From a virus: a stretch of DNA of 64,000 bases. A program made the position numbers and the translations under genes. The notes under the pieces are model-generated. The model was not told where the DNA came from. It was given only the letters and a program-made list of their open reading frames with translations, and did no database searches. Below, one piece after another: positions 1 to 64,000 of the stretch. The stretch covers positions 1 through 64,000 of IMG/VR virus record IMGVR_UViG_3300025162_000046; one strand, 5' to 3'. How positions within the stretch are numbered: the first letter of the stretch is position 1; each line of letters opens with the position of its first letter.

Positions 1-1879
1 CAATGGTCTGTCCTAACAAAGCGTGAGGGCCTGCGATCAATTTGAAATTCGCTCCGCCGCTGAATTGAAGTGCGGAAGTCGGCACGGCGGTAGTCCAGAA
101 AATCCTATCGATGTTATTCATACGAGCAAAGTCGCGCTCTCGGTTTGCCATTCCTTCCTTGGTGTGAACCTTCTCAAAAAAAGGAGAGGATTCAAGCATA
201 TTGAGCATTGGCTCAAATAATAACTCGGAAGATTTCTTTTGTGAAGTTGCGCAGAAGGCTTGGGCATATATGGTGGCGGGGGAATGACCGAAGAAACGCC
301 ACGGCGAGCGCATCATAGATAGATGAGTTCCTATGTATAGATTGACGAGAACCGCCAAAAAAGAATTATGGGTGACAATATAATCATCCGTCAAATATAA
401 GCATTCCGGGTGGTCTATCATTATACAGGTCGCTTCTGCATCTTCAACTTGCTCTATTCTTGACAAGTATAAAACTTGCGTTTTTCTTTTTGTTCTTGGG
501 CGATTAAAATGATAATCAACTATGTCTTGCTTTCTCTTTAAAGAAAAAATAGGAAATTTGTTGGAAGGAAATGATATAAAAATAAAATAGCAAGGAAAGT
601 TTATTTTACAGTGGGGTCTAATAGTATCATCTCTGCTCCAAGAGGCAAGCCCCCCCAGCCCCCTCACTAATGTGAGCATATTATCCCTTAATTTTTCACT
701 AGTAGTGTTAAATACCGCTAGTCCCGATCGTTTAACCGCTGTGCCATCCGTATCCATCAGCCCCTGAAGCAATGCAATACGATTCCAAATAGAATCGTAA
801 AGATATTCCTCAGGGATAAATTTATTATTACTTCGTGTCTCTCTCAAACCTAATCGCCCTAATTCTTTTTTATAAGGGTTGCCTTTAGTATGATGATATG
901 TGAATATAGTCTGATAGTCGCATGAAACCGTTTTTGAAATTCGTGCCTGCACATCACTCGATAATTCTTTTTCAACTCGAGCATGAATTTCTTTATCATC
1001 TCCTACAAGTGTGACGGCTGATCCAAAATATCCGTCACCCAATAGAGCCCCTAAAGTATACGGGGATATAATATGGGGGTTTGCCTTGTGAAGAACAGGC
1101 TCCGTTAAAGGTATAAACCAACGATCCTTTGGGTTCTTTTCAATGGACTCTAAAATCCCTTGAGTGGTGATTGTTTTCCAATTAGGAGTTTGGAATTCTT
1201 TTTTCATATATTTTTTTTGTTGTTTATTCCACTCGATAGAGCACTTAGATTTTGCTGCTTTCCACAAATGTTCTCGACCTATATAAGTTTCTCTCCCATC
1301 AGAAAAGGTAGCTCTGAAGATTTCCTTTCTACCCTGCGGTGAGACTTTTATCACATTTGCAAATGATCCATCAGGCGTGCATACTTTTTCACCTACCTGA
1401 ATATCTCCTATGGGGATATCTCCGTGTTCGTAAGTCTTTATATTACAATCGTTCCTCTCCATTTTCCCAAAGCCGATGAAAGAATAAAGAACAGCGGTTC
1501 GATACGGCGCAGTAGGATTCATGAAATCAATAAAGGCTTGCTTGACCTGTGGCCAAATGGTTTGCGCGACAGGACCTAAATAACGCTCAGTAAGAAATTC
1601 CTCTGGTGTAGGGGGCCTATCACGATAATTGAGTCGCCAGCTATTGGATAGAAGATCCGCTTTTTGACTTTCATCAAGATCTTGATTGGTGAGAATAAAT
1701 TCAAGTGCTGTTTTGAGTTGCTGGACATTAAGACCCGTGAACTCAGGTCTGGCGAGAGCAGCCGGATCTCCTGAGAGAACATCTTTGAAAATAAATTGTA
1801 AATTGTTAAGTAGCTCAGGATCAAATGTGGATAGATCGACCCCCTTTGCTTCTTCAAGAAAAGGGTTATTTGTGGACAT
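1..1879 (-). CDS. terL: Terminase large subunit, intein-containing, 3' end outside window
   Basis: Manually translated open frame from ATG 1879 to the window edge (absent from the ORF track because there is no stop). MSTNNPFLEE...RPPTPEEFLTERYLG...RTAVLYSFIGFGK/[intein]/SFLAVLVNLY gives a Walker A GxGKS and an N-terminal motif typical of large-phage terminases. Confidence 0.75.
   Translation of the reverse strand, partial: MSTNNPFLEEAKGVDLSTFDPELLNNLQFIFKDVLSGDPAALARPEFTGLNVQQLKTALEFILTNQDLDESQKADLLSNSWRLNYRDRPPTPEEFLTERYLGPVAQTIWPQVKQAFIDFMNPTAPYRTAVLYSFIGFGKMERNDCNIKTYEHGDIPIGDIQVGEKVCTPDGSFANVIKVSPQGRKEIFRATFSDGRETYIGREHLWKAAKSKCSIEWNKQQKKYMKKEFQTPNWKTITTQGILESIEKNPKDRWFIPLTEPVLHKANPHIISPYTLGALLGDGYFGSAVTLVGDDKEIHARVEKELSSDVQARISKTVSCDYQTIFTYHHTKGNPYKKELGRLGLRETRSNNKFIPEEYLYDSIWNRIALLQGLMDTDGTAVKRSGLAVFNTTSEKLRDNMLTLVRGLGGLASWSRDDTIRPHCKINFPCYFIFISFPSNKFPIFSLKRKQDIVDYHFNRPRTKRKTQVLYLSRIEQVEDAEATCIMIDHPECLYLTDDYIVTHNSFLAVLVNLYIGTHLSMMRSPWRFFGHSPATIYAQAFCATSQKKSSELLFEPMLNMLESSPFFEKVHTKEGMANRERDFARMNNIDRIFWTTAVPTSALQFSGGANFKLIAGPHALLGQTI
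365..1462 (-). mobile_element. Contiguous 366-aa intein with LAGLIDADG homing endonuclease in the terminase P-loop; class 3-like (Met1, WCT motif)
   Basis: Starts MERNDCNIKTYEHGDIPIGDIQVGEKVCTPDG. Block B is GREHLW. LAGLIDADG motifs are PYTLGALLGDG and LLQGLMDTDG. Ends ATCIMIDHPECLYLTDDYIVTHN/S. Confidence 0.92.
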
Positions 1880-1901
1880 CTTAGTCTTTTCCTTTGGCGC
1901 C

Positions 1902-1936
1902 ACTAATTATCTTAGTAAGCACACTCCTTATTTAGT
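1902..1936. promoter_or_regulatory. Oppositely oriented late-type promoter motifs: ACTAATTA (+, 1902-1909) and ACTAAATA (-, 1929-1936)
   Basis: Matches a motif found upstream of about 20 genes in this window; lies between terL and the 2134 gene. Confidence 0.6.
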
Positions 1937-2133
1937 GTGCCGGAATTCGAGGAAACTCGGATGAATGCGAAAAATGTTGCAAATGCATGCAAAATGCTCG
2001 GGCTTACGTGTGAGCCAACCGTCCTCTTAACATATGTGAGGCAAAAACCAAGCGCGCCGGCAATAAAGCGCAGCACATCTTAAACCACCATACGTGGCAC
2101 GAACAACGTTGGTGACCCTGAGGAGGGTCAATT

Positions 2134-3642
2134 ATGAACAGAGCGGAATTCCGCCGAATGGCAGAGATCAAAGCTAAGATCACTGTAGCAAAAAGACGCC
2201 GTATGCGTGAGGCTGGCGTCCCCGTAGCAGTAGGCCCGGACAAGGGTGAGAATGCTTACATCAAGTCACCTCTTTCTGGTGAAGAGCTGAAAGTTGTAGA
2301 AGCATATCGCAAGTGGAAACGCGCACGCGTTCAAGAAGGCGAAGCTGCTGCTCCCGCTGATGATGGCGCCGAGGCTCCGGCAACGAATGTGACTGCCGAA
2401 TCTCGCAACATGCGTATTCTTCGTCTTAAAAGGAAGATTGAGCGTCGTCGCCGAGTCGAAGGCCTCAAGCGTCAGCTCGCAGAGAAGCGCAATGCCGAAA
2501 AACCGGATGCTCTTCGTTCACAAGCCCTTGCACTCAAAGAAAGGATTCAAAAGGTCCGCAAAGCTCTTAGAACTTTGAGTCTTCGTGAAGGCGCTCCCGG
2601 AGCCGCCCCAATGGCCCCCCCTCCTGACGCTTCTTCGCCCCCAATGGGCGCAGCCGCTCCTGGTGCCGATGGCATGCCCGGAGCAATTCCAAATCTCCCG
2701 CCAGAAATTACTGCGGAGATTCAGAATATCGCAACAGCAGCGCAGTCACTTGCACAGATGGCTGGCGTAGCACCAGAAGCACCACAACCCGGCGCGGATC
2801 TTGGCGCAGGTATTCCTCCTGAAGGTGCCGCTCCTGGTAGTTCCGGAATGCTTCCTGAGAAGGCTCAGCGCATCGCTCGTATCAAGGCTCTTCTTGAGAA
2901 GAAGAAAGCCGAAAAGGGTGATGACAAAAAGAAAGAGAAAAAGGCTGAGAAGGAAGATGAGAAAGACGAGAAGGGCAAGAAGAAATTCCCCTTCAGCAAG
3001 AAGAAGGAATCGTGGGAAGATAATGAGGCTAATAGAAAAAACACTAAACTCATGGCTAATAAACTTATGCCTCTTACTCAAATGATTCCAGACGAATTCT
3101 ACGCAGATGAAGAAGAAGATGAGGACGGGAAGCTGATGGACAGCGTGCGCAATCGTGCCACTGCTCGTCGTGAGGCCCTCCAGAAAATCCGCGCTCGCGC
3201 GATGAACGAAAGATCCTATGAAGCCGAAGAGGCTTCTGATGGTGATGTCAAGGGTTTTGTAAAGAACGCGCTTGACCTTGGTCAGCGTGGCTATGAACTT
3301 AACCAAGACCGCGTGATTCAGCAAGCTGGTGTCAAGCATGACGGAGCATCTCCTTCCATGCCTGGCAGAAAGGAAGCAACCTCAAGTATTAGCCCTGCCC
3401 GCACCTGGCCCGCTAAGGACCTCAAGTATGGTGGGAAGGTTCCTGATAGTTTCGCACGAACCCCCGATTATAACCCCGTTCGTAAGTCTGGTGGGCAACC
3501 GCGTATGCCCGGACAGGGGGATAAGGGGGCTGTGACTAAGGAATCTGTCGAGCAAGATTGGTCAGAAAAAAATATTGATCATTTCCTTGAGAGGAAGGAG
3601 CTCAACTTTCGCGATTTACTTAAAAGTGGTCGCCTCGGCTGA
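2134..3642 (+). CDS. Probable prohead core/scaffold-like protein
   Basis: Charged coiled-coil segments with Pro/Ala/Gly linkers, many (L/M/V)xE-(A/G/S) sites (MREA, VQEG, LREG, TKES), strong GGAGG RBS. Confidence 0.5.
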   Translation: MNRAEFRRMAEIKAKITVAKRRRMREAGVPVAVGPDKGENAYIKSPLSGEELKVVEAYRKWKRARVQEGEAAAPADDGAEAPATNVTAESRNMRILRLKRKIERRRRVEGLKRQLAEKRNAEKPDALRSQALALKERIQKVRKALRTLSLREGAPGAAPMAPPPDASSPPMGAAAPGADGMPGAIPNLPPEITAEIQNIATAAQSLAQMAGVAPEAPQPGADLGAGIPPEGAAPGSSGMLPEKAQRIARIKALLEKKKAEKGDDKKKEKKAEKEDEKDEKGKKKFPFSKKKESWEDNEANRKNTKLMANKLMPLTQMIPDEFYADEEEDEDGKLMDSVRNRATARREALQKIRARAMNERSYEAEEASDGDVKGFVKNALDLGQRGYELNQDRVIQQAGVKHDGASPSMPGRKEATSSISPARTWPAKDLKYGGKVPDSFARTPDYNPVRKSGGQPRMPGQGDKGAVTKESVEQDWSEKNIDHFLERKELNFRDLLKSGRLG

Positions 3643-3680
3643 TAAGAACTTAATTTTTAGGGCCTTCTAACCGGAGGTTG

Positions 3681-3716
3681 AAGCCTCCACTAATTATATT
3701 ATTGGTGGAGGCTTTT
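3681..3716 (+). promoter_or_regulatory. RBS-sequestering hairpin containing the ACTAATTA motif
   Basis: AAGCCTCCAC-TAAT-tatatt-ATTG-GTGGAGGCTT inverted repeat; GGAGG is in the 3' arm; ATG at 3719. Confidence 0.8.
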
Positions 3717-3718
3717 TT

Positions 3719-3883
3719 ATGCCCTGTTATGTTTATGTCTATCTTGACCCTCGAAAACCGGGGATATTTGGATACGGGGAATACAAGTTTGACCATGAAC
3801 CTTTTTATGTAGGGTATAGCTCGCGTCAATTCCGTATGAGTGAACACCTTCGCGAGCTTTTAGCTAGTGGCCGTTTAGGTTAA
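3719..3883 (+). pseudogene. Truncated GIY-YIG-like homing endonuclease fused in frame to a second copy of the upstream gene's C-terminus (54 aa)
   Basis: MPCYVYVYLDPRKPGIFGYGEYKFDHEPFYVGYSSRQFRMSEHL-RELLASGRLG*. The first part is nearly identical to the 3938 ORF N-terminus; the last 10 aa match RDLLKSGRLG* of 2134..3642. Confidence 0.85.
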
Positions 3884-3905
3884 ACTTTAGCAACTTCCCA
3901 GAGAT

Positions 3906-3935
3906 AAAACTCCCACTAATTATAGTGGGAGTTTT
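3906..3935 (+). promoter_or_regulatory. RBS-sequestering hairpin containing the ACTAATTA motif
   Basis: AAAACTCCCACTA-atta-TAGTGGGAGTTTT, a perfect 13-bp stem; ATG at 3938. Confidence 0.85.
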
Positions 3936-3937
3936 TT

Positions 3938-4720
3938 ATGCCATACGTGTATGTTTACCTGGACCCTCGTAAACCGGGAATTTTCGAATACGGGGATTAT
4001 AAATTCGATTATGAACCTTTCTATGTAGGCTACGGGAGTCAGCAAACAAGAATGAGAGCCCATTTAAGAGACGCTAAAAAACATAAGGGCTCTGAGCACC
4101 CTAAATTCGCGAAAATTCATAAGATTTGGGCGGAAGGACTGGATCCTATTCTTATTCAGTATCAAAAAAATCTAAGTAGAGAGAAAGCCTGCGAATTAGA
4201 GCATAACATGGTAATCACGATAGGTCGGCAGGACTTGAAAAAAGGGCCACTAACCAATCTTACTGATGCGGGAGAGACCAATTTGAATCGGTCGTATAAA
4301 CCGAGACCTCAGCCAACGAGAACACGAGAAAAAATTCGGGACACTCTAAAGCAAAAATACATTGATCACCCAGAATTGCGTGAAAAACCTTTCTCGCAAG
4401 ACACCCGAAAAAAAATTAGCGCGGGGCTTATAAAAGCCTACGCAGCTGGAAAAAAAATGCCGGTAACTGGTGGCTGGAAGTTATCTGAAGAGGTTATAAA
4501 AGAAATGTCAGAAAGAAGTAAATTACAAAAGCATCCAACAGGGATTAATGCCGCAAATTGGTCAGGATGGGCTTACGACCCTCAAAAAAACATATCTTAC
4601 GCTACCGCAAAGTTGGCCGCAAGATACGAGCAAGTGGCTAATGGGACTATTCTTTGGAGAATTCAAAAAGGTAAATGGAAATACCTTCAAGAACCTCAGG
4701 GAACTCAGGTCTTTGAGTAA
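3938..4720 (+). CDS. Free-standing GIY-YIG-like homing endonuclease
   Basis: YVYVYLDPRK...EPFYVG...R...E...GPLTNLTDAG catalytic module plus basic NUMOD3-like segments (SQDTRKKISAGL). Confidence 0.85.
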   Translation: MPYVYVYLDPRKPGIFEYGDYKFDYEPFYVGYGSQQTRMRAHLRDAKKHKGSEHPKFAKIHKIWAEGLDPILIQYQKNLSREKACELEHNMVITIGRQDLKKGPLTNLTDAGETNLNRSYKPRPQPTRTREKIRDTLKQKYIDHPELREKPFSQDTRKKISAGLIKAYAAGKKMPVTGGWKLSEEVIKEMSERSKLQKHPTGINAANWSGWAYDPQKNISYATAKLAARYEQVANGTILWRIQKGKWKYLQEPQGTQVFE

Positions 4721-4757
4721 ATCTTACTAATTAAAAGACTTCCTAAAGGAGAATAAT

Positions 4758-6875
4758 ATGGCAGAGCAAGGCCTACCAAAAGTAAAGAAATCAGAAGGAG
4801 ACGAAACTGCCGATAATTGGCTCAAGGGCGAAGCTACTTGGCCGGTTTCTGAAATCGATCCTTCTGTTATAGATCCGGATGGTTTGTTTTTGCCAAAGGA
4901 CCCGAGAAGCATCGCGGAAGAACAACAAGATCGCGAACGCGGGTCTAAAGATTTATACCAGCAGAAGTTCAAACCGCCGTTCGGAGCAATCCAAAACGAC
5001 TGGGAGTCTAACATAGATCCCCGTGCTGATGAAAAAGATGCTAAAGGCCCCGTCTCTAAGCATGCAGCGGCTAATCGGGATCACGCAAAAGATGGCGAGC
5101 GCAATCAAGGGGCCAAGGCTGATATCACCACGGATTATATGAATAAGGAACCAAAAGAGAAGCTTTTTTCTGATGAAAAGAAACTCACGGAGATGTCTAT
5201 AGAAGAGCTTGAAAGACTCCTTGAGGCAGAGGATATTCCAGTTGAGGCGGATCTTCTCACAAATCTACCTCCTCTACCTGAAGCCCCAATTTCTAACTCG
5301 GATTACAATTCTGAAGAAGATGATGAAGAGACAGAAGCGCTTGATACTTTTGAGCATGCCAGCCATGACCCTGTGCCAAAAGAGGGCCCAATCGAGACCG
5401 TCCTCCATACCGGGGCTTATCACGATCAACTCCAAGAAGCCGGTGGCAAGGGCGCTTTTGGCCAATTTTTTCAAGAGAATCCAAATGCTTTCCATGAGGA
5501 TCCTAAGAACGCTTTTCATCGCTATAAAAAATGGGCCGACAAAAAAGGAATTGAACAAGGTTGGTGGCAAACATTCCAGCGCGCGCATGCTAAGGGAGCT
5601 GGTGGTTCTGCTACTGCTACAAAAGCGCCTCGACCTGGGAAAGCTCCTCCTCCTGATGCGGCCCCGCCAGCACCAAGGCCTTCTATCCAAAGCGCAGACT
5701 TAGATAGCGAGTTTGGTGATATGCTGGGGCCCCTCGCCAAGGCAACAGAAGAGCAACTTTCATCTGAACTTACGGTGGATGAGAAGTATTCTCAGCTTCT
5801 TTCTAAAGTATACGATTGGGCGACAACTCCCATGGAGCCTTTTGAGAAAGATCCATCTAAGAAAACCTCGGGTAGCAAACGCCATATAATGATCTGTGGT
5901 TCAGCAGGGGTGGGCAAAACATTTAGTGTGAAAGAAGCGGTTCTTCGAGCGGTAAATGAGGGGATCAAATTCAAAACTCAATATGTTCGCGGAACGATTG
6001 GCAAATCCATTTCTAATGTCATGGCATTCCTTTATCGATTCCGCCAAGGCTATCTCATCATATTCGATGACTGCGATGACTTTCTTGATTCAGATCTTGG
6101 CAATGTCATGAAAGGAGTATTTGAGCTTGATGCCCCGACAACAAACACCGGCTCTGTCGGCGTTCGTAAGATGGCAGCGAAGAATATGCTCGATCTCGAA
6201 GATCAGCCTCTTGAAGAAAGCGAAGCTATTCGTAAATTCCTTCGAGGCGAATTCCTGAACGAGGCCGCGGATGAAGACATGCCAATGGACGAGGTGGTGG
6301 ATGAGGCTGATGATGAAGAAGAATTTGAACGCGATGGAATGGATGATACTGGTAATGAAGATAAAGCCGAAGAACTTCTCCCCGCTCGTATCAATTTCCA
6401 ATCTCGCATCCTCTTCATTTCCAACAAAAAAAGAACTCAAATTGACGCTGCTGTTAGATCTCGTCTCAGCGTAATAGAGTTGTATCTCTCGGCACAAGAG
6501 ATTATTGGCCGCATCAGAGAGATTTTCGCGCAGCTTCTCAAAAATGAAGCTACAGTTCCCAAGGCTCGCCTCGAGTGGGCAAAAACTAACGCTCTTCGTT
6601 GGTTAGAACTTACAGTCAAGGCCAATGGGCAACCAATCGAATTCCTTGGGGGCCGTTCGCTTCAACTTCCTTTTGAGCCCGATGCTACGATTATTGAGTT
6701 CCGAACTTATATTGATCTCGTGAGTGGCTGGCTTTCTCAATCGAAAAAATATGAGCGTGAGCATAAAGGTATATCTCTTATGACACAGCCGAAACTTCCG
6801 ATGGATTTCCTTCGCGGGTTCTTGATGGGCGAGTTAGTTCCTATTCTTAAGGATGCAACGAAAGGTCGTCGATAA
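4758..6875 (+). CDS. AAA+/P-loop ATPase with long acidic N-terminal extension
   Basis: Walker A GSAGVGKT, Walker B LIIFDDCD, sensor ILFISN, AVRSR arginine finger. LTEM/LQEA/LEES/LNEA sites suggest head processing. Confidence 0.8.
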   Translation: MAEQGLPKVKKSEGDETADNWLKGEATWPVSEIDPSVIDPDGLFLPKDPRSIAEEQQDRERGSKDLYQQKFKPPFGAIQNDWESNIDPRADEKDAKGPVSKHAAANRDHAKDGERNQGAKADITTDYMNKEPKEKLFSDEKKLTEMSIEELERLLEAEDIPVEADLLTNLPPLPEAPISNSDYNSEEDDEETEALDTFEHASHDPVPKEGPIETVLHTGAYHDQLQEAGGKGAFGQFFQENPNAFHEDPKNAFHRYKKWADKKGIEQGWWQTFQRAHAKGAGGSATATKAPRPGKAPPPDAAPPAPRPSIQSADLDSEFGDMLGPLAKATEEQLSSELTVDEKYSQLLSKVYDWATTPMEPFEKDPSKKTSGSKRHIMICGSAGVGKTFSVKEAVLRAVNEGIKFKTQYVRGTIGKSISNVMAFLYRFRQGYLIIFDDCDDFLDSDLGNVMKGVFELDAPTTNTGSVGVRKMAAKNMLDLEDQPLEESEAIRKFLRGEFLNEAADEDMPMDEVVDEADDEEEFERDGMDDTGNEDKAEELLPARINFQSRILFISNKKRTQIDAAVRSRLSVIELYLSAQEIIGRIREIFAQLLKNEATVPKARLEWAKTNALRWLELTVKANGQPIEFLGGRSLQLPFEPDATIIEFRTYIDLVSGWLSQSKKYEREHKGISLMTQPKLPMDFLRGFLMGELVPILKDATKGRR

Positions 6876-6964
6876 TGAAAGATCTCGGTGATGTTGGTGA
6901 CTTCGAACGCCCTGGACTTTCGGTAGAAGCTTTTCTTAAGACAGCGGGGGTAGCTAATGCTTAA
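6875..6964 (+). CDS. 29-aa micro-ORF carrying the DLGDxGDF motif
   Basis: MKDLGDVGDFERPGLSVEAFLKTAGVANA*. ATG overlaps the upstream TAA (TAATG) and the stop overlaps the next gene. Aligns with the N-terminus of 15247..15771. Confidence 0.6.
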   Translation: MKDLGDVGDFERPGLSVEAFLKTAGVANA

Positions 6965-9900
6965 TAATTTTCAAGAAGGCGGCAATGCCATCAAAGACGC
7001 GGTGGATGTTCCTACCGCGAATGTCATGCCGACCATTGAAGCTTATATCATCGATGTTATCTCCAAACTTGATCATAAAGCTTGGGCAAAGATAGGCTCA
7101 ACGGGTAAAAAGAAAATAAAAAACGGGGATATAGATCTCGCATTCGACACGGATCTATCCTTAGAAGAGCTTTCCGCCGAATTAGATAAACTTGGTATTG
7201 AGCATGTAGTGTCTAAAGGGTTTCACGAACTCAATACAAAATTCCATCAGTATTCTCCCGAAGGAGAAGGGCTACCTGAATTCGCCCAAGTGGATTTGAT
7301 GGTAGGGAATCTCGATTGGCTTCAATTCGCTTATTTCACCGCGCCTGAGGCAGAAACTCATTACAAAGCAAAGCACCACACCGCGACCCTTTTTGGTCTT
7401 CTCAGAGGAACGGATATTGAAGGTGATGACGGTTCATTGACTGGATGGTCGATGGCGGTTGCTTACGGGGTATTCAATCGTAAGAGTATCAAGTATGTGA
7501 ATAAAAAAGGCAATGAAGATACTAAGGCAGAGAAGCTTAGTGGGTATTTTCCCAGCCCTAAAGTTTTCTGTGAGGTAATATCCGAGCGGAGTTTAGAACC
7601 TTGGAGTCCCGAGGATCTTATGGATACTTGTGAGGCTATCTGGGAAAAAATCAAGCAGCGATATTCTCCCGAACAACAACACACCATCTTCAAAACGATT
7701 ACGCGCTGGTGTGCAAACCAAGAAATTGAAGTGCCTGATCTGATGCCTTCTCTTCAAGAAGCGTTAGACCATATTATTACAAAAGAAAAACTCCATCAGA
7801 CTCACGCCGAAGATATGGTGTTGTATGGTGCAGAAGGTATCGAGTTTACTCTCGAAACCTTCGAATCCCTGTTTCATCAATTACAGACGGGGGAACCTAC
7901 TGTGGAAAGGAATTTAAGCGTTAAGGCGGATGGCGCGCCTGTAGTATTTGCTGGTAAGAGTTTCGCACATATCAAAGTCCCCTTCGTTGCAGCTAAGGCT
8001 ATCTTAGCTAAGAACGCCAAGTATGCGACTAACGAGGAAGAGCTTGTTGAGTTATTCGGCAATCGCCCTGGGCTGCTTCTTAAGATGCGAGCATTACTCA
8101 AATATGTCCCCGCAATTGGATTTCCCGAGGGAGAATGCTGGCGAGGAGATTTTTTATTCGCGCATGATGCCCTTCAACATCTTTCTATCGAAGGGAAAGA
8201 GTATGTCACGATGCATCCTAATAGCCTCTATTATGCGACTCAGGCTAATAGCGATTTAGCAGCGAGAGTTGAGGAGGCTGAGATCGGCGTTGTATGGCAT
8301 ACCCGATACAATGGTGAAGATGTTACCACAGCGGAGCCCATCTATTCAACAGATGTATCTGAACTCAATGACATTCCCCAAGTGTTCCAGACTGACCCTT
8401 ATCTTCGAAGTCTTGCCGGAGGAGTATTCACTCATGAAGAGGAATCGAAAATAGAACATCTATTGGACTTCGCTCATCAGGCAAAAGAAGAACTCCTTCA
8501 AAGCGATGATTATTCTACGATTCTCGCGGATGAAGACTTCATAAAGAATTTCTTTACGATTTTTGAAAATCACAAAGTGCGTTCAGGCGCAATAGGAATA
8601 GACCCTTTGACTTTTATTCCTGAACTAATGGAATGGTCAATTGGTCGCTTTGAAAAGAAAATTGCGAGTCTCAAGACAGATAAGGCTCGAGCGAGCTATG
8701 AAGAAAAAAAAGCTCAATTCCTTGAGCTCCTCGAGAGTCGCAAAGACACCTTACTCACGATGCTTGACCTTATGAAAGATATCGCTGAAGTCAAAGACAT
8801 GTTTGTTGATAAACTTAATCATTTCGGAATGTTTGAAACCTTTTATAAGACTATGTCGGATGGCGCGTTTCATCGAACGGGACAAGAAGGATTTGTCATC
8901 TCTGATACAATCGGCAACTCTTTGAAACTTATCAATCGCGCTGAGTTCAGCCATCTCAATTTCTCCCCAGATACGGAGAATGGATGGAAAGTAGAAGCGG
9001 AGACTTTCAATGAGGATGCTCCTAAGGACCCCATGAAAATTGAAGCATATCTCGCGAATCAGTTAGGTTTAGTAATCACAAAAAAAAGTTCAACTACTTG
9101 GTCCGCTCGAGACCCGGAGAACGAAAGAAAAGATAAAGCTATTCGCGCCCAGCGTATTCTCAAAGGAGAATTACAACGAGATGGGAAAGACCTTATCCTT
9201 CCGACCGGTATAAAAATAGAATTCAAAGATGAAAAAGCACTGAAACAAAATGCTAAGCACGAAGATAATGTTGAGACTCGATACTTCCGTATTCTTGAAG
9301 AAAACTTCAATAGAGCGTTGGGCGCTCGTAAATCAATTAATGTCCAGATCAAAGGGCAAAAAAAGACTATGCTTATTCAGGGAGTTGCGGGGGTTAAAGT
9401 TGTTGAGGGGACTCCTAAAGCAGATTTTGCTTTTGTGGATAAAGCGGGTTATGAGATTTACTATATTAGCCACAAGGCCGGCACAACGCCTGCTCACTAT
9501 CAGCAATACGGAGGTCTGAAGGATCTCAAGGACTCGCCGGCTTGGGATTTAATTGCCCCGGAGCTTGCCAAGAAAATTCGTAAAACAATTAGGGGAGTAG
9601 AGTTTGGCTCCGGGCTCGCGGTAAAAAAGAGTTTAAAAAATACGGGGCCAGAAGGCCAGATTAAAAAATTGGCCGCTTATGGACAGGATTATAATTCCAG
9701 TGCCGAGGGCCCTCAGAATGTATCCGCTATCATACAAGGAGAGATTTCCTTTACTCCCGCGGGTTCGGGGACTTACGATCTAAATGCCGCTCATGTCTAT
9801 CTTAATGGAGAAAATATGTCTGGCGACGCTGATCCTGTTTTCATTGTCAGATATGATAGTGAAAGAGATAGCCTGATAGGCGGAATCAAGTTTGTCAACG

Positions 9901-10004
9901 CACGGGCGATGATTGTTCCGGAGGCATACACTTCGGGCCGGAATGTCATAAATATTCTCGAAGCAAGCCAGTCAATTGAGCCCGGACTAATTAGGATGAG
10001 GTAA
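6957..10004 (+). CDS. Multidomain protein: Pol-beta-type nucleotidyltransferase-like, ligase-like KxDG (DUF6267-like) and PD-(D/E)XK-like domains
   Basis: EGGNA...GSTGKK...GDIDLAFD...QVDLM; HAED...SVKADGAPVVFAG...EGFV...KLINRAEFS; PKADF...YISHKAG...QQYGG. These motifs resemble conserved T4-like phage genes. Confidence 0.6.
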   Translation: MLNNFQEGGNAIKDAVDVPTANVMPTIEAYIIDVISKLDHKAWAKIGSTGKKKIKNGDIDLAFDTDLSLEELSAELDKLGIEHVVSKGFHELNTKFHQYSPEGEGLPEFAQVDLMVGNLDWLQFAYFTAPEAETHYKAKHHTATLFGLLRGTDIEGDDGSLTGWSMAVAYGVFNRKSIKYVNKKGNEDTKAEKLSGYFPSPKVFCEVISERSLEPWSPEDLMDTCEAIWEKIKQRYSPEQQHTIFKTITRWCANQEIEVPDLMPSLQEALDHIITKEKLHQTHAEDMVLYGAEGIEFTLETFESLFHQLQTGEPTVERNLSVKADGAPVVFAGKSFAHIKVPFVAAKAILAKNAKYATNEEELVELFGNRPGLLLKMRALLKYVPAIGFPEGECWRGDFLFAHDALQHLSIEGKEYVTMHPNSLYYATQANSDLAARVEEAEIGVVWHTRYNGEDVTTAEPIYSTDVSELNDIPQVFQTDPYLRSLAGGVFTHEEESKIEHLLDFAHQAKEELLQSDDYSTILADEDFIKNFFTIFENHKVRSGAIGIDPLTFIPELMEWSIGRFEKKIASLKTDKARASYEEKKAQFLELLESRKDTLLTMLDLMKDIAEVKDMFVDKLNHFGMFETFYKTMSDGAFHRTGQEGFVISDTIGNSLKLINRAEFSHLNFSPDTENGWKVEAETFNEDAPKDPMKIEAYLANQLGLVITKKSSTTWSARDPENERKDKAIRAQRILKGELQRDGKDLILPTGIKIEFKDEKALKQNAKHEDNVETRYFRILEENFNRALGARKSINVQIKGQKKTMLIQGVAGVKVVEGTPKADFAFVDKAGYEIYYISHKAGTTPAHYQQYGGLKDLKDSPAWDLIAPELAKKIRKTIRGVEFGSGLAVKKSLKNTGPEGQIKKLAAYGQDYNSSAEGPQNVSAIIQGEISFTPAGSGTYDLNAAHVYLNGENMSGDADPVFIVRYDSERDSLIGGIKFVNARAMIVPEAYTSGRNVINILEASQSIEPGLIRMR

Positions 10005-10006
10005 CT

Positions 10007-11422
10007 ATGTCATACGAAAATAGTTGGTTGTATAAAAACGCGCGGTTAGAAGAATCGTGTCCAAATGGTCGTATAGTAGCGTTTAACCCTACTCGTAGTC
10101 CTCTACTTCGACATCAGGTGGAAGCAATTGCCAAGGAACTCGATTACGATTTTGCTATTTATGAAAATATCCGAACTGATTATAAAATACTTGAAGCCGC
10201 GTATGTTGCGTATAAAGATGGCTACGATGACTTTTTAATTCTTACAGAAACCAATGACCTTGGTCGAACTGAGCGTCTCATTCGAGAGCAATTTGATTTT
10301 ACTAACATACAGGCGTTTTCCGAAGTGGTTGAGGGCCCCCATGCTACGAGCCAGTTCCATGAGGCTCGTATCAACGCAGAGCCGCTTAGAGAAGGCGCAG
10401 CCGCCGCCCTCGCCCTCGCTCCCGTTGTAGCTCCGGGAACTGCTCTATTGTTAGTCGGCGCGCTTAATGCTAATCCACCAGTCAAAGGCACGGGGCAACT
10501 AATTCAAGAGATTTTAGACCTGGAGAAGAATGCCCGGGCACTGGTCCAAACTTATCTTCCTAAGTTTACTTCTTGGGACGGGAGAACAGTATATGTGCGA
10601 ATCTATATGCGACCAGGAGAGTTGACAAATGGATTGGGTTCTGGCACGAGAGTTAATCTTTTAGCAGACAGCGATAACTATTTTGGATTATACGACGCTC
10701 ACGGCGTTGGTGCTTTTAAAGTGTCTCCTCCTTTATCGGGGGAACCCGGGGGAATTTGGATTCCCGGGGATCATAGATCCGGGCCCATAACAAAAATAAA
10801 TTCTTTTACTAATTCGCTCGGCATTGGCGACAAGATTATATTCGCTCCCTCTGATCAAGTCACCAGTGTTCAAGATGAATTTAAGATTCCTACAGTGGTG
10901 CCCTTGACCACAAGCGTTCCTGATGGGCAAAGATCGGATCTGATCGCCACTATGGTAGCGCTCAGTAATGATTACTCCATCGAAAGTATGGCCACAAAAA
11001 AACCAAACCCCACAACAGCTTCTAAGATATCTAATGGGGACTATTTCATGTTTCAAATGCTCAATATTAGCTTAAAAACAAAGGGCAGAGCGATAGAGAC
11101 AGAACATAGTGTCACTGATAGAATGAATAAAGGTAGCAAGGGATACTTTGAGGGTATTTGGGAATCTCTTTCCCCCGGAGATAGAGCATGGCTGACAGAT
11201 CTTGGGGAAGGCACAGGAATTGGGGATATTATCTCTGTCGTAAATAGTGTAAGAAAAACAACCAAGGCCGCTTTGGGTCTTGGCGATAAAAGTGAAGAGC
11301 AGAAAAAAAAGAACTTGGAAAAACAGAAAGAAATAACTGAAAAACTTGGATTCGATATGGCTGAGGTTCTGAATGATCCGAGGTATAAGCAGCTTAAAAG
11401 TGCATTTGACTTAACTGATTAG
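10007..11422 (+). CDS. Hypothetical protein with degenerate cytidyltransferase-like N-terminus
   Basis: GRIVAFNPTR...YKDGYDDFLIL...ERLI...FDFTNI loosely resembles T4-like phage cytidyltransferases (GRFNPP...GY...GSDR) but lacks the HxGH motif. Confidence 0.4.
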   Translation: MSYENSWLYKNARLEESCPNGRIVAFNPTRSPLLRHQVEAIAKELDYDFAIYENIRTDYKILEAAYVAYKDGYDDFLILTETNDLGRTERLIREQFDFTNIQAFSEVVEGPHATSQFHEARINAEPLREGAAAALALAPVVAPGTALLLVGALNANPPVKGTGQLIQEILDLEKNARALVQTYLPKFTSWDGRTVYVRIYMRPGELTNGLGSGTRVNLLADSDNYFGLYDAHGVGAFKVSPPLSGEPGGIWIPGDHRSGPITKINSFTNSLGIGDKIIFAPSDQVTSVQDEFKIPTVVPLTTSVPDGQRSDLIATMVALSNDYSIESMATKKPNPTTASKISNGDYFMFQMLNISLKTKGRAIETEHSVTDRMNKGSKGYFEGIWESLSPGDRAWLTDLGEGTGIGDIISVVNSVRKTTKAALGLGDKSEEQKKKNLEKQKEITEKLGFDMAEVLNDPRYKQLKSAFDLTD

Positions 11423-12082
11423 ACAAAGCCTATTACGAATTTCAAGAAGAAGCAAGTCAAGGGCCTGTTCTTCCTTCGGCTCCAATCCAATAAACTGTTT
11501 GAAAAGAGTAGTGGACTGCCGGATTTTAGATTTACGAAGTGTGAGCAATAGATACAATCGCGCTGACAATGATAATCGATAGGAATCAACAGCACCGTCA
11601 AACTCCATAAGAATCGTCCTAATATTTTTTGCTAAATCTTCTAATCTGGACTCATCCATCTCCACAGTGAATTGGGCGCCTAAAGGATGAAGATGCATTT
11701 TATCTTGCAAATCCCCCAATTCCGTTTTATTGCCAGAGTCATCTCCAACGATCGCGTTCAAAGAAAGGTGCGCCTCTTCTTCCCAATTTCCATATAGAGA
11801 TTCAAGAACTTTCCATCTTAATAGCCCGCCGAAAGAATGCTCGATGCGAAATCCGGGTTGGCTATATCTCGCCATGATTTTAATGGCTGAATCGGTAGCG
11901 ACCGCGAGAACATGCTCCGGATCTAAATACACCTTACCCTTATTTACTTTGAGGGTGAGCGAGCGAGCATATTTGATCATTATTTCAAACATGCTCTTCC
12001 AAGCCTCGGGGCTTTTTGTTGCGAGGTATTCTTCTTGCAGGTCTGTGAGAATTATTTCTGTTTCCGGCTTATTTTTTGCCAT
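11411..12082 (-). CDS. Sigma region 2-like protein without evident region 4 (gp55-like late sigma candidate)
   Basis: EAWKSMFEIMIKYARSL...DPEHVLAVATDSAIKIMARY...SFGGLLRWKVLESL follows the sigma70 region 2 helix pattern. Confidence 0.45.
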   Translation of the reverse strand: MAKNKPETEIILTDLQEEYLATKSPEAWKSMFEIMIKYARSLTLKVNKGKVYLDPEHVLAVATDSAIKIMARYSQPGFRIEHSFGGLLRWKVLESLYGNWEEEAHLSLNAIVGDDSGNKTELGDLQDKMHLHPLGAQFTVEMDESRLEDLAKNIRTILMEFDGAVDSYRLSLSARLYLLLTLRKSKIRQSTTLFKQFIGLEPKEEQALDLLLLEIRNRLCLIS

Positions 12083-12245
12083 TGATTTTTAATCTCTCCG
12101 TTATTTGATCTACTGCAATATCCTTATTAAATAAACTATCCGGTTGTATCTCAACGATTATTCGCGGGTCTGTGAACAATAAAGAGTAGTCTATTTTCAT
12201 TTCATTCACAGCACTTTGTTTCACAAGAACACGCGCGATCTTCAT
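12069..12245 (-). CDS. Small hypothetical protein (58 aa)
   Basis: MKIARVLVKQSAVNEMKIDYSLLFTDPRII...INGKK* fills the gap between two minus-strand genes and overlaps the next start. Confidence 0.55.
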   Translation of the reverse strand: MKIARVLVKQSAVNEMKIDYSLLFTDPRIIVEIQPDSLFNKDIAVDQITERLKINGKK

Positions 12246-12254
12246 TCACAAAAC

Positions 12255-13469
12255 CTAACTATCATTCAGTTTAGCCAAGGTCGCATTATAAATTTCATTC
12301 CCTTGGATATCCGTATATAGAAGTTCAATTCCTGCGCCATGGTCAATATCCGTATCGAGTTCATTGAATCTGAGAAGCAAAGTGCCTGTGTCCGCCATAC
12401 GATTCAGCAGTATCCTTAATGAGTCACTGATGAGCGTAAAGGAAGCCTCAGTGACTTTTAGATTTCCGTCAAAGGTCTCGACAGCGAGCTCTTTCTCAAC
12501 CTCAGTGGAGGGGTGCTTATACGACAATATCATTCTTTGACCTAAGGTTGCGTCGTTTGTCCAGGTGAATGTGATGGGCTTCCATACCGAGGCCTCAAAG
12601 AGACCTGAGAAGAAGTCGATTGCTTCTGCCATGCGCGAAGGCTTTACCGCTATGGTTTGTACCTGAGCGCTATCCGGAGCGATGAGTTCCAAATCAGCTT
12701 GGCTCGGAATAGTGATGGTACAAGGATCGATAGCGAGTATAGCCCAGAAAGTTGGGTCAGGAGAAATCCAGCGAATCAAATTTTTATCCTTAGACAGGGT
12801 GAAGGTGCTGGCCTCCACTACGGCGAAGTCAATGAATCCTAAAATGAACTTATGAAGTAATCGGGATTCTCCGACAGGCAACACTGAGTTCCACACACTT
12901 GCCTTCATCCCTACCACTACGGTTCTATCCGCATACACGAGCTTATCTTGAAATAGGGCGATGGAGTTATTCTTATTGACGGTTCCCATATAAGTGGTGG
13001 CGATATGGGAAAAGTCGAGGAATGCTTGATTTGCCTCAAAAGATTCACCACCGGTGAATTGGGGCTCGCGATCAGTGTAAAAGGTAAGCAGGGAGGTGAT
13101 TTCAGGAGCATCTGCCTCATAAAAAACGACACTAAATGTTATCTTATCGTTAGTGGCGTCTGAGGTCATCAACATAGATGGCGGGGTAGTATTGATATTG
13201 AGTTTAAGGGGCATTGTTGAACCAATTTTCTTGGATGCACTGAGGAACTTGTTGATATCAATAGAAAAGTGTACAACATCGGGGCAGGCAGTTTCGAGGA
13301 TTAAGGCAAGAGAGACAACCGACTTATTCCCTTTGAAATAAAGAGTTAGCATATCGTCTTTGATGATCCCGTAAGTTTTTACAAATGAAGTCATCAAGTA
13401 TGAAAACATCTTGGAGTATCGAGAGAGTTTCTCGATGCTTGTCTGGGGTATTGCGATAGCGATCTTCAT
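12255..13469 (-). CDS. Putative DNA sliding clamp (beta-clamp-like)
   Basis: About 404 aa from ATG 13469 (RBS CAGGAG). Repeated alpha/beta pattern (FSIDINKFLSASKKI; IAVKPSRMAEAIDFF...FTLISDSLRILLNRM) resembles DnaN domains. Confidence 0.5.
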   Translation of the reverse strand: MKIAIAIPQTSIEKLSRYSKMFSYLMTSFVKTYGIIKDDMLTLYFKGNKSVVSLALILETACPDVVHFSIDINKFLSASKKIGSTMPLKLNINTTPPSMLMTSDATNDKITFSVVFYEADAPEITSLLTFYTDREPQFTGGESFEANQAFLDFSHIATTYMGTVNKNNSIALFQDKLVYADRTVVVGMKASVWNSVLPVGESRLLHKFILGFIDFAVVEASTFTLSKDKNLIRWISPDPTFWAILAIDPCTITIPSQADLELIAPDSAQVQTIAVKPSRMAEAIDFFSGLFEASVWKPITFTWTNDATLGQRMILSYKHPSTEVEKELAVETFDGNLKVTEASFTLISDSLRILLNRMADTGTLLLRFNELDTDIDHGAGIELLYTDIQGNEIYNATLAKLNDS

Positions 13470-13600
13470 ATTCTCTCCTGTGGGGGTGACATTCTTCTCA
13501 TAGTCATATACAATATACACAGCAATTCTAAAAATCTTCAATTAGTAATTTGATATCTGATGAGGCAATTAGATATAATTCTTAGACACAAGGAGGCTTC

Positions 13601-14275
13601 ATGGTTAAGGGAGAATCGGGGTACATTGGAATGTCTGATAGTGAATTGGTCAAAAGGATCAAGGCCAGTCAAGACGAGAGGCAGATCAAGGATATGACAC
13701 ACGCCTTGTATATCCGGTATATGAATTTCATTCACAAGCATTGGCACGCATTATCTCGGCAACTTAACACCTCTCATTTGGTGAGAGACATCAAAGAAGA
13801 CTTTTACAGTGAAAGCTTTGTATCCTTTTCAAAAGCATTGGCGGCGATTGACACCACAAAAATCAAAGATAATAAATGGAAATTTCTCGGGTACTTTGGT
13901 TTCTATCTTTCTAACCAGCGCAACTCTTCCGCAAAGAAAATCATAAAAAAGTATCAAGCCGAAACTCCTATTGAAATACCGGAAGCGTCCGGTGAGCGCA
14001 CCATTTATCTTTCGGATATTTCAGAAAAAGGATCGGTGTCTTCCGCGGAGGACACTTTTATGAAGGAAGATCAGCGCAAGCAATTCTGGTCAGGCCTCAG
14101 TTATTGTAAGGATAGCCTTTGGAACGACACAGAAAAGCAAATCTTCGAGATGAGAGAGAAAGGAAATTCTATCAAAGCTATTTGTAATCAATTACAGATG
14201 AGTCAATGGAAGTGTAAAAAGATTCTTGGATGTATGAAAGAACAATTCAAGGAGGCTGCTGGAATCGCCAGTTAA
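13601..14275 (+). CDS. RNA polymerase sigma70-family factor (regions 2 and 4)
   Basis: LYIRYMNFIHK...EDFYSESFVSFSKALAAID...KFLGYFGFYL (region 2) and NDTEKQIFEMREKGNSIKAICNQLQMS (region 4 HTH); AGGAGG RBS. Confidence 0.8.
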   Translation: MVKGESGYIGMSDSELVKRIKASQDERQIKDMTHALYIRYMNFIHKHWHALSRQLNTSHLVRDIKEDFYSESFVSFSKALAAIDTTKIKDNKWKFLGYFGFYLSNQRNSSAKKIIKKYQAETPIEIPEASGERTIYLSDISEKGSVSSAEDTFMKEDQRKQFWSGLSYCKDSLWNDTEKQIFEMREKGNSIKAICNQLQMSQWKCKKILGCMKEQFKEAAGIAS

Positions 14276-14661
14276 GAATCTCCATCGAGGTGATTCATCA
14301 ATTTCTGCCATTGACACCCAGCGACGCGGGACCACCACTCTTGCCTCTCTTCATAAGTGATGGGGTCACCCGTCACTGGGTGTTTCATGTTATCTAAGTT
14401 CCCATGAGAATAACGGTTCATCAATATCACATTATTAGGGTCATACATGAGATCCGGATAAATCGAAACCGGAAAGATGTGACAGTTATCTAATTTCTCC
14501 AATTGAATACGGGGCGCCTTCCTTTTAAGGAGGAGAGCCTCTTTTACTGTGAGCACTCTTAGTAATCTATCTTGGTGCTTGTCCCGAGCTTTGATCTTTT
14601 CTTTTAATTGCTGCCATTGGCTATCATTTTTATCCCGTCGCAACGCTATCGCCCTCTTCAT
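14272..14661 (-). CDS. HNH-family endonuclease-like protein lacking zinc-binding Cys pairs
   Basis: WQQLKEKIKARDKHQDRLL...LDNCHIFP...YDPNNVILMNRYSHGNLD. Confidence 0.65.
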   Translation of the reverse strand: MKRAIALRRDKNDSQWQQLKEKIKARDKHQDRLLRVLTVKEALLLKRKAPRIQLEKLDNCHIFPVSIYPDLMYDPNNVILMNRYSHGNLDNMKHPVTGDPITYEERQEWWSRVAGCQWQKLMNHLDGDS

Positions 14662-15214
14662 CCTTCAGGGTTATGGCATTTAAGAGTGTTGCGTTTTTAG
14701 AAAAATAATCCCAGCTACTCTCCAAAGTAAATTTTCCCGCGCGATAGTTCTTCAAAAAGAAAATTGAACTTTTATTCAACTTCCAACGGAATTGGTTATT
14801 TGTTGCTTCATCAACTAAAATAAATATATCGCGCCATACAATCACCCTATCAATGCGCCACATCCGCTGAGTGGTTTCTTTGCGGGTGGAGGGCAATTTA
14901 TCAGGCTCTACTCCGTCCTCAAGAAGCTTGGCTTGCTCTTCGGGAGTGAGGGGAATTTCAACAACGATGCTTTCTATCATTCGAGGGTAATGGTTTACCA
15001 CTAACACCTCTTTGATTTCGTGGATGAAGGATTTGACTGGCTTTGTGAAGTCCCATTCAAAATCATACTTCTTGCCGGTGTTAGCGTGAATTATCGTGAC
15101 GCCGGAATCTGCAGTGACGAAGGAAAGTAGCACAGGGGATTTTTCCGCGAAGTTCGAAAGTTTTTTAATAAACTCTGCTTTGTATCTTTCGCTGTCGATC
15201 TTAGTATGTAGCAT
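14630..15214 (-). CDS. Hypothetical protein
   Basis: 194-aa ORF with AAGGAG RBS and upstream ACTAACTA motif. Confidence 0.75.
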   Translation of the reverse strand: MLHTKIDSERYKAEFIKKLSNFAEKSPVLLSFVTADSGVTIIHANTGKKYDFEWDFTKPVKSFIHEIKEVLVVNHYPRMIESIVVEIPLTPEEQAKLLEDGVEPDKLPSTRKETTQRMWRIDRVIVWRDIFILVDEATNNQFRWKLNKSSIFFLKNYRAGKFTLESSWDYFSKNATLLNAITLKDEEGDSVATG

Positions 15215-15246
15215 GTTTGCTCCTTCATTTTAGTTAGTGTTTGTAA

Positions 15247-15771
15247 TTATAGTAAACGCTCATCCGTTGGTTCTTTTGGGGAGGGAGGAACCTGAGGGAA
15301 AGTGTCCCAAACCAGATCGTTTATCGGGTGAGGCATACACTGATCTACTCCCTCAACCGCGGGCCGTGGTAAAGAACCAAGATAAGGTAACAGGGCCGTA
15401 GCGAAAATATAGCAAGCGTCCGCCGTGGCTTCGAAGTAGGTATCTTCAAAGAATTCTTCTACGGACGCGTCCTTTTCTCTCATGTATTCTTCTAAATCTG
15501 AGGTGTCCACATTATCAGGGAGGTTTTCAGTTAACCCCTTGCGACATATGTTTACTATTCTATCTGTATATATGTTGCTTAGTCTCATAGCTTCTTTAAA
15601 TACGGCTTTATGGATTGCCTTGCCAGCGACCTCCCCCATTCTCGTAAATTCAGCTGAGAGTTTTTCCGCAATCTGTTCTCCGTAACGAGGGTTTGTTGTA
15701 AGGAACCTCTCGACATTCGTTGGAGGAGTATCAAAATCCCCCGTGTCACCCAGATCGCGATAATCACTCAT
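15247..15771 (-). CDS. Hypothetical protein with N-terminal DLGDxGDF motif
   Basis: 174-aa ORF in a minus-strand run; starts MSDYRDLGDTGDFDTPPTNVERFL. Confidence 0.75.
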   Translation of the reverse strand: MSDYRDLGDTGDFDTPPTNVERFLTTNPRYGEQIAEKLSAEFTRMGEVAGKAIHKAVFKEAMRLSNIYTDRIVNICRKGLTENLPDNVDTSDLEEYMREKDASVEEFFEDTYFEATADACYIFATALLPYLGSLPRPAVEGVDQCMPHPINDLVWDTFPQVPPSPKEPTDERLL

Positions 15772-15774
15772 AGT

Positions 15775-16083
15775 TTAGTCCTTCTTATCTTTATTCTCTT
15801 GTTCTTCTTCTTCAATGAAGTGTTCATCGATTGCTTCAATGATAGCATAGAAATCTTCATCAGAAGCTTTGAGCTTTTTTTGTTTGAATTTCTTGAAGCG
15901 CATGTAAGCCTCGTGAACATATTTCTTGGCTACTTCTGATTCCTCCGCGTAACCCTCAATGCGTTCCTTGACGCTATCCATTATTACCTTTATTTGTGCC
16001 TTGAGTTCACCTGCGGCTTCCTCATCTTCATAGGCGGCTGAAAATTCATTTATGAGCTCGGTTTTATTTATCATTGCACTCAT
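15775..16083 (-). CDS. Small helical protein, possibly T4 DsbA-like dsDNA-binding protein
   Basis: ATG 16083 with CAGGAGG RBS; about 102 aa, charged and helical. The DsbA resemblance is weak. Confidence 0.4.
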   Translation of the reverse strand: MSAMINKTELINEFSAAYEDEEAAGELKAQIKVIMDSVKERIEGYAEESEVAKKYVHEAYMRFKKFKQKKLKASDEDFYAIIEAIDEHFIEEEEQENKDKKD

Positions 16084-16124
16084 TTGTAACCTCCTGTATT
16101 CTGTGCTTATGAGATTCACTCATT

Positions 16125-16379
16125 TTACGCCGTGTCTCTTCCATAACATTTCCACAATATCAAGTGTGCGATAAAATGCTCGCGAGGAATGAGATATATC
16201 AGATTTTCTAAAGTATCCTGACCTCCTAAACTTCGAGGGAGTATATGGTGCCTTTCGAACCCCCTCTTACGAACTGTTAGTGCTGTTGGTGCCCTATCTA
16301 ATCCTCGGGTCTGAATGAGTTTGAAATACCGAGTGAAGTGAGGCTCGAATCCCGATGGCAACAAATCAAGGTTTCTCAT
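16125..16379 (-). pseudogene. Truncated HNH (Mob-like) homing endonuclease
   Basis: YFKLI...FERHHILPRSLGGQDTLENLIYLIPREHFIAHLILWKCY, ending right after the nuclease domain with no DNA-binding tail. Confidence 0.75.
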
Positions 16380-16386
16380 CTTTCAA

Positions 16387-17436
16387 TTAGTAGAAAATCA
16401 GAGTCAAAGAGGATTTCAATTGTCGGCCCCAACCACGATGGCGTAGGGCCTCTACTGTGGTGTGTAACTTTGTAGGCACATCACCTATATCCTTAATTCC
16501 CAAATTAGGAATTTCAAGTATCTCGAAAGGCTTACCTAAGTGTTCTTTCAGGTGGCCCATAGATTTCTTTCCCGCTTCATCATTATCCGGAATCATAACA
16601 ATACGACTGAACTGTTTGAGCAACCAAATCTGTCTTTCAGAGATGCCGGCGCCGAAAGTGGCGGTGCTATTAGCAAAGAAAGGATCTGTCCTAAGCACAG
16701 CGAGTTTGGTCAAGCCTTCAACTACATATAGAGGATCCTCCCGCTTGAGAATATCTACATCATAAATTGTTTGGACGGTTGAGTCTTTAGGATAGAGGAC
16801 TTTATGTGTTTGTTTTCCTGTAGTATCACGGCCTTCAATAGCAAGCAACTTACTACCTTCATAAATAGGAATGGTGAGTCTTTTGTTGAAGGTAGTTCCA
16901 TTAATATTGCCGTGATCCATAAACCCCATAGCCATCGATTTCGCTATTTCAAAGGGGATTCCACGACGACGGAGATAACGAATCGATTCCGGATGCTTTG
17001 CGGCAGGGACTATCTCACCTCTTACTTGAATATCGATATCTTTGTCAATGACGCTATAGTCCGGCGTCACATAATTAGAAGGATCGAATGAGAAGGATGT
17101 GAACTCATCATTCACTATGTCAAAATCTTTATAGAAAGATCTACTGGTAATCCTATAGTATAGAGAAGCGAGGGATCCTTGCGCTTGGCAACTAAAACAA
17201 TGATAAACGAACTTTTCGGGGGCGATGAACATGGAGGGGGTTTTATCAATATGAAAGGGGCACGCGACCTGCCACTCATCGGAGTTATCGAGATTGTGTG
17301 TTTTTAGTTTTAGGTTGAGCGCGCGAACAACCTGCTCAGCAAGTTGCCGCTTTCTGATAGGATCATTCATTGCTTGGCGTTGCTCATCCATCTTAGAACT
17401 CCTTGACGGCGGAGCAAAACGAAAGGCAGTTGGCAT
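16387..17436 (-). CDS. DNA primase (DnaG-like)
   Basis: Zinc finger CPFH...CFSC, YLRRRGI, RLTIPI, TOPRIM VVEG...PDNDEAG. Confidence 0.92.
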   Translation of the reverse strand: MPTAFRFAPPSRSSKMDEQRQAMNDPIRKRQLAEQVVRALNLKLKTHNLDNSDEWQVACPFHIDKTPSMFIAPEKFVYHCFSCQAQGSLASLYYRITSRSFYKDFDIVNDEFTSFSFDPSNYVTPDYSVIDKDIDIQVRGEIVPAAKHPESIRYLRRRGIPFEIAKSMAMGFMDHGNINGTTFNKRLTIPIYEGSKLLAIEGRDTTGKQTHKVLYPKDSTVQTIYDVDILKREDPLYVVEGLTKLAVLRTDPFFANSTATFGAGISERQIWLLKQFSRIVMIPDNDEAGKKSMGHLKEHLGKPFEILEIPNLGIKDIGDVPTKLHTTVEALRHRGWGRQLKSSLTLIFY

Positions 17437-17470
17437 ATTAGCCTCCGATGCGTGATTCTAATATACGCTC

Positions 17471-17974
17471 TCACTTTTTAATCTTTACAGAGATTGAAGA
17501 TAAATCGATATCGTCATCATCACCCGTATTCCTTTCAAATGGATTTTTTCCTACAGGGATGTTTACATTGATGGGAGTATACGCAAGATTCTCAGCAGGG
17601 TTGAGGGGGTTTTGTTCAGGCTGTGTTTCCTTTCGAAGTGCCTTTTGAATTTGACCTTGGATTGTTTTTAGATCATCTGAGCCCTTCATAGCAATTCGAG
17701 AAATTCTCATCTTTTCTCTATCATACAGCCAAAAAGTTCCATAAGTAGAAAGAGCCTCGTGTATTTGGGGTAGAATATCATATCCTGCGAGAGTGATAAT
17801 AAGATCTAAGAATTTATCGTGGGTCATCATTCGTCGATGCTCATCACCATCCGGGTAAATAAACACTTTTTCCCTACTGGGGTCGGAATAGAGAACCAAG
17901 AAAAAGAAATTTTGGATCGGAGGGGACATTACATATAGGCTGTCAGGGGGCAAAGGAGATACAAATTCTTCCAT
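17471..17974 (-). CDS. Hypothetical protein
   Basis: 167-aa ORF, GAGGAG RBS, ACTAATTA on the minus strand at 18021-18028. Confidence 0.75.
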   Translation of the reverse strand: MEEFVSPLPPDSLYVMSPPIQNFFFLVLYSDPSREKVFIYPDGDEHRRMMTHDKFLDLIITLAGYDILPQIHEALSTYGTFWLYDREKMRISRIAMKGSDDLKTIQGQIQKALRKETQPEQNPLNPAENLAYTPINVNIPVGKNPFERNTGDDDDIDLSSISVKIKK

Positions 17975-18043
17975 GTGGTTACTCCTCAGGGGCGATTCGT
18001 AATATTTGTATATTTATAAGTAATTAGTATTATTATATACACC

Positions 18044-18074
18044 CTGAGAACCTTAGGAACTGAGAACCTCAGGA
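18044..18074. repeat. Tandem 15-bp direct repeat with internal dyad symmetry
   Basis: CTGAGAACCTTAGGA (18044-18058) and CTGAGAACCTCAGGA (18060-18074), next to an AT-rich tract upstream of polA. Confidence 0.75.
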
Positions 18075-18148
18075 TCTACAATCTCTACAATTTTAACTCT
18101 TATCTTAAAGAGGCGAACTTATACTATCATAAACAATAGGAGTCAAAA

Positions 18149-20221
18149 ATGGCATTTGCGTTTGGGGGCCTAAATGTGGCCTCAACAAAGAAAAGCCTTG
18201 CGGCAGAACTGATTCAAGATATTGTTCAAATCGAACACACCTCCGATAAAGGCCCCTATATTCTTGTGCTGCTTGATGAGTTCTACTACCCCGACAAATT
18301 AAAGAAGATCTCTATCTTTCTTGAACGCAACGGAATACGGAATTATCGAGCGGTCAACGCGTTGAATTGTATCATTCCTAAAGAAGACCTTAAAGGAGAA
18401 CTTTCTCGATTCTATCGGATCAATCAATCCAAGTGGCGACAATACGCCGACGGCGCAAAAGGGGTTATCGCGGTTGGGGCCGCCCTCTATGCTATCAATC
18501 AAAGCGCGGACTTGATGACCTTTGCTTTTTATGATATTATGTTTAACAAGCCCTACTTCTGGTCCCCCGATGCGGGCACTTGGGTATTTCCTATTGATAC
18601 CTTCCAAGACATCTTCGCCCCTATTCAGCAACAGCACGGTGATAGCCATATGGAAAATCCAGGCCCTGTTAATACTTACAAAACACATTTTGCGGAGTAT
18701 CAGTTCAAGCAGATCACCTCTCTCCGCCTCCACCCCATAGTAGCCGAGAAACCCATTCTTATTAAGATAGAAAGCGTAGAAGCATTCAAAGAATTTGCCA
18801 AGCAGCACATGAATGAAGAAATACTAAGCACCGATCTTGAAACCTCAGGTCTTGATTTTATGAAATGTCGTATTGGGTGTATCACCTTTTCATTTGATGG
18901 AAAGACTGGTTATTTTGTCCCTTGGAAATTCGTAGACAAGCCTCTTCTCGATCGGATGTTCACCACTGCCAAAATAGTCGTCGGGGCCAATTTTAAATTC
19001 GATGTTAGATTCCTCTGGCACAATGGAATCCCGGCCGCTCGAGTTGATGAGGACACCGTTCAGATGGGGCATCTCATGAATGAGCAGCGCCTCAACGGCT
19101 TGAAGCCTTCTGCGTATTACTACACCCCATTTGGAGGGTATGATAGAGAACTTGATCGCTACCGAGAGAAAACCGGCATAGATGATTTCACTCTTATTCC
19201 TGAGCACATTCTATTTCCCTATGCTACGATGGATGCGATTGTCACCTATCTCGTATATGTGGCCCTATTGGAACAGATGCGCTATGTCGACAAGACAATG
19301 CCTAATGAGAAAGATCCTTCGTGGACAATAGAAAGATACTACCGAGAGATCATGATGCCTGCGGTCAACGCCTTCGCGGAAATAGAATATCGGGGAGTCT
19401 ATGTCAATCGCGAACTTCTCGCTCAATCACGACTCGCAATGCAAGTTGAGATTCAAGAGATTGAAAATGAACTCGCCGCGAAATGGAATGTGGGAGGGAA
19501 TTTTGATTTCAATAGCGCGAATCAGTTGGGCAAACTTTTTGAGCGCTTGGGCTTTGAAGAACTCGGCAGGGCAAAGAATGGTGATTACAAAACTTCGGAT
19601 GCTAGCCTTGAACGCTGGGCTAAAAGAGGCCATCCTGAGATTTCTCGGCTTCAAAGACTACGCACGCTCAATACTCTATTGAAAACCTTTATCAGCAAAG
19701 ATGAAGAGTCGGAGAAAGGGTGGGAGAGTTATGTCAGACAGCATGAAGATGGTAGTTGGAGAATGCATCCTACCTTCAATGTCATGCGCACTGAATCGGG
19801 CCGCTGTAAATCAGACTCCCCTAACATGCAGAATGTTCCGGCAGGGCATGGTGCTAACGGAGACTTGGCCTCCTTAGTAAAAAAATGTATAACTACTCCT
19901 GACCCCGAGGAATACTATCTCAGCACTCTGGATTACGCATCGCTTCAAATGCGTCTTGCTGCAATCGACACTAATTTAAACGACGGCGGCAGGGATAAAA
20001 ACCTTTACAACATCTATCTCGATCCTAAAATGGGTGGGGATATGCATAGTCGCACAGGCTTCGGCGTATTTGCAGAAGGCCGAGATTTCGATTTAGAAAT
20101 AATAGAAATTGAAGAAGACGGAAAACCCTCGAAGACCTTTTTCGGGGGGGAGTTCGTCAAGACTAAGAATAGAGGGGAGATACAAGCAAGAAACCTATCA
20201 CCTTCTGATGTTTTATTTTAA
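18149..20221 (+). CDS. polA: Family A DNA polymerase, N-terminal fragment (UDG-like domain, 3'-5' exonuclease, palm through motif A)
   Basis: Exo I DLETSG, Exo II NFKFD, Exo III YATMD; TESGR...PNMQNVP; motif A LDYASLQMR; DMHSRT. Motifs B and C are absent. Confidence 0.9.
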   Translation: MAFAFGGLNVASTKKSLAAELIQDIVQIEHTSDKGPYILVLLDEFYYPDKLKKISIFLERNGIRNYRAVNALNCIIPKEDLKGELSRFYRINQSKWRQYADGAKGVIAVGAALYAINQSADLMTFAFYDIMFNKPYFWSPDAGTWVFPIDTFQDIFAPIQQQHGDSHMENPGPVNTYKTHFAEYQFKQITSLRLHPIVAEKPILIKIESVEAFKEFAKQHMNEEILSTDLETSGLDFMKCRIGCITFSFDGKTGYFVPWKFVDKPLLDRMFTTAKIVVGANFKFDVRFLWHNGIPAARVDEDTVQMGHLMNEQRLNGLKPSAYYYTPFGGYDRELDRYREKTGIDDFTLIPEHILFPYATMDAIVTYLVYVALLEQMRYVDKTMPNEKDPSWTIERYYREIMMPAVNAFAEIEYRGVYVNRELLAQSRLAMQVEIQEIENELAAKWNVGGNFDFNSANQLGKLFERLGFEELGRAKNGDYKTSDASLERWAKRGHPEISRLQRLRTLNTLLKTFISKDEESEKGWESYVRQHEDGSWRMHPTFNVMRTESGRCKSDSPNMQNVPAGHGANGDLASLVKKCITTPDPEEYYLSTLDYASLQMRLAAIDTNLNDGGRDKNLYNIYLDPKMGGDMHSRTGFGVFAEGRDFDLEIIEIEEDGKPSKTFFGGEFVKTKNRGEIQARNLSPSDVLF

Positions 20222-20233
20222 GGGGGCTCTTCA

Positions 20234-20629
20234 ATGCCGGTGAATGGAGTTTACAAGATACTGATTGTTGACGATAGCGTATCTATCGTAACTCTAATAC
20301 AACAAATTTTTAGCCGAAGACCTCAATTCTCAACCATCGTCGCCTATGATGCAGAAACGGCTATTACCCTTATTGGCTTAGAAGATCCAGATGTTGTTCT
20401 GTTGGATTTAAGTCTTCCTCAGATAGACGGGATTAAGGCATGTCGCCAAATCAAAAAGGCGCACCCATTGTTACCAATTCTTGTTATCACAGGAGAACTA
20501 GGACGCTTTTCTAGTGAGCAGGCTCATGAGGCCGGCGCTGACGATTTTATTTCCAAGCCCTTTAATAACGAGCAACTCGTATCGCATGTCAAACATTATT
20601 TACATCTAACATCACTTAATGTAACTTAG
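20234..20629 (+). CDS. Single-domain response regulator (CheY-like receiver)
   Basis: ILIVDD, phospho-acceptor LLDLSLPQIDG, ITG, GADDFISKPF. Confidence 0.93.
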   Translation: MPVNGVYKILIVDDSVSIVTLIQQIFSRRPQFSTIVAYDAETAITLIGLEDPDVVLLDLSLPQIDGIKACRQIKKAHPLLPILVITGELGRFSSEQAHEAGADDFISKPFNNEQLVSHVKHYLHLTSLNVT

Positions 20630-21111
20630 ACAGCGAGACTTTTCAGAGTAGAAGATCCGTAAATTCCTCCGCCTACATCATCTATTTGCTGTGATAGAAA
20701 CATAGAGATCTGATCGATAGTATTAGATGCCCCGGATGTCAAAGTTACGATGCCTTCAAGTGTTCGACGGACCTGATTATAAATCAATTGTTTCTGACCT
20801 TCAAGATCATTGATCACTTCCCCCATTTCTTGTAATTGCTTGGAGTCCGTTTGCATCTTATCCGGAGAGAATGTCGGAGCGGTCGGCGTTATGCCAGGGA
20901 ATGTCATCGGCGATGGATGGAAATCGTTATTCGCAGAATATTGTTTGACTATTTCAACATACTTCTGTTTCATTTGAATGAGATCGAGACCCACGCCCTC
21001 ATATTGCTGCATAAGTTGTGAGAGCGTTTGGACATAGGCATTTTGATCCTGGAATTTGGTTTTAATATCCTGTGTAAGATTGCTTATGATTTGTTGCGAG
21101 CGCTGATCCAT
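20626..21111 (-). CDS. Hypothetical coiled-coil protein
   Basis: 161-aa ORF, translationally coupled to the upstream gene. Confidence 0.7.
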   Translation of the reverse strand: MDQRSQQIISNLTQDIKTKFQDQNAYVQTLSQLMQQYEGVGLDLIQMKQKYVEIVKQYSANNDFHPSPMTFPGITPTAPTFSPDKMQTDSKQLQEMGEVINDLEGQKQLIYNQVRRTLEGIVTLTSGASNTIDQISMFLSQQIDDVGGGIYGSSTLKSLAV

Positions 21112-21839
21112 TATTCGTCTCCTATCTTTATAGCATTAGGCCCCGGTTTTCCCGACTCACAGTGAGGGCACACATCACCAAGATAAGGCTCATAGCACAA
21201 AGGACATAACTTGGCTTTTGGATTTTCAAATAACTCGTCCTCTGATAGCATATCTTCCGCTGACATTTCAACAAGAGAAATTCGTGTTCCTCGGGGATAT
21301 CTGACGCCTTCAATCATTTCGGGCTGTTGAAGAACGATCTCACCCGGCTGAGGTGGCTGGGCGCTAGATTGATCAATTGGTCCCACTACTGACGGCTCCA
21401 TTTGAGAATAGACTTGTTGGTGACGGGGGAACTCAGAAGCCGGCTGTTCAAGAGATTCGAGATGAACATCAGACGCTGATTCTATTTTTGACAGGTCTTT
21501 TTTGTGATACTCTGTGTTTGTTTTGTTGGCATCAGTGCTGGGTGGTGTATGCGAGTTATTGGGATCATTGCGCGTTCCGGGGTCATTGAACATATAAAAA
21601 TCCCCATAGATAGAGGCAAGCGGATGTTCGTTAGCCTGAGAAGTATCGTTTAAGTCCCCGCGAATATCAGTAACATTACCAGGAATACCATCATAGCCGT
21701 CTTGTTTAAGGTCGTCATCACCGCCTCCATCAAACCCAAAATTGAAGTCATACATATTATGATCTTTGGGTGGCTGGAACCCCGTATCAGTGAAAAACTG
21801 GGCTATGGTGTTTTCTCGCACGCGTTTCATCAAGGGCAC
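21111..21839 (-). CDS. Hypothetical acidic protein with C-terminal CxxC...CxxC zinc ribbon
   Basis: 242 aa; CPLC...CPHC; ACTAATTA on the minus strand at 21877-21884. Confidence 0.7.
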   Translation of the reverse strand: MPLMKRVRENTIAQFFTDTGFQPPKDHNMYDFNFGFDGGGDDDLKQDGYDGIPGNVTDIRGDLNDTSQANEHPLASIYGDFYMFNDPGTRNDPNNSHTPPSTDANKTNTEYHKKDLSKIESASDVHLESLEQPASEFPRHQQVYSQMEPSVVGPIDQSSAQPPQPGEIVLQQPEMIEGVRYPRGTRISLVEMSAEDMLSEDELFENPKAKLCPLCYEPYLGDVCPHCESGKPGPNAIKIGDE

Positions 21840-21895
21840 CTCTTATATTACAAAGGAAGAAGATTCATTATACACCTAATTAGTGGAAAGGAGTA

Positions 21896-22237
21896 ATGCC
21901 TGTGCAAGAATTGGACAAAGCATTTGTGGCTAAGAACAAAAAGGCGCTTCTTGAAGAGATAGCAATCCAGTTATCTCGCGCAAGAGAGATGATTGATAAC
22001 GCCTCCGTAAATAGTGAGGCCATTGCGGGCGCTTTTGCGGGAGTATGTTCTTGCGTAGGAAGTATTGATGGTTTTTTCAAGCAGTATATGCTCCTTCGCA
22101 AAGGAGAAATCACTCAACAACGAATGATAGGTTTTGGGGCGTTTGATGATGATGACACAGAATTCGGCCCCGAAGATGAGAGTGATAGCGAGCAAAAAGA
22201 CCTCGCGCCAGCAAAGAAAAAGAGTCCAAAAAAGTGA
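21896..22237 (+). CDS. Hypothetical protein
   Basis: 113 aa with AAGGAG RBS. Confidence 0.7.
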   Translation: MPVQELDKAFVAKNKKALLEEIAIQLSRAREMIDNASVNSEAIAGAFAGVCSCVGSIDGFFKQYMLLRKGEITQQRMIGFGAFDDDDTEFGPEDESDSEQKDLAPAKKKSPKK

Positions 22238-22277
22238 AAAGACTACTAACTAGGTTCCTAGGAGGAACAGCACAGAT

Positions 22278-23399
22278 ATGATTTTCCACCAAAATATTTC
22301 CCGCGATTTATTCTCCCAAAAGTATATGATAAACGGGGAAACCACCCCGGATCAGGTATTCCACGATATAGCAGTAGAAATCTCTCGACCCGAAAAACCC
22401 GGAATTCGCCTTAGAGTTCAAAATGAGTTTGAGTCGATTATGACCGAGGGTTACTTTATTCCTGGCGGCCGAATTTTGGCTAACGCACGCACTTACGGGC
22501 ATCTAAAATCGCGAAACTATAATAATTGCTTTACTATTAACATTGAAGATAACATGGAAGGCATCTATATGTCCGTGTATGAAGATGCCATGATCAGCCG
22601 TATGGGTGGTGGAGTGGGGTTCAATGTATCTAAATTGAGACCCAAGGGAAGCAAAACTACCAATGGCGGCGAAGCATCAGGCCCCGTCTCTTTCCTTCGT
22701 GTGTTCGACGCATCCGCCAAAACCATAAGCAGCGGTGGGGCACGGCGCTCAGCGCATATTGCTCTTCTGGATATTTCTCACCCGGACATCGAAGAGTTCA
22801 TTACCGTCAAGCAAGGGGACAAAGATAAAAAACTTTCTCAATTCAACATCTCTGTAATCATCACCGATGCTTTTATGAAGGCGGTGAGTGAAGATGCTGA
22901 TTGGGATTTGGTATTCGAAGGAAAAGTTTACAGAACTCTAAAAGCCCGAAAATTATACGAGACACTCGCTAAGAATGCCTATGAGCACAACGACCCGGGC
23001 GTTTTCTTTGTTGACACCGTTCAACGAGATAATAATGCTTGGTGGGCATTTGTTATGGATGCGTGTAATCCCTGCGTCGCAGGAGCGACTCAGGTAGAAT
23101 TCAGAATCGGAGACAGTCCCCCTCACAGTATCGCCATACAGGACCTAGCAGAAATCTACAAGGGGCTAAAATCTGGTCAGTACATCTACGTAAAGTCCTA
23201 CGATGAGAAGACCCAACAAGTTGTTTGGAAGATGTTGCAAGGAGCAAACCTCACTAAGAAGGACACTGAGCTGCTTCAGATCACCGATACAGAAACTGGG
23301 AAGGTTATTCGCTGCACCCCGGATCATAAGATTCTTACGAAGCGAGGTTGGGTCGAGGCTCAGGCTCTCGAGGCTGATGACCAGATTATCCAGGCGTAA
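22278..23399 (+). CDS. nrdJ: Class II ribonucleotide reductase, N-terminal fragment fused to split intein N-half
   Basis: PGGRIL, NCF, GGGVG, SGPVSF, GGARR, HPDIEEFI, NISV, then ...ACNP/CVAGAT intein start. Confidence 0.93.
   Translation: MIFHQNISRDLFSQKYMINGETTPDQVFHDIAVEISRPEKPGIRLRVQNEFESIMTEGYFIPGGRILANARTYGHLKSRNYNNCFTINIEDNMEGIYMSVYEDAMISRMGGGVGFNVSKLRPKGSKTTNGGEASGPVSFLRVFDASAKTISSGGARRSAHIALLDISHPDIEEFITVKQGDKDKKLSQFNISVIITDAFMKAVSEDADWDLVFEGKVYRTLKARKLYETLAKNAYEHNDPGVFFVDTVQRDNNAWWAFVMDACNPCVAGATQVEFRIGDSPPHSIAIQDLAEIYKGLKSGQYIYVKSYDEKTQQVVWKMLQGANLTKKDTELLQITDTETGKVIRCTPDHKILTKRGWVEAQALEADDQIIQA
23073..23396 (+). mobile_element. Split intein N-fragment (108 aa) of NrdJ
   Basis: CVAGATQV... 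block A; IRCTPDHKILTKRGWVEAQALEADD block B, followed by a stop. Confidence 0.92.
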
Positions 23400-23656
23400 G
23401 CAACATCAACTCACAGAGATCAAGGGCTGCATCGAGAGAGGTATCCTCGGATCTAGCTTTCAGGAGATATCAATCGAAGCTCCAAAAGATGTGTGAGACT
23501 ATTATGAACCGGCAAGCAATAGGCTTTCCAGAATTAATAAGAGATATAGATAGGATAGTGAAAGAAGAAAAGGAGAGAGGCTTGATACCAAGAACGTTTG
23601 GATTGAGTAGACAGTCCATAGATAAATATAGAGTACGGGAGGTATTCGAGTGTTAA
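23400..23656 (+). pseudogene. Probable remnant of a deleted gene (homing endonuclease?) between the intein halves
   Basis: Start-less open frame ...MCETIMNRQAIGFPELIRDIDRIVKEEKERGLIPRTFGLSRQSIDKYRVREVFEC* that overlaps the IntC start, in the position occupied by the endonuclease in the SbcC locus. Confidence 0.4.
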
Positions 23657-23751
23657 CCATTGAGAAGGTTCGTAATGAAGATGTGTACGATCTATCCGTC
23701 GAAGGAACTCATAATTTCTTCGGCAATGGAATGGTTGTACATAACTGTGGT
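23650..23751 (+). CDS. nrdJ: NrdJ C-terminal part, exon 1: split intein C-fragment (32 aa) plus Cys-Gly
   Basis: GGGAGG RBS, GTG 23650; MLTIEKVRNEDVYDLSVEGTHNFFGNGMVVHN/CG. Too short for the ORF track. Confidence 0.92.
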
Positions 23752-23986
23752 GGAATTTAGCGCCTCAGTATAATCACAGGGTGAATTGCTGGAAAGCTAA
23801 GCGGAAGTAAGCTAATCAGCAGCCAAGCGCGGTAGGGATACCGCGAAGGTTCAGAGACTAACAGCCGAGTCCAGATCGGACAGTAATGCTGACACGAGCG
23901 CCCTGCTCACGAAAGTGATGAAGATATAGTCCGATACTCCAGTGAAAATTGGAGAGCTATGATAAAGAGCATAGCAATAACAGATG
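23752..23986 (+). ncRNA. Group I self-splicing intron (235 nt, no ORF)
   Basis: 5' exon ends in U and the intron ends in G. P AATTGCTGGAAA (23784), Q AATCAGCAG (23814), R GTTCAGAGACTA (23849), S AAGATATAGTCC (23921). P3 CAGGG/CCCTG, P7 GACTA/TAGTC. P10 GGAATTT pairs with 3' exon AAATTCC. Removal restores CG-EIPMP in frame. Confidence 0.93.
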
Positions 23987-25453
23987 GAAATTCCCATGCC
24001 CGCATATAGCCTCTGTTGCCTCGGTGCACTCAATCTAACAAAATTCATAATAGATCCCTTCACACCTGTTGCGCGTTTTCATTTTCAAAAAATGGCAGAG
24101 ATTGTGAAGACCGCCGTCAGGCTATTAGATAATACGCTTGACGCAACACAATACCCTCTTGAACGCATAGAGACTTTCTCAAAACAATGGCGCCGCATTG
24201 GTCTTGGTTTTACTGGCCTAGGTGATGCGCTTGCTATGCTTGGAATGAAGTATGGAGATGAGAGCAGTGTCGCGTTTTGCGAGATCTTTGGTCGTTCTCT
24301 TCGTGATGCTTCCTATCGAGCATCGGTTGAACTGGCGAAAGAGAAAGGTATGGCTCCTGGGCTTAAATCCGGCTTCTTCAAAAACAAACCTGATCCGCGC
24401 CTTACCTTAGGCGACTTCATTACCAAGATGCCGTTCGATCTTAGGAGAGATATTGGCAAATATGGCCTTCGCAACATAGGACTCAATACCGCAGCACCAA
24501 CCGGCACCATCTCTTTAACCGTTGGAAACAATTGCTCATCGGGGATTGAGCCGATCTTTGAGTATCAATTTACCCGTAATATTCGCACCGGAACCGGAGA
24601 TGAGACGAAGCCCGAGATAGTGCGTGACTACGCTTGTCTTATTTGGGAACAAAACCATCCCGGCGAGCCGCTTCCCACTTACTTTGTTACTGCGTTGGAG
24701 TTGGAGCCTCGCAAGGCGATTGATATCCAGGCGGCAATTCAAAAATATATAGATCATAGCATCTCAAAAACTTTTAATTTCGATGGTAAAAAATTGGGGT
24801 TTGAGGAATATAAAGATCTATTTACTTATGGTTATAAATCGGGCTTGAAGGGATATACTAGTTTTAATATTTCTGGTAGTATGAAAGGTGTTCTTGAATC
24901 AAGAGCACAGCCTAGTGAAGATAAACTAGATTCCTTTGTTCTTAGATCTAATGCTCCTAAACGCCCGAATGAACTGCCGTGCGACATACACTATGTCCAT
25001 GCTAACGGGCAGGACTTTATTGTTCTCGCTGGCCTACTCAACGGATCGATTTATGAGATTTTCGTTGATGAGCAGAATGGCCATGATTTCGGTTCTCTCA
25101 AATCCGGCAAGATCATCAAAAAAGGAAAAGGAGAGTATTCTCTCATAGACCCCGAAGGAAAAATGTTGGTTGAAGGGCTATCAAAAAACTTCAATGGAAC
25201 TTGGGGGTCTCTTGCGAGGATGATTTCTATGTCGTTGCGACACGGAGTTCCCCTCCAATTTATCATTGACCAGTTACAGCGCTCAAAAGAATTCTTGGGG
25301 TTTGAGAAGGCGGTATCTCGCGTGCTCAAACACTATATGAAAGAAGGCGAGGTATATGAATCGAAGGATAAATGTTCAAAATGTGGTGGTAAGCTAATAT
25401 TCCAAGAAGGCTGTTATGTTTGTAAATCGTGCGGCAATTCGGCCTGTACTTAG
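23987..25453 (+). CDS. nrdJ: NrdJ C-terminal part, exon 2
   Basis: EIPMPAYSLCCLGALNL, RRIGLGFTGLGD, APTGTIS, SSGIEP, C-terminal TSCPD-like region and CSKC...CYVCKSC zinc ribbon. Confidence 0.93.
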   Translation, partial: EIPMPAYSLCCLGALNLTKFIIDPFTPVARFHFQKMAEIVKTAVRLLDNTLDATQYPLERIETFSKQWRRIGLGFTGLGDALAMLGMKYGDESSVAFCEIFGRSLRDASYRASVELAKEKGMAPGLKSGFFKNKPDPRLTLGDFITKMPFDLRRDIGKYGLRNIGLNTAAPTGTISLTVGNNCSSGIEPIFEYQFTRNIRTGTGDETKPEIVRDYACLIWEQNHPGEPLPTYFVTALELEPRKAIDIQAAIQKYIDHSISKTFNFDGKKLGFEEYKDLFTYGYKSGLKGYTSFNISGSMKGVLESRAQPSEDKLDSFVLRSNAPKRPNELPCDIHYVHANGQDFIVLAGLLNGSIYEIFVDEQNGHDFGSLKSGKIIKKGKGEYSLIDPEGKMLVEGLSKNFNGTWGSLARMISMSLRHGVPLQFIIDQLQRSKEFLGFEKAVSRVLKHYMKEGEVYESKDKCSKCGGKLIFQEGCYVCKSCGNSACT

Positions 25454-25590
25454 ACCCCCGCACTCACCTAACTGCCCGAGAGATTTGGGATTATGATGAG
25501 AGAAGAATCAAAGAATTAGAAGTCTTAGGGTATCAAGTTCAAATTGTTTGGGAATGTGAGAGACCCAAACCCAGCCGAACGACTAATTAG
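25454..25590 (+). pseudogene. C-terminal remnant of a Vsr-like homing endonuclease
   Basis: Start-less frame LTAREIWDYDERRIKELEVLGYQVQIVWECE matches the Vsr-type D..R...L...GY.V..VWE motif. Confidence 0.7.
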
Positions 25591-25604
25591 CAAGAGGGGC
25601 TAAC

Positions 25605-26024
25605 ATGCGGGAATCTGAACAATTTGATGACCTCACTACCACAGATGAGGATATGCCTTCTCCTGAAACCACCTCAATGACTCTCGAAGATTACTTTGCC
25701 GGTGAGGATCCTGAGTTCAAACCCATTCTTCCCAAGGATGACGGCGTAGGCCAACTCCTACACGATAATATTGAAAATGATCTTGTGGAAGCGGATAGGC
25801 CTAGAATGGATGACAGGGAGAACACTTGCCCTCGTTGTGGAAGCGAAGAAATAGACTATGATGATGGCGCAGGCAACCCAAAATGTTATACGATAGAATC
25901 TCCTAAAAAATACCGCGGGGAACTTGTTGCGGAAGAGGATGTTCTTTTTGAGGAGAGCACCAAAAACACTGAGAACACGTATTCATTTTACGGAGTAGAT
26001 AGTTATTTATTGCCAAAAGGCTAA
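25605..26024 (+). CDS. Hypothetical acidic protein
   Basis: 139 aa; ACTAATTA at 25582; CPRC motif. Confidence 0.7.
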   Translation: MRESEQFDDLTTTDEDMPSPETTSMTLEDYFAGEDPEFKPILPKDDGVGQLLHDNIENDLVEADRPRMDDRENTCPRCGSEEIDYDDGAGNPKCYTIESPKKYRGELVAEEDVLFEESTKNTENTYSFYGVDSYLLPKG

Positions 26025-26035
26025 TCTCTTTTCTA

Positions 26036-26066
26036 AAAGCCCCGGACACATTCTGGGGCTTTCTTT
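26036..26066 (+). terminator. Rho-independent terminator
   Basis: AAAGCCCCGG-acacatt-CTGGGGCTTT followed by CTTT. Confidence 0.7.
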
Positions 26067-26100
26067 ATGTTAGAAGGTATATTAATGGTGGAGGTCCTGT

Positions 26101-26493
26101 ATGGAAATCGTATCTATAATCCTTCGCTTGAAAAATCAAGAAATCAAAGTCACTGTCGAGGAGGCGAAAGAACTCCTCGGCCAACTCTCCTCAGTTTTCG
26201 AGGGTGAGAAACCCCTCATTCAAAAAGAGTTCGTAGGAATTCCATACGGAATTCCGTATCCAGTTTACTCTCCACCCGCCTACCCGAAGCCGTGGTGGGA
26301 ACCCATTGTCGTTTATAGCAACGGAGACACTGGCAATATCAGTTGGAAAGATAATACCCGTTTAATTACTAGTGGAACAACTGGTGAGATGCTTGATTCC
26401 ATCACGTATCAAGAGAATATGTCTTGGTCCACAGGTGCTGCGTTTCCTCAAAGGTCAGAGGAGATGCGAGGAACAAACACAATTAGCATTTAA
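26101..26493 (+). CDS. Hypothetical protein
   Basis: 130 aa, GGAGG RBS, TATATTA at 26078. Confidence 0.7.
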   Translation: MEIVSIILRLKNQEIKVTVEEAKELLGQLSSVFEGEKPLIQKEFVGIPYGIPYPVYSPPAYPKPWWEPIVVYSNGDTGNISWKDNTRLITSGTTGEMLDSITYQENMSWSTGAAFPQRSEEMRGTNTISI

Positions 26494-26512
26494 GTTTAAA
26501 AGAGGAGAGGGA

Positions 26513-26851
26513 ATGGAAATTTCAGATGCCCAGTTTAAGGAGAGCGTCTATGATTATGATGCCGGAGAAATCCGAGCATCGCGGCCTGTGTTAGTCGATT
26601 TGTTTACGGACTGGTGCCAGAATTGTAAATCGTTTTTGCCGACTTTGGAAAAAGCGGCGCAGAAGTTCGAAGGTATGATCGATGTTGTGAAAGTCAATAT
26701 CACAAAATCCGACGCGCTTACCCGCGCAATGGATATTCAAGGTGTTCCCACTCTTCTTTTTTTACGACCGGAGACTAAGAGTAAACAAACTATGGTCGGT
26801 GCCGCTTCCAGCGCTTCGGTGGAAAAAGCCATTACAGAGTATCTTTTATAA
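26513..26851 (+). CDS. Thioredoxin
   Basis: VLVDLFTDWCQNCK, VKVNI, IQGVPTL; ATG 26513 with GAGGAGAGG RBS. Confidence 0.9.
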   Translation: MEISDAQFKESVYDYDAGEIRASRPVLVDLFTDWCQNCKSFLPTLEKAAQKFEGMIDVVKVNITKSDALTRAMDIQGVPTLLFLRPETKSKQTMVGAASSASVEKAITEYLL

Positions 26852-26864
26852 GGAGGAAAGCCAT

Positions 26865-27026
26865 ATGGCAGACACGAATAATAAACCTAAGCCCACCCTA
26901 AATGGGGAGCCGGTAACACAAGAGCAACTTCGAGAGGAAAAAGAAAAGTTGCCGAACAATGAAAGGATTGTCGAAGTAGCAGACAAACCGAATGAGTTTC
27001 GTAAAGTCCATCGTATCCAAGGATAA
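26865..27026 (+). CDS. Small hypothetical protein (53 aa)
   Basis: AAGGAGG RBS before ATG 26865; MADTNNKPKPTLNGEPVT... Confidence 0.7.
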   Translation: MADTNNKPKPTLNGEPVTQEQLREEKEKLPNNERIVEVADKPNEFRKVHRIQG

Positions 27027-27029
27027 CTG

Positions 27030-27983
27030 ATGAGATATAATTTCATCTTGATTGATACTCTAAATCTGCTTTGGAAACTACGCGAAAAGAATGAACAAGT
27101 CTCGCTATTATCGTCGAAGTATGTTTATCGAGGCCTTGCTGCTAAGTATCTCGAAACTATCAAGAGCCTCAGTGATAACTATCTCGTAGAGGACGGCACA
27201 TTTTTCCTTTTGTTCGACAATCCCACAAGTCGCTTAGACTTACAAAAGTCATTTTATTTTGCATCTCGCAAGCATATCTACCCGAAGTATAAAGAGCAAC
27301 GCGCGAAAGAATGTAAAGAGTTTTACAATACTCTCGATTTGATTCGCTATTATTATCTCACTAATACTTCGGAGTATGCTTGCATTCAAGTCCAAAACCT
27401 TGAAGCAGATGATTTAGTCAAACCTGTGCTTACTAATTACTGCGCGCCCGATTCACGAGTGCTAATGGTCACTAACGATTATGATTGGACGAGGTATCTA
27501 TCAGCGCAGGTAGATTGGATGCCTAATCTTGAAGCCGAGCCGGAAACAATAACAGTATTCACTGAAAAGATGGGGTTCATTCCCACCGAGAGTTCTGTAA
27601 TTATGTATAAGAGTTTATTCGGTGATCCGAGCGATAACATCCCCCAGATTATTGTTAAGAACAATAAAACTTACACAGAGTTTCTTGATTTCCTACGGGC
27701 AACACCCACCCTCAACCCTGAGACCTTGATTGATAGGGGGCACAATACAGCCACCGCTGTCGCATCCCCAATTTTAACAGCCATCAAGTTAAATGAACGC
27801 CAGTATCGAATCAATATCCAATTGACCTCAACGATCCCCGTCTCAGAAAAACATCTCAAAGCGGTTACTTGTCGGGGGCGAAATTCTTCCGTTATTACAG
27901 AGGCAGTGGAAGTTGCTCTGGGGATCAGAAAAGAAAAGAAGGAATTCGTATTCGGCCAACTGAAAAGTCCTAAAACTTCCTAG
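27030..27983 (+). CDS. 5'-3' exonuclease / T4 RNase H-like flap nuclease
   Basis: LID, FDN, YKEQR, EADD, TNDYD, GDPSDNIP motifs. Confidence 0.9.
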   Translation: MRYNFILIDTLNLLWKLREKNEQVSLLSSKYVYRGLAAKYLETIKSLSDNYLVEDGTFFLLFDNPTSRLDLQKSFYFASRKHIYPKYKEQRAKECKEFYNTLDLIRYYYLTNTSEYACIQVQNLEADDLVKPVLTNYCAPDSRVLMVTNDYDWTRYLSAQVDWMPNLEAEPETITVFTEKMGFIPTESSVIMYKSLFGDPSDNIPQIIVKNNKTYTEFLDFLRATPTLNPETLIDRGHNTATAVASPILTAIKLNERQYRINIQLTSTIPVSEKHLKAVTCRGRNSSVITEAVEVALGIRKEKKEFVFGQLKSPKTS

Positions 27984-27995
27984 TATATTAGAATT

Positions 27996-29012
27996 ATGGC
28001 CTTACACATTTTTGGAGATATACATTTTAGTTCCTTACAGCCCTGGAGGCTTTCGTTAGGGGACGCATTTTTGGATTGGTTTATGGCTTATCAGCCGGGC
28101 CCGCGAGAGCAAAATTCCTTTCTTTGCTTAGGAGATTACACTGATAGCGCGGTTTTACCGGGTGAAGAGGTAGCGCAACTTAAAAGATTTATCGATATCG
28201 CAAAAGGTAAATTCAAACAGATCTATTTACTCACTGGAAATCATGATTTAAAACTTTATAAAAATAAGCCTCAATTATCTTTTGAGTTCCTCAAATATGA
28301 AGAAGGGGTGATAATTCTGCGAGAACCTGCCGAAGTGCTTGATATAGAAGGAATACGCATCCTTTCTCTCCCCCATTATAACTATCGCACGGATATTCCT
28401 TCTATGTGGGAGCACTACGGAAATTTGCCTAAGGTTATTAGAGACCAACATTTCGATTTAGTTTGCGGCCACTTTTCGGACACATCAGCACAACTGTTTG
28501 ACCATACGATTGACATATCTTATCTTAAAACAAATTATATTGTGCTCGGACATCAGCATATCCGAGCATCATCTCATTACACTGGCTCATTGTTCCCCTG
28601 CAAGATAAGCGAGAATAATAGCCCTACGCCTCGTGCGATCTGGATTTTTGAAAAGAAAGATAACAAGGTAATCAAATGCGAGATTCCTTTACCTAAGTTT
28701 GGAGAATACCGCGTTGCGGAGTATCCTAAGCCACTACCCAAGACAGATGCTCAAATTACCATCTGGACCATATTAGGCTGTGAATCTGAGAAAATAGCCG
28801 CGGCTTTATATGGCGATATTTTTATCCGAGGCATCGCCGCGAACTTCATTAAAAAGAATAACAACATCATTGCATCAGATGACACCTTCGTGCTGGGAGA
28901 TCCTACAACAGTCTTCAACGAATGGATCAAAACCGCAAAAACCCCAGTAAGTCGTTCTGTCGCCGCTCTCGTTCGAAAAATGCTCGCTCCTTCGGCCCCT
29001 CCTACTAATTAG
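27996..29012 (+). CDS. Mre11/SbcD/gp47-like metallophosphoesterase nuclease
   Basis: GDIH, LGD, GNHD, GH, GHQH motifs. Confidence 0.88.
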   Translation: MALHIFGDIHFSSLQPWRLSLGDAFLDWFMAYQPGPREQNSFLCLGDYTDSAVLPGEEVAQLKRFIDIAKGKFKQIYLLTGNHDLKLYKNKPQLSFEFLKYEEGVIILREPAEVLDIEGIRILSLPHYNYRTDIPSMWEHYGNLPKVIRDQHFDLVCGHFSDTSAQLFDHTIDISYLKTNYIVLGHQHIRASSHYTGSLFPCKISENNSPTPRAIWIFEKKDNKVIKCEIPLPKFGEYRVAEYPKPLPKTDAQITIWTILGCESEKIAAALYGDIFIRGIAANFIKKNNNIIASDDTFVLGDPTTVFNEWIKTAKTPVSRSVAALVRKMLAPSAPPTN

Positions 29013-29013
29013 G

Positions 29014-30300
29014 ATGGCCCGAGAATTTGAACAACAACGCTTTTTTAGTACAGATCAGTGGCAAAATGTTTTCTATGCCGCACAAATCCCGCTTGAATAT
29101 TACTTAGCGGATGTTCTCACTCTCGCAGATCTCTCCCGTATACAATGGTCCTCAGACGCATATGCTTTTCGTCGTAGGTTTGAACTTGCTGACGCTACGA
29201 ATGGTGGGGCCTTTGACGATATACAACCATCCTCTCTCAATCTCCCCTTCGTAAATTATTGGTACGAGAATGGCAAGTTCTGGGAGCCTGATGATCGGCC
29301 CTTTGCCGTAAACTCCCAGCAAATTCTCAAAGGACAGTGGGAAGAAGGTATGCCCGCAAGGCTATATGCTATTGCGGTAAAAACCCCCATCATAGGAACA
29401 GTTTATTACAGCACGGATATAGACGCGCGCATAGCCTACGAAAGACTGCTTTGGGAAAGACAACCAAAAGGACCAATCCAATTAAGCACTTCTATAAAGT
29501 GGAAGGGCGTTGATCTTGCGATCCCCGTCTTCATTACTTTTGAAAGTGTCAATTTCAATCCTAAATTCAATGAGACCGATTGGCTAAAAGCCCAGCGCAT
29601 GTTCCCTATGCAATTCGTGATGAGCCTTCGCACTTACGCAATCTATTATCCACAGCAAACCCCCATCGTCACTCTTCATCCCGACCGACCTATGCCTCCT
29701 TATAGCACAGGGACTCGTGGGGAAGGCCCGGGCGGTGATGATTCCGTATACATTACAGAATCCGTCTTACTCAACTTTGCCGCTAAAAAACAATGGGGCA
29801 CTTTGGATGATTCCGAGGGCATCATTGATATGAGTATAGTAGAAGATACTACCCCGCCCGGCGCAGCCACAGACCTGACAGATAGCGCCGGCAATCCTAT
29901 TCAATACGAATCTCAAACAATCAATAACGCGGTGGTTGATATCGCAACCGGGTACTTCACTGCCTCGACCGATGTCTTTGTCAATGAATGCTCTATCATT
30001 ACTATTGGTCAAAACACTTTCACGGTAAAATGGGTGGTCCGTCACGCGGAGTTACAATACTTGTCAGATGTCACTATTTATGTGCCGGGGCAAGTGCCTA
30101 TAAAAATCACAGATCAACGCATCCGCCAACAAGTAATTTCTGGGCTATACCCTAATTCAGAGTATCATGTGATCGTGTTATTTCATTCAACTAACGGCAG
30201 TGCTAAGGACTTCCATCTTACGGCCACTACCGCAAACGATCCGGCTAATCCTGTTCCGTTGAAGAAGCGCCGCGGAAAATTGAAGGGTATGGAATTTTAG
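29014..30300 (+). CDS. Probable structural protein (neck/tail completion) with C-terminal FN3-like domain
   Basis: Precedes the sheath gene; FTVKW...ISGLYPNSEYHVIV is FN3-like; ACTAATTA directly upstream. Confidence 0.5.
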   Translation: MAREFEQQRFFSTDQWQNVFYAAQIPLEYYLADVLTLADLSRIQWSSDAYAFRRRFELADATNGGAFDDIQPSSLNLPFVNYWYENGKFWEPDDRPFAVNSQQILKGQWEEGMPARLYAIAVKTPIIGTVYYSTDIDARIAYERLLWERQPKGPIQLSTSIKWKGVDLAIPVFITFESVNFNPKFNETDWLKAQRMFPMQFVMSLRTYAIYYPQQTPIVTLHPDRPMPPYSTGTRGEGPGGDDSVYITESVLLNFAAKKQWGTLDDSEGIIDMSIVEDTTPPGAATDLTDSAGNPIQYESQTINNAVVDIATGYFTASTDVFVNECSIITIGQNTFTVKWVVRHAELQYLSDVTIYVPGQVPIKITDQRIRQQVISGLYPNSEYHVIVLFHSTNGSAKDFHLTATTANDPANPVPLKKRRGKLKGMEF

Positions 30301-30338
30301 GGATAACTAAACAACTTATATTAGAATCGAGGTATTGT

Positions 30339-31112
30339 ATGTTTGGAATTATCTATAAGGCTACTTGTGTGGCAAATGGTAAAGTCTATGTGGGGCAAAC
30401 TATTGTTTCTTTACAAAGTAGACAAAGAGATCATTTTTATGAGGCAGCCAGAGGTGAAGATTCTTACTTTTGTCGGGCGCTTCGTAAATATGGTAAAGAC
30501 TATTTCGTGTGGGAACAAATAGATGGTGCTGAAACTATAGAAGAGTTGAATCAAAAAGAAATCTACTGGATTGCGTTTTATAGATGTTTTGAAGATCCTG
30601 CCAAAGGATACAATAGTGACTCCGGTGGAAAAAATGCTAAATCGTCAGAAGAAACTAAAAAGAAAATTGGAGACGCCCTACGGGGTAAGAAAAAGAATAT
30701 AACTCCGGAGGGTTTTCTTAAAAAACAAGAAGTATGTAGAAATCGAGTTTGGTCACAAGAATCAAAAGATAAACTTTCTATAGCCCGCATAGGACAAAAA
30801 TCCTCCTCCGAAACTATAGAAAAAATTAAAAAGGCTAATACAGGTAAAACTCGATCGCCTGAAGCCAAACAACATTATGTTGAAAGATGGACTGAGGAAG
30901 AACGGCAAAAAAGAAGAGAAAAGTATACGGGAGAAAATAATCCTAACTATGGAAAACATTTATCAAAAGAATCTCGACTAAGTATAAGTGAAAAGGCTAA
31001 GGCCCGTGGTGGCCGCACTCAGACAGATGAAGAAAGAAAGAAGAGATCTGATAGTATTCGTGCTTGGCACGCTAAGAGAAAACAACTTCTTTTAGAGCAA
31101 AGCACTAATTAG
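30339..31112 (+). CDS. GIY-YIG (Seg-like) homing endonuclease with NUMOD3-like repeats
   Basis: GIIYKAT...NGKVYVGQT...ALRKYG...E...GYN, then SEETKKKIG-type repeats. Confidence 0.92.
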   Translation: MFGIIYKATCVANGKVYVGQTIVSLQSRQRDHFYEAARGEDSYFCRALRKYGKDYFVWEQIDGAETIEELNQKEIYWIAFYRCFEDPAKGYNSDSGGKNAKSSEETKKKIGDALRGKKKNITPEGFLKKQEVCRNRVWSQESKDKLSIARIGQKSSSETIEKIKKANTGKTRSPEAKQHYVERWTEEERQKRREKYTGENNPNYGKHLSKESRLSISEKAKARGGRTQTDEERKKRSDSIRAWHAKRKQLLLEQSTN

Positions 31113-31138
31113 AGAGCAGGAACCTGATTTAGTGATCA

Positions 31139-33787
31139 GTGGAGGGTAAAATTATCGATAGCTTCAGACTCATTTTCGTCGACATAGATCAGTCATACAA
31201 CATTCCCGTAGCAGACAGCGCTATTCAGGGTTACATGGTCTGCCGAGCGCCTAAGGGCTCGACTGAGGCAGTATACTTCTCGAAAGGCTCCACCAATCAA
31301 ATTCACGCTATGCTGGGCATACCAACTGCGGATTGGCCGGATATTCAGGATGCGTTGGATCTCAATGCTTCGTATGGCTTGTGGATCTCTGCACCCCCGG
31401 GATCGAGCGCGGATTACCCCTCCTACTTTGGTGGAGTCTATCTTACTAAGCATGGGCTTTTCCCCTTCTATAAAATAACCGATCGCGCCGTGCCAAACTT
31501 CCAAGTTCTGGTAAATCCGGAAAGCGAAGACTTTGAATTCGTTCATGCCGGGGAAGCGAGCTCAACCATATCTCCAATGGAAGGATTTGGAAATCCTTCA
31601 GGATTTGATGAGATTCAAATTAATGATATCCCTCCAGCAATTCTTAGCTCCATGGTCGGTTTAAGTTTCAACTTCTGGGGAAATAGTGGTGCGCCCTCTG
31701 CGTATAGCGGTGCGGCTTCCTATCAACTCGTTCTAGAGGGGAATAGCCTCAAGGTTGAGAATCCTGATGGCGCCGGCACTATGATGTCTATTGGTTCACT
31801 TAGCAACGGGACATTAACTCTTACCGGCACGAATACTTCCGGCTCATCTTCTTTCATGTACTTTGATTTCGAACAACTTGTAAGCTCTGCTCCTTACAAA
31901 TCAACAGGCGGTGATTGGCTCTCCGACCCTGATCACGCAACCTACCTTACTCTGGTTCACACGGCGCTTTTGAACTCTCTCCAATGGATCGTTGATGTCA
32001 CTGACACTACCTATATGACCATCTCCCAGAAAACACAAACGGAGAAAGAGACATTCATTACCCTAAGTGATATTGGTTACGATGCTTATGCTTATGATTA
32101 TGCTCTTGATGCGTATAAGGATGAGCCTTATCCTGCCACGTATACCCCCGGCACAGGGGGCCCGTATTATCCAACGCCGGCAGATGTTGAAAATGCGAAC
32201 GGTCTATATGTACAATTTTTTACAACACAAGGGGCCCCTTCGGTTAAATGCGTCAACGGTATCTACCAATCTACAGGCGCGGGAACTCCTCCAGTAAACG
32301 TCACTATGAATTATCGTAATAAGTTTGTTCGTATTACAAACGCAGGCATTCGGCGCACAACTACAGGAGTTCTAAGAACTCCTCCCAGGGACACTATAGA
32401 AACCTCGGCCTATATCGACCAGATTTACTACGTCTCGTCATCTGGCACCTTACAACTGGTCAAGACAGCAGCGCACCCGGAAGGTATAGCCAATCCAAGA
32501 TATGCGCCAAACTTCAATCAGGTCACGTTCTCCGTAGTAGAAGATGTATACCCGGGCGACGCAACTTCTGGTGGAACTTTCACGGGCTCATTAAGTCAAA
32601 CAGGCACAGATGGTTACGGCGGGAACATTTATTACCCGAATGTGCTTCCTGAAAACGCTCTCTCTGATGTTGATGTGGCTGTTTATAGGACATTCGATAA
32701 TGACCTCAATGGCTCGGGATTCTTCGACCTTCTGACAGGGTATAAAGTAATAGATACCCGCATTTTCGACGCCACCACACAAAATAGCACCAATCAACAG
32801 TTGCCAGCATCGATCACCACAGGCTCGTTTGGAATGCCAACAGTGATAGGTCAGCGCCATGTAACCGGCATAGTCAATAGCCTGATAGCCTCTGGTTCAA
32901 CGGGAGGGGTTGTCGATGTTCGTTTCACCCCTCTTCTTATTGACGGGTGGACAGAAGCAGCGAAGGGCCAGTATGAGGTTTGCCGCGTATTTGCTGAGCC
33001 AACAGGAACAGAATCTCTCAAGGAGGATCTGTATAACCTTCGTCTGAATACCCATAAGGTTTCCACGTTCGTTTCTCCGAGAATCATCAGTGTTTCCGAA
33101 GCAAATGACCCTTCCAGTACTGTAATAACAGGTCGCTTGACAGGAACAGTTCAACTCGTCAATCAAGCACTGCGCAGTGATACTTATACCGGCGCTAAGT
33201 ATTGGACGAATTTGGTTGGAGCATACGCAGCCGAACTTCTTTACATCATGGATGGTAAACTTGGTGGCTGGGCTCCAATGTGGACAAGCATCGCGGGATA
33301 CGGTGGACAATTACCTGTCTCTGTCAACAAGATGAAATATGAGTTTACTCAGGCTCAACTCGAAGCCTTCGATACTATCGGTCTTAACCCGATCACGATG
33401 GACCCGACCTACGGTCTGATGGTAGTTAGCCAGAAGACAACGCAGGATCCGGATAATCTCAGTGACTGGTCGTATCTCGGTCACTCAATGGCTTTCGACC
33501 TCTTCAAGAGAGAAGTCCGAGACAATGTCATGGTGCCTCAGATCGGAAAGCCGAATGATAGTTACTACCAAGCAATGCGTCAACGCCAAGTTGAAGCCCT
33601 TCTCAATCGCCGAACGGGCGGAGCAGAGCCAATTTGGGCCGCAGGCAAAGTGGAAGTCGCCAATGTCAATACTTCGGATGTCAAGGCACAACGCAAATTC
33701 GCTATTCGCGTTACCGTAAAGGTCAATGTTTTCTCAGAGTATGTCGAGCTCACTTTTGTCAATGTGGCAGCCACGACTCAGATTTAA
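31139..33787 (+). CDS. Tail sheath protein
   Basis: 882 aa. C-terminal sheath hallmarks: GLNPI...GLMVVSQKT, QIGKPND, NVNTSDVKAQRKFAIRVTVK...EYVELTFVN. Exact start uncertain. Confidence 0.88.
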   Translation: MEGKIIDSFRLIFVDIDQSYNIPVADSAIQGYMVCRAPKGSTEAVYFSKGSTNQIHAMLGIPTADWPDIQDALDLNASYGLWISAPPGSSADYPSYFGGVYLTKHGLFPFYKITDRAVPNFQVLVNPESEDFEFVHAGEASSTISPMEGFGNPSGFDEIQINDIPPAILSSMVGLSFNFWGNSGAPSAYSGAASYQLVLEGNSLKVENPDGAGTMMSIGSLSNGTLTLTGTNTSGSSSFMYFDFEQLVSSAPYKSTGGDWLSDPDHATYLTLVHTALLNSLQWIVDVTDTTYMTISQKTQTEKETFITLSDIGYDAYAYDYALDAYKDEPYPATYTPGTGGPYYPTPADVENANGLYVQFFTTQGAPSVKCVNGIYQSTGAGTPPVNVTMNYRNKFVRITNAGIRRTTTGVLRTPPRDTIETSAYIDQIYYVSSSGTLQLVKTAAHPEGIANPRYAPNFNQVTFSVVEDVYPGDATSGGTFTGSLSQTGTDGYGGNIYYPNVLPENALSDVDVAVYRTFDNDLNGSGFFDLLTGYKVIDTRIFDATTQNSTNQQLPASITTGSFGMPTVIGQRHVTGIVNSLIASGSTGGVVDVRFTPLLIDGWTEAAKGQYEVCRVFAEPTGTESLKEDLYNLRLNTHKVSTFVSPRIISVSEANDPSSTVITGRLTGTVQLVNQALRSDTYTGAKYWTNLVGAYAAELLYIMDGKLGGWAPMWTSIAGYGGQLPVSVNKMKYEFTQAQLEAFDTIGLNPITMDPTYGLMVVSQKTTQDPDNLSDWSYLGHSMAFDLFKREVRDNVMVPQIGKPNDSYYQAMRQRQVEALLNRRTGGAEPIWAAGKVEVANVNTSDVKAQRKFAIRVTVKVNVFSEYVELTFVNVAATTQI

Positions 33788-33808
33788 CGAACCAATACTT
33801 ACAAATCT

Positions 33809-33841
33809 AACCTCCACTAATTATATTAGTTAGTGGAGGTT
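33809..33841 (+). promoter_or_regulatory. RBS-sequestering hairpin containing the ACTAATTA motif
   Basis: AACCTCCACTAA...TTAGTGGAGGTT stem; ATG at 33846. Confidence 0.85.
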
Positions 33842-33845
33842 TTTT

Positions 33846-35072
33846 ATGGACCATTATATTTATGTTTATCTTGATCCCCGAGAGTCTGGGCAATATGTTT
33901 ATGGAAATTTGCAATTTGATTATGAACCTTTCTATGTAGGAAAGGGTAAAGAAGATAGAGACACCCAGCATCTTCGAGATTTGTTTCACCTGGGGGGCCG
34001 AAAAAATACTTGCAAAGATAATAAATTAAAGGCAATAATACAACAAGGAAAAGCCCCTATTATTCTCCGATTAATAGAGAATCTGACAGATGATGAGGCC
34101 TGCGCGAAAGAAATAGAGATGATAGCATTAATAGGGCGGTCATGTGAAAAAACAGGCCCACTTACGAATTTACACAAGGGGGGCACAGGGGGATCTCAGC
34201 CGGAAGAGATTCGGAAACAAACGGGGCTCAAAATATCTCAGCGCTGGGCCGAAGGAGCCTACAAGAATAAAGTAGAAACTCCAATGACCGACGAACAAAA
34301 AGAAAAGATTCGTCAAGCGCATTTAGGGATGAAAGAAGATCCCGAGATTACTAAAAAAAGAGTCGCTGCTCGCGCGGGGTATAAGCACTCCGAAGAAACG
34401 AAACAGCACATTCGGGAAGGACAAAAAGTAGAACTTGCTAAACGTAATACAAAACAAAGTTGGGAAAACCCGGAGATTAGGAAAAAAAGATTAGAGGGAA
34501 TCAAGGATAGCTGGGAAAAGAAAAAGGGCATCAAACGTCTATGGATAAACAATGGAGAGCAGAGTGGGTGTTATGAAGAACAGAACGCTAAAAAACTTCT
34601 TGAGCAAGGATGGATCAAGGGTCGATTACCCGTATTTTCACTACTACAAGGCCGTATACCCTCCGAAAAAACAAAACAAAAAATGAGAGAGACTGCGGCT
34701 CAACCCGAGAAAAAAGCAAAAAGGATAGAAAATTCTAAAAAGAATTGGGAATCGGAAGAATACAGAAAGCAACGATTGCAAACTCTACAAGAAACTTGCG
34801 CCACTCGCACTCTTCGAAAAAAAGTTTGGATACATACCGCAGAAGAAACGATTATGGTATATCAGGATGAGTTAGATAATTACCTAAATGAGGGGTATCA
34901 AGAAGGCCGCGGAGAGTCACTAAAAAAACGAGGCAGACAAGGAAAATCTTATTGGGTAAACAATGGAACTGAATCCAAAATGCTGCGAGAAGATAAAGCA
35001 TTAGAACTCCTTGAACAAGATTGGGTTAAAGGTCGTCTATCGATCAAGAAAGACAAAAAATGGGCCCACTAA
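33846..35072 (+). CDS. GIY-YIG-like homing endonuclease with three C-terminal W-x-N-G...G-W-x-x-G-R repeats
   Basis: YIYVYLDPRE...EPFYVGKG...GPLTNLHKGG; paralog of 3938..4720. Confidence 0.88.
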   Translation: MDHYIYVYLDPRESGQYVYGNLQFDYEPFYVGKGKEDRDTQHLRDLFHLGGRKNTCKDNKLKAIIQQGKAPIILRLIENLTDDEACAKEIEMIALIGRSCEKTGPLTNLHKGGTGGSQPEEIRKQTGLKISQRWAEGAYKNKVETPMTDEQKEKIRQAHLGMKEDPEITKKRVAARAGYKHSEETKQHIREGQKVELAKRNTKQSWENPEIRKKRLEGIKDSWEKKKGIKRLWINNGEQSGCYEEQNAKKLLEQGWIKGRLPVFSLLQGRIPSEKTKQKMRETAAQPEKKAKRIENSKKNWESEEYRKQRLQTLQETCATRTLRKKVWIHTAEETIMVYQDELDNYLNEGYQEGRGESLKKRGRQGKSYWVNNGTESKMLREDKALELLEQDWVKGRLSIKKDKKWAH

Positions 35073-35117
35073 TTATATAATGATCCGCGAGGACTTCGCG
35101 ATACAAGGAGAATAAGC

Positions 35118-35879
35118 ATGGCAAATCTTGCTTCAAATCAGGTAACAGCACTATTAGGCCTTGGTGCTGATGCTATGGATAATATGTTCGATATCGAGAT
35201 CACCCCTCCGGCAGGTCTCACCACTTTTCAAGGTCTAGGTACCGGAAGGGCCGGTATACTTAGTGCCGCTGACCCAGGATTCCAAAACAATCTTACTATT
35301 CGCGCGGAAGGATTTGAACCCCCTTCGCTAAGCGTGAAAACTTATAAGGTAGGATACAAGGCGGTCAATATCGATCGTCCTTCTACAAAAATAGAAGGTG
35401 AGAGAGAATTTAAAATCACCTTCCGTCTTGATGCTAATTATCGCGCGTATCGTTTCCTCAGTGCTTGGAAATCTCTTATTATGCAGCAATCCACTGGCTA
35501 TGTGACTAACGCTTTATGGGGAGACGGCGGCGATGAAGCTGGTCTTACACTTCCCATACCTGCAATCAATACAGTTTTTGGCCAAGTAATAGTATCCGCC
35601 CTTGCACGACCAATCTATCAAGATGGGGGATCTCCTTTCTCCGCACAGGGCGTTGATGCTGGTAAGTTTACTGATGGGACGTTATCGACATCCGCCGCTG
35701 CTTCTACAATGCCCGGTGCGATGGATAAGACTACGTGGCAATTTAATCACGTTTGGCTTGCTAAACTTGAGGAGCCAAAATATAAGACAGATGGCGGAGA
35801 AGCACTCAAGATCTCCGCGACCTTTAAATTCGGAGAATTCGGAGATCCCGTTTATCTACAATACGGTAACTTAGGATAA
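35118..35879 (+). CDS. Tail tube protein
   Basis: Follows the sheath; NMFDIEI...FKITFRLD...W...WQFNHVW...ISATFKF tube-like pattern. Confidence 0.75.
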   Translation: MANLASNQVTALLGLGADAMDNMFDIEITPPAGLTTFQGLGTGRAGILSAADPGFQNNLTIRAEGFEPPSLSVKTYKVGYKAVNIDRPSTKIEGEREFKITFRLDANYRAYRFLSAWKSLIMQQSTGYVTNALWGDGGDEAGLTLPIPAINTVFGQVIVSALARPIYQDGGSPFSAQGVDAGKFTDGTLSTSAAASTMPGAMDKTTWQFNHVWLAKLEEPKYKTDGGEALKISATFKFGEFGDPVYLQYGNLG

Positions 35880-35894
35880 TAAATTCCTGGGGAA

Positions 35895-36788
35895 GTGAGA
35901 TCCATGGCTGAACTTAATTCTCAAATATCCGCCCTGCTCTCTGCGGGCGCGGATGCTATGGACAACTTATTCGATGTAAGCATAGATCTCCCTCCCGCCC
36001 TAACCTCTCTCATACCTGGGGGAATGCCCGGCGGGCGAGTCCCATTTACTCTTCGGTGTATGGGATTTACCCCTCCTAAGTTCACTTTAAAAACCTACGA
36101 CGCACCTTATAAAACAATGAAGGTAAAACGCGCCGGCGGGAAAATTGAAGGAGAGCGTTCTTTTCAATTACAATTTCGCCTCGATGCCTATTATACGGTA
36201 TATCGTCTTCTTCTTGCGTGGCGCAGCGCCCAAATGCAAGCCTCCTCTGGGTTTGCTTCTAACGCTGTGGATACTTATGATGGAAATAATAACTCCTTTT
36301 TAGGATCAATATTCGTCTCTGCGGCAGATAGCCCTGTCGCTCAGCAACTAGGAAAAGGGTATGATGCGGAAGGAGTTTCCCGAGGAGAAATCAGCGCTCA
36401 AACCGCCGCCCAAGGAGTATCCGTTGGCCTCGGCTGGGTCTTTCAAGACGCTTGGATTATGGATATGGAAAATCCAAAATTTACAACTGGTGCCGGAGAG
36501 ATTCAACTTATTTCTGTTACTTTTGGATTTGGAAACTACATAGATTCACAAGCATATGATTTCACATACGGAGAATCAAAGACATATCAAAATATGATTC
36601 CCGACACGACAGGGGTCTCACTTCAAGCCTCAATAAATGCCGGTATAGCAGCAGCCTCGGCAGCCAATGCGGCGACTGGACTCGCAAGACTACAAGCGGC
36701 ACAAGGTGGTGGTAATACTGGGGCCTCTTCAGCAAGCATGGCTGCCGATAAGGCCGCCGCAGCCGCTGCTAATAAAGCACGACTCTAA
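35895..36788 (+). CDS. Tail tube paralog with Ala-rich C-terminal tail
   Basis: Clear paralogy with 35118 (GADAMDNxFD, KIEGER, FRLDA). Start may be ATG 35904. Confidence 0.7.
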   Translation: MRSMAELNSQISALLSAGADAMDNLFDVSIDLPPALTSLIPGGMPGGRVPFTLRCMGFTPPKFTLKTYDAPYKTMKVKRAGGKIEGERSFQLQFRLDAYYTVYRLLLAWRSAQMQASSGFASNAVDTYDGNNNSFLGSIFVSAADSPVAQQLGKGYDAEGVSRGEISAQTAAQGVSVGLGWVFQDAWIMDMENPKFTTGAGEIQLISVTFGFGNYIDSQAYDFTYGESKTYQNMIPDTTGVSLQASINAGIAAASAANAATGLARLQAAQGGGNTGASSASMAADKAAAAAANKARL

Positions 36789-36827
36789 CGCTAGTTTTTA
36801 CAAGATCATTCCCAACACTAATTAGAT

Positions 36828-37442
36828 ATGTCAACGTTATCTACTGGTCTACAAATACAGCAAAAAATACCGGGCTTCATGCCCAATCTCTTTGAGGTTT
36901 CTATCTTTGGCGAAGATGGATCTGGCAATTCCAGTTTTCCTTTTACAGAATATTACACTGGTGCCGACGCGAGCAAGTCCTCACAATATTATTGCACCGC
37001 CTACGAGTTGCCGGCCCCCGCGCTTGGTTTTAAACGAGACCCTCTTAGTAAAAAATTCTACGCGGAAAAATATACTATTCCCGAAACAGTGAGTATTACC
37101 TGGCAAGAAAATCAAGAATTACAAGTTTGGAAATATCATCAAGATTGGCTTCGCTGCTTTTATAATAGGGAGACAGATCAATTTATTAGCGGCTCAAGCG
37201 GCAAGAAAAGAAATGCGCATATCACTATTCAAAGATATAACTCAAATCAAACAGATTTCTTAAGTACAGATTTAATAAATACATATACAATCAAATTAGC
37301 CGGGCTTATTCCCCAAAGTCTTCCTCCCCTACGAGGGGACTGGAATCAAGATGCTAGTAATTCGATGGGGCTTGCTATAAAATACTACGTGGATTATGTG
37401 GCTATACTTGATCCCACCGATACCTTCACGGGGGCCCAATAA
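36828..37442 (+). CDS. Tube-fold baseplate/tube initiator protein
   Basis: PNLFEV...ELP...VSITWQE...YHQDW...LAGLIP tube-like pattern and genomic position. Confidence 0.6.
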   Translation: MSTLSTGLQIQQKIPGFMPNLFEVSIFGEDGSGNSSFPFTEYYTGADASKSSQYYCTAYELPAPALGFKRDPLSKKFYAEKYTIPETVSITWQENQELQVWKYHQDWLRCFYNRETDQFISGSSGKKRNAHITIQRYNSNQTDFLSTDLINTYTIKLAGLIPQSLPPLRGDWNQDASNSMGLAIKYYVDYVAILDPTDTFTGAQ

Positions 37443-37870
37443 TGTCATCAATCATACAACGCAACATACAACAACTCGGACAAAAATTCCTCAAGAATAA
37501 CAATTACTTGGACATAGATTATCGTGGGTTTGTCAGTGAGTCTCATGATCCAACAATAGAATCAGGCCAAGTATTAATCAATGATCTTAAAATTTGGATT
37601 CAATCTACTAAGGGCGATTATTATCGGCGGTTTTCGATGGGTGGATTCTTCGACACTATTCAACAATACCCGCTTAATAATGAGGGAGCGATTTCTCTTT
37701 CTAGCGCGCTTAAATCAGCCATCTCCGCTAATTTTTCAACCATTACAATTTTAACTCTTCAAGTAACCCCTAATTATCAAAATCGCGCCTGGGTGTTACA
37801 ACTAGTAGTTAGGGATAACATCACGGGAGCCATCGCTCCGGTTACAACTTCAGTTCAGTCGACTACCTAA
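37442..37870 (+). CDS. gp25-like baseplate wedge subunit
   Basis: LKIWIQSTKGDYYRRFSMGG motif, size and position. Confidence 0.7.
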   Translation: MSSIIQRNIQQLGQKFLKNNNYLDIDYRGFVSESHDPTIESGQVLINDLKIWIQSTKGDYYRRFSMGGFFDTIQQYPLNNEGAISLSSALKSAISANFSTITILTLQVTPNYQNRAWVLQLVVRDNITGAIAPVTTSVQSTT

Positions 37871-37974
37871 ACTATATTACTCTAATTTCCGGAAGTTCAC
37901 TAATGGCACTAATTGTATATCAGGTGTATCATAAAGACCCCTTATATAATTAATGGGAACTTTTGGGGGATGGC

Positions 37975-40578
37975 ATGGCCAAGCGATTTGATTCAGAATC
38001 AATATTCAATAGATTGATGAGCCGAATGGAGGTTAATCTCAATTGGGCTATTCTATCTCAAAATGGTGTCATTGCCGCCATGATGGATGCTTTTGCAGAT
38101 AGACTATCTGAAATTTCTCGTTATGCAGAGTACTTGTTAGCAGAAAAAAAGTGGACTACGGCTCAGAACATCTCATCTCTCAATACCCAAGCTGGGCTAA
38201 CCGGATACAAGTCTCATAGAATGAGATCTGCAATATCTTACGTGATTGTTTCCCATACGGATCAAAATGGCACCAATCGACTAGCTAATTATGGCCGCAC
38301 GTTTTTTAATTTAAGTGATAGGTCGAATTTTGACAATATTACAGAGGACCCCGACCCCCAAAGCCTTCTCCGATCCCAAGCTTTAGTTCCTTGGACATAT
38401 GATACTCCTTACATAATTCCGCGAGGCACCCGCTTTATCTCTTCTAATGGTGTGGAGTTTATCTCTATTCAAGCATTAGCATCTCGAACTTTAAAAGAGC
38501 CATATGATGTTATTGTAAATAGTTCTTCTCGTTACTCCGCCTTTCTTAATGCCGGGGGGTGGGAAGGTATTAAATATCTCAAGATCCCTGTGATCCAAGG
38601 TAAAGTTAAAACTTCAACCTTGGGTACTGCGGCAGGCACCCGATTCGAGTCGATGATACTTTCTCTCACTAACTGCGAAGATGCCTCAAACAATATTTCG
38701 AAGGATTTTTTAGTAGTAAAAGTAAATCCAACCCCCCTCTCGCCAGAAAATGCTCAACAATGGATTCAAATTCCCAATATTTTGCTTGCTGGCCCTCTTG
38801 ACAAAGTTTTTGAAGTTACGAATATGCCAAATTACTCGGGTGTAATTTTTAAATTTGGGGATGGAATCACGGGCCAGAAATTAAGTGCTAACTCTACCGT
38901 CACAGTATCTTATCTTGAAACTGCCGGCGCTGCGGGGAATATAGATAAAAAATATCAAGTGACTTCGATAGCATTTCCTATAGGGACTCAAATGATAGAT
39001 CCGCGAACAAATACGGTATCTAATTTTCTTAGCGTAACAAACGAAGCTTCTATTCTCGGGGGCAGAGACCCTGACTCACAAGAGGATATTCGAACCAACG
39101 CTCCGCTAGACTACTTAGAATACTACGCGATAGCAACAACGGCTGCATACGAAAAGCAAATTTTACAATACGCTCAAATTGGTCTGGACAAAGTAAAAGT
39201 ATTTGCGGGAAATGCCACAAATCTCCTAACTTTGATTGGGGACATTGCAGGATCTAATAGAGGCCCTCTTGTGACCGGGGTTTCTCAATCTGTTTTATAT
39301 GTTACGGCTATTTCTTCAACGGGAGAAGTTATTGAAAACGCGCAAGACGCGTTTGTAACCCCAGTAACTCAAGCCATTGGAAACCTAAAAGCCCCATCTG
39401 ATACTTTAGTGTATGTAGACCCTTCTCTCATTCAATTAAGATTAAATACTACGGTTTACTCGGACGCCACCAATCGATCAGATCAAGATGTTATTAACGC
39501 AGAGTCTGCTGCGCTGCAAGCGGCATATTCCATTTTTAATGTGGATTTCAACACCCCATTTTATAATTCCGAATATGTAGCATTAACCCAGTCATTCCCA
39601 TTTGTTAAGTTCACAGACACATTTATAGAGGCCATAGCTGATACCCCGTTGGCCCTCGATAATATTACTTTTCCTCTCGCATCACTATCCTCTCTAGGAA
39701 ATAACACGCCGCCTGGCGGGGATACGGCATACCCTATTCTATATAAAATAGGGTTCACCTTTAATCCTATTTTTGGGAGCAATTCTTATGCATTAGGTTT
39801 TGCAAATTATAAGCAAAATTCACCATATTTGTTGCGTATTGATTTACAGTTTATCAATAATCCGATTGCCGCGGCATCATTAAATAGAACTTTCTTTTTA
39901 TTTGATGATCGCGCATTGTATAATCCAACATATTTAGGGGCCCCTTTACAAGATGCTATTTCAATTAATGACGCTAAGTATCTTAATCTAGATGGTAGCC
40001 CCGTAATTACTAATGGAGCCGTATATTCAGATTGGGTAAGGCCCGAGGAAACCTTTGAGAATTATAATCGCGCGGCGAGGGTTGCTCAATACTCATATAT
40101 TTCCAATATTACAGACGTTTCCTTTATGGCGGGTTCTCGAGATTTTACCAAAGGTCCTTTCGAAATTCGCCCGTATTATGTAGATAATACCGGGAGCAAC
40201 ACAATATTCACTGCGGCAGATGTTACTTGGCCCGCGGGAACGCTCGACCCACGAGTTATGCTTCCTGGTGATGTCCAGTGTTATAGAAAAGACTGGAGAT
40301 ATATTGATTATTTAGATATAAATTTTTTAGAGAATTACGACATGGCGAGTTCAGATATATTTGCCACGGGGTCTTTGGTAATTCCTGGAAATTATTTTGG
40401 ATTTTCTAGCGCAGTTACCGAAAATAAAGAACAGTTTGTCGGCGCACTTAATAATTTTGTTTCTATAAAAGCGTATGCTCGTCCGTTACTTACGGATCTC
40501 GAACCACAAAATTGGAATGAGATTATTTTTGTTTCTAATGAAGATATTAAAGTAGAACGTTTAAAAACGGCGATATAA
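37975..40578 (+). CDS. Baseplate wedge protein (gp6/Baseplate J-like)
   Basis: TAQNISSL...GYK, IPRGTRF, FKFGDGITG, VSYLETAGAAGN, GGRDPDSQEDIRTNAP. Confidence 0.85.
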   Translation: MAKRFDSESIFNRLMSRMEVNLNWAILSQNGVIAAMMDAFADRLSEISRYAEYLLAEKKWTTAQNISSLNTQAGLTGYKSHRMRSAISYVIVSHTDQNGTNRLANYGRTFFNLSDRSNFDNITEDPDPQSLLRSQALVPWTYDTPYIIPRGTRFISSNGVEFISIQALASRTLKEPYDVIVNSSSRYSAFLNAGGWEGIKYLKIPVIQGKVKTSTLGTAAGTRFESMILSLTNCEDASNNISKDFLVVKVNPTPLSPENAQQWIQIPNILLAGPLDKVFEVTNMPNYSGVIFKFGDGITGQKLSANSTVTVSYLETAGAAGNIDKKYQVTSIAFPIGTQMIDPRTNTVSNFLSVTNEASILGGRDPDSQEDIRTNAPLDYLEYYAIATTAAYEKQILQYAQIGLDKVKVFAGNATNLLTLIGDIAGSNRGPLVTGVSQSVLYVTAISSTGEVIENAQDAFVTPVTQAIGNLKAPSDTLVYVDPSLIQLRLNTTVYSDATNRSDQDVINAESAALQAAYSIFNVDFNTPFYNSEYVALTQSFPFVKFTDTFIEAIADTPLALDNITFPLASLSSLGNNTPPGGDTAYPILYKIGFTFNPIFGSNSYALGFANYKQNSPYLLRIDLQFINNPIAAASLNRTFFLFDDRALYNPTYLGAPLQDAISINDAKYLNLDGSPVITNGAVYSDWVRPEETFENYNRAARVAQYSYISNITDVSFMAGSRDFTKGPFEIRPYYVDNTGSNTIFTAADVTWPAGTLDPRVMLPGDVQCYRKDWRYIDYLDINFLENYDMASSDIFATGSLVIPGNYFGFSSAVTENKEQFVGALNNFVSIKAYARPLLTDLEPQNWNEIIFVSNEDIKVERLKTAI

Positions 40579-40592
40579 GAAAGAGGTAAGGG

Positions 40593-43500
40593 ATGTCGGA
40601 TATTATATCAGTCATGGGTGCTAGCGCGGCCTACACTTCAGACACAGAATTTACTCTCGTAAAAAGGGTACAATTAACTAATGAAGTACCTTCCTCATCT
40701 TTAGCCGCACTATTACCCACAGGACTACGAAATGATTTTTGGAAATATTTTGTAGGATCAACTAAAACAGAGCACGAAATACCCACCATCTCCACAGGGG
40801 GTACCATTGATACTCAAGTTATGAAAATAGTCAATGGGGTAGTTTCCTCAGATTATGGCCCCCCGGCAATTGCTGGCACTACTTATTCTTCTTTAGATAT
40901 TGAAGGAGTAATTCAACCTGAATTAGACCTTTTTCTTCATGAGTTATATCGGTATCTAGATCATTTATATCCGGATCATCCCGATTACTCACTCTTGCTT
41001 ACCCCCATAGAACTTAACGATGCTTTTTTCGCCGCCGCTGCAATTATTGGGTATACCCCTGATTACCGATTTCTAGGAATTTGGTCTCAATCTATTACTG
41101 GAGCCACCCTTACTCAAGAGGAACTGAAATGGAAGATTCGAGATCTTCGATCCGCGGCGTATCGACGTAAATTCAATGGATCCTACAGTGGATATAAAAG
41201 TATTTTTTCTTCTATGTATCGCCACGGGTCTGTGTATGCTACGGGCACGTATATCCCGAAAACAATTATTAATTCTCTTGATGTTACCAGTAAGAACTTT
41301 TTTAGAATGTTCAGGCTTATTGATTTTTTAGGCGTCAACGATTCCATTTACAAGGAATCAACAGAGGCCGCTTTTAACGGAATTATAGACCCTTCTGATC
41401 TATATTCCATTTATGAAATTACTCCTCAGTTATTATCTAATGACATATCCGTTCTCTCTAAAATTTCTTTTGGGGCCTTCATTGCTGACACGGATCAGAT
41501 ACTAATTCCTACCGCTTCTGCGGGGATTACGGTGCAATCTAAATCGACAGTCCCTTATTATTATGATTCTAATTATATTTTACATCGAATTGGGCTATCA
41601 GGTCGCGGCTTAGCAAGTTCCCGCAAGTACACTATCACTCATAGAGGGGTGAGACAAACAGACCAAATCACTCTTTCTCCTCGGCCTTTTGGTATTTTAG
41701 GCTCCTTTTCTTTACCAGCATCCGTAGCGCTAAAGATGTATCCTAAGGATACTTTAGCGATGACGCCCATCGCAGCAATATCTTTTGGCGAAGATACTCT
41801 TATTATTGATGATCTCATTCAAGATTCCTATGTTACAACAACAGGTTATAGTCAAGCAGATGTTGCGAGAATCATAGAAACCGCTCCTGGTGTAATTACG
41901 ATTTTTACTAATCCGGCATCGGCACCAATTATTACTCAGCCGCCAGCAACAGATATATTATCCTTTGGGTTTAATATTCAAATCACTCAATATATAAATA
42001 CAGAAATTACTCATTCTTATGTATTTCTTGAAGGCTTAGTTACCTACGTTCTTGGGACAGGCACGGCTCTTTCCAGCGCTTCGCTCAAAATTCTTTGCGT
42101 ACCAGAGATCAATCCAATTACGGGGGAAACAAACAATCGTGATCTTTTTATAAATGCCGTAGGATACCCCACAATTGCTGTGGGCAATTATGTGGACATT
42201 TGTGCGTATAACATAATAACTTCTACCTGGGATGTTATTTCTAATACATATGGATGGATCGATTCTATTGATTATGGGAGTGTAATAACTAATGAAATGA
42301 CGCGTTTCGGGGTTACCTTAGGATCCCCAGCAACTTTTACCCCGGATGATTTTTTGCCTTGGGAGCAAAGAGCTTCTTCTTCTTTTGTTGCGAGCACCAA
42401 TTCTTTTGTCAACGGCACAATTCCAGGAACTATTTTATCTGACTCGCCAACTGAGATCGCTGTGTTCGAAGGGAATTCGGAATCCTTGAGAGCAGAGTCT
42501 TTAACGGCTGGAGATTCTATTTATGGCCCTGGGTTACAAGTTGGCACTATCGTTGTAAGCTCCACCGCTCGCTCGATTATAATTTCACCCGCCGCAATTC
42601 AATTCGGATCTTTTACTTATACTGTTACTATGAAGCATAATACAGGTGCGATTTCTTCACCAAAAATCTTTGATTTTAAAAAAGATTTATTCACCCAGTA
42701 CCCAACACTAACTTCTTCTGCGTTTGATTTTCTCTGGCCCTCATCAACTTGGCCAGAAGTTAGCCAAGGGTATCTTGAAGGCGTGATAGACACATCCCTA
42801 TACTCATATCCCGCTGGCCTCCCCTCTGGTATTACTTTACCGGCTAATGTATATATAGATCGCAATGTAGTCCTTGATTTATCTCTCGATAGACCCTTGT
42901 ATCATCCAAATACCTTAGGATTAACAGGAGGTGCAGGCCAATACCTCTGTTTATGTGACACCCCCTGGTTAGACTATTTGGAATTTTTTGCTAATCAATC
43001 CAAGAGAGCAACAGAGCAAGTATATGTCGGCGCGCAGATCAATCTTACAACAGATACTTCTGGATTATATACTATCATTCCTGGCATGAGTTATACGGAT
43101 CCCGCAATTCAAGCCAAATTCACAATAATACCCCAGAATTATAATCCTAACCCCCAACCAGCATATATTCAGTTAGGGGTCGGCGGCGAATTGAAATCGC
43201 AATTATTTGTATCAATTGATTCTTTAATTCGTCCTTCTATTTTCGGGTCTGCTTTTTACGATCAATCAGGAAGAGATGAAACGGTGGGAGAAACTCGCCG
43301 AAGCACGTATTTCTCTAAAGGAAGTAATGTAGCTTCTGGCTTTGCAAATATTGCTACTAGTTTACAACTGGAAGCCCCTGTTTTTGAAACGCCAGTTGGA
43401 GAATATGAAAATATAAGTGGCCCAGCAGCAACCGATAGCCAAGGATTTGCGACATATACAAGCGGTCTAACAGACCCTGATAATCCTACTAATTCCTATC

Positions 43501-46500
43501 ACGTTATTCATTCGATAGTGTATCCTCAGCGTTTTCAGGATATTTCAATAAATCTAGGATCGGGGAGTTCCTTAATTATCAATCCACCGGCCATGATAGA
43601 GCTTCAGCGCTTACCAGCCCCCTGGGCCTATCGAGGTAATTGGTCCCCCACACCTGCACCAACCTCCATAGAAACCCAACCCATAACTTTAGTACCAAAT
43701 TGGCCATCCGGAACTACCTATGCTAATAAAAATTATTTTATTATACAAGAGACAGCGACTATTGGGGCCCTCTCTTTCATAAAAGGGGACTGGATTGTAT
43801 GGGACGGAGCTCAATGGGTAAATAAAATATGGTCATTGCAGGGATCCTTAAAAATCGATCATTCTGGAAATATATCTCTCCCAGATATCTCTGCTCTCAG
43901 CACTCTTGCTGGCATCTTTCCTTATTATATTGTTATAGAAGAAGGGCGCATCCTCGAACTCGGAGATGTACATATAGGAGATTGGGTAATTGCTGCCGAA
44001 GGAACTCCTTCAAACCCCACGTGGATATTGTCCACAGGACAAAGTTATGATGCTCTGCGCAATACAGTTTATTCAGATACATTATCTGCTTCAGATTATT
44101 CTGAAATTACTCAGAATATTATAAAAATTCTTGGCGATACCGTTTTTAAGTATCAACTTCCTCGAAAATTTCTCGCTCCGGGTTCCTGCAACTTACGATT
44201 TCTAATTAAACCTAGTTATAATGCTATAGATAAATCCGGGGCATTTTATAATTTTACTGCGGCGGCCCTTCTCTATGATACTGCAGAAGAGTCTTTTTAT
44301 GTGCAAGACACATCTTTAGATTCTTTATTGATTTATTTTCAGGAAGGATCAAGCATAGAAACTGATTTTTTTAATACGGTTAACTCCGACGGGACTCAAA
44401 CACAATTTAATGTCAAGTCCTCTGTAGAACCTATTAAACATTATGTTCAGTTTCGTGAACCTCAATACTTTAAAAATCTCGGCACTGTGATTGGATCTGT
44501 TAGTGCAGAATTTCCAAAGCAGCTTTCTCTTATCTCAGGGTTTGATTTCCCAATTTCTCAGATTTCACCAACGGATATTATGATATCTGGGTCACAAATC
44601 AAACTTCGAAATAATTATTCATCAGTATTCGAAAATACCTTTTTTACTCACTATGTTACTTTACAAGGTATGCTATCTACTTCTGACATCACGAATCATA
44701 CTCTGGTCCCTGTAACAGGAACAGGGACCGATTCTACCTTTCTTGCAGAATTTTCTTCAGCAGCATCACATCTTACAATAGGAGATCAAGTATTAATCAC
44801 TGAGCCAGCGGTGGCTCGGCAATATGATGCAACATACGAAACACGCTATTATAAAAATTTACTTGCAATAGCGGGTACTGTTTCTCAAAGTGATCCTACT
44901 ACGTTGCTTCCGATTGGAAACGGGTCTGAGGATCTAGCTTCTTTTGCAGCGGCGATGAATCTAATAAGCACAGGGGATAGTACTTATGGTATTTTTATTC
45001 TTGGCGGCTCCTCTTTTTCCACAGGAGCGCATCAATTGCCTTTTACCGGGGCACTCTCGGCTGCCTGCAATCGCAGCGCGCCCTTACTTTGGATTGTAGG
45101 CGGCGTAGGCGGTCAATTAGCAAAATCTTCCGACGGGTCAACTTGGACTCCCATTTCTTTCTCGACCTGGGGGGTTGGAAATATTCGAAAAGTATATTTC
45201 ACGATTACATCCTCAGGCATGGGCCAGTGGAGAATAGTTGGTGATAATGGTAAATGCGCCTGGTCTCAGGATAACGGAGTCAGCTGGTTTATGGATGCAA
45301 TCCCCGGCTGGGGAACCACTCGCATTAATGATATCAGTTACATGAATGATACGTGGGTAATCGTGGGAGATAGTGGGAAACTCGCTTATCTTAATGCGGA
45401 GCTCGCCGGCGCCACAGTCTGGACTATTCCCAGCAGTTCGGGCTTCGGCGCAACTACGATCCGGACAGTATCAAGCGGCAATAATACTTGGATGACAGGT
45501 GGTGGGGATACTTCAGGCCCTGGAATTCTTTCTATATCTATGGATTCAGGTGTCACTTGGAATTCTGCCCCCATGAATAGTACCACCTGGGGAGATAATT
45601 ATATTACCTCCATCCTGTGTAACAATGAAGCGGCTAACCGTACTTGGGTAGTGGCGGGGATAAACGGCAGGATCGCTTATTCTGTGGACGATGGTGTGAA
45701 TTGGGCATCGTGCGCTGCGCTCCCCACCAATTGGAGCTCTGCAAATATAAATAATATTTCTTACGGATATGGAGTATGGACTATTGTTGGAGATCAGGGG
45801 CGAATAGCGACCTCAATCGACGGCATAACCTGGGTAATGAGTACTGCCCCCTCAACATTAAGTACAACTAACTTGAGGGCGGCCGCCCACGGTGCTAGTT
45901 TAATAAATGGTATAGAAGACCTGATCGTGGGAGATTCTAATCTCATAGCATATTCCAGTAGCCTCAATTTATCACAAGGGTCCCGAACAGTTCAAGGAAC
46001 TTTCTCGGGCAGCTCCTCTATTAGTTTTAATTCAGATATCGTATCCTGGGTCTCAGGGGATCCCTTGATAAAAACAGTGTTGATCACATTATATACTAAG
46101 TTATCCGTTGAGTGTGAGTTAATCGGAATACCTTTAACTCGAATTCCCCTATTTTCTTTAGGAGATCAGTTAGTATTGCCTGTGGCAGTTGTTACTTCTT
46201 CGTATTCTCAAGCCAATAGGGTTTATTACCCCAGCACTGACCCCGCGGTTCACGTCGGATACCCAGCATATGCAGAAGACTCTTCTCTTTATTACACGGA
46301 TTCTAATAATCAACCAATTCTTTATGTAAATTCAAATAATGATAAACTATATCTCTGTGATGTTGCCGGAAATTACGTAAATTCGGTTTACTCTACACTC
46401 CCTATTTCTTCTTTCATGATGTATTCCACCAACTATGGGATTCAATTCAACGATACTCGCCAATTTTCCTATACGCCAAAATACCCCACTTATGCAGATT

Positions 46501-48239
46501 GGCTCGCGGGCAGTGGTCGATTAATTTTAAGACCCTCTGTAGCAATATCAAACATCATTATTTCGGTGTCCTCTTCATCCATTGTGTTTCGTGATGCACT
46601 CGCCCTCCCCTCAGGGAATAATATTCTTATATTGACTATCATGCCTACGGTCATCACCGGGACCGTCACTACGGCCTCCCTACCCGCTTACGAGTTTTCT
46701 TCAATACCCCCTCCTTCAGTTCCTTACGCGATCAATAATAACGCAACGGGTATTTATATTCCAGATGGAGGATATGGAACTTGGATAGGGTATAGTTCTA
46801 TTACAGATTATCTTCCTTGGATTGAGGACACTGCGGCATTCCACACTAACCCGTTAGTGAATATGAACGGAACTCCTGTGTATCTTTGTAATGCCGACGG
46901 AACTTTTAGAACAACCACTAGCGGAGACCTTATTCCAATGCAGGCCCCCGAATATTTTACTTTCCAAGAACTTATTACTAACCTTGGTCGAGAAATTGAT
47001 GTAGGGGGGTGCAAAGGAAAATGGACGCCAATCGCTACAGGATCTCCAGCAGTCCCCGTTTATCCTGACTCCGCGGAGCTCTCAATTAATGATTATTTTC
47101 TTATTACACAAACAGTCGCCATTAGTACCTTTACTTTCACTCAAGGAGATTGGTTAGTTTGGGATGGAGCACAATGGACTGACGCCCCCCCAACAAACCC
47201 TGTTGTAACTAAAGTAGATATAGCCAACAATACTATTTATTTTTCTAAATCTCTTTCCTCTACTTCAAAATATCTTCGTCTCCATATGCTCACAATTGCT
47301 TCCTTTGAACCTATGACAACAGATCTCAATAGCCCTCTTAGAATTTATAGCCTATTACAAACGCAGTTAAACAAGTATACTCCAGATAGGGTGTATTACG
47401 CAACAAGCGCCTACCCCCCATATAGTTCCCGTCCTGATTTATATCTCAATAATGCGTTCATTAATTCAAATGATGCGGTAGTGTATTATTGTGACGCGAA
47501 CGGCAATTACGTAGATGAAACTCTCACAACAAATACAGCGAGCCCAACTAGCCGATATCAGCCCCCAATGCCTAAGTACAAATTTTGTCAAGATTGGTAT
47601 AAGGAAGAACAATATTTAGAGGGGCAGGAAAATAATCCATACTGGCAATTTATAATAATTAAAGATGTTTTTGATTCTGATTCTAATACCTGGTCTCAAA
47701 AAGCAACCGTAAATCGCAAAAACAAAAGTGCCACGGGAACTCAGCTAGTATTCCAGGAAATTACCGATGGGTCTAACTACTTAACAGTACAAAAAGGATT
47801 GGAACATACTTCAACATTCACCTCTTTTTCTGTAAGCGCCGCTCCATATATTGATTATATCAAGGGTATCATTACTCTATTGATCGTGGTGAACCCTACA
47901 TATTCCCGGCCGGCAGCAGAAATAGAAACGGACTTCGAGCAATATGGTATTAAATTCATCTCAAATATAGAAATGACTAATATTTCTTCAACAACAGAAA
48001 TCATTCATTCTTTAATTAATAGTACGCTCACCACAGATTATCAGGTTAACACCACCCAAAATTTTGCGAATGCACAAGATAAAAAAAGTTCAATTGTAGC
48101 TATTACTGAAATGGGGGTCTTCAATACCGATGACACTATGATCGCCTACGCCACCTTCCCTCCAATTATCTACAATAGCGCGAAACACCACCTTTCGTTG
48201 AACTTGTTTATTAAACAAGGGCAGTTCTCATCAGTATAG
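40593..48239 (+). CDS. Giant (2548 aa) baseplate/adsorption protein with BNR/Asp-box beta-propeller and internal repeats
   Basis: RRKFNGSYSGYK wedge-like motif; SxDGxTW repeats; GDW(I/L)VWDGAQW twice; C-terminal ITEMGVFNTDDTMIAYATFPPI. Confidence 0.75.
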   Translation: MSDIISVMGASAAYTSDTEFTLVKRVQLTNEVPSSSLAALLPTGLRNDFWKYFVGSTKTEHEIPTISTGGTIDTQVMKIVNGVVSSDYGPPAIAGTTYSSLDIEGVIQPELDLFLHELYRYLDHLYPDHPDYSLLLTPIELNDAFFAAAAIIGYTPDYRFLGIWSQSITGATLTQEELKWKIRDLRSAAYRRKFNGSYSGYKSIFSSMYRHGSVYATGTYIPKTIINSLDVTSKNFFRMFRLIDFLGVNDSIYKESTEAAFNGIIDPSDLYSIYEITPQLLSNDISVLSKISFGAFIADTDQILIPTASAGITVQSKSTVPYYYDSNYILHRIGLSGRGLASSRKYTITHRGVRQTDQITLSPRPFGILGSFSLPASVALKMYPKDTLAMTPIAAISFGEDTLIIDDLIQDSYVTTTGYSQADVARIIETAPGVITIFTNPASAPIITQPPATDILSFGFNIQITQYINTEITHSYVFLEGLVTYVLGTGTALSSASLKILCVPEINPITGETNNRDLFINAVGYPTIAVGNYVDICAYNIITSTWDVISNTYGWIDSIDYGSVITNEMTRFGVTLGSPATFTPDDFLPWEQRASSSFVASTNSFVNGTIPGTILSDSPTEIAVFEGNSESLRAESLTAGDSIYGPGLQVGTIVVSSTARSIIISPAAIQFGSFTYTVTMKHNTGAISSPKIFDFKKDLFTQYPTLTSSAFDFLWPSSTWPEVSQGYLEGVIDTSLYSYPAGLPSGITLPANVYIDRNVVLDLSLDRPLYHPNTLGLTGGAGQYLCLCDTPWLDYLEFFANQSKRATEQVYVGAQINLTTDTSGLYTIIPGMSYTDPAIQAKFTIIPQNYNPNPQPAYIQLGVGGELKSQLFVSIDSLIRPSIFGSAFYDQSGRDETVGETRRSTYFSKGSNVASGFANIATSLQLEAPVFETPVGEYENISGPAATDSQGFATYTSGLTDPDNPTNSYHVIHSIVYPQRFQDISINLGSGSSLIINPPAMIELQRLPAPWAYRGNWSPTPAPTSIETQPITLVPNWPSGTTYANKNYFIIQETATIGALSFIKGDWIVWDGAQWVNKIWSLQGSLKIDHSGNISLPDISALSTLAGIFPYYIVIEEGRILELGDVHIGDWVIAAEGTPSNPTWILSTGQSYDALRNTVYSDTLSASDYSEITQNIIKILGDTVFKYQLPRKFLAPGSCNLRFLIKPSYNAIDKSGAFYNFTAAALLYDTAEESFYVQDTSLDSLLIYFQEGSSIETDFFNTVNSDGTQTQFNVKSSVEPIKHYVQFREPQYFKNLGTVIGSVSAEFPKQLSLISGFDFPISQISPTDIMISGSQIKLRNNYSSVFENTFFTHYVTLQGMLSTSDITNHTLVPVTGTGTDSTFLAEFSSAASHLTIGDQVLITEPAVARQYDATYETRYYKNLLAIAGTVSQSDPTTLLPIGNGSEDLASFAAAMNLISTGDSTYGIFILGGSSFSTGAHQLPFTGALSAACNRSAPLLWIVGGVGGQLAKSSDGSTWTPISFSTWGVGNIRKVYFTITSSGMGQWRIVGDNGKCAWSQDNGVSWFMDAIPGWGTTRINDISYMNDTWVIVGDSGKLAYLNAELAGATVWTIPSSSGFGATTIRTVSSGNNTWMTGGGDTSGPGILSISMDSGVTWNSAPMNSTTWGDNYITSILCNNEAANRTWVVAGINGRIAYSVDDGVNWASCAALPTNWSSANINNISYGYGVWTIVGDQGRIATSIDGITWVMSTAPSTLSTTNLRAAAHGASLINGIEDLIVGDSNLIAYSSSLNLSQGSRTVQGTFSGSSSISFNSDIVSWVSGDPLIKTVLITLYTKLSVECELIGIPLTRIPLFSLGDQLVLPVAVVTSSYSQANRVYYPSTDPAVHVGYPAYAEDSSLYYTDSNNQPILYVNSNNDKLYLCDVAGNYVNSVYSTLPISSFMMYSTNYGIQFNDTRQFSYTPKYPTYADWLAGSGRLILRPSVAISNIIISVSSSSIVFRDALALPSGNNILILTIMPTVITGTVTTASLPAYEFSSIPPPSVPYAINNNATGIYIPDGGYGTWIGYSSITDYLPWIEDTAAFHTNPLVNMNGTPVYLCNADGTFRTTTSGDLIPMQAPEYFTFQELITNLGREIDVGGCKGKWTPIATGSPAVPVYPDSAELSINDYFLITQTVAISTFTFTQGDWLVWDGAQWTDAPPTNPVVTKVDIANNTIYFSKSLSSTSKYLRLHMLTIASFEPMTTDLNSPLRIYSLLQTQLNKYTPDRVYYATSAYPPYSSRPDLYLNNAFINSNDAVVYYCDANGNYVDETLTTNTASPTSRYQPPMPKYKFCQDWYKEEQYLEGQENNPYWQFIIIKDVFDSDSNTWSQKATVNRKNKSATGTQLVFQEITDGSNYLTVQKGLEHTSTFTSFSVSAAPYIDYIKGIITLLIVVNPTYSRPAAEIETDFEQYGIKFISNIEMTNISSTTEIIHSLINSTLTTDYQVNTTQNFANAQDKKSSIVAITEMGVFNTDDTMIAYATFPPIIYNSAKHHLSLNLFIKQGQFSSV

Positions 48240-48265
48240 AGACTAATTAGAAAGGAGACTTCCGC

Positions 48266-50092
48266 ATGGCAAATCCGATTCAAAAGGCTCCGTGGAAAAT
48301 ATCGTTCGCCCCCACTGGTAATGGCCCCTATGCAGTTAAAGTAAGGTTATATGATCTGCTTTTTAATTCAGAGACAGATGTTGCTTGGTATCTTACTGAT
48401 GGCGCCGGGTTGAATCTCCCCCACGATATTATTTTGTTCGACCCTTCAATTTACTCTTCTTCAGGCGGTGGTTCGATATCTCCTCCGGCATTAAGAAACT
48501 CTAGACAAAGCCATGGTTTTTTTCTGACAAAAGTCACGTATGATGCACGTGCAACTTCCACCTGGGTGCCTGATGTATCCTATGCAGCGATACCAGATTC
48601 ATCTGATGCCCACTATAATCAGCAGGGATATTACATTCACGACTCTTCAGCCGCCCTACCTCCCTTAGAAGTAGATTATACGACTATTGCTAACATGACA
48701 TATTATGATACGTCATTAAACTCCACCGTATTCACGGATCTCTTAGACCCCTCGGCGCCCTACGAAACATCAACGAATCCTTACATGTGTTATGTTTCAA
48801 GCGTCACTTTAGGCATCTCAGGGCTATCTGCAGCCTCATCATCCGCGCTGATCCTCAGTAGTCCTGATTTAGCTCTGCAGGCGACTATTCCCGGATCTTC
48901 TTTACAACCATACACCCGTATTTGTATGCGAGCAGATATTACTAATTCCGAAATAGTCTCCATACTTCAGTTTTTTACTCGATACGGAATTAATAATGAC
49001 AACTCCTCGATCCTAACCACCCAAGTGCCGGATCTTATTGATCCTACAAAAAACACGCATCTTTTAGACATAGAAATTTGGGTTCGTTGTTCTTTCTTTG
49101 CAGATTATATTACTCCTTCTCCCTTCGAGCAGGATTTAACTACGGGGTCTCAAGTCGCTCACGAGAATCTTATTATTGGTCAAGGAGACTTCTCCCGGTT
49201 CACCCGAGAGATCAACCCTAATGAAATTATCCCCTATCTCCCCGCAACTCCCCCTCGAAACGACATAACAGGAATAACGCTAGTTGCTGACGCAGGCCTC
49301 TTTCCAATCCCTTCTGTGACGGGCGCCTATAATAGCGCCACCACGGTATCAAATATCCCTGTTGGTTGGGTAAACCCCGAATTACAAAGCGGCGCCATCA
49401 CAGGAGGCTTAGTAGCCGTTCCTCTCAAGGGTAACGCATATGTGAGCGGTCGCATTTTCTCCCCGACAATTGATGAGCTTTGGATCTATATCAAAAAACT
49501 TGTTGATGGCCAGGGCACCGGGGCAGTATCCTCTACTTTAACAGAGCCAACAATAAGCCTGCCGGGCGGCCATATTGGCGACCCTATTTCTGCCGACGGC
49601 ACATCATATGTTGCAGCGCCTTCGAGTATTTCTTACTCTGTAGACACAACAATACAATCTATAATCAATGCAATTCTTCCTAACAGCTACGCGAATTATG
49701 TTCCGATTTCTAATCCCACACCACGAACTAACCCGTATTCTTTACGAGAGCTAGAATCTATTGTTGATAATCTGCAATATAATTCACGAACAGCCGTGGG
49801 CTTCTTTGCTGCAAATGCGGTAAGCACCGGCAATATAAATACAAGCATTGGAACAGTATATCAACTACATGCTAATTATACTCCAGAATCCCCCAGCGCC
49901 TGGCACTGGTCTGTAGCTAACACCTATAATGCGGCGGAAAGCGCTATTAATTACGGTGCGGCGCTTCCACAGGCAACAAATTATGATAGGGCGGCTGACT
50001 TCATCGCCGGGGACTCCTATCTATCAGCAGATGGAAAGTGGCATTATTTATTTGATCATGTGCGAATTCCGGTTCTTGCAGAAACTTACTAA
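48266..50092 (+). CDS. Probable tail/baseplate structural protein
   Basis: 608 aa, Ser/Thr/Pro-rich, ACTAATTA and AAGGAG upstream. Confidence 0.6.
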   Translation: MANPIQKAPWKISFAPTGNGPYAVKVRLYDLLFNSETDVAWYLTDGAGLNLPHDIILFDPSIYSSSGGGSISPPALRNSRQSHGFFLTKVTYDARATSTWVPDVSYAAIPDSSDAHYNQQGYYIHDSSAALPPLEVDYTTIANMTYYDTSLNSTVFTDLLDPSAPYETSTNPYMCYVSSVTLGISGLSAASSSALILSSPDLALQATIPGSSLQPYTRICMRADITNSEIVSILQFFTRYGINNDNSSILTTQVPDLIDPTKNTHLLDIEIWVRCSFFADYITPSPFEQDLTTGSQVAHENLIIGQGDFSRFTREINPNEIIPYLPATPPRNDITGITLVADAGLFPIPSVTGAYNSATTVSNIPVGWVNPELQSGAITGGLVAVPLKGNAYVSGRIFSPTIDELWIYIKKLVDGQGTGAVSSTLTEPTISLPGGHIGDPISADGTSYVAAPSSISYSVDTTIQSIINAILPNSYANYVPISNPTPRTNPYSLRELESIVDNLQYNSRTAVGFFAANAVSTGNINTSIGTVYQLHANYTPESPSAWHWSVANTYNAAESAINYGAALPQATNYDRAADFIAGDSYLSADGKWHYLFDHVRIPVLAETY

Positions 50093-50108
50093 TTGATAAG
50101 AGGGTATA

Positions 50109-52937
50109 ATGTCAGCACATAATGAAGGATTAACATGGTTTGCTAGGCGAACGGGCCAATTTCGTTACTCTGTCAACGGCCATGATCAGTGGCTCCAGCC
50201 CCTCAGTATCTATACCGCTGGCGAAGATGTCAAACGAGGCCAACCTGTCTCTATAGTTGTTCATGCTGATACTCAGGATGCTATTTTACAATCTTATGGC
50301 ATAGTAACTGCGACTCAAACAGGCAATGACAATGTAGTCGTTCTTACTCGCTCAGATCGTCACACCTATTCAATCGGCTTTGCAATGGAATCTGTTATCG
50401 CGGGTGAGACTATTCATGTGTTAGAAAGCGGCCGGCTTTGTTATTTGGCAACAAATAGTGCAACGGAATATTGGCCGGGTATTTTCACCGACGCGTCGCG
50501 CGGACTTATGGTATATGCAGGCCCCGCCGCAGGATCTTTTACCTTCAGTTCTGTTGAGGCGGTCACGGGAGGCCGCAATCTAATTCAATTAGGATCTATT
50601 TCTAATACGATAATCTCAGGGGCGAATCTTACTGAAGTAGATATTGAAGTATCAATCACCGGTGATGGTCGCGGGCCTATCGATAACACCCAGTTTGAAA
50701 TGGTGACAGGCGAGGTGATTGATTATACCGGCTCCCCCCCTTACAACTTCCCCCCTCTATGCGCTATTTCAGATGGAACCGTAGGTATCGCAGGAACCGC
50801 TATTCTTGCCGATAGTAGATTTAGGAACAAATCGAATGTAATTGGCTTTATGCTTAACGCATCGCAAGTAGCCCCCTTCCCAATTGGTTCTAATTGCATC
50901 TTTCTTCGTAAAGGCAGATTGAATGTTTCTGGCGCCGTTAATGCTCTTATTCCCGGCGCCCGTTATTATTTAGCTAATGATGGCCAAATCACTACCTCAA
51001 GTGGATCAGTAGTTTATCCTAATGCATTGGTAGAGGTGGGGACTGCGGTGTCCGCCACGGAACTCATTGTTGATATTAGTTTACCTCTCCTTGGAGTTTC
51101 TGACTATCCATTAGGAACACTCCGGCCTCTAACCGGTGACAATACCGTCTCTGGTTATTTGGTTTGCGATGGTATTCTCCAACATTTAATTATTGACTAT
51201 GTAGAATTTTACAACTGGGCGCTAACTCAACCGCTAAATTCCGTTATCACTATTGTTGGTGCTGCCCCCGGACATTTCATAGTGGCCGAACAAATCAACC
51301 CGGCGTCGTCACTTCCCTTCCAGATCGTGGCCTATACCCCCAGTTACGAACCTCTATCCACTATCACAGATTATCGACGAGAAACAGGCACAACATCTAT
51401 CACAGGCACTCTCACGATGGACCTCACTCCCTTCACTATCAGCGGCCCTCAAAACAGTATAGGATTGGCCCTCGACCAATTTCTTCCTGAACTATTTATA
51501 GATATTGGTGGGATCTCGACAAAAGTTTCGGCGGATTCATGGACACTCTCAGGGACTATTCTCACCGGAACAGTAGCCGCCCACACTAACGCGGCATACA
51601 TCTTAGTTGTTTATCGACCGGAGGCCCTTGCTAGATATCAAGAAGCAACAAATATCCTGAGTGTAGTTAATACCTCCAGTGGCTACGCCATTAACTCAAC
51701 CGCCATGATAGATCGACTTCAAAACGACGGAATAGCAGAAACACTTATCTTAGGCAGTAATGTTTCAGGATCCATTGTAAGAATTTTAGGTAATGTGCAA
51801 TTCGGGGATAGTAGTGCGTTGGATGGTTTGACTATTGAAGGTCAGATTGTTGTCAAAACGGATGGGGGTGTGCAAACCCTTTCTATTGATAATGCAACGG
51901 GGCTCATAACCGCAGTAAACACCGCCCAAAATTATCCGTCCGCTGATGGCCATCTTGTTAATAAAGCATATTCCGATTTACATGGAATACATACAACAGT
52001 AGCTATCGGTGGATCAATCGTTAATGGGTCTTTTACTAATACAGCAACAGTTCATGGTATTTCAATGGGGGCAACTGGCGGGTTTGATGCAGATATGATT
52101 GATGAGCGCCATGTGGGTGGCTATGGCTGGAGATCCGACTCAGTGCCGACGGCCTCAAGCGGAGTTCCTGTGGCCAGATCAGCCTGGGTTCCTGAAATCA
52201 CTTCCACCGGTGTGGCCGAATTGGGTAGTCAAGTCAATTTTTACTTGACTTCATTTGTCGCAAAACCGGCAGTGGGGCTTATAGCAACATCTTTAATAAT
52301 CAAAGGGACTACCTCTGGCAACCCCTCGTATGCTCCCACTAATCCTTACCTGCAAATACTTAATAATGGTTCAAGTCTACTACAAGCCGTTCAAATTGGT
52401 AATCCTATTGCCGGCAACGCAGTAAATTTAATTTCTGTTAATAATTCACTTCTAGTTACTAGTGACAGCACCCCCAACGCAGCCCCTGTATCGTGGGCCA
52501 CGATCAAAGCAGCGGCATTCCAGACAGTATCTACTATTCAAGCAAAGAAAAAAGTCATTCCTTTTACAAAATCAGGCCTTGAAATTATTAAAGAGACAGA
52601 AATAGTTCAGTATGAGCTTAAAACCGAAGACAGGCTACGAGTAGGTTTCATAGCGGAATGGACTGATGAACTTTTAGCAGGAAAGAATCATGATGAGAAT
52701 GATCTTGGCACTACTCTTGGAGTAGCGCTTAAAGCCATTCAAGAACTCGCTGCGCTTGGTGAAGAATTGCAGAAAGATAATAAAAAACTACAGCAGGAGA
52801 TTGAGGTTTTAAAAGAGACAGCTATTCAACAGCTCAAAGATGATAAGGAACTGTTGAAAGAAGAGATCGAAGTCTTAAAAACAGCGGCTATTAAAGCTAA
52901 ACTTCCTGTTATGATTGTTCCTCTTGATCTCACTTAA
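50109..52937 (+). CDS. Tail fibre/spike with C-terminal Peptidase S74-like chaperone
   Basis: STIQAKK...GLEIIKETEIVQYELK...VGFIAE...AIQEL then coiled coil; collar-like PLGTL...GYLVCDG. Confidence 0.8.
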   Translation: MSAHNEGLTWFARRTGQFRYSVNGHDQWLQPLSIYTAGEDVKRGQPVSIVVHADTQDAILQSYGIVTATQTGNDNVVVLTRSDRHTYSIGFAMESVIAGETIHVLESGRLCYLATNSATEYWPGIFTDASRGLMVYAGPAAGSFTFSSVEAVTGGRNLIQLGSISNTIISGANLTEVDIEVSITGDGRGPIDNTQFEMVTGEVIDYTGSPPYNFPPLCAISDGTVGIAGTAILADSRFRNKSNVIGFMLNASQVAPFPIGSNCIFLRKGRLNVSGAVNALIPGARYYLANDGQITTSSGSVVYPNALVEVGTAVSATELIVDISLPLLGVSDYPLGTLRPLTGDNTVSGYLVCDGILQHLIIDYVEFYNWALTQPLNSVITIVGAAPGHFIVAEQINPASSLPFQIVAYTPSYEPLSTITDYRRETGTTSITGTLTMDLTPFTISGPQNSIGLALDQFLPELFIDIGGISTKVSADSWTLSGTILTGTVAAHTNAAYILVVYRPEALARYQEATNILSVVNTSSGYAINSTAMIDRLQNDGIAETLILGSNVSGSIVRILGNVQFGDSSALDGLTIEGQIVVKTDGGVQTLSIDNATGLITAVNTAQNYPSADGHLVNKAYSDLHGIHTTVAIGGSIVNGSFTNTATVHGISMGATGGFDADMIDERHVGGYGWRSDSVPTASSGVPVARSAWVPEITSTGVAELGSQVNFYLTSFVAKPAVGLIATSLIIKGTTSGNPSYAPTNPYLQILNNGSSLLQAVQIGNPIAGNAVNLISVNNSLLVTSDSTPNAAPVSWATIKAAAFQTVSTIQAKKKVIPFTKSGLEIIKETEIVQYELKTEDRLRVGFIAEWTDELLAGKNHDENDLGTTLGVALKAIQELAALGEELQKDNKKLQQEIEVLKETAIQQLKDDKELLKEEIEVLKTAAIKAKLPVMIVPLDLT

Positions 52938-53443
52938 GACTTTTTAACCTTATCATCGACAACTTCTGTGATAGCCGCTAATGCATTATTCCCGTGCATA
53001 GCTTCGAGGATCTGATTTAACTGGACAATTCCTTGCAACACATCTTTGCTGGCTTTTTTGAAAACTTTTTCATCCGTGTATGAGGAAGACCCCGGTAATT
53101 GATGCGTCTCTATTTCAGCATGGACTTTTGCAGCCTGTATCCCCATGATCGGATTAATAATCGTAGACATGGCGCCTGTATTTCCACCCTGAACTTGGGT
53201 ATAAAAATCCATCAATTGTTTTACATTCGCCTCACCCAACCGGACAAGAATCGCCTCTTTAATTTCCGATTCAAAGTCTCTATTATCCTGAACATGCCTA
53301 AAGCTATCTCTGACGAATTCAGTCAAGGAAGACTCAATAGAGGAGACAGGGTCATCAATCCTAACAGCAGTGACAGCGGCAGACTCTTGCCCCATAGAAT
53401 CGCTTAGTTGATTAAGCATTTGCATCGAAGTTCCTTCATTCAT
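52934..53443 (-). CDS. Hypothetical protein
   Basis: 169 aa, overlaps the upstream minus-strand gene. Confidence 0.7.
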   Translation of the reverse strand: MNEGTSMQMLNQLSDSMGQESAAVTAVRIDDPVSSIESSLTEFVRDSFRHVQDNRDFESEIKEAILVRLGEANVKQLMDFYTQVQGGNTGAMSTIINPIMGIQAAKVHAEIETHQLPGSSSYTDEKVFKKASKDVLQGIVQLNQILEAMHGNNALAAITEVVDDKVKKS

Positions 53444-53873
53444 AATTGCCTGCTCCGTGCAATCGCATTTTCATACGATCCGCAATATACTTGAGAAAGG
53501 ATTGATACTGTTGCATTCTGATCCCGTATTTGATTGTGGGAAGTTCTGAGTCGCCGATCAACTCTTTAATTTCCGTCCACTCTTTGCCTTCAATATTTTT
53601 ATAATAATAGCATATAGCAAGTTGGATTGTATCTTTGAAATCTTCTTTGCGCGGGAAAATAATTGTTTTTCCGTCGAGTAGCTGTAAAAGATCCGTGAAT
53701 CTATCCAACCCCAAAAGGTCATAAACTTCCACTAAAGATAATAGTGCTTCATTCTTTTCTGCATTCTTGAAAAGATGTAGACGGATAATATCTTCAATTA
53801 TTTTCTTTGATTGATCTGTCTTGATTGTTTCCTGCACCTTCTGTTGAAATACAGACTTGGGGGTCTTATACAT
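53436..53873 (-). CDS. Hypothetical protein, possibly Mor/C-like transcription regulator
   Basis: LLGLDRFTDLLQLLDGKTIIFP resembles the Mor G....YxP pattern followed by a helical C-terminus; GAGGAG RBS. Confidence 0.45.
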   Translation of the reverse strand: MYKTPKSVFQQKVQETIKTDQSKKIIEDIIRLHLFKNAEKNEALLSLVEVYDLLGLDRFTDLLQLLDGKTIIFPRKEDFKDTIQLAICYYYKNIEGKEWTEIKELIGDSELPTIKYGIRMQQYQSFLKYIADRMKMRLHGAGNYE

Positions 53874-53945
53874 GTTTTATGTCTCCTCGTAATTAGTGGC
53901 GCATTAAAAATCCAAAGGTATACTAATTATCTTAGAGGGTAAATT

Positions 53946-54557
53946 ATGACAGACACACAGCATTTTATGGTCTCAATAGATGAAGGAAATTCGCAAGGCG
54001 TTTATTGCGCATATTGCGGAGAAAAAATAATTCCCTCCAAAGATGATTTAGGGGGGTATAGTTTTCAGTGCTCCTGTAATGACGCATTAAGCGAGCAGCG
54101 CCTATACCAGATGAAGGCAGATGTAGAAAAAGAACTTGGAGCATTTCTTCAAGAGAAAACTACCTCAATGCAAATCAACGAAATCCGCACGCGCATCGTT
54201 ATTTACGAGCAGCATACACATGGATTGAAAATAAAATTACAAGAATTGATGAATAGAGAAGCAGGAGTTGTTCCTGAGGAAGGAGTCTCTACCCTGGTAG
54301 TAAAACTCCCTGAGCCAGAGGAAGTTCCTATGGAACTTTTTGATGAAGTGTTTGTAGGGCCCGAGGACGAGAGCAATCTCGCTCAGGCTGACCTTCATGT
54401 TTCCTCGAATTTTTCTATCCCTGAAGAAATACCAGAAGGAGAAGAGCTATCAGAAGAGGCATTTGAAGAAATTGTTCTCCCCGCTGAAGAGTTACCCATT
54501 ATTGAAGAATCTGTTCCTTTTGCTGAGGAATTTGAAGAAGAAGAGGGTATACTATAA
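53946..54557 (+). CDS. Hypothetical protein (CxxC...CxC, acidic tail)
   Basis: 203 aa; ACTAATTA at 53922. Confidence 0.7.
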   Translation: MTDTQHFMVSIDEGNSQGVYCAYCGEKIIPSKDDLGGYSFQCSCNDALSEQRLYQMKADVEKELGAFLQEKTTSMQINEIRTRIVIYEQHTHGLKIKLQELMNREAGVVPEEGVSTLVVKLPEPEEVPMELFDEVFVGPEDESNLAQADLHVSSNFSIPEEIPEGEELSEEAFEEIVLPAEELPIIEESVPFAEEFEEEEGIL

Positions 54558-54595
54558 ACAGGATATCATTGACCCCGATGTCCTCTCTCCTCCTT

Positions 54596-54621
54596 AAACC
54601 CAGCTAACCACTGGGTTTTTT
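54596..54621 (+). terminator. Rho-independent terminator
   Basis: AAACCCAG-ctaacca-CTGGGTTT followed by TTT. Confidence 0.7.
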
Positions 54622-54670
54622 ATGCGCGAATGATTTTCTGCGGTGTATATTTATCAAGAGAGGAGTGTAT

Positions 54671-54943
54671 ATGGAACTCAACTTATCTATTACTGAGATT
54701 GATAATGGGTATCTGGTTCATACGGGAGGATCAACCTTCCAGTCCCTCGCTGCAACGAATCGCGCGTTTGTCGGCTCTAAGGATAATCCAACAGTCGCAG
54801 AGGAGTTCTTGCAATTCGTCAGCGAGGAAATCCTGTTCAAACTAATGGGCCGCTCTAAGCACTTTGGAGGGAATATACACGGGCGAGTCAAAGTAGAAGT
54901 CTCGTTCACCGAAGATCCTGACAACCCGGTCGAAATGCACTAA
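54671..54943 (+). CDS. Hypothetical protein
   Basis: About 90 aa with GAGGAG RBS; no GroES motifs. Confidence 0.7.
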   Translation: MELNLSITEIDNGYLVHTGGSTFQSLAATNRAFVGSKDNPTVAEEFLQFVSEEILFKLMGRSKHFGGNIHGRVKVEVSFTEDPDNPVEMH

Positions 54944-54978
54944 AAGAATTGTTATATTAGACTCACGAAGGAGAGATA

Positions 54979-56631
54979 ATGTCTAAAGATATGTTATATG
55001 GAGAGGACGCAAGAAAAAAGCTGATGTCGGGAATTACCAAACTTTCAGAAGCCGTTTCAACTACTTTAGGACCTCGCGGTCGCAATGTTATTATCACGCG
55101 CCAATTCGGTTCGCCCCTTATTACTAAGGATGGCGTGACGGTAGCAAAGGAAATCGATCTTAAAGATCCCTATGAAAATATGGGCGCACAGCTTATTAAA
55201 GAAGCCGCGACCAGAACAAATACCCAAGCAGGTGATGGGACCACTACAGCAACTGTGCTCGCATATGCCATTGCTAAAGAAGGCATAAAAATGGTAGCGA
55301 CGGGGTATGATCCTATCTCTATCAAGAGAGGTATCGATGAAGGCGTGAGAGTCGCACTTGCCGCACTCGACAATATCAAACGAGATGTCAAAACCAAAGA
55401 AGACATTCTCAACATAGCCACAATCTCCGCGAATGGAGATACTGAAGTGGGTCAGCAAATCGCCGATGCCATGGAGCATGTTGGTAATGATGGCGTCGTG
55501 ACGGTTGAAGAATCCCGCACCATGAATACCTATGTGGATTATGTAGAAGGCATGCAACTTGACCGTGGATATATGTCGCCGTATTTTGCTACGGATGAGC
55601 ATATGAATTGCACTCTCGAAGCGCCCTACATTCTTGTAACTAATAAGACCATTTCCAATCTTCAAAGCATAGTTCCTCTACTCACAATGCTTCAGCGAGC
55701 AGATAGACCTTTGCTCATCATTGCGGATAATGTTGAGGGTTCGGCTATGCAAGCCCTTATTATCAATAGTATGAAGGGCGTTCTCAAATCCTGCGCTATT
55801 CGAAGTCCCGGGTATGGTGAACATCGATTTGAATTCCTTAAGGATATTGCAATTCTCACTGGCGCTACTTATGTCGATGAAGGGGCGGGAATGGAGTTTG
55901 CAACTCTCTCCCTGGAAAGCCTTGGTCAGGCGGGTAAAGTAAAAATCACAGCGCAGAGCACTACTATTATCGAGGGCGCAGGAACACCAGAGGCGCTGGC
56001 AGGTCGAGTAGATCAGCTTCGTATGCTTCTTAATGAATCATCGTCCGATTATGAGAAAGAGAAGTATCAAGAGCGTATCGCTAAACTCGCTGGTGGCGTA
56101 GCTATTATCAATGTCGGAGCAAACTCCGAAGTTGAGATGAAAGAGAAGAAGCACAGAGTTGAAGACGCTCTCTCAGCTACTCGCGCCGCTCTTGAAGAAG
56201 GTATTGTTCCTGGCGGTGGACTGTCCCTCGTCTACGCAGCAACACAAATGAACAATCTGAAAGCCCCTCAGGGATGGACAGAGGCTCATGCCGCTGGTTA
56301 TCGAATCGTGCAAAAAGCCCTCGAAGAACCGATGCGCAAGATAGCGGATAACGCCGGGGTAAGCGGTGATGTTGTTGTTGGTAAGGTTCTTGAAACTTTC
56401 GAAGCAAATAACACGCTTCTTAAAAAAATTGATTCTTACTATCAGGGGTATAACGCAGCCTCGGGCGAATGGGTTGACATGTATGTGGCGGGAGTCATCG
56501 ACCCTGTCAAAGTCACACGGTCAGCATTGCAGAACGCGGGCTCGGTAGCAGGAATGCTCTTGACTACTGAGTGTGCTATTGTAGATCTTCCTGAGCCGCA
56601 GCAGCCAATGCCCCAGATGCCAGAGATGTAA
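54979..56631 (+). CDS. groEL: Chaperonin GroEL
   Basis: TLGPRGRNV, ITKDGVTVAKEI, AGDGTTTATVLA, ERIAKLAGGVA, GIVPGGG, GVIDPVKVTR. Confidence 0.97.
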   Translation: MSKDMLYGEDARKKLMSGITKLSEAVSTTLGPRGRNVIITRQFGSPLITKDGVTVAKEIDLKDPYENMGAQLIKEAATRTNTQAGDGTTTATVLAYAIAKEGIKMVATGYDPISIKRGIDEGVRVALAALDNIKRDVKTKEDILNIATISANGDTEVGQQIADAMEHVGNDGVVTVEESRTMNTYVDYVEGMQLDRGYMSPYFATDEHMNCTLEAPYILVTNKTISNLQSIVPLLTMLQRADRPLLIIADNVEGSAMQALIINSMKGVLKSCAIRSPGYGEHRFEFLKDIAILTGATYVDEGAGMEFATLSLESLGQAGKVKITAQSTTIIEGAGTPEALAGRVDQLRMLLNESSSDYEKEKYQERIAKLAGGVAIINVGANSEVEMKEKKHRVEDALSATRAALEEGIVPGGGLSLVYAATQMNNLKAPQGWTEAHAAGYRIVQKALEEPMRKIADNAGVSGDVVVGKVLETFEANNTLLKKIDSYYQGYNAASGEWVDMYVAGVIDPVKVTRSALQNAGSVAGMLLTTECAIVDLPEPQQPMPQMPEM

Positions 56632-56644
56632 TAAGGGAGAGATT

Positions 56645-56911
56645 ATGGCTCGTCAAGCAAAACTGCATATAGTATACCAAGCAAGAGTAACCCCTATTCT
56701 AAAATGGCCGCATCGAAAAATAGTAGTCAATTTTGATTCCCAATTGGTATTTCCTACTTTTGAACTTGCGGAGAAATTCGCTCCATATTATGTTCGACAA
56801 TTGATCGAGATTGGTGTGCTGAATATCAATGACAAGTATGAAGTTGGGGTTATTCAACTTAATGTTTTTGATGGTGCTATCGACGCCAATGGAGTGGAGG
56901 CTGCATCATGA
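56645..56911 (+). CDS. Hypothetical protein
   Basis: 88 aa, GGGAG RBS, operon context. Confidence 0.7.
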   Translation: MARQAKLHIVYQARVTPILKWPHRKIVVNFDSQLVFPTFELAEKFAPYYVRQLIEIGVLNINDKYEVGVIQLNVFDGAIDANGVEAAS

Positions 56912-57324
56912 GTGACGACGGAGTGCATGTTGATTATACCACCATTATGAATAGCGCCACAATAGATTTTCCTTCAATGTATGAAGTAGTAATTGGTAGG
57001 TTTTTCGATGAAAAGGTAGGAGAAAAAACTCATCCGATGACGGATGAGTTGTGTGAGAAGCTCAAAGCCAAAAGAGATTTTGGATTGAAAAAATATGGCG
57101 AGCACTCTTTTCAAAGCTCATTTCAAAATGCAATGACTTCTCCCGTGCTTGACCATCTTGAAGAAGAGTTGCTTGATTCTATTAACTATCTCTTGCATAT
57201 TAAATTTCAATTACTTTTTATGTCGACAACTTCGACATTCCCCGACGCCGCTCTTGGCCAGATAATGGCTACATATAGCCAACTCAAATTTCTTAAAAAA
57301 ACCCTTGAAAATCCAGGTGCCTAA
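56908..57324 (+). CDS. Phage helical protein (GxxKYG...EEllD..Y; all-alpha NTP pyrophosphatase-like?)
   Basis: RDFGLKKYG...LDHLEEELLDSINY. Confidence 0.5.
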   Translation: MSDDGVHVDYTTIMNSATIDFPSMYEVVIGRFFDEKVGEKTHPMTDELCEKLKAKRDFGLKKYGEHSFQSSFQNAMTSPVLDHLEEELLDSINYLLHIKFQLLFMSTTSTFPDAALGQIMATYSQLKFLKKTLENPGA

Positions 57325-57614
57325 TGGGTTTGATAACTTATCCTCTTAGATTTTTCAATGCCTCAGAACCCGCTCAGATGATCATGCAATCTAACCCCGG
57401 GTCCGTCTTGGATGCAACGATGCCGCCAGGATTGCTTATGCCTCTGTGTGTGGCGTGTAATACGGGCGAGGGAATTCTTCGCGAGGAAAAGGAAGCTCTC
57501 TTCAGGTATCGTTGTGTTATCTGCGGGTTTGAAACTGATTGGGGTGATCGGGATATGGTTGCTCAACAATGGGCCAATTGCAACGATCCAAATATTCCGA
57601 CTAATTTAATATGA
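57324..57614 (+). CDS. Zinc-ribbon protein (Lar-like)
   Basis: PLCVAC...YRCVICG...AQQW. Confidence 0.5.
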   Translation: MGLITYPLRFFNASEPAQMIMQSNPGSVLDATMPPGLLMPLCVACNTGEGILREEKEALFRYRCVICGFETDWGDRDMVAQQWANCNDPNIPTNLI

Positions 57615-57871
57615 CAACACTATTCTCACCCGGGGACATTGTATTTGTGCCTAATATGTGTTCTCTATACTCTATGTCATACTACGGAGAGCATAAGAAA
57701 GAAGGCCTGGGATGTCCTTGCAAATGGGTGCATGCAAAAGCAAAAGTAACACATTTACACGGCAACTTCGCTCATGTGGTCGATCTGACAAATGTGGATC
57801 ATAAGACAGCCTTTTATCATCTCGATCTCACTTTAGTGCAGCGAGCAGGAGCAGAAGATGGACAAGATTGA
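57611..57871 (+). CDS. Hypothetical protein
   Basis: 86 aa, overlaps neighbours; FSPGDIV SH3/KOW-like start. Confidence 0.65.
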   Translation: MTTLFSPGDIVFVPNMCSLYSMSYYGEHKKEGLGCPCKWVHAKAKVTHLHGNFAHVVDLTNVDHKTAFYHLDLTLVQRAGAEDGQD

Positions 57872-58385
57872 AAAGGAATTATCAATAGGAACGATCATAA
57901 CAGACGGACAATACATTCTTGCTTGTCGACCCTACGGCCGTAAGGATAAGGAGCATTCGTTCGACTTGCCTAAAGGCAGGTGGGAGGAGGGAGAAACCTA
58001 CATTGAAACCGCTGTTCGAGAATGTAAAGAAGAAACGGGGTTTGATCTGTGGCCTGACCATCTTATCGCTCTTGGCAGGTTTGAGTATATACCTACTAAG
58101 GACTTGTATCTCTTTCTTGTGGCCCTCGATTTTATGCCTGAGCATAGCACTTTGAAGTGTCCCTCGAAATTCGAAGTAGACGGGAAGCAAGTCCCCGAAG
58201 TAATAGGATATAAGAATGTTCCGATCACAGAGTTACATTGGTTTTTTAGATCAATGGAACCTGTCATCAAAGCGGCTCTTGAAAATTTCGATAAACGAAT
58301 TGAAGAGGACCCTGAGGCGCAGGTGGCGCTCCCCGAAAAAAATTCACAAGAAGAAATAGAAAACCGAAAACAGCCGGTATATTAG
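57858..58385 (+). CDS. NUDIX hydrolase (T4 NudE-like)
   Basis: DLPKGRWEEGETYIETAVRECKEETG Nudix box; KDLYLF. Confidence 0.92.
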   Translation: MDKIEKELSIGTIITDGQYILACRPYGRKDKEHSFDLPKGRWEEGETYIETAVRECKEETGFDLWPDHLIALGRFEYIPTKDLYLFLVALDFMPEHSTLKCPSKFEVDGKQVPEVIGYKNVPITELHWFFRSMEPVIKAALENFDKRIEEDPEAQVALPEKNSQEEIENRKQPVY

Positions 58386-58392
58386 TTATAAT

Positions 58393-58818
58393 ATGATTAC
58401 TCTAAACAGTTTGACTATCAAAAACTTTATCTGCGTTGAGTCCGCCGATTTCGATTTTATCAACAACTATATCACAGTTTTCTTTGGGGCGAATGGTAGC
58501 GGCAAATGCATCGAAGGCTCTACAAGAATCAAAACCAAACAATTCGGGGAACTCCCAATTAAAGAACTTTTTAAGAAATTGGAAGTTTCACCTTCTGTTA
58601 AAATGGCTCTTCCCAAAGAAGGACTTGAAGTTTGGACTGATGAGGGGTGGAAATCCATTGAGGCATTCTGGATCACCCCGCCCGAGCCTTTGTGGGAACT
58701 GGAATTAGATGATGGTATAGTTCTGCGAGCCAGTGCAGACCATCGTGTAATGACGCAGCGCGGCTGGGTGAAGCTAAAGGATCTCCAGGAATCAGATGAG
58801 ATTCTGCGGGAAGAATGA
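58393..58818 (+). CDS. Rad50/SbcC/gp46-like ATPase N-terminal fragment fused to split intein N-half (58507-58815)
   Basis: LTIKNF...FFGANGSGK/CIEGSTRIKT...LRASADHRVMTQRGWVKLKDLQESD. Confidence 0.93.
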   Translation: MITLNSLTIKNFICVESADFDFINNYITVFFGANGSGKCIEGSTRIKTKQFGELPIKELFKKLEVSPSVKMALPKEGLEVWTDEGWKSIEAFWITPPEPLWELELDDGIVLRASADHRVMTQRGWVKLKDLQESDEILREE

Positions 58819-58863
58819 CAATCTATCCGGATACTCCCTACTAATTAATTCAGGGGATTTATC

Positions 58864-59970
58864 ATGGATTTACAAACTCTTGCAAAAAATCTTTATGGTG
58901 AGGATTATTCTTTATGGCAACTCGGTTCGTTGAGGCGACAACTACAAAAAAAGAAAATAACCGAAGTTGATATTACTTGGAGAGAAGAAGAAAATGGTTT
59001 CGGCGCTTGGGATATGATTCATGGTATCCCTTTATCTTGTAATACTTATTGGCATAGCTATGCTTGCACTTCTTGTGGTAAAAAAATTATTGATATAGAT
59101 CGAAATCATAAACGCCGGGCTAATCCTACCCTTTGCGGGCATTGCAGCAAATCAAAAACTTTAACAGAAGTGAATCGAAATTCCAATAAAGTAAAAAACG
59201 CAGAGATTTTTGCTGACCCTCTTCTAGGCTCTATTCGGAAAGAAAAACTAAGAGAAAATAGGATTCGAATAAACCAAACTGTGATGGCAGATTTTATTCG
59301 AAACTTGTCGCCGGAGAGAAAAGAACAAATAGCCATTCAGAAGAAACAAACTTGGGGGGCTCGTCCAGTAGAGGAAAAAAAGGAAATCAATAAAACTCGC
59401 AATGGCTATCTTTATAAAAGTGAAAAGGAGATACAAGAACGAGTACAAAGAGGGGTAGAGACTAAGAAAAAAAACTTAGCTAAACTGTCCTCGGAAGAGA
59501 TCCGACAAAAAACCTTAGAGAGGGTGGCAAAAATGAAAGCTACCATTCGATCTAAACCTAAAGACCTGAGGTTTAATCACCCTGAGCGTAGATATGTAAA
59601 GGGGAAGCAAGGTGAGGTAGGGGGTGTTTATTTTCAATCATCTTACGAAGAAGCCGTATTACAGTTTTGTTGCATGAAAATGTATAAGATACAAAGAGGG
59701 CCGGCACTTGAATACTATAATCCAATAGGAAAAAGTATTTCTCTTTATTTTGTGGACTTTTTGATAAACGATACTCTTTTAGTAGAGATAAAAAGTAATT
59801 ATACTTGGGATCAAAATATAGAAATCAATAAGGCGAAAGAAAGATGCGCTCAGTCGTATGCACAAGAACAAGGGTTGACCTATCTGACGCTTATATTATC
59901 CAAGGAGGATATCAAGGATGTCAACAAGATTCTCGAAAATACGTTCAATAAAGAATTTAGAGAGAACTGA
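58864..59970 (+). CDS. Homing endonuclease, PD-(D/E)XK/TnsA-like C-terminal nuclease with N-terminal zinc finger
   Basis: CTSC...CGHC; FQSSYE...YFVDFLINDTLLVEIKS; located between split intein halves; ACTAATTA at 58840. Confidence 0.85.
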   Translation: MDLQTLAKNLYGEDYSLWQLGSLRRQLQKKKITEVDITWREEENGFGAWDMIHGIPLSCNTYWHSYACTSCGKKIIDIDRNHKRRANPTLCGHCSKSKTLTEVNRNSNKVKNAEIFADPLLGSIRKEKLRENRIRINQTVMADFIRNLSPERKEQIAIQKKQTWGARPVEEKKEINKTRNGYLYKSEKEIQERVQRGVETKKKNLAKLSSEEIRQKTLERVAKMKATIRSKPKDLRFNHPERRYVKGKQGEVGGVYFQSSYEEAVLQFCCMKMYKIQRGPALEYYNPIGKSISLYFVDFLINDTLLVEIKSNYTWDQNIEINKAKERCAQSYAQEQGLTYLTLILSKEDIKDVNKILENTFNKEFREN

Positions 59971-61987
59971 AAATTGCTATGATATTCAGGTCGCAGATAT
60001 TCAGCGGTACTTCTCTAATGGAATTGTAAGCCATAATTCTAGTATTTTTGAGGCCATCGCCTTATGCTGGACAGAGCGCAGGAGAGGCGACTCCTATAAG
60101 GATTTCATCAAGCACGGGACTGATTCTGCAGAGATTCACCTTGTTGCCAGTATTCACGGCGAACCCATTCAATTCGATGTGGAGATTCGTGATAAGAAAG
60201 GGGCGACTCCTTTTCAACGAACTATCACTTATAAAAAAGAGAAGTATGTAAATTCAGAGTGCACTACGCTTCTCACCTCCTTCGATATTGATTATCTCCA
60301 ACACATTATGTTCTCTATGCAAGGTGAGAATAACATTACTGATCTCAAACCCTCCGAAAGAACTAAACTTCTCAAGCGTATTTTCAATTTCGAGTTTGAA
60401 TCTCAATTGAGCCAACTTGATAAATTGGTTGAACAAGAAGAACAGAACAGCCTCGTGCTCAAAACTCGCGTTGATGTTTTATCTCATATGAAATTTGAAT
60501 ATGAGCAAGCGGAGCAAACCCTTACTCTCGACAAGCGCAGCGAAATAGAAAATCGCATTACCGAGATCGATGAAATCATAAGAGTGCAAGAACAAAATCA
60601 ACTTCTTCAATCCGAAACTTCTCATCGACTCGAAAGTCTCCGCGCCCAAGGTCAAGCTGCGTCAGCACGCAAGCATTCTATCGAAAAAGATATCAGTGAC
60701 CTTAATAGTTCGTATACTCGACTACTCGGGGATAAGAATCGACATAGTCAAGCATTACTTACTCTCCCCGATTCCGTGAAACTCGAAGAAGAAATCAAAG
60801 AGAAAACCGCGGCAATTGAATCGTTCAAGATTCTCGTGGAGCAAAATCGTCTTCTTATTCAAGAGAAGGAAAACAATCTCGGATCTCGTCAAAGCCGTAT
60901 CCTTGAACTTAGGAATCACATCGTAGCACATAAGCAAGGCATTTGTCCTCAGTGTGGGCAAGACACTCATCCTGAAACCGTTCCTGAACTTGAGACCTCT
61001 TTGGAATCAGTTGAACAATTGTATGAGGAGCTCCTCTCACAAAAAATGATGCTTGAGACCGCTGAGAAAGGTGCCGAGAGAAACATCTCCACCTATCAGG
61101 CGGCAATACCTAATCTTAGAGAAAAAATCAAATCGTCTGCGGATATGAAAATCCAGTTTGAGAGCATTTTCAAAACCATCGAAGAAAGCACCCAGCAAAC
61201 AAACGGAACCATTGAAATTCGAAAATCCACTTTGTTGGAAGTCGAGAATCAGATCAAAGAACTCGAACAGCAAATTGAAGAGATCTCTCCTAAATTGGTT
61301 CGAATGATTCCTACCACATCTCTTCTCAGTGAGAAGAGTGGGTTAGCTAATCAGGTTCAGAGGCATCTTGCTGTCATCGCTCGCAACGAAGTAATTGAGC
61401 GTAAAAATATAGAGATGAAACAAAAAGAAGAAGGGAACAAACAACTACTGATAGACCTCAACCGGCAACAAAACGATTTGCTGCTATCGACGAATAATTA
61501 TAAAGACGCGAAGCGCATATTGGAAGTAGACCTACCCAATTATATCATTGTCAAAGCGTGCTCAAAACTTGAAAAACATATCAATCATTTTATCTCTGAG
61601 GTCAAGGAAGGGATGGTAGTTAGGCTATTCCAAGCGCGCTCGGGAGTTGAATTTTTCTATTCCCCAGTAGGAGAAGTAGCAAATTCTGAAGATTGGACCT
61701 CTACAAAAATGGCATCGGGATTTGAACGGGAATTGCTATCAGCCGCGTGGAGAGTAGCGTTAGCAAGGGCTTATAATCTACACGCGCTTATGCTTGATGA
61801 GGTGGATAGCGCGGCTAACACCTTCTCATCTGAAAAAATGTTTAGAGAGATCGCTAATCTCACCGGCTTTGAGCAGCTCTTCATAGTGAGTCACAAGCCT
61901 GAAGTAGTCGATATTTTATTACAGGAAAATGAGAGAGTGACCGCGTATTTCGTCCAAGATGGTATCTTTACTCGTCAAGAATACTAA
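59918..61987 (+). CDS. Split intein C-half (40 aa) fused to Rad50/SbcC/gp46-like C-terminal fragment
   Basis: MSTRFSKIRSIK...CYDIQV...YFSNGIVSHN/SSIFEAI; coiled coils, CPQC zinc hook, ASGFE signature, LMLDEVD Walker B, VSH. Confidence 0.93.
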   Translation: MSTRFSKIRSIKNLERTENCYDIQVADIQRYFSNGIVSHNSSIFEAIALCWTERRRGDSYKDFIKHGTDSAEIHLVASIHGEPIQFDVEIRDKKGATPFQRTITYKKEKYVNSECTTLLTSFDIDYLQHIMFSMQGENNITDLKPSERTKLLKRIFNFEFESQLSQLDKLVEQEEQNSLVLKTRVDVLSHMKFEYEQAEQTLTLDKRSEIENRITEIDEIIRVQEQNQLLQSETSHRLESLRAQGQAASARKHSIEKDISDLNSSYTRLLGDKNRHSQALLTLPDSVKLEEEIKEKTAAIESFKILVEQNRLLIQEKENNLGSRQSRILELRNHIVAHKQGICPQCGQDTHPETVPELETSLESVEQLYEELLSQKMMLETAEKGAERNISTYQAAIPNLREKIKSSADMKIQFESIFKTIEESTQQTNGTIEIRKSTLLEVENQIKELEQQIEEISPKLVRMIPTTSLLSEKSGLANQVQRHLAVIARNEVIERKNIEMKQKEEGNKQLLIDLNRQQNDLLLSTNNYKDAKRILEVDLPNYIIVKACSKLEKHINHFISEVKEGMVVRLFQARSGVEFFYSPVGEVANSEDWTSTKMASGFERELLSAAWRVALARAYNLHALMLDEVDSAANTFSSEKMFREIANLTGFEQLFIVSHKPEVVDILLQENERVTAYFVQDGIFTRQEY

Positions 61988-62028
61988 TTATATAGGATTA
62001 TTAGTCTCTCAAGGAGAAGAAGGTGCCT

Positions 62029-64000
62029 ATGAAACTCGAAGAAGGACGCAAGTCTAACATTCTGAAAACCTTGTCCCAACTGCATGCCTACCTGAAGCGT
62101 TATCAGGACCTTGATAAAACAGAAGCCCATTTTGAACAGCGCCTCGAAGATGCGGGCTGCACTGATATGTTTGCGGCAATCGACGATGTTCTCGATATTG
62201 TCGAAACAGGCAAGGCCGCAGATAAGGCTCGGCTGCTCAATAAAGTATATAAGCAATACTTCCCTAAAACCGCCAAAAAAGATCCTGCTTCTGATGAAGA
62301 ACTCGAAGCCGCAATAGGTGAAGAAGAAGAAGAAGAAGAGGCTGGCGAAGTGGAAGGCACTCCTCAAATGGCAACTTATGCTGATCTTGGTGGGCAAGGC
62401 GCTGAGGGAAAGACTTTGGGAGATATCCGCAAGTCCGATCAAGCATATATGAGCGGCGGCGATGATGAAGATTGGGGTGAGGAAGACGATGAATCGGACA
62501 TAGATGCTACTAACGCTCGTAAAAGAGAGTCTCGTATGTCTGATCTTGATCTTGCGCAACGAGAAGAGATGTATGGCCCTGGCGGCGATCCTGACGATGC
62601 CGATAGAAATATGACCTATAATGGTGGTGAGGGGATTGGCTTATCGGGGGAAGAATTAGACAATGAGTATTTCGGCACCGAGCCCGAGGAACCAATATTT
62701 GACCCGGATGAAGAAAACTTAGACGCGGATTGGATGAAGGAATCTGTTTTACGCGAGGCTTATGTAGAACCCGATGGATCGACAATGCCATTAGATGATT
62801 CAGAAGATCAGATTGATGATCAAGATTATGAAGAAGAAGAATCTCAATACTCTATTGAGGATCTTGAACCGGGTATGATTGTTAATTGTGGCGCTTATGG
62901 TGATGGAATTATTGTTTGCTCTATTCACGATGAGCATCGATTCTGGGGCACTGATGATATTGAAGATTACAAAAAGAATGGTCCAGATGCTTCCGGTTGG
63001 TATTTCGATGTTGGAGACATAGAGGATATTGTTGGCAATGCGAACGATGATGACGATGACGACGATTGGGAAGATCAGGCGGAGCGTCGAGAGATGGATT
63101 CTACTTTTGGTACCTTCAAAGATGGCCTTTCTGACCCTGACGAGAGCTCTGACTATTGGAAAGAACACGAGGATACTGAAATAGAAGAAACAATCAAAGC
63201 AGCAGAAAATCGCGCCGAACAACTTCGAGAAGGAGGCCCTATGCAAGGGCCCGCTCTTGGTTCTACTCCAAGACCGAAAGATCCTAAGGATAAAATTGAC
63301 TGGCCCGTAGAAATGTCGGATGAGGAAGAACACGAATATGATGATTATGAAGCAGAAATGAACGAGGGTAAGCAGCGCCGCCCTTTTGACGAAGGGTCCG
63401 ATACTGGGTGGGGTGATGCAACTCCTGAAACAGAGGAGTATGATGATCTCGGCGAGACGGACGACTTCGAAACCCCAGAGCGCTCTCTTGGCGGCACTCG
63501 TCACCCCGAAGGCATTATGGGGACTATGAATGATGAAGTCTTCGAATACATCGATGATATAAAATCAGTCGATCCCGAAATTTCTGATGAAGAAATTATC
63601 GATGAGATCATAAAAGAATTTTCGGGCTCCGAACATCGAATGCAACGCGACAAGGCTTCTGATATTCTCTCTGATTACGAAGCAGAAAATAACCCCACAA
63701 ATGAAGAAGCCACCTCAGGGCAAATCGAAGATGAGTATGCCGACTTAGCAATAGATGGCGTTCCCGACTCTGAGATTATCGAAAGACTTATTCATAAATA
63801 CAAACTCACCCGTCACGAACTTGAAATGATGCTCGGTGAGGAGAGAGAAGCGGGCTTTGATTCGTATGAGTCTAATGAAGATGAAGATATAGATGACACC
63901 GAGCAAGAATTTGAAGATGATAACGAACTCAATGAAAGCATTGATGACCTTGGTGATGTGGGGGATTTCCCCAGACCAAAAGCCCAAGATCTGGAATTTG
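62029..64000 (+). CDS. Very acidic probable internal head/core protein, 3' end outside window
   Basis: Manually translated open frame from ATG 62029 (MKLEEGRKSNIL...) to the edge. ACTAATTA at 61983, AAGGAG upstream. MKES/LREA/LREG/MNEG/LNES sites; two DLGxxxDF motifs. Confidence 0.8.
   Translation, partial: MKLEEGRKSNILKTLSQLHAYLKRYQDLDKTEAHFEQRLEDAGCTDMFAAIDDVLDIVETGKAADKARLLNKVYKQYFPKTAKKDPASDEELEAAIGEEEEEEEAGEVEGTPQMATYADLGGQGAEGKTLGDIRKSDQAYMSGGDDEDWGEEDDESDIDATNARKRESRMSDLDLAQREEMYGPGGDPDDADRNMTYNGGEGIGLSGEELDNEYFGTEPEEPIFDPDEENLDADWMKESVLREAYVEPDGSTMPLDDSEDQIDDQDYEEEESQYSIEDLEPGMIVNCGAYGDGIIVCSIHDEHRFWGTDDIEDYKKNGPDASGWYFDVGDIEDIVGNANDDDDDDDWEDQAERREMDSTFGTFKDGLSDPDESSDYWKEHEDTEIEETIKAAENRAEQLREGGPMQGPALGSTPRPKDPKDKIDWPVEMSDEEEHEYDDYEAEMNEGKQRRPFDEGSDTGWGDATPETEEYDDLGETDDFETPERSLGGTRHPEGIMGTMNDEVFEYIDDIKSVDPEISDEEIIDEIIKEFSGSEHRMQRDKASDILSDYEAENNPTNEEATSGQIEDEYADLAIDGVPDSEIIERLIHKYKLTRHELEMMLGEEREAGFDSYESNEDEDIDDTEQEFEDDNELNESIDDLGDVGDFPRPKAQDLEF

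What the first reader, a model, noticed from the sequence alone, without database searches (positions are those of the whole stretch)
6875..63975. A DLGD(V/T)GDFxxP peptide motif recurs in three unrelated ORFs, including a 29-aa micro-ORF
Seen: KDLGDVGDFERPGLSVEAFL (6875 micro-ORF), RDLGDTGDFDTPPTNVERFL (N-terminus of 15247..15771, opposite strand), and DDLGETDDFETP (about 63442) and DDLGDVGDFPRP (about 63943) in the acidic 62029 protein. In the latter, the last copy follows a putative LNE/S cleavage site. Codons differ between copies, so conservation is at the protein level. Inference: a short linear motif, such as a capsid-targeting or docking signal or a host-protein-binding peptide released by head proteolysis. 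The stand-alone peptide could act as a competitor or adaptor.
Basis: partly seen in the sequence, partly recalled or inferred. Interest (0 to 1): 0.7.

Follow-up and report, generated by a model that had tools for sequence, protein, structure and literature searches.

The report
Shared address tag on phage modules
A short acidic peptide (core G-D-V-G-D-F-x-x-P) is a real, protein-level tag that a group of uncultured freshwater giant phages places in front of many small, swappable protein modules, free-standing or strung into long chains, probably to dock them all to one common partner that is still unidentified.

Summary
The 74-kb virus record holds five copies, four of them in the window. Codons differ between copies, and residue shuffles give none.

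Relatives keep the tag at orthologous sites. A profile search of 1.84 billion proteins finds 111 copies in 40 protein clusters, with up to 11 copies per protein.

The tag is bipartite. The core is h-G-D-V-(G/S)-x-F-E-x-P. In 69% of internal copies an h-x-E-(S/G/A) element lies 5-11 residues upstream (background 11%). The tag sits in disordered linkers just before small modules. Tag-plus-module cassettes are gained, lost and swapped between orthologs, and each lineage uses its own variant (GDVGDF or GDVSxF).

The 29-aa micro-ORF is real DNA, identical in assemblies from three studies. It occupies the slot of a 116-128-aa tagged protein in relatives.

My best reading (0.35) is a "cut-and-dock" address tag for head-loaded cargo. 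The main rival (0.2) is a docking motif for the phage's own beta clamp, whose fold I confirmed.

The scan has not seen this tag on other DNA. It has noted junction-motif polyproteins in at least eight other phage genomes.

The parts
6875..6964 (+). 29-aa tag-only micro-ORF. Its ATG overlaps the stop of the upstream AAA ATPase gene (TAATG), and its last codons overlap the ATG of the next gene (6957).
   Evidence: The sequence is identical, with no indels, in contigs from runs of three studies. It is on record as a called 29-aa protein, P0081. It holds the same slot as the 116/128-aa tagged proteins of G003/G001.
6881..6913 (+). Tag copy 1 (D-L-G-D-V-G-D-F-E-R-P), residues 3-13 of the micro-ORF.
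4758..6875 (+). 705-aa protein with an acidic N-terminal half and a viral AAA ATPase domain. It is the first gene of the operon that holds the micro-ORF.
   Evidence: Weak AAA and clamp-loader hits. The Atlas places it in viral AAA families.
6957..10004 (+). 1015-aa nucleotidyltransferase / DUF6267 (ligase-like) protein directly downstream of the micro-ORF. It carries no tag itself.
   Evidence: Pfam DUF6267, E = 8e-57. Orthologs in G001/G003 start at the same residues.
15247..15771 (-). 174-aa protein with the tag at its N-terminus, co-oriented with the primase gene (16387..17436) and 1.7 kb from the beta-clamp gene.
   Evidence: Orthologs in G001, G003, L073 and P0079 keep a tag at the same place.
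15724..15756 (-). Tag copy 2 (D-L-G-D-T-G-D-F-D-T-P), residues 6-16.
62029..64000 (+). Acidic modular 'beads-on-a-string' protein. It runs off the window and ends at genome 64788 (919 aa from the Met at 62029).
   Evidence: AF2 shows short folded modules separated by long low-confidence segments. Orthologs gain, lose and swap tag-plus-module cassettes.
63445..63477 (+). Tag copy 3 (D-L-G-E-T-D-D-F-E-T-P). It is conserved in all five aligned orthologs and lies about 25 residues before a helical module.
63928..63939 (+). Upstream element L-N-E-S, of the h-x-E-(S/G/A) class, six residues before the core glycine of copy 4.
63946..63978 (+). Tag copy 4 (D-L-G-D-V-G-D-F-P-R-P). In one ortholog the same site is followed by a different module, and in another the tag and module are both absent.
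12255..13541 (-). Phage-encoded beta sliding clamp, with a probable start at 13469 (404 aa). It is a candidate partner of the tag; no binding is shown.
   Evidence: AF2 mean pLDDT 91. All top Foldseek hits are bacterial DnaN, E about 1e-15, TM 0.62-0.76. 38 homologous clusters were found.

Best explanation
The peptide is a portable, bipartite 'cut-and-dock' address tag.

The core, h-G-D-V-(G/S)-(D/E/x)-F-E-x-P, lies in a disordered acidic linker. I take it to be a docking peptide that binds one common, phage-encoded partner.

It always sits directly in front of a small cargo module, such as an SH3-like barrel, a helical bundle or a zinc ribbon. The cargo can be a free-standing small gene, in which case the tag is at the N-terminus. 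It can also be one bead in a long chain, in which case each junction carries the tag.

Internal copies usually have a second element, h-x-E-(S/G/A), 5-11 residues upstream. I read this as the cut site of a Glu-specific protease of the prohead-protease type. Cutting there would release each bead with the tag at its new N-terminus, which is just how the free-standing genes begin.

The most likely destination is the assembling head, so that many small accessory proteins travel with the DNA.

What is shown: the tag's reality, its anatomy, its conservation, the cassette behaviour and the lineage-specific variants. What is inferred: docking, cutting and head loading.
For: (1) Selection acts on the protein. 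There are five copies with different codons and none in shuffles.

(2) The tag is conserved at orthologous sites in syntenic relatives G001 and G003. It is also present in more distant contigs whose only detectable similarity to this genome is the tagged proteins.

(3) A profile of 28 copies finds 43 proteins at E <= 0.001 among 1.84 billion, three of them false. That gives 111 copies in 40 clusters, 1-11 per protein, with a spacing mode of 74-104 residues, about one small domain.

(4) The tag is bipartite. h-x-E-(S/G/A) precedes 64 of 93 internal copies, against 11% background. The spacer length varies, which suggests two separately read elements. Only 6 of 18 N-terminal copies have the upstream element.

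[quoted passage not shown] T4 targets internal proteins to the head through a 10-residue N-terminal peptide (PMC9026906).

(6) Cassettes behave as units. Orthologs of the acidic protein share a frame but carry different modules behind the same tag, or lack tag and module together. One module is a free-standing untagged ORF in Serratia phage BF and other giants.

(7) Both tags of the window's acidic protein fall in low-pLDDT segments just before folded modules.

(8) Each protein or genome uses one variant. Window genome: 5 of 5 with G or D at core position 4. G003: 4 of 4 with S. L135: all S. Within-protein concordance is 0.50 against 0.31 in shuffles (maximum 0.476 of 2000). This fits co-evolution with a partner that differs between lineages.

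(9) The motif is essentially absent from 185,579 bacterial and archaeal species genomes. The one clear hit, in a 1.8-kb contig of an uncultured bin, resembles this phage.
Against: - No cleavage, binding or virion datum exists.
- No prohead protease (Peptidase_S77), capsid or portal gene was found in the four fragments. These are only 15-37% complete, so the absence is uninformative.
- Tagged genes lie among primase, ligase, nucleotidase, SbcCD, helicase-loader and clamp genes in two different region types, not next to head genes.
- The tag would stay on the mature product, whereas the T4 targeting peptide is removed.
- 31% of internal copies lack the upstream element.
- The proteins are very acidic, which is unusual for proteins packed with DNA.
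- The ACTAATT(A/G) promoter-like motif precedes tagged, replication and tail genes alike, so timing gives no help.
Confidence: 0.35

Rival explanations
1. The tag is a sliding-clamp (replisome hub) docking motif. It tethers diverse small proteins to the phage's own beta clamp, the way T4 gp43, gp33, gp55 and ligase share one short acidic-hydrophobic clamp-binding peptide.
For: - The phage encodes a confirmed beta-clamp fold 1.7 kb from the tagged 174-aa gene. The arrangement is syntenic in G001 and G003.
- In T4 the clamp-binding peptides of unrelated proteins are highly similar, hydrophobic and acidic, interchangeable, and functional when internal (PMC2988020; PMC7892883).
- The tag is acidic with conserved L/F, V and F.
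- Tagged genes sit in replication and nucleotide-metabolism operons in two region types.
- No other recurrent short motif, and no convincing terminal QLxLF-type motif, exists in the fragment's proteome. The clamp therefore has no other visible client motif.
Against: - Up to 11 copies per chain, plus the upstream h-x-E-(S/G/A) element, have no role in this model.
- The polymerase half, the 5'-3' exonuclease, the ligase-like protein and the sigma-like proteins lack the tag.
- G002 keeps the clamp (51% identity) but shows no tag in 58 kb.
- No clamp gene was detected on the other tag-bearing contigs, which are fragments.
- The tag does not match the bacterial QL[SD]LF consensus.
Confidence: 0.2
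2. The tag docks to some other partner in the infected cell, and the head is not involved. The partner could be a host protein, or a phage cytoplasmic protease that processes early polyproteins or times their degradation.
For: The SLiM anatomy, the early/replication gene neighbourhoods, the acidic small modules typical of host-takeover genes, and the lineage-specific variants all fit.
Against: No candidate partner or protease was identified. The motif is not used by bacterial proteomes, so it is not mimicry of a widespread host motif. The two variant classes each occur in both region types, which says little either way.
Confidence: 0.2
3. The motif is a passive structural linker or module-boundary spacer with no specific partner. 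It would be kept because it separates domains, or because it helps cassettes recombine.
For: It lies in disordered linkers, and cassettes are exchanged at it.
Against: - A passive linker would not keep nine near-invariant positions across lineages that share nothing else.
- It would not sit at the extreme N-terminus of free-standing proteins, nor survive alone as a micro-ORF.
- DNA identity between copies is only 19-24 of 33 bases, too low to guide homologous recombination.
Confidence: 0.08
4. The motif acts at the ribosome, as a 2A-like skipping signal or a translation-arrest peptide that separates modules during translation.
For: It shares G-D-V followed by a conserved proline with the eukaryotic-virus 2A motif, and it sits at module junctions. 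This resemblance rests on my own knowledge of the 2A consensus.
Against: The defining N-P-G-P end is absent. 2A skipping is not known on bacterial ribosomes. Copies at residues 3-13 of free-standing proteins would make no sense. A second proline follows in only 13 of 93 copies.
Confidence: 0.02

Closest known systems
T4 capsid targeting sequence and gp21 processing of internal proteins, and the analogous processing in phiKZ, 201phi2-1 and SPN3US (PMC9026906)
   Same: Both use a short N-terminal peptide shared by otherwise unrelated small proteins. Both are transferable to any cargo. Both have a nearby cut site after Glu behind a hydrophobic residue, and the cargo genes are scattered outside the head gene cluster.
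   Different: Here the conserved tag lies downstream of the putative cut site, so it would stay on the product. It also punctuates long chains, up to 11 times. No protease, cleavage or virion presence is shown, and the sequences are unrelated.
T4 sliding-clamp-binding motif shared by gp43, gp33, gp55 and DNA ligase (PMC2988020, PMC7892883)
   Same: Both are one short acidic-hydrophobic peptide on several unrelated proteins of one phage. Both are modular and position-tolerant. This phage encodes its own clamp beside tagged genes.
   Different: The T4 motif is C-terminal and present once per protein. Here the tag is N-terminal or internal and can be highly repeated. The known clamp clients in the fragment lack it, the clamp is of the bacterial beta type, and binding is untested.
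Polyvalent proteins of phages and conjugative elements (Iyer et al. 2017, PMC5512222)
   Same: Both are large phage proteins made of many small, rapidly swapped modules, with a proposed release of the modules by proteolysis.
   Different: None of the known polyvalent-protein domains, and no Pfam family at all, was found in 35 tagged proteins. That paper describes no conserved junction peptide (the word 'linker' has 0 occurrences). Here the same peptide also heads free-standing genes, and no portal, terminase or head gene was identified among the neighbours examined on these fragments.
Encapsulin cargo-loading peptides (from my own knowledge, not checked here)
   Same: Both are short Gly/hydrophobic peptides at a terminus of unrelated cargo proteins. 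The encapsulin peptides bind the inner face of an HK97-fold shell.
   Different: The sequences differ, and the encapsulin peptides are mostly C-terminal and not repeated in chains. No shell protein is available here to test.

Membership tests
T4-type capsid-targeted, prohead-protease-processed proteins | Cut site after Glu behind a short motif (L/I-x-E in T4), close to the targeting peptide | tested here: inconclusive
   h-x-E-(S/G/A) lies 5-11 residues upstream in 64 of 93 internal copies, against 11% background. The pattern is compatible, but no cleavage was observed.
T4-type capsid-targeted, prohead-protease-processed proteins | A prohead maturation protease is encoded by the phage | tested here: inconclusive
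   No Peptidase_S77 match at E <= 10 in G000-G003. These records are only 15-37% complete.
T4-type capsid-targeted, prohead-protease-processed proteins | The protein is present in the virion and the targeting peptide is removed | not testable with these tools
   The phage is uncultured and no proteome is available. Here the tag would lie downstream of the putative cut.
Sliding-clamp-binding motifs | A cognate clamp is present | tested here: met
   The product of 12258-13469(-) folds as a beta clamp: pLDDT 91, Foldseek DnaN hits at E about 1e-15.
Sliding-clamp-binding motifs | The motif is carried by the polymerase and other canonical clamp clients | tested here: not met
   The PolA N-half, the 5'-3' exonuclease, the ligase-like protein and the sigma-like proteins have no copy. 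The PolA C-half is not in the fragments.
Sliding-clamp-binding motifs | The peptide binds the hydrophobic cleft of the clamp | not testable with these tools
Sliding-clamp-binding motifs | Match to the bacterial consensus QL[SD]LF / QLxLxL | tested here: not met
   The tag consensus is h-G-D-V-(G/S)-x-F-E-x-P.
Polyvalent proteins (Iyer et al. 2017) | 2-15 distinct domains in one phage polypeptide | tested here: met
   1-11 tag-delimited modules per protein. AF2 shows beads on a string.
Polyvalent proteins (Iyer et al. 2017) | Presence of the family's characteristic effector or peptidase domains | tested here: not met
   No credible Pfam family in 35 tagged proteins. There were three single-member matches at E 0.003-0.009, and only three small PHROGs of unknown function.
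Polyvalent proteins (Iyer et al. 2017) | Genomic link to head, portal or terminase genes, implying packaging | tested here: not met
   The neighbours are primase, ligase, nucleotidase, SbcCD, helicase loader and clamp. A tail-fibre-like gene lies divergently next to one polyprotein.
2A-like ribosome-skipping peptides | C-terminal N-P-G-P | tested here: not met
   The core ends F-E-x-P. No N-P-G-P occurs in any of the 111 copies listed.

The most novel reading that the evidence does not exclude
These giant freshwater phages run a universal 'address code'. One ten-residue peptide, kept in step with a single phage-encoded receptor, lets any small protein be plugged in. The protein can be a separate gene or a bead on a protease-cut string. 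All of them go to the same place, either the head interior or the phage's own sliding clamp. Tag-only micro-ORFs, seen three times independently (29 aa here, 20 aa in L045, 46 aa in P0071), would act as competitors that tune occupancy of the receptor.
Probability: 0.15. Interest if true: 0.8.

Novelty: new variant of a known kind. Interest (0 to 1): 0.6.

Why it matters
If the tag is an address label, it defines by sequence alone a set of more than 100 unannotated small phage modules that share one destination. It also gives a handle, a ten-residue peptide, for finding that destination by pull-down.

It would show how giant phages manage large repertoires of accessory proteins: as interchangeable tagged cassettes, single or concatenated.

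A short, transferable targeting peptide with lineage-specific variants could also serve as a tool for loading or tethering foreign proteins, as the T4 targeting peptide has (PMC9026906).

If instead it binds the phage beta clamp, it would be a new clamp-binding motif class, and would imply a clamp 'toolbelt' far more crowded than in any known system.

Tried and rejected
- Complex prediction (clamp dimer plus the tagged N-terminus of the 174-aa protein) was not available. No binding test could be run.
Contigs of the 38 clamp homologs could not be fetched.
I stopped that step and rebuilt the position matrix from the stored files with a regex.

Searches that found nothing:
- No near relative among 50,697 phage records.
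- Single-protein scans of viral contigs found nothing.
- A literature search for the peptide string found nothing.
- No Pfam or PHROG family for the 174-aa, 91-aa or acidic proteins.
- No PDB sequence relatives for the clamp, the 463-aa protein or the ATPase.
- My guess that the 463-aa protein after the 91-aa ORF is a gp32-like SSB got no support and is dropped.
- BLASTP finds no alignment between the 29-aa micro-ORF and the 116-aa protein of G003. Its status as a remnant rests on synteny, orientation and the shared N-terminal tag, not on statistics.
- The small tagged protein has no further homologs in the word-indexed search.
- More distant homologs of the ligase-like gene (L126-L131) carry no tag.
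- G002 shows no repeated variant motif.
- No RNA holder is listed for the stretch, so nothing can be said on expression.

Ideas considered and rejected:
- DNA-level repeat or promoter element: codons differ.
- Sequencing or assembly frameshift creating the micro-ORF: identical sequence in three studies.
- Programmed +1 frameshift fusing the micro-ORF to the 1015-aa gene: there is no slippery site, and the orthologs' N-termini match the annotated start.
- Calcium-binding loop, or a mobile loop binding the phage's GroEL-like chaperonin: the residue pattern does not fit, and G002 has the chaperonin but no tag.
- Three profile hits (P0073, P0074, P0080) are unrelated repeat proteins.

Full report
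**Observation.** The window is part of a 73,815-base IMG/VR virus record that CheckV rates 37% complete, which suggests a phage of roughly 200 kb.

A fifth lies 818 bases beyond the window end, near the N-terminus of a 91-aa ORF that follows the acidic protein.

Nothing else in the six frames resembles the motif. A position matrix built from the copies gives 36-42 bits for the real ones, and no other site in the called ORFs reaches 7 bits. Within-protein shuffles never produce the strict motif. They produce a relaxed core 0.023 times per proteome, against four observed.

Copies agree in 6-10 of 11 residues but in only 19-24 of 33 bases, with many synonymous differences. Selection therefore acts on the peptide, not on a DNA element.

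**The micro-ORF.** Its ATG overlaps the stop of the upstream AAA ATPase gene. Its end overlaps the ATG of the 1015-aa nucleotidyltransferase / DUF6267 gene.

Contigs from runs of three studies of lake and freshwater metagenomes carry this stretch with no difference and no indel. It is not an assembly frameshift.

In two syntenic relatives the same slot holds a protein of 128 aa (G001) and 116 aa (G003). Each has a tag at its N-terminus and a C-terminal domain shared between the two (33% identity, E = 4e-18). G001 and G003 share 30-79% identical proteins with this genome in the same gene order.

The ligase-like orthologs start at the same residues as in the window. The window's micro-ORF therefore looks like what is left of that gene after loss of its cargo domain. 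BLASTP cannot confirm this on 29 residues.

Tag-only ORFs recur. There is a 20-aa one with its own Shine-Dalgarno sequence and the phage's ACTAATTA motif on contig L045. There is also a 46-aa truncated version of the 91-aa protein, P0071.

**Relatives.** Back-translating the motif and scanning public contigs recovered low-GC phage contigs with several copies each: L005/L073, L020, L029, L045, L046 and L113. It also recovered single chance matches in wrong frames of GC-rich DNA.

The true relatives share almost nothing else with this genome by BLAST. The exceptions are homologs of the 174-aa and 91-aa proteins.

In G001 and G003 the orthologs of the 174-aa protein, the micro-ORF slot and the acidic protein all carry the variant G-D-V-S-x-F-x-x-P. 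The more distant G002 keeps the neighbourhood but has no recognisable tag.

**The family at large.** A profile of 28 copies searched against 1.84 billion representative proteins gave 43 hits at E <= 0.001. Three are unrelated repeat proteins.

The other 40 hold 111 copies, 1-11 per protein, most often 74-104 residues apart. Ninety-three copies are internal and 18 lie within 20 residues of the N-terminus. One is at a C-terminus (P0048, also seen in L113).

The core is h-G-D-V-(G/S)-(D/E)-F-E-x-P, preceded by two or three acidic residues.

Internal copies usually have a second element, h-x-E-(S/G/A), 5-11 residues upstream. It is present in 64 of 93 copies, against 11% at random positions in the same proteins. 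Only 6 of 18 N-terminal copies have it. The variable spacer suggests that the two elements are read separately.

None of 35 tagged proteins has a credible Pfam family. One module matches PHROG 12201. In Serratia phage BF and other giant phages that module is a free-standing, untagged 109-aa ORF.

**Cassettes.** Five orthologs of the window's acidic protein share a frame. Behind the same tag they carry different modules, or they lack tag and module together, or they have extra tag-plus-module units at either end.

The 139-aa protein at 25605..26024 shares both ends with two 284-aa proteins that hold two intact tags. Its own middle has a decayed tag before a zinc ribbon.

AF2 on the acidic protein shows short folded modules separated by long low-confidence segments. 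The overall model is poor, with mean pLDDT 48. Both tags lie in such segments, shortly before the next module.

**Lineage-specific variants.** Copies within one protein or genome agree in the residue at core position 4 more than chance allows. Concordance is 0.50 against 0.31 in shuffles, with a maximum of 0.476 in 2000 shuffles.
- The window genome uses G or D in all five copies.
- G003 uses S in all four, and G001 uses S in both of its copies.
- L135 uses S in its array of small tagged genes.
- L005, which is syntenic with L135, uses mostly G.

Because codons differ, this looks like co-adaptation to a partner that differs between lineages, rather than gene conversion. I did not test gene conversion outside the window genome.

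**Context.** Tagged genes sit among replication and nucleotide-metabolism genes.

In the window the neighbours are:
- primase and a split family-A polymerase;
- a beta clamp;
- SbcCD;
- a DnaC-like loader and a DnaB-like helicase.

In L005 and L135 the order is polyprotein, primase-like gene, then an array of small tagged genes. ATP-dependent ligase (identified in L005), nucleotidase and HD-domain genes lie further along.

The clamp-like gene is a true beta-clamp fold. An ACTAATT(A/G) motif 10-55 bases upstream of many genes precedes tagged, replication and tail genes alike, so it does not time them.

No prohead protease, capsid or portal gene is recognisable in the fragments. No other recurrent short motif, and no convincing terminal QLxLF-type motif, exists in the proteome.

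**Interpretation.** The firm part, which I hold at about 0.85, is this. The peptide is a short linear motif under strong protein-level selection. It marks the N-terminal boundary of small, interchangeable modules in a clade of uncultured freshwater giant phages. It varies in step within a lineage, which points to one common binding partner.

The identity of the partner is open. I favour a cut-and-dock reading at 0.35. In it the upstream h-x-E-(S/G/A) is the site of a Glu-specific maturation protease, as in T4 and the phiKZ-like phages (PMC9026906). The core is the docking peptide that brings each module into the head. This is the only reading that explains the second element, the many copies per chain, and the likeness between free-standing N-termini and the N-termini that cutting would create.

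Against it stand the replication neighbourhoods, the acidity of the proteins, the lack of any protease or virion evidence, and the fact that the tag would be retained.

The main rival, at 0.2, is docking to the phage's own beta clamp. T4 offers a close precedent: one acidic-hydrophobic peptide shared and exchangeable among polymerase, ligase, gp33 and gp55 (PMC2988020, PMC7892883). This fits the gene context and the absence of any other client motif. It does not fit the repeats, the upstream element, the tag-less canonical clients or G002.

A cytoplasmic partner or protease (0.2), a passive linker (0.08) and a ribosome-level signal (0.02) follow.

**Comparison with what is known.** The architecture resembles the polyvalent proteins of Iyer et al. 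(PMC5512222). However, none of their domains is present, that paper describes no junction peptide, and the head-gene link is missing.

Earlier notes of this scan describe junction-motif polyproteins in at least eight other phage genomes, each with a different peptide. This particular tag was not seen before.

Notes on this same genome had already flagged the tag, the clamp-like gene and the ACTAATT motif. I checked the clamp fold and the motif distribution myself.

**Limits.**
- All genomes are fragments.
- Nothing is known about expression.

Noticed in passing
window 12255-13541 (-): A phage-encoded beta sliding clamp with no Pfam or PHROG hit. AF2 gives pLDDT 91 and all top Foldseek hits are DnaN. 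It has 38 homologous clusters in metagenomes, some on contigs of 274-292 kb.
   Followed up: partly
window 25605-26024 (+), decayed tag about 25767-25802: This 139-aa acidic protein shares its first ~50 and last ~50 residues with two 284-aa proteins (P0050, P0057) that carry two intact tags. Here the middle is replaced by a degenerate tag-like stretch followed by a zinc ribbon. It is an example of cassette turnover and tag decay.
   Followed up: partly
window-wide, e.g. 4726, 9986, 13546(-), 35068, 61983: ACTAATT(A/G) lies 10-55 bases upstream of about 25 genes of all functional classes (replication, tail, tagged genes). It also precedes the tag-only ORF on contig L045. It looks like a general phage promoter motif.
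   Followed up: partly
window 18149-20221 (+), and G001-G003: The family-A polymerase gene encodes only the exonuclease domain and the first half of the polymerase domain. This holds in all four related fragments, so the second half must lie elsewhere in the genome.
   Followed up: partly
window 6957-10004 (+): A 1015-aa protein combines an N-terminal nucleotidyltransferase-like region, DUF6267 (with a K-x-D-G ligase-type motif visible in the sequence) and a third domain. Distant homologs of the DUF6267 part occur in T4-like cyanophages, often next to a cytidylyltransferase gene.
   Followed up: partly
L045:1129-1188 (-) and downstream: A 20-aa tag-only ORF with its own ribosome-binding site lies 17 bases upstream of an ORF that reads like the ATP-binding domain of a histidine kinase. 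The window genome itself encodes a response-regulator receiver protein (20234-20629).
   Followed up: no
L135:13761-15043 (+): An array of four adjacent small paralogous genes (102-115 aa) lies directly after a primase-like gene. Each begins Met-Ser-Asp followed by the lineage's tag variant, though the first one is degenerate.
   Followed up: partly
P0074, P0080 (profile hits, not phage): Unrelated surface-protein repeats of about 45-50 residues contain S-G-L-G-D-V-G-x-Y-S-x-P and score as false positives of the tag profile.
   Followed up: no
window 27030-27983 (+), residues 23-27: The 5'-3' exonuclease has a Q-V-S-L-L pentapeptide near its N-terminus that resembles bacterial clamp-binding motifs. 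It may be buried in the fold.
   Followed up: no

Follow-up and report, generated by a model that had tools for sequence, protein, structure and literature searches.

How does a phage make use of a DNA polymerase gene that stops between two of its catalytic motifs? The question is raised by one open reading frame (ORF) in the window, as we call the whole 64,000-nucleotide stretch of DNA that was analysed. An earlier note had read this ORF as a family A DNA polymerase (PolA) that ends after motif A in an intein-like tail without a splice nucleophile. Polymerases of this family are recognised by motif A (DYSxxxxR), motif B on the O helix (RxxxKxxxFxxxYG) and motif C (HDE). The ORF, whose ATG is preceded at 6 nt by a ribosome-binding site (AGGAG), encodes an N-domain, a 3'-5' exonuclease, a thumb, motif A and helix N, in that order, and ends before motif B (Table 1). 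It covers only positions 3-195 of the 381 in the Pfam DNA_pol_A profile. Motif A reads DYASLQMR (19931-19954) and contains the aspartate that family A requires, helix N (DMHSRTGFGVF) starts at 20039, and the C-terminal end reads ...GRDFDLEIIEIEEDGKPSKTFFGGEFVKTKNRGEIQARNLSPSDVLF, followed by the stop codon at 20219-20221. The ORF, the Pfam matches and the coordinates therefore agree with the earlier description. We consider it probable that an uncultured jumbo phage makes its family A polymerase in two pieces, of which this N-half is one, with the break in a junction module derived from a dead intein and the two pieces assembling non-covalently. The response-regulator receiver gene that begins 12 nt 3' of the PolA stop is the same neighbour as in relatives L002 and L004. 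Split inteins of the genuine kind operate in the genome represented by the window, as does a group I intron.

Table 1. Coordinates of the PolA N-half, its parts, its neighbour and the two genuine IntN fragments used for comparison
Feature	Position	Strand	Remarks
PolA N-half gene	18149..20221	+	690 aa plus stop
3'-5' exonuclease domain, residues 207-377	18767..19279	+	Pfam PF01612, E 2.7e-8
Polymerase thumb, palm and first part of fingers, residues 423-641	19415..20071	+	Pfam PF00476, E 6.8e-22
Hint-like tail, residues 646-690	20084..20218	+	Strands b1-b4 of a ~60-residue beta module; AlphaFold, Foldseek/VIA, profiles, charge, selection
Response-regulator receiver gene	20234..20629	+	Pfam PF00072, E 5.6e-28; context only, not the C-half
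IntN of NrdJ split intein, genuine, 108 aa	23073..23396	+	Pfam Intein_splicing; hhalign; comparator
IntN of SbcC-like split intein, genuine, 103 aa	58507..58815	+	hhalign; comparator

Motifs B and C in the record and in relatives

The record that contains the PolA N-half is a 73,815-base fragment (37% complete). As the earlier note had stated, no motif B/C coding sequence was present in the window in a Pfam six-frame search, and the same held for the whole record; tblastn with the C-parts of fused homologues also found no PolA C-part in any frame of the whole record (best E 0.15). Among the viral and metagenome contigs scanned, the C-halves were those of relatives and none was assignable to the window's phage, and tblastn found no close relatives among cultured phages (best identity 25-27%, with the tail covered by none). 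Given so incomplete a record, we infer that the window's phage has its own C-half gene beyond it.

The earlier note had proposed a search for a motif B/C ORF elsewhere in the genome. Such an ORF was missing from the window's own 73.8-kb record but was found, with an IntC-like start, as a separate gene in all the large or complete relatives examined (G004, G005, G006 and G007). In G004 (305.8 kb, terminal repeats, 100% complete), the N-half lies at 90579-92594 (-) and the C-half at 298953-299747 (+), 208 kb apart. For two N-halves closer to that of the window, placement on the same contig as a C-half rests on the identical sizes of the single contigs involved (P0018 with P0106 and P0020 with P0118; contigs of 292 kb and 274 kb). 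Every sufficiently complete relative carries exactly one C-half with intact motifs B (RQxAKxxNFxxxFG) and C (HDSxD), placing on a separate gene of the relatives the two motifs that are absent from the N-half polypeptide. These C-halves begin with a basic strand, MLKIxKxTVxRxIT, that runs directly into the ITLEEF polymerase helix (MLKI..K.TV.R.ITLEEF), as predicted from the N-half when an IntC-like opening strand was proposed for its partner. Quantification of net charge gave a mean of -4.7 for the acidic tails (n = 69) and +4.4 for the basic heads of 13-15 aa (n = 18).

Homologues of the N-half (660-720 aa, down to ~35% identity) end in the same manner, with the stop and tail recurring in ~76 of 81 clade members. 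In comparison with L002, the N-half is under purifying selection (pN 0.17; pS 0.88, saturated), and the tail is 70% identical (body: 75%; tail pN 0.21, pS 0.69); motif A and the entire N-part of the polymerase are kept under this selection. Because the stop and tail recur in this many homologues, and because the tail is under purifying selection, we do not take the gene for a misassembly or a pseudogene. Misassembly as the cause of the stop was also rejected on the ground that the stop position is conserved across dozens of independent assemblies. The claim that the polymerase is naturally split has thus held up and, judged from these sequences, the split is natural and old. A subclade (P0077-P0086) has N-halves that end at a second, different site, before motif A, with a near-identical tail motif (TxRGWVxAxDLxExDxI), and P0206 and P0246 are candidate partner C-halves for these.

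The 73.8-kb record without a C-half is what would be expected if the ORF were decaying or a stand-alone fragment (e.g., exonuclease-only) with no partner, in a phage that uses another polymerase. Given the incompleteness of the record, the purifying selection on motif A and the polymerase N-part, and the single intact C-half in each sufficiently complete relative, we regard this explanation as very unlikely.

The beta module at the break and its likeness to Hint domains

In five fused homologues (P0053, P0055, P0061, P0066 and P0067), the tail and the head are contiguous, in line, and together form a beta module of ~60 residues that lies between helices N and O. AlphaFold modelled P0053 with a mean pLDDT of 89.4; within the module, which spans residues 661-720 and scores 94-97, the tail side contributes the long strand b1 (661-671) and the head side the long strand b5 (707-720). 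The fused homologue model resembles Klenow and the Bst Pol I large fragment (E 1e-27, TMt 0.81-0.86), with exonuclease, thumb, palm and fingers all present. Unlike these enzymes, the polymerase considered here has an extra ~200-aa N-domain, the Hint-like module between helices N and O, a Gln instead of the steric-gate Glu of motif A (DYASLQMR), and a motif C that reads HDS, not HDE. Distant fused PolAs (L018, P0085, P0087 and P0092) have no module, and in more distant fused relatives the insert at the helix N-O loop is shorter or different.

For fold searches, we used a 76-aa model of the module folded alone (pLDDT 85.6). About 40 of the 43 Foldseek matches listed (to rank 50) were inteins, Hedgehog or BIL domains (prob up to 1.0; TMq 0.55-0.59; E 0.05-1.7). 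When the module was compared with 48,161 chains by VIA, the best 25 were all of the Hint fold, with Z scores of 6.7-3.6, which lie in the range (Z < 8) that the tool itself says may mirror common arrangements. Taken singly, the statistics of these fold searches are modest. The ranges aligned by VIA cross the endonuclease insertion site (PI-PfuI 77..438; PI-TkoII 73..523; gp41-1 40..113). The tail and head together match IntN in its second half and IntC at its start (~60 of ~130 Hint residues); the tail alone corresponds to about the C-terminal third of IntN, between a point just before block B and the split site, and the first ~40-70 residues of the Hint domain have no counterpart in the module in the VIA alignments.

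Sequence profiles placed the tail on the same segment. The best match of the module profile among 177,635 PDB sequences was the NrdJ-1 split intein (E 0.0014), with the end of PolA-N aligned to the end of IntN. Against the two IntN fragments of the window the profile scored 32.0 and 27.2 (hhalign P 1e-5 to 4e-4), while the shuffle controls (131 + 188) reached a maximum of 18.9, so that 0 of 319 attained either score. The resemblance between the PolA tail and the tails of these two fragments, which the earlier note had pointed out, therefore stands, and the Hint similarity of the last 45 aa, which that note had asked to be checked, is supported as a partial likeness by both structure and profile. 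Pfam returned no Hint or intein family for the tail, the module or the fused proteins, even at E 10, and hhalign gave no signal of similarity between the module or head and the two real IntC fragments of the window.

In split inteins of fractured genes, IntN is normally ~100 aa and IntC ~35-40 aa, and adjacent halves often flank a homing endonuclease gene; the PolA tail (~45 aa) and head (~14 aa) are smaller. Inteins are absent from the mature protein and from intein-free homologues, and the fused PolA homologues keep the module and have no way to excise it. As seen in these fused forms, the polymerase can carry the module like any other in-line insertion, which counts against our main reading. 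We infer that the module descends from an intein beyond merely resembling one; such descent would need the loss of both Hint ends, the module being less than half a Hint domain.

These observations bear on whether the tail could instead be a beta insertion peculiar to this lineage, located at the tip of the fingers and without intein ancestry, in a polymerase that is naturally split and assembles by its native palm and fingers interface, the likeness to IntN being a convergence of small beta hairpins. Consistent with such an origin are the lack of Hint matches in Pfam, Foldseek E values above 0.05, VIA Z scores of at most 6.7, a head without IntC similarity, fused homologues that keep the module in line, and distant fused relatives with shorter or different inserts at this loop. 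However, the match lists of two independent aligners consist almost purely of Hint proteins, three sequence comparisons put the tail on the same IntN segment, ending at the split site, with scores above the shuffles, the pattern of acidic tail and basic head matches that of split inteins, and a near-identical tail motif recurs at the second split site. On balance, we judge an origin without intein ancestry unlikely.

Residues required for splicing

Across 69 tails and 5 fused forms, no block A nucleophile (Cys, Ser or Thr at position 1) was conserved at any candidate module start. In profile and hhalign alignments the block B TxxH was not found, F-L/F-G-G standing opposite the TPDH and SADH of real inteins, and neither the His-Asn of blocks F/G nor a +1 Cys/Ser/Thr was conserved in the C-halves. 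The alignments and the nucleophile check confirm the earlier statement that the tail lacks the block A Cys1 and the TxxH His. Because the block A nucleophile, TxxH, blocks F/G and the +1 nucleophile are all missing, trans-splicing by the module is impossible. We also rejected a class 3 or atypically split active intein, since a WCT-type or any other nucleophile is lacking and blocks F and G are missing, and a group I intron following the PolA stop, since the only intron that Rfam finds is that of NrdJ and none lies near 20221.

That genuine split inteins operate in the same genome, together with a group I intron, lends some plausibility to the idea that the halves are joined covalently after translation by an atypical intein, or that the stop comes from misassembly, an intron or recoding. 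Against covalent joining stand the absence of the splicing residues listed above, the first strand of the C-half, which runs directly into a polymerase helix, and the fused homologues, which keep the module; against misassembly or an intron stand the Rfam result near the stop, the lack of a PolA C-part in any frame, and the conservation of the stop in dozens of assemblies. We consider this whole group of explanations extremely improbable. The earlier interpretation, a natural split with a Hint-like, splicing-dead tail, is largely supported.

Proposed assembly of the halves and comparison with known systems

In the two-piece polymerase that we favour, the N-half would supply the N-domain, the proofreading exonuclease, the thumb, the motif A aspartate and helix N of the fingers, and a second gene outside the record would encode a C-half of ~270 aa with the O helix (motif B), the remaining fingers and motif C. 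With the motifs divided in this way, the active site would be composite, and neither half would polymerise alone. The break would fall within the beta module of ~60 residues that separates helices N and O, and this module would be a catalytically dead Hint-fold relic, interrupted exactly at the position used by natural split inteins, which is also where homing endonuclease domains are inserted. Charge most likely brings the four-stranded acidic tail together with the basic strand that opens the C-half, and the two would then complete one small sheet, as the halves of a split intein do. Since there is no splicing, the enzyme would act as a non-covalent heterodimer, probably held together through the module, which may drive or stabilise the assembly of the halves. 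The native palm and fingers interface between the halves is large and could suffice for assembly.

If confirmed, the module would represent a third fate of inteins, which are usually viewed as active parasites or as cleanly lost: a splicing-dead core that marks, and probably holds, the halves of an essential replication enzyme. The active site of a Pol I could then come from two polypeptides encoded hundreds of kilobases apart, and a charge-steered, non-splicing beta zipper of 45 + 14 residues could serve as a pair of tags. Annotators of jumbo-phage bins should not label "truncated" PolA genes as pseudogenes.

Fractured-gene split inteins (NrdJ-1, gp41-1; Dassa et al., 2009, PMC2677866) and cyanobacterial DnaE share with the PolA family a replication gene in two ORFs, an acidic N-tail and basic C-head akin to IntN and IntC, and a break where Hint domains are canonically split or carry their endonuclease. 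Some relatives also share a homing endonuclease gene located between the halves, a SegE-like GIY-YIG gene lying there in G005 only. Unlike these inteins, the PolA module is ~60 aa rather than ~140 and stays in the mature enzyme, and the halves can be more than 200 kb apart.

A parallel among genes in pieces is NrdA of phage Aeh1, an essential enzyme split at its active site into NrdA-a and NrdA-b, which form a non-covalent complex (Friedrich, 2007; Crona et al., 2011, PMC3045599). Its tails, which are essential, were proposed to be charged interaction domains, and Crona et al. (2011, PMC3045599) speculated that a degenerate split intein might have left them behind. Both systems have charged C- and N-terminal tails at the break, and those of PolA are present, conserved and charge-complementary. 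In Aeh1 the halves flank mobE and no Hint similarity was shown, whereas for the PolA module a Hint likeness is supported by both fold and profile, in a large family with fused revertants and with halves that are often far apart; the biochemistry has been done for Aeh1, and the PolA tails are known here from sequences and models. Beyond the Aeh1 speculation, a literature search yielded no natural non-splicing intein relic serving as an assembly module. With its matched split and fused natural variants, the PolA family would make the intein-remnant idea for the Aeh1 tails testable. Other split family A polymerases are found in clade B T7-like cyanophages and in the OM43 phages MEP401/402 (PMC12695635, PMC10580990); these are divided between the exonuclease and polymerase domains, or have a small inserted ORF between adjacent halves, whereas the split here is inside the fingers, between motifs A and B, with a composite active site and a junction module.

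A fuller history can be sketched, which we put forward with considerable doubt. A once-active split intein of jumbo-phage PolA may have lost both catalytic ends and been kept as a non-splicing dimeriser of 45 + 14 residues, with repeated toggling between split and fused states and a second fragmentation, before motif A, that carries the same kind of tail (P0077-P0086). If true, the family would be a natural series on how fractured genes outlast intein decay, and would be a source of small orthogonal protein zippers, with possible remaining cross-talk to the genuine split inteins of NrdJ and SbcC that are expressed in the same infection. Genuine inteins also occur within this PolA family, at motif B (P0093, P0151 and P0160) and in the exonuclease domain (P0071).

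A family A DNA polymerase in two pieces

The ORF at the PolA locus, preceded by an AGGAG site and closed by a TAA stop at 20219-20221, is real and encodes PolA-N, the front part of a family A DNA polymerase, whose chain ends 45 residues past helix N, ahead of motif B. The earlier note had this polymerase stopping between motifs A and B, which is confirmed by the ORF as read and by a Pfam match to the first half of the polymerase profile only. It had also found no motif B or C in the window; they are absent from the whole 73,815-base record by six-frame Pfam search and by tblastn queried with C-terminal portions of full-length homologues, and Rfam found no intron at PolA-N. Since the record, whose first 64 kb make up the window, is 37% complete by CheckV, the phage genome would measure roughly 200-300 kb. 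Family-wide, the steric-gate Glu of motif A is replaced by Gln.

In 5.8 billion proteins, 98 homologues were found, and about 76 of them (660-720 aa, identity down to about 35%) end in the same tail (PolA-N residues 646-690). Three IMG/VR relatives (75%, 75%, and 59% identity) stop at the identical residue, followed by a receiver gene as in the window. When compared to the relative at L002, synonymous sites were saturated (pS 0.69-0.88) and non-synonymous change was 0.17 for the body and 0.21 for the tail (70% protein identity), which shows that the tail is under purifying selection. Shared tail and selection together rule out misassembly, a recent pseudogene, and a random read-through tail, and bear out the proposal of a naturally split polymerase, which we regard as practically certain.

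Whole records of larger relatives were queried with a fused homologue to find the PolA pieces. Both halves were present in G004 (305,833 bp, terminal repeats, 100% complete; N-half 53% identical to PolA-N), in G005 (284.7 kb; 4 kb between halves, the C-half being directly preceded by a gene for a SegE-like GIY-YIG endonuclease), and in G006 (38 kb between halves). The polymerase of G007 (158.8 kb; loci L029, L033, and L037) is spread over three ORFs (query residues 1-303, 294-706, and 711-1024), indicating that its N-half is split once more. Closer relatives point the same way: the N-half P0018 (59% identical) and the C-half P0106 each occur on a single contig of 292,485 bp (ENA), and P0020 and P0118 each on a single contig of 274,414 bp (JGI), the identical lengths pointing to one shared contig per pair. 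The C-halves (about 270-320 aa) carry RQxAKxxNFxxxFG and HDSxD and start uniformly with M-L-K-I-x-K/R-x-T-V-x-R-x-I-T-L-E-E-F, in keeping with the expected IntC-like opening strand. The predicted motif B/C gene was thus found in G004-G007 and not in the phage's own record, and scans of viral and metagenome contigs gave no C-half assignable to this phage; by extension from the relatives, it very probably has one. In these C-halves motif C reads HDS (HDA in outgroups) rather than HDE, and the motif B Tyr is Phe (NFxxxFG).

Coordinates of features in the window, in the relative G004, and in the P0053 model
Feature	Location	Strand	Details
PolA-N ORF	18149-20221	+	690 aa
3'-5' exonuclease domain	PolA-N residues 207-377		Pfam
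Family A polymerase domain, first half	PolA-N residues 423-641		Pfam profile 3-195 of 381
Motif A	19931-19954		DYASLQMR
Helix N	from 20039		DMHSRTGFGVF
CheY-like response-regulator receiver gene	20234-20629		Pfam; 12 nt downstream of PolA-N
NrdJ N-extein and IntN	22278-23399		
NrdJ IntC	23650-23745		GTG start; MLTIEKVRNEDVYDLSVEGTHNFFGNGMVVHN
NrdJ exon 1	23746-23751		'CG'
NrdJ group I intron	23752-23986		Rfam RF00028, 75.8 bits over 23742-23954
NrdJ exon 2	from 23987		EIPMP...
SbcC-like IntN	58507-58815		
368-aa ORF	58864-59970		weak TnsA-like endonuclease match, E 2e-4
SbcC-like IntC	59918-60037		overlaps 368-aa ORF
G004 N-half	90579-92594	-	
G004 C-half	298953-299747	+	318 aa; 208 kb from N-half
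b1	P0053 residues 661-671		AlphaFold2 model
b2	P0053 residues 676-680		AlphaFold2 model
b3	P0053 residues 684-687		AlphaFold2 model
b4	P0053 residues 691-694		AlphaFold2 model
b5	P0053 residues 707-720		AlphaFold2 model; single long strand

A Hint-like module at the junction

Five fused homologues of about 1000 aa (P0053, P0055, P0061, P0066, and P0067) run from the tail through a 4-10 residue linker into the C-half head sequence and motif B. Since tail and head are contiguous there, they constitute one roughly 60-residue insertion (the module) between helices N and O; in more distant fused PolAs, which lack it, helix N leads straight into ...TLEEF.... The AlphaFold2 model of P0053 (75-row alignment; mean pLDDT 89.4, pTM 0.87; insertion pLDDT 94-97) superposes as a whole on Klenow and Bst Pol I (E 1e-27, TMt 0.81-0.86) and has five strands in the insertion, the break point of the split forms falling between b4 and b5.

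The module alone (76 residues, 27-row alignment; pLDDT 85.6) folded with the same strands and was queried against solved structures. In Foldseek against the PDB, about 40 of the 43 matches listed (to rank 50) were inteins, Hedgehog, or BIL domains, including RadA, TvoVMA, NrdJ-1, gp41-1, TFIIB, CDC21, DnaB, and RecA (prob up to 1.0, E 0.05-1.7, TMq 0.55-0.59). VIA-align, an independent search of 48,161 representative chains, placed Hint-fold proteins in all of the best 25 positions (Z 6.7-3.6), with alignments that begin 40-77 residues from the intein start and span the site where the endonuclease inserts (PI-PfuI 77..438; PI-TkoII 73..523; RecA 50..427; gp41-1 40..113). These scores are modest taken singly; the weight is carried by the purity of both lists.

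Sequence comparison agrees, independently of the fold searches. The best match of the module HMM among 177,635 PDB sequences was the NrdJ-1 split intein (E 0.0014), 'ggeevkTknrGeilAsdLteeDvl' aligning with 'PDHPVYTKNRGYVRADELTDDDELVV' from block B to the IntN end. The parallel drawn earlier with the two genuine IntN fragments of the window held in hhalign, where the tail aligned with residues 64-100 of 103 of the SbcC-like IntN (P 1e-5 to 4e-5) and 67-106 of 108 of the NrdJ IntN (P 1e-4 to 4e-4); the scores of 32.0 and 27.2 were reached by none of the shuffled IntNs (≤18.9; 0/131 and 0/188), and the ends of PolA-N and IntN coincided in every alignment. Pfam intein and Hint models matched neither tail nor module, and the 14-residue head, being too short, gave no significant match to IntC; it resembles the start of the phage's own NrdJ IntC (MLTIEKV... 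versus MLTIKKH... and MLKIRRK...). We consider a Hint derivation of the tail likely.

Judged by its residues, the module cannot splice. As the earlier note had it for block A Cys1 and the TxxH His, there is no conserved nucleophile at any possible position 1, and in block B F/L and G stand in place of Thr and His. Nothing in the module corresponds to the first 40-70 residues of a Hint domain, and nothing in the module or the C-half to blocks F and G; the first strand of the C-half runs directly into the polymerase, and fused relatives retain the module in line.

Assembly and origin of the split

The tails are acidic (mean net charge -4.7, i.e., -10.8 per 100 aa versus -1.9 for whole N-halves) and the heads strongly basic (mean +4.4 in 13-15 residues); an acidic N-tail and a basic C-head are the known polarity of split-intein pairs. 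Charge would steer the first strand of the C-half onto the four-stranded tail, completing a small sheet and bringing helix O and motif C up to motif A. The polymerase would then be a non-covalent heterodimer whose active site is composite and to whose assembly the native palm and fingers interface must also contribute. That the module mediates assembly, as the suggested association through a dead intein remnant would have it, is a prediction that we hold to be moderately probable. Taken as one statement, natural split, partner gene, Hint-derived tail, and module-mediated assembly seem fairly likely.

The nearest mechanism is that of the Aeh1 NrdA-a/NrdA-b pair, whose tails are essential and, its authors speculated, might be what is left of a degenerate split intein (PMC3045599); in structure and sequence the closest are two split inteins from fractured genes, NrdJ-1 and gp41-1 (PMC2677866). 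The split PolA is related to two known kinds, split inteins and genes in pieces. In other phages with a split PolA, either the exonuclease is separated from the polymerase domain or a small inserted ORF parts the halves (PMC12695635, PMC10580990); split Pol III and RNAP, but no such PolA, feature in a jumbo-phage survey (PMC7824862). In the literature searched, with partial coverage, we came across no split polymerase described as having a natural, splicing-dead Hint relic at its junction.

In a FastTree tree of N-parts, tail columns excluded, all relic-bearing proteins form one clade (split in 76/81), outside which the fused relic-free PolAs fall. The five fused proteins with the relic are nested among split ones in one 17-member subclade, in which the halves are adjacent, an endonuclease gene may lie between them (G005, G007), and the state changes four times, at least two changes being forced by well-supported branches. 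The split is probably ancestral to the clade, with re-fusion or re-splitting later at the same loop, a direction that we infer.

The PolA family is a hot spot for inteins. Inside motif B, after RQMAK, P0093, P0151, and P0160 carry genuine inteins or mini-inteins (RQMAKN|CLSGD...THN|CNFG), and one with a LAGLIDADG domain lies in the exonuclease domain of P0071. The N-halves of the P0077-P0086 subclade end ahead of motif A in a tail, TRTQRGWVEAKDLTEDDTII (consensus TxRGWVxAxDLxExDxI), that looks even more intein-like than that at the main split site. The C-halves P0206 and P0246, which may be their partners, start MIKSIKK... or MIKIRVEH... and continue through motif A, helix N, an in-line module copy, and motif B. 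Since the same kind of tail occurs at a second split site, a mobile, intein-type origin is favoured over a polymerase-specific insertion.

Neighbouring and other fractured genes

Among the closest relatives the receiver gene always comes next after PolA-N, and at L004 (12110-13677) the next gene after it encodes a membrane GGDEF diguanylate cyclase; signalling genes of this sort are unusual in a phage replication module. Just upstream of PolA-N (16387-17974) lie a primase gene and a 167-aa minus-strand gene; their homologues in G004 (L035 3-1264) lie just upstream of the C-half gene, which has a DNA ligase downstream. From this gene order, one half or the other would have moved off the ancestral polA locus.

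The NrdJ gene (22278-25453) is interrupted inside its NPCGE active-site motif by a split intein and, 6 nt away, by a group I intron. A U precedes the 5' splice site, a G ends the intron, and the ATG at 23984 picked by ORF finders is intronic. Between IntN and IntC lies a 55-aa ORF (23489-23656); in L002 the same place holds an endonuclease-like ORF of 338 aa (15271-16287), of which the 55-aa ORF matches the helix-turn-helix C-terminus alone, so that a free-standing homing endonuclease appears to have decayed here. The second fractured gene (58393-61987) encodes an SbcC/Rad50-like ATPase and is split in the P-loop.

Follow-up and report, generated by a model that had tools for sequence, protein, structure and literature searches.

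The window, which is the whole 64,000-nt stretch of DNA analyzed here, derives from an uncultured freshwater phage and contains on its plus strand a locus whose predicted product, judging from profile matches, is a class II (vitamin-B12) ribonucleotide reductase (RNR), NrdJ, encoded in pieces. The N-half ORF (22278-23399) begins with the N-extein (22278-23072, 265 aa), which matched PF02867, PF00317, and TIGR02504 (NrdJ_Z) and ends in WWAFVMDACNP. The C-extein, which is also exon 2 (23987-25453, 488 aa), starts with EIPMPAYSLCC, matched PF02867, PF12637, and TIGR02504, and ends in a TSCPD domain (PF12637) and a Cys-rich, zinc-ribbon-like tail. In profile searches, the N-half covered positions 2-213 of PF02867, and the C-half covered positions 219-521. 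The halves also adjoined on TIGR02504 (positions 17-282 with 226.7 bits for the N-half alone, and 284-596 with 225.7 bits for the C-half alone); each score is below the curated cut-off of 399.95, and the 452 bits to be set against this cut-off of ~400 are the sum of two separately scored halves. Putative redox cysteine motifs were present in the N-half (NNCF) and in the C-half (SLCC). Searches of the 73.8-kb record, which is ~37% complete, found no other RNR, whether of class I, II, or III, the rest of the phage and the host lying outside it.

The NPCGE active-site loop of this enzyme had been predicted to be interrupted twice, and all of the elements were found in place. As foreseen, the first ORF ends in an intein: the N-half runs through DACNP directly into IntN (23073-23399), which starts with CVAGAT, matched PF14890, and comprises 108 aa (23073-23396) followed by the stop codon TAA (23397-23399). 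IntC (23650-23745, 32 aa, ending in GMVVHN) matched positions 131-155 of PF14890 with 38 bits. It begins with its own GTG, and a Shine-Dalgarno sequence (GGGAGG, 23637-23642) can be read 7 nt upstream of it; the original prediction of a separate 32-aa IntC with only Cys-Gly before an intron thus stands. These two residues are encoded by TGT GGT (23746-23751), the first two codons of the C-extein and the end of exon 1, and their cysteine reads both as the catalytic residue of NPCGE and as the nucleophile at position +1 of the intein.

The intein halves lie on separate ORFs, 250 nt apart, with a stop codon after IntN and an own start for IntC. Together they contain the motifs of a class 1 intein, namely Cys1 (23073-23075), the block B sequence TPDH, and a terminal VVHN followed by the +1 Cys. 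The motif positions of IntN were invariant in an alignment of eight IntN sequences. The closest solved relative of IntN was the naturally split NrdJ-1 intein (PDB 8UBS, E 1.2e-10); IntC matched the 8UBS chain with an E-value of 1.7e-3, among PDB intein C-termini that include NrdJ-1. An IntN with 80% identity was found in P0003. The 46-aa IntC ORF of a relative, L010, retrieved only its own cluster as a protein query. The start signal of IntC was kept as AGGAGG, 6 nt, and GTG in the relatives L010, L089, and L090.

Between the intein halves lies a 55-aa ORF (23489-23656, plus strand), a remnant that was absent from the original prediction. It is the C-terminal piece of an endonuclease gene that has lost its nuclease domain, and it is 53% identical (E 3e-19) to residues 277-329 of a 338-aa ORF in L010; the remnant itself matched no Pfam or PHROG family. 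In L010 and L163, the halves flank full free-standing endonuclease genes of 338 and 332 aa, respectively, which are 36% identical to each other. The L010 protein had no sequence match in Pfam, NCBIfam, or PDB, and gave weak matches to PHROG endonucleases; when aligned pairwise, it matched a TnsA-like domain. On motifs only, the endonuclease of these relatives looks TnsA-like, of the PD-(D/E)xK type; no GIY-YIG match was found in it, and no Vsr-like EDxHD signature was seen.

The second interruption is an ORF-less group I intron of 235 nt (23752-23986), which ends in G23986. A covariance-model search with Rfam RF00028 gave 75.8 bits (E 1.2e-18; gathering score 50) over model positions 1-253, that is, the full model, and an own-genome search with RF00028 recovered the same intron. 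The match itself spans 23742-23954, and the intron ends were set by sequence. The geometry of the splice sites fits the intron that had been proposed here. The P1 helix is formed by ACUGUGGU (23744-23751) paired with 23762-23769, with U23751·G23762 at the 5' splice site, and it was kept in the four sequences compared. A P10 helix of 7 bp pairs GGAAUUU (23752-23758) with AAAUUCC (23988-23994). The folding z-score of the intron was -3.8, and 10 pairs had changed on both sides among the introns of the window, L010, and L089, which, for three sequences, gives modest support to maintenance of a predicted structure by compensatory change. The intron is 86% identical to that of L010, though synonymous sites between the two are saturated. 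These features are those of a putative self-splicing intron.

The length of the intron is 3n+1, and its excision sets IntC-Cys-Gly in frame with GAA ATT CCC (EIP) at 23987, so the C-half resumes with EIPMP as had been predicted. In the unspliced frame, TGT GGT is followed by GGA ATT and then by an in-frame TAG (23758-23760), which gives a 36-aa ORF, IntC-CGGI. Each of three lineages had an in-frame stop two to three codons into the intron, which is UAG in the window and in L163 and either UAA or UAG in L010 and L089. TGTGGT also stands directly 5' of the intron in L010, L089, and L163. The glycine codon was GGT in all intron-bearing alleles, vs. 13 of the 48 distinct uninterrupted alleles, and GGT provides the U of the splice-site U·G pair. 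The claim that an intact NPCGE loop needs both intron excision and protein trans-splicing is anatomically right, and the product predicted after both steps equals the uninterrupted sequence of the relative L007 (CNPCGEIPMP).

A copy of the motif ACTAAYTR (ACTAACTA, 22245-22252, plus strand) lies 26 nt upstream of the nrdJ start. The motif occurred 28 times in the window vs. 7.3 expected and had no copy between 22253 and 25581; the copy at 22245-22252 may serve the entire locus as a phage promoter. A scan for sigma-70 promoters showed no excess (8 sites vs. 6.7 in shuffled sequence), and no plus-strand terminator-like site was found between the two halves. Comparison of the window with L010 yielded a pN of 0.24 and a pS of 0.88 for IntN, and 0.17 and 0.81 for IntC; over the N-extein, IntN, IntC, and the C-extein, pN was 0.17-0.24 and pS, which is saturated, 0.77-0.88. 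The resulting pN/pS of ~0.2-0.3 in the exteins and both intein halves marks purifying selection and shows that the pieces have been retained; activity of the joined enzyme does not follow from it.

A survey of relatives for the same layout had been suggested, and the layout recurred in three lineages: that of the window, that of L010 and L089 (with L090 and L091), and that of L163 (with L158 and L164), the C-extein of L163 being merely 26% identical to that of the window. L093 and L098 contained a split intein at the same site without the intron, and most relatives were uninterrupted there. Given the intron-free form in L093 and the many uninterrupted alleles, the intron is dispensable for the enzyme. 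L007 and L010 are collinear with ~87-90% nucleotide identity and differ by one indel of 1.74 kb, which contains IntN, the endonuclease gene, IntC, and the intron. This is evidence, from aligned sequences, that the three parts may be gained or lost as one block, a point absent from the original prediction. In L089, at least five insertions were found in the same gene.

Searches for further copies of the intron returned few. RF00028 found nothing in 12 of the records of 13 further relatives, the exception being the record of L010, and nothing in 40 loci with a related IntN. Our own intron model (R1) detected no copy beyond the three lineages in ~130 loci. Rfam missed the L163 intron even at E ≤ 1, and tiny or divergent introns elsewhere may therefore have been overlooked. 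The junction pattern matched only the contig of L010 in IMG/VR, and it also matched three metagenome contigs. No close relative of the locus was found in the phage GenBank collection; the only matches were of 50-180 nt to the intron core, in crAss-like, Shigella, Proteus, Pseudomonas, Bacillus, and Enterococcus phages. One independent freshwater study contained identical DNA across the intron, and in two other runs the junctions of the intron with IntC and with exon 2 were represented by relatives (88-93%). No RNA run containing the locus was found, and none of the contigs of four runs over 22900-24500 joined 23751 to 23987, which is uninformative on expression.

These results suggest that the locus is probably a working phage nrdJ whose active-site codons (NP/CG/E) were colonized by two selfish elements 6 nt apart and which is expressed through intron removal and then trans-splicing. 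The first element would be a split intein of the NrdJ-1 family at NP/C, with only a decayed 3' piece of the intervening endonuclease gene left, and the second a small ORF-less group I intron at CG/E. A single transcript would span the locus, provided that the pieces are co-transcribed. The N-half-IntN protein would be translated from ATG 22278. Downstream, self-removal of the intron would join IntC-Cys-Gly in frame to EIPMP, and the spliced mRNA would be translated from GTG 23650 into IntC-CGEIPMP and onward, a protein of 522 aa. IntN and IntC could then associate and trans-splice, with the +1 Cys, the catalytic cysteine, as the nucleophile. The end product would be one NrdJ chain with an intact NPCGE loop. 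Such an arrangement may be explained by the conserved DNA acting as a hot spot for homing and by joint inheritance, gain, or loss of the intein, the endonuclease gene, and the intron. The locus has the look of selfish elements piled up at a single hot spot, not of a proven regulatory switch; the arrangement does not need a regulatory purpose to be accounted for. It is unlikely that the split intein, the TnsA-like endonuclease gene, and the ORF-less intron form a composite mobile element that, by homing, enters the NPCGE-coding DNA of widely differing nrdJ genes as a whole and then ties enzyme output to intron splicing through an N-half-capping IntC-CGGI decoy.

Regulation might nevertheless be built into the locus as an AND gate with a decoy, in which intron splicing efficiency tunes RNR output and IntC-CGGI from unspliced mRNA irreversibly caps the N-half as a dead product. 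This is mechanistically possible, as the early stop found in all three lineages means that unspliced RNA encodes IntC and 3-4 residues with the +1 Cys intact, and the layout has been retained over a long divergence. However, the intron-free and uninterrupted alleles show that the enzyme can do without the intron, and an early stop just inside the 5' splice site is a general feature of group I introns in phages. The presence or absence of the whole block as one indel between close relatives is also more readily explained by selfish mobility than by a control device that evolved, and an AND gate is considered quite unlikely. The stacking of insertions could also mark a graveyard of mobile elements in a decaying pseudogene without active RNR, the nucleotides then being supplied by the host or by a different phage gene. 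The decayed endonuclease gene, the insertions in L089, and the incompleteness of the record are in keeping with this, but all three coding pieces are open, the low pN/pS extends over the exteins and the intein halves, and compensatory change appears to maintain the intron; moreover, the catalytic motifs, the start signals of IntC, and the splice-site context are intact, which makes decay very improbable.

A working RNR in pieces without any splicing has a precedent in the split, non-spliced NrdA of Aeromonas phage Aeh1, as cited in two reports (PMC2677866, PMC3045599), and in the window ATG 23984 opens a frame (MEIPMP) from which a C-half could be made for non-covalent assembly with the N-half. 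This product would lack the Cys-Gly of NPCGE and hence the catalytic cysteine, and no Shine-Dalgarno sequence stands 5' of 23984. In L010 and L089 the codon is TTG, and in L163 it is CTG; the C-half therefore has no conserved start of its own, and independent translation from ATG 23984 was rejected. Assembly without splicing would also leave the selected, intact intein halves unexplained and is exceedingly improbable. The preferred reading remains that of a working nrdJ carrying two selfish elements. The parts are each well known, and this is not a new kind of element. What is unusual is that an essential-type enzyme has RNA-level and protein-level self-removing elements meeting at the same 6 nt, where its catalytic cysteine is encoded; these two codons are exon end, extein start, and catalytic centre together. 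Should the three parts be mobile as one block, the locus would be a natural case of cooperation among intron, intein, and nuclease, and an extra stage in the "fractured gene" model. The set of natural split inteins related to NrdJ-1 gains diverged members with a +1 Cys, and the locus offers a natural system in which to ask whether RNA splicing gates protein trans-splicing.

Fractured genes with split inteins include NrdJ-1/2, NrdA-1 to NrdA-7, gp41-1 to gp41-8, and IMPDH (Dassa et al., 2009; PMC2677866), and NP/C, directly N-terminal to the thiyl-radical cysteine, is described in that paper as the commonest RNR intein site. The window shares with these genes the placement of both halves at a single locus on the same strand, a first ORF that terminates in IntN, and a separate start for IntC; a free-standing endonuclease gene between the halves, another trait of such genes, occurs in L010 and L163. 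The window contains only the 55-aa remnant of that gene, which fits the endonuclease-loss stage of the model, step III, as in gp41-7. The intein of the window is homologous to NrdJ-1 (PDB 8UBS). On the other hand, the NrdJ inteins of PMC2677866 lie one residue further on, the endonuclease of L010 and L163 looks TnsA-like (PD-(D/E)xK) on its motifs, and the window has a group I intron 6 nt after the intein site, whereas no intron in a fractured locus was found in the accessible text of that paper. Group I introns in phage RNR genes are known from T4 nrdB and nrdD, Twort nrdE, and SPβ bnrdE/F (reviewed in PMC3653736). Like these, the intron of the window is small, of the self-splicing type, located in a highly conserved catalytic segment, and stopped in frame just inside its 5' end, and its core resembles introns of crAss-like and other phages. 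Unlike them, it is ORF-less and interrupts the C-half gene of an RNR that was already fractured, behind a 5' exon of just ~100 nt that is nearly all intein-coding.

RNA and protein splicing are needed by the same gene in SPβ bnrdE, Brochothrix phage A9 nrdE, and Lactococcus phage 949 nrdD, each of which carries an intron and an intein. In contrast to the window, these inteins are described as contiguous and cis-splicing, with no two-codon spacing mentioned, in the accessible portions of the sources (PMC3653736, PMC8270828). A literature search found no description of a split intein and a group I intron in such adjacency. Collaborative homing, described for ORF-less introns with free-standing endonucleases (Zeng, Bonocora and Shub, 2009, as cited in PMC2814812), likewise has an ORF-less intron travelling with a neighbouring free-standing endonuclease gene, which presumably cuts the empty site. 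The locus described here differs in that the endonuclease gene lies inside a split intein, so that three elements would share one putative nuclease.

The nrdJ gene of the window was cut within the NPCGE active-site loop by a split intein and, two codons later, by a group I intron, as the original prediction had proposed. The N-terminal part of the RNR large subunit was encoded by an ORF at 22278-23399 (PF00317; PF02867 profile positions 2-213), in which the end of the N-half, ...WWAFVMDACNP, read stop-free into the intein N-fragment. The N-extein (265 aa) ended with the proline codon at 23070-72, and IntN (108 aa, block B motif TPDH) occupied 23073-23399 on the plus strand, from its first residue, Cys (23073-75), to the TAA at 23397-99. 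The intein halves were 250 nt apart, and a 32-aa IntC ending in ...GMVVHN was encoded on the same strand from a Shine-Dalgarno sequence GGGAGG (23637-42) and GTG 23650 (PF14890, 38 bits). The best solved relative of IntN was the naturally split NrdJ-1 intein (8UBS, E 1.2e-10), which was also matched by IntC. The only codons between IntC and the intron were TGT GGT, and the unspliced frame continued GGA ATT TAG, giving the predicted early stop. An Infernal search supported the predicted intron with a full-length match to RF00028 (75.8 bits, E 1.2e-18), and the sequence placed it at 23752-23986 (plus strand, 235 nt, ending in G at 23986). P1 was formed by 23744-51 paired with 23762-69, with the canonical U·G pair exactly at U23751, and a 7-bp P10 (23752-58 paired with 23988-94) could be read from the sequence. 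Due to the 235-nt length of the intron, the frame is restored into GAA ATT CCC ATG CCC (EIPMP) at 23987. The C-half matched PF02867 profile positions 219-521, and both halves matched adjoining parts of the NCBIfam NrdJ equivalog TIGR02504 (17-282, 226.7 bits; 284-596, 225.7 bits).

The closest uninterrupted relative, locus L007 (~70-79% amino-acid identity), contained ...MDRCNPCGEIPMPPYSLCC..., which is exactly the sequence that removal of the intron and intein from the window would yield; NPCGEI was also present in more distant uninterrupted relatives. The otherwise uninterrupted nrdJ of L007 harbored one reading-frame change within the C-half (~4824-4905; tblastn pieces overlap at 4857-4905) that could reflect either misassembly or a genuine frameshift. 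L010, an IMG/VR contig with the same layout as the window and exteins 73-78% identical in amino acids, was collinear with L007 over 10 kb at ~87-90% nucleotide identity, with a single 1.74-kb indel that contained IntN, an endonuclease gene, IntC, CG, and the intron; exon 2 was diverged beyond alignment over its initial ~40 nt. L010 and L007 thus represent an occupied-site and empty-site pair that may have arisen through either gain or loss. The cassettes of the window and L010 were as diverged as their exteins, which gives no indication that a cassette passed recently from one lineage to the other. The virus record of the window in IMG/VR is 73.8 kb, with an estimated completeness of 37%. Freshwater, lake-water, and sediment metagenome runs also contained this DNA, and contigs of one independent study were identical to the window across the intron.

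Between the intein halves, L010 and L163, a distant relative, encoded ORFs of 338 and 332 aa, respectively, which were 36% identical to each other, shared a conserved PDF...E-(I/V)-K motif, and weakly matched a TnsA-like nuclease domain in pairwise comparison. Of this endonuclease gene, the window retained only the final ~55 codons (23489-23656; 53% identity, E 3e-19). NrdJ-1 originates from the "fractured genes" of Dassa et al. (2009; PMC2677866), in which a free-standing homing endonuclease gene is flanked by split-intein halves, and the window, with its ~55-codon remnant, thus represents the endonuclease-loss stage of that model. Directly after nrdJ, a 53-aa ORF (25429-25590) resembled the C-terminus of a small nuclease-like ORF that occupies the same position downstream of nrdJ in locus L004; both matched PF18741 (REase_MTES_1575) weakly and below the cut-off (E 0.064 and 0.0017). 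The 53-aa ORF could be what is left of a further free-standing endonuclease gene. Elsewhere in the window, a second split intein was located within 58555-60037 (PF14890 matches, IntN-like at 58555-58812 and IntC-like at 59834-60037), with space enough for a gene between 58812 and 59834. The motif ACTAAYTR occurred in 28 copies vs. 7.3 expected from shuffles (e.g., 22245, 25582, 27432, and 29004), mainly on the plus strand and directly upstream of genes, and is a candidate phage promoter element.

A pseudogene is argued against by the comparison with L010, in which synonymous sites were saturated and non-synonymous differences were low in every coding segment (pS and pN of 0.77 and 0.17 for the N-extein, 0.88 and 0.24 for IntN, 0.81 and 0.17 for IntC, and 0.80 and 0.21 for the C-extein). 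Over the same divergence, the intron was 86% identical, and 10 base pairs in stems read as P3/P8, P6, P9, and others carried substitutions in both partners that preserved the pairing. Furthermore, the IntC start signals (Shine-Dalgarno and GTG) were conserved in relatives, and the Gly codon, which as GGT provides the U for the U·G pair at the 5' splice site, was GGT in all intron-bearing alleles, vs. 13 of 48 distinct uninterrupted alleles and GGC in the two nearest intron-less alleles (L007 and L093). Independent translation of the C-half from ATG 23984 is likewise argued against, because this codon was replaced by TTG in L010 and L089 and by CTG in L163. The selection and conservation data argue for a functional gene that would depend on both splicing reactions.

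The nrdJ active-site loop is an insertion hot spot. Most of 80 NrdJ loci were uninterrupted, and others (including L008, L011, and L013) carried a contiguous HNH-type intein between NP and C. The layout of the window recurred in relatives, with split intein, endonuclease gene, and intron in L010/L090/L091 and L158/L163/L164, and with the endonuclease gene lost, as in the window, in L089; L093/L098 contained the split intein alone, without endonuclease gene or intron. The C-extein of L163 was only 26% identical to that of the window, yet the two introns shared both the guide sequence (GCCUCAGUAUAAUCA) and the insertion site between CG and E. This AT-rich intron (239 nt, 4968-5206; also in L158 and L164) had no RF00028 match in the Rfam scan, even at E ≤ 1, and was found at 161 bits by an intron model built in the present analysis; comparably small group I introns in phages may be under-counted by standard scans. 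No further copies were detected by this model in ~130 loci or by RF00028 in 40 loci. Within the surveyed sample, the intron family was seen solely alongside the split intein, which also occurred without it. In L004/L008, an ORF (1631-5452) contained two contiguous HNH-type inteins in the order NP-intein-CGEI-intein-CMPAY, an arrangement analogous, at the protein level, to the window's two-codon island. L089 (minus strand) harbored tandem inteins at one site (5388-3721), where NP and Cys1 of the split IntN were separated by a contiguous intein of the LAGLIDADG type (first residue Ser, end ...SITGN), so that the +1 residue of one is residue 1 of the next; the related IntN protein P0004, from another sample, had the same arrangement. 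The same gene (6232-264, minus strand) was further interrupted by a break in the N-half following ...ITDAFM, by a second split intein between DHSISK and C whose halves flanked a TnsA-like endonuclease gene (PF08722, 37.8 bits), and by another intein start between FNPGG and C, bringing the insertions in this nrdJ to at least five.

The proposed regulatory role, an "AND gate" with IntC-CGGI as a decoy, is chemically plausible, as the +1 Cys is present and all three lineages have retained an early stop. However, the intron is dispensable because an intron-free form exists in L093, and early stops are a usual feature of phage group I introns. The sequence comparisons instead make it likely that stacked selfish elements produced a working nrdJ, in which the intron would first be cis-spliced from the C-half message and the NrdJ halves would then be joined by protein trans-splicing.

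The literature searched, including PMC2677866, PMC3653736, PMC2814812, PMC4760082, and PMC3239194, contained no account of a group I intron lying a few bases beyond a split intein. According to Dassa et al. (PMC2677866), inteins in RNRs are most often found directly N-terminal to the thiyl-radical cysteine, and the NrdJ inteins of that study are located one residue later. An intron and an intein within one RNR gene are known, for example, from SPβ bnrdE, Brochothrix phage A9, and Lactococcus phage 949 (PMC3653736, PMC8270828).
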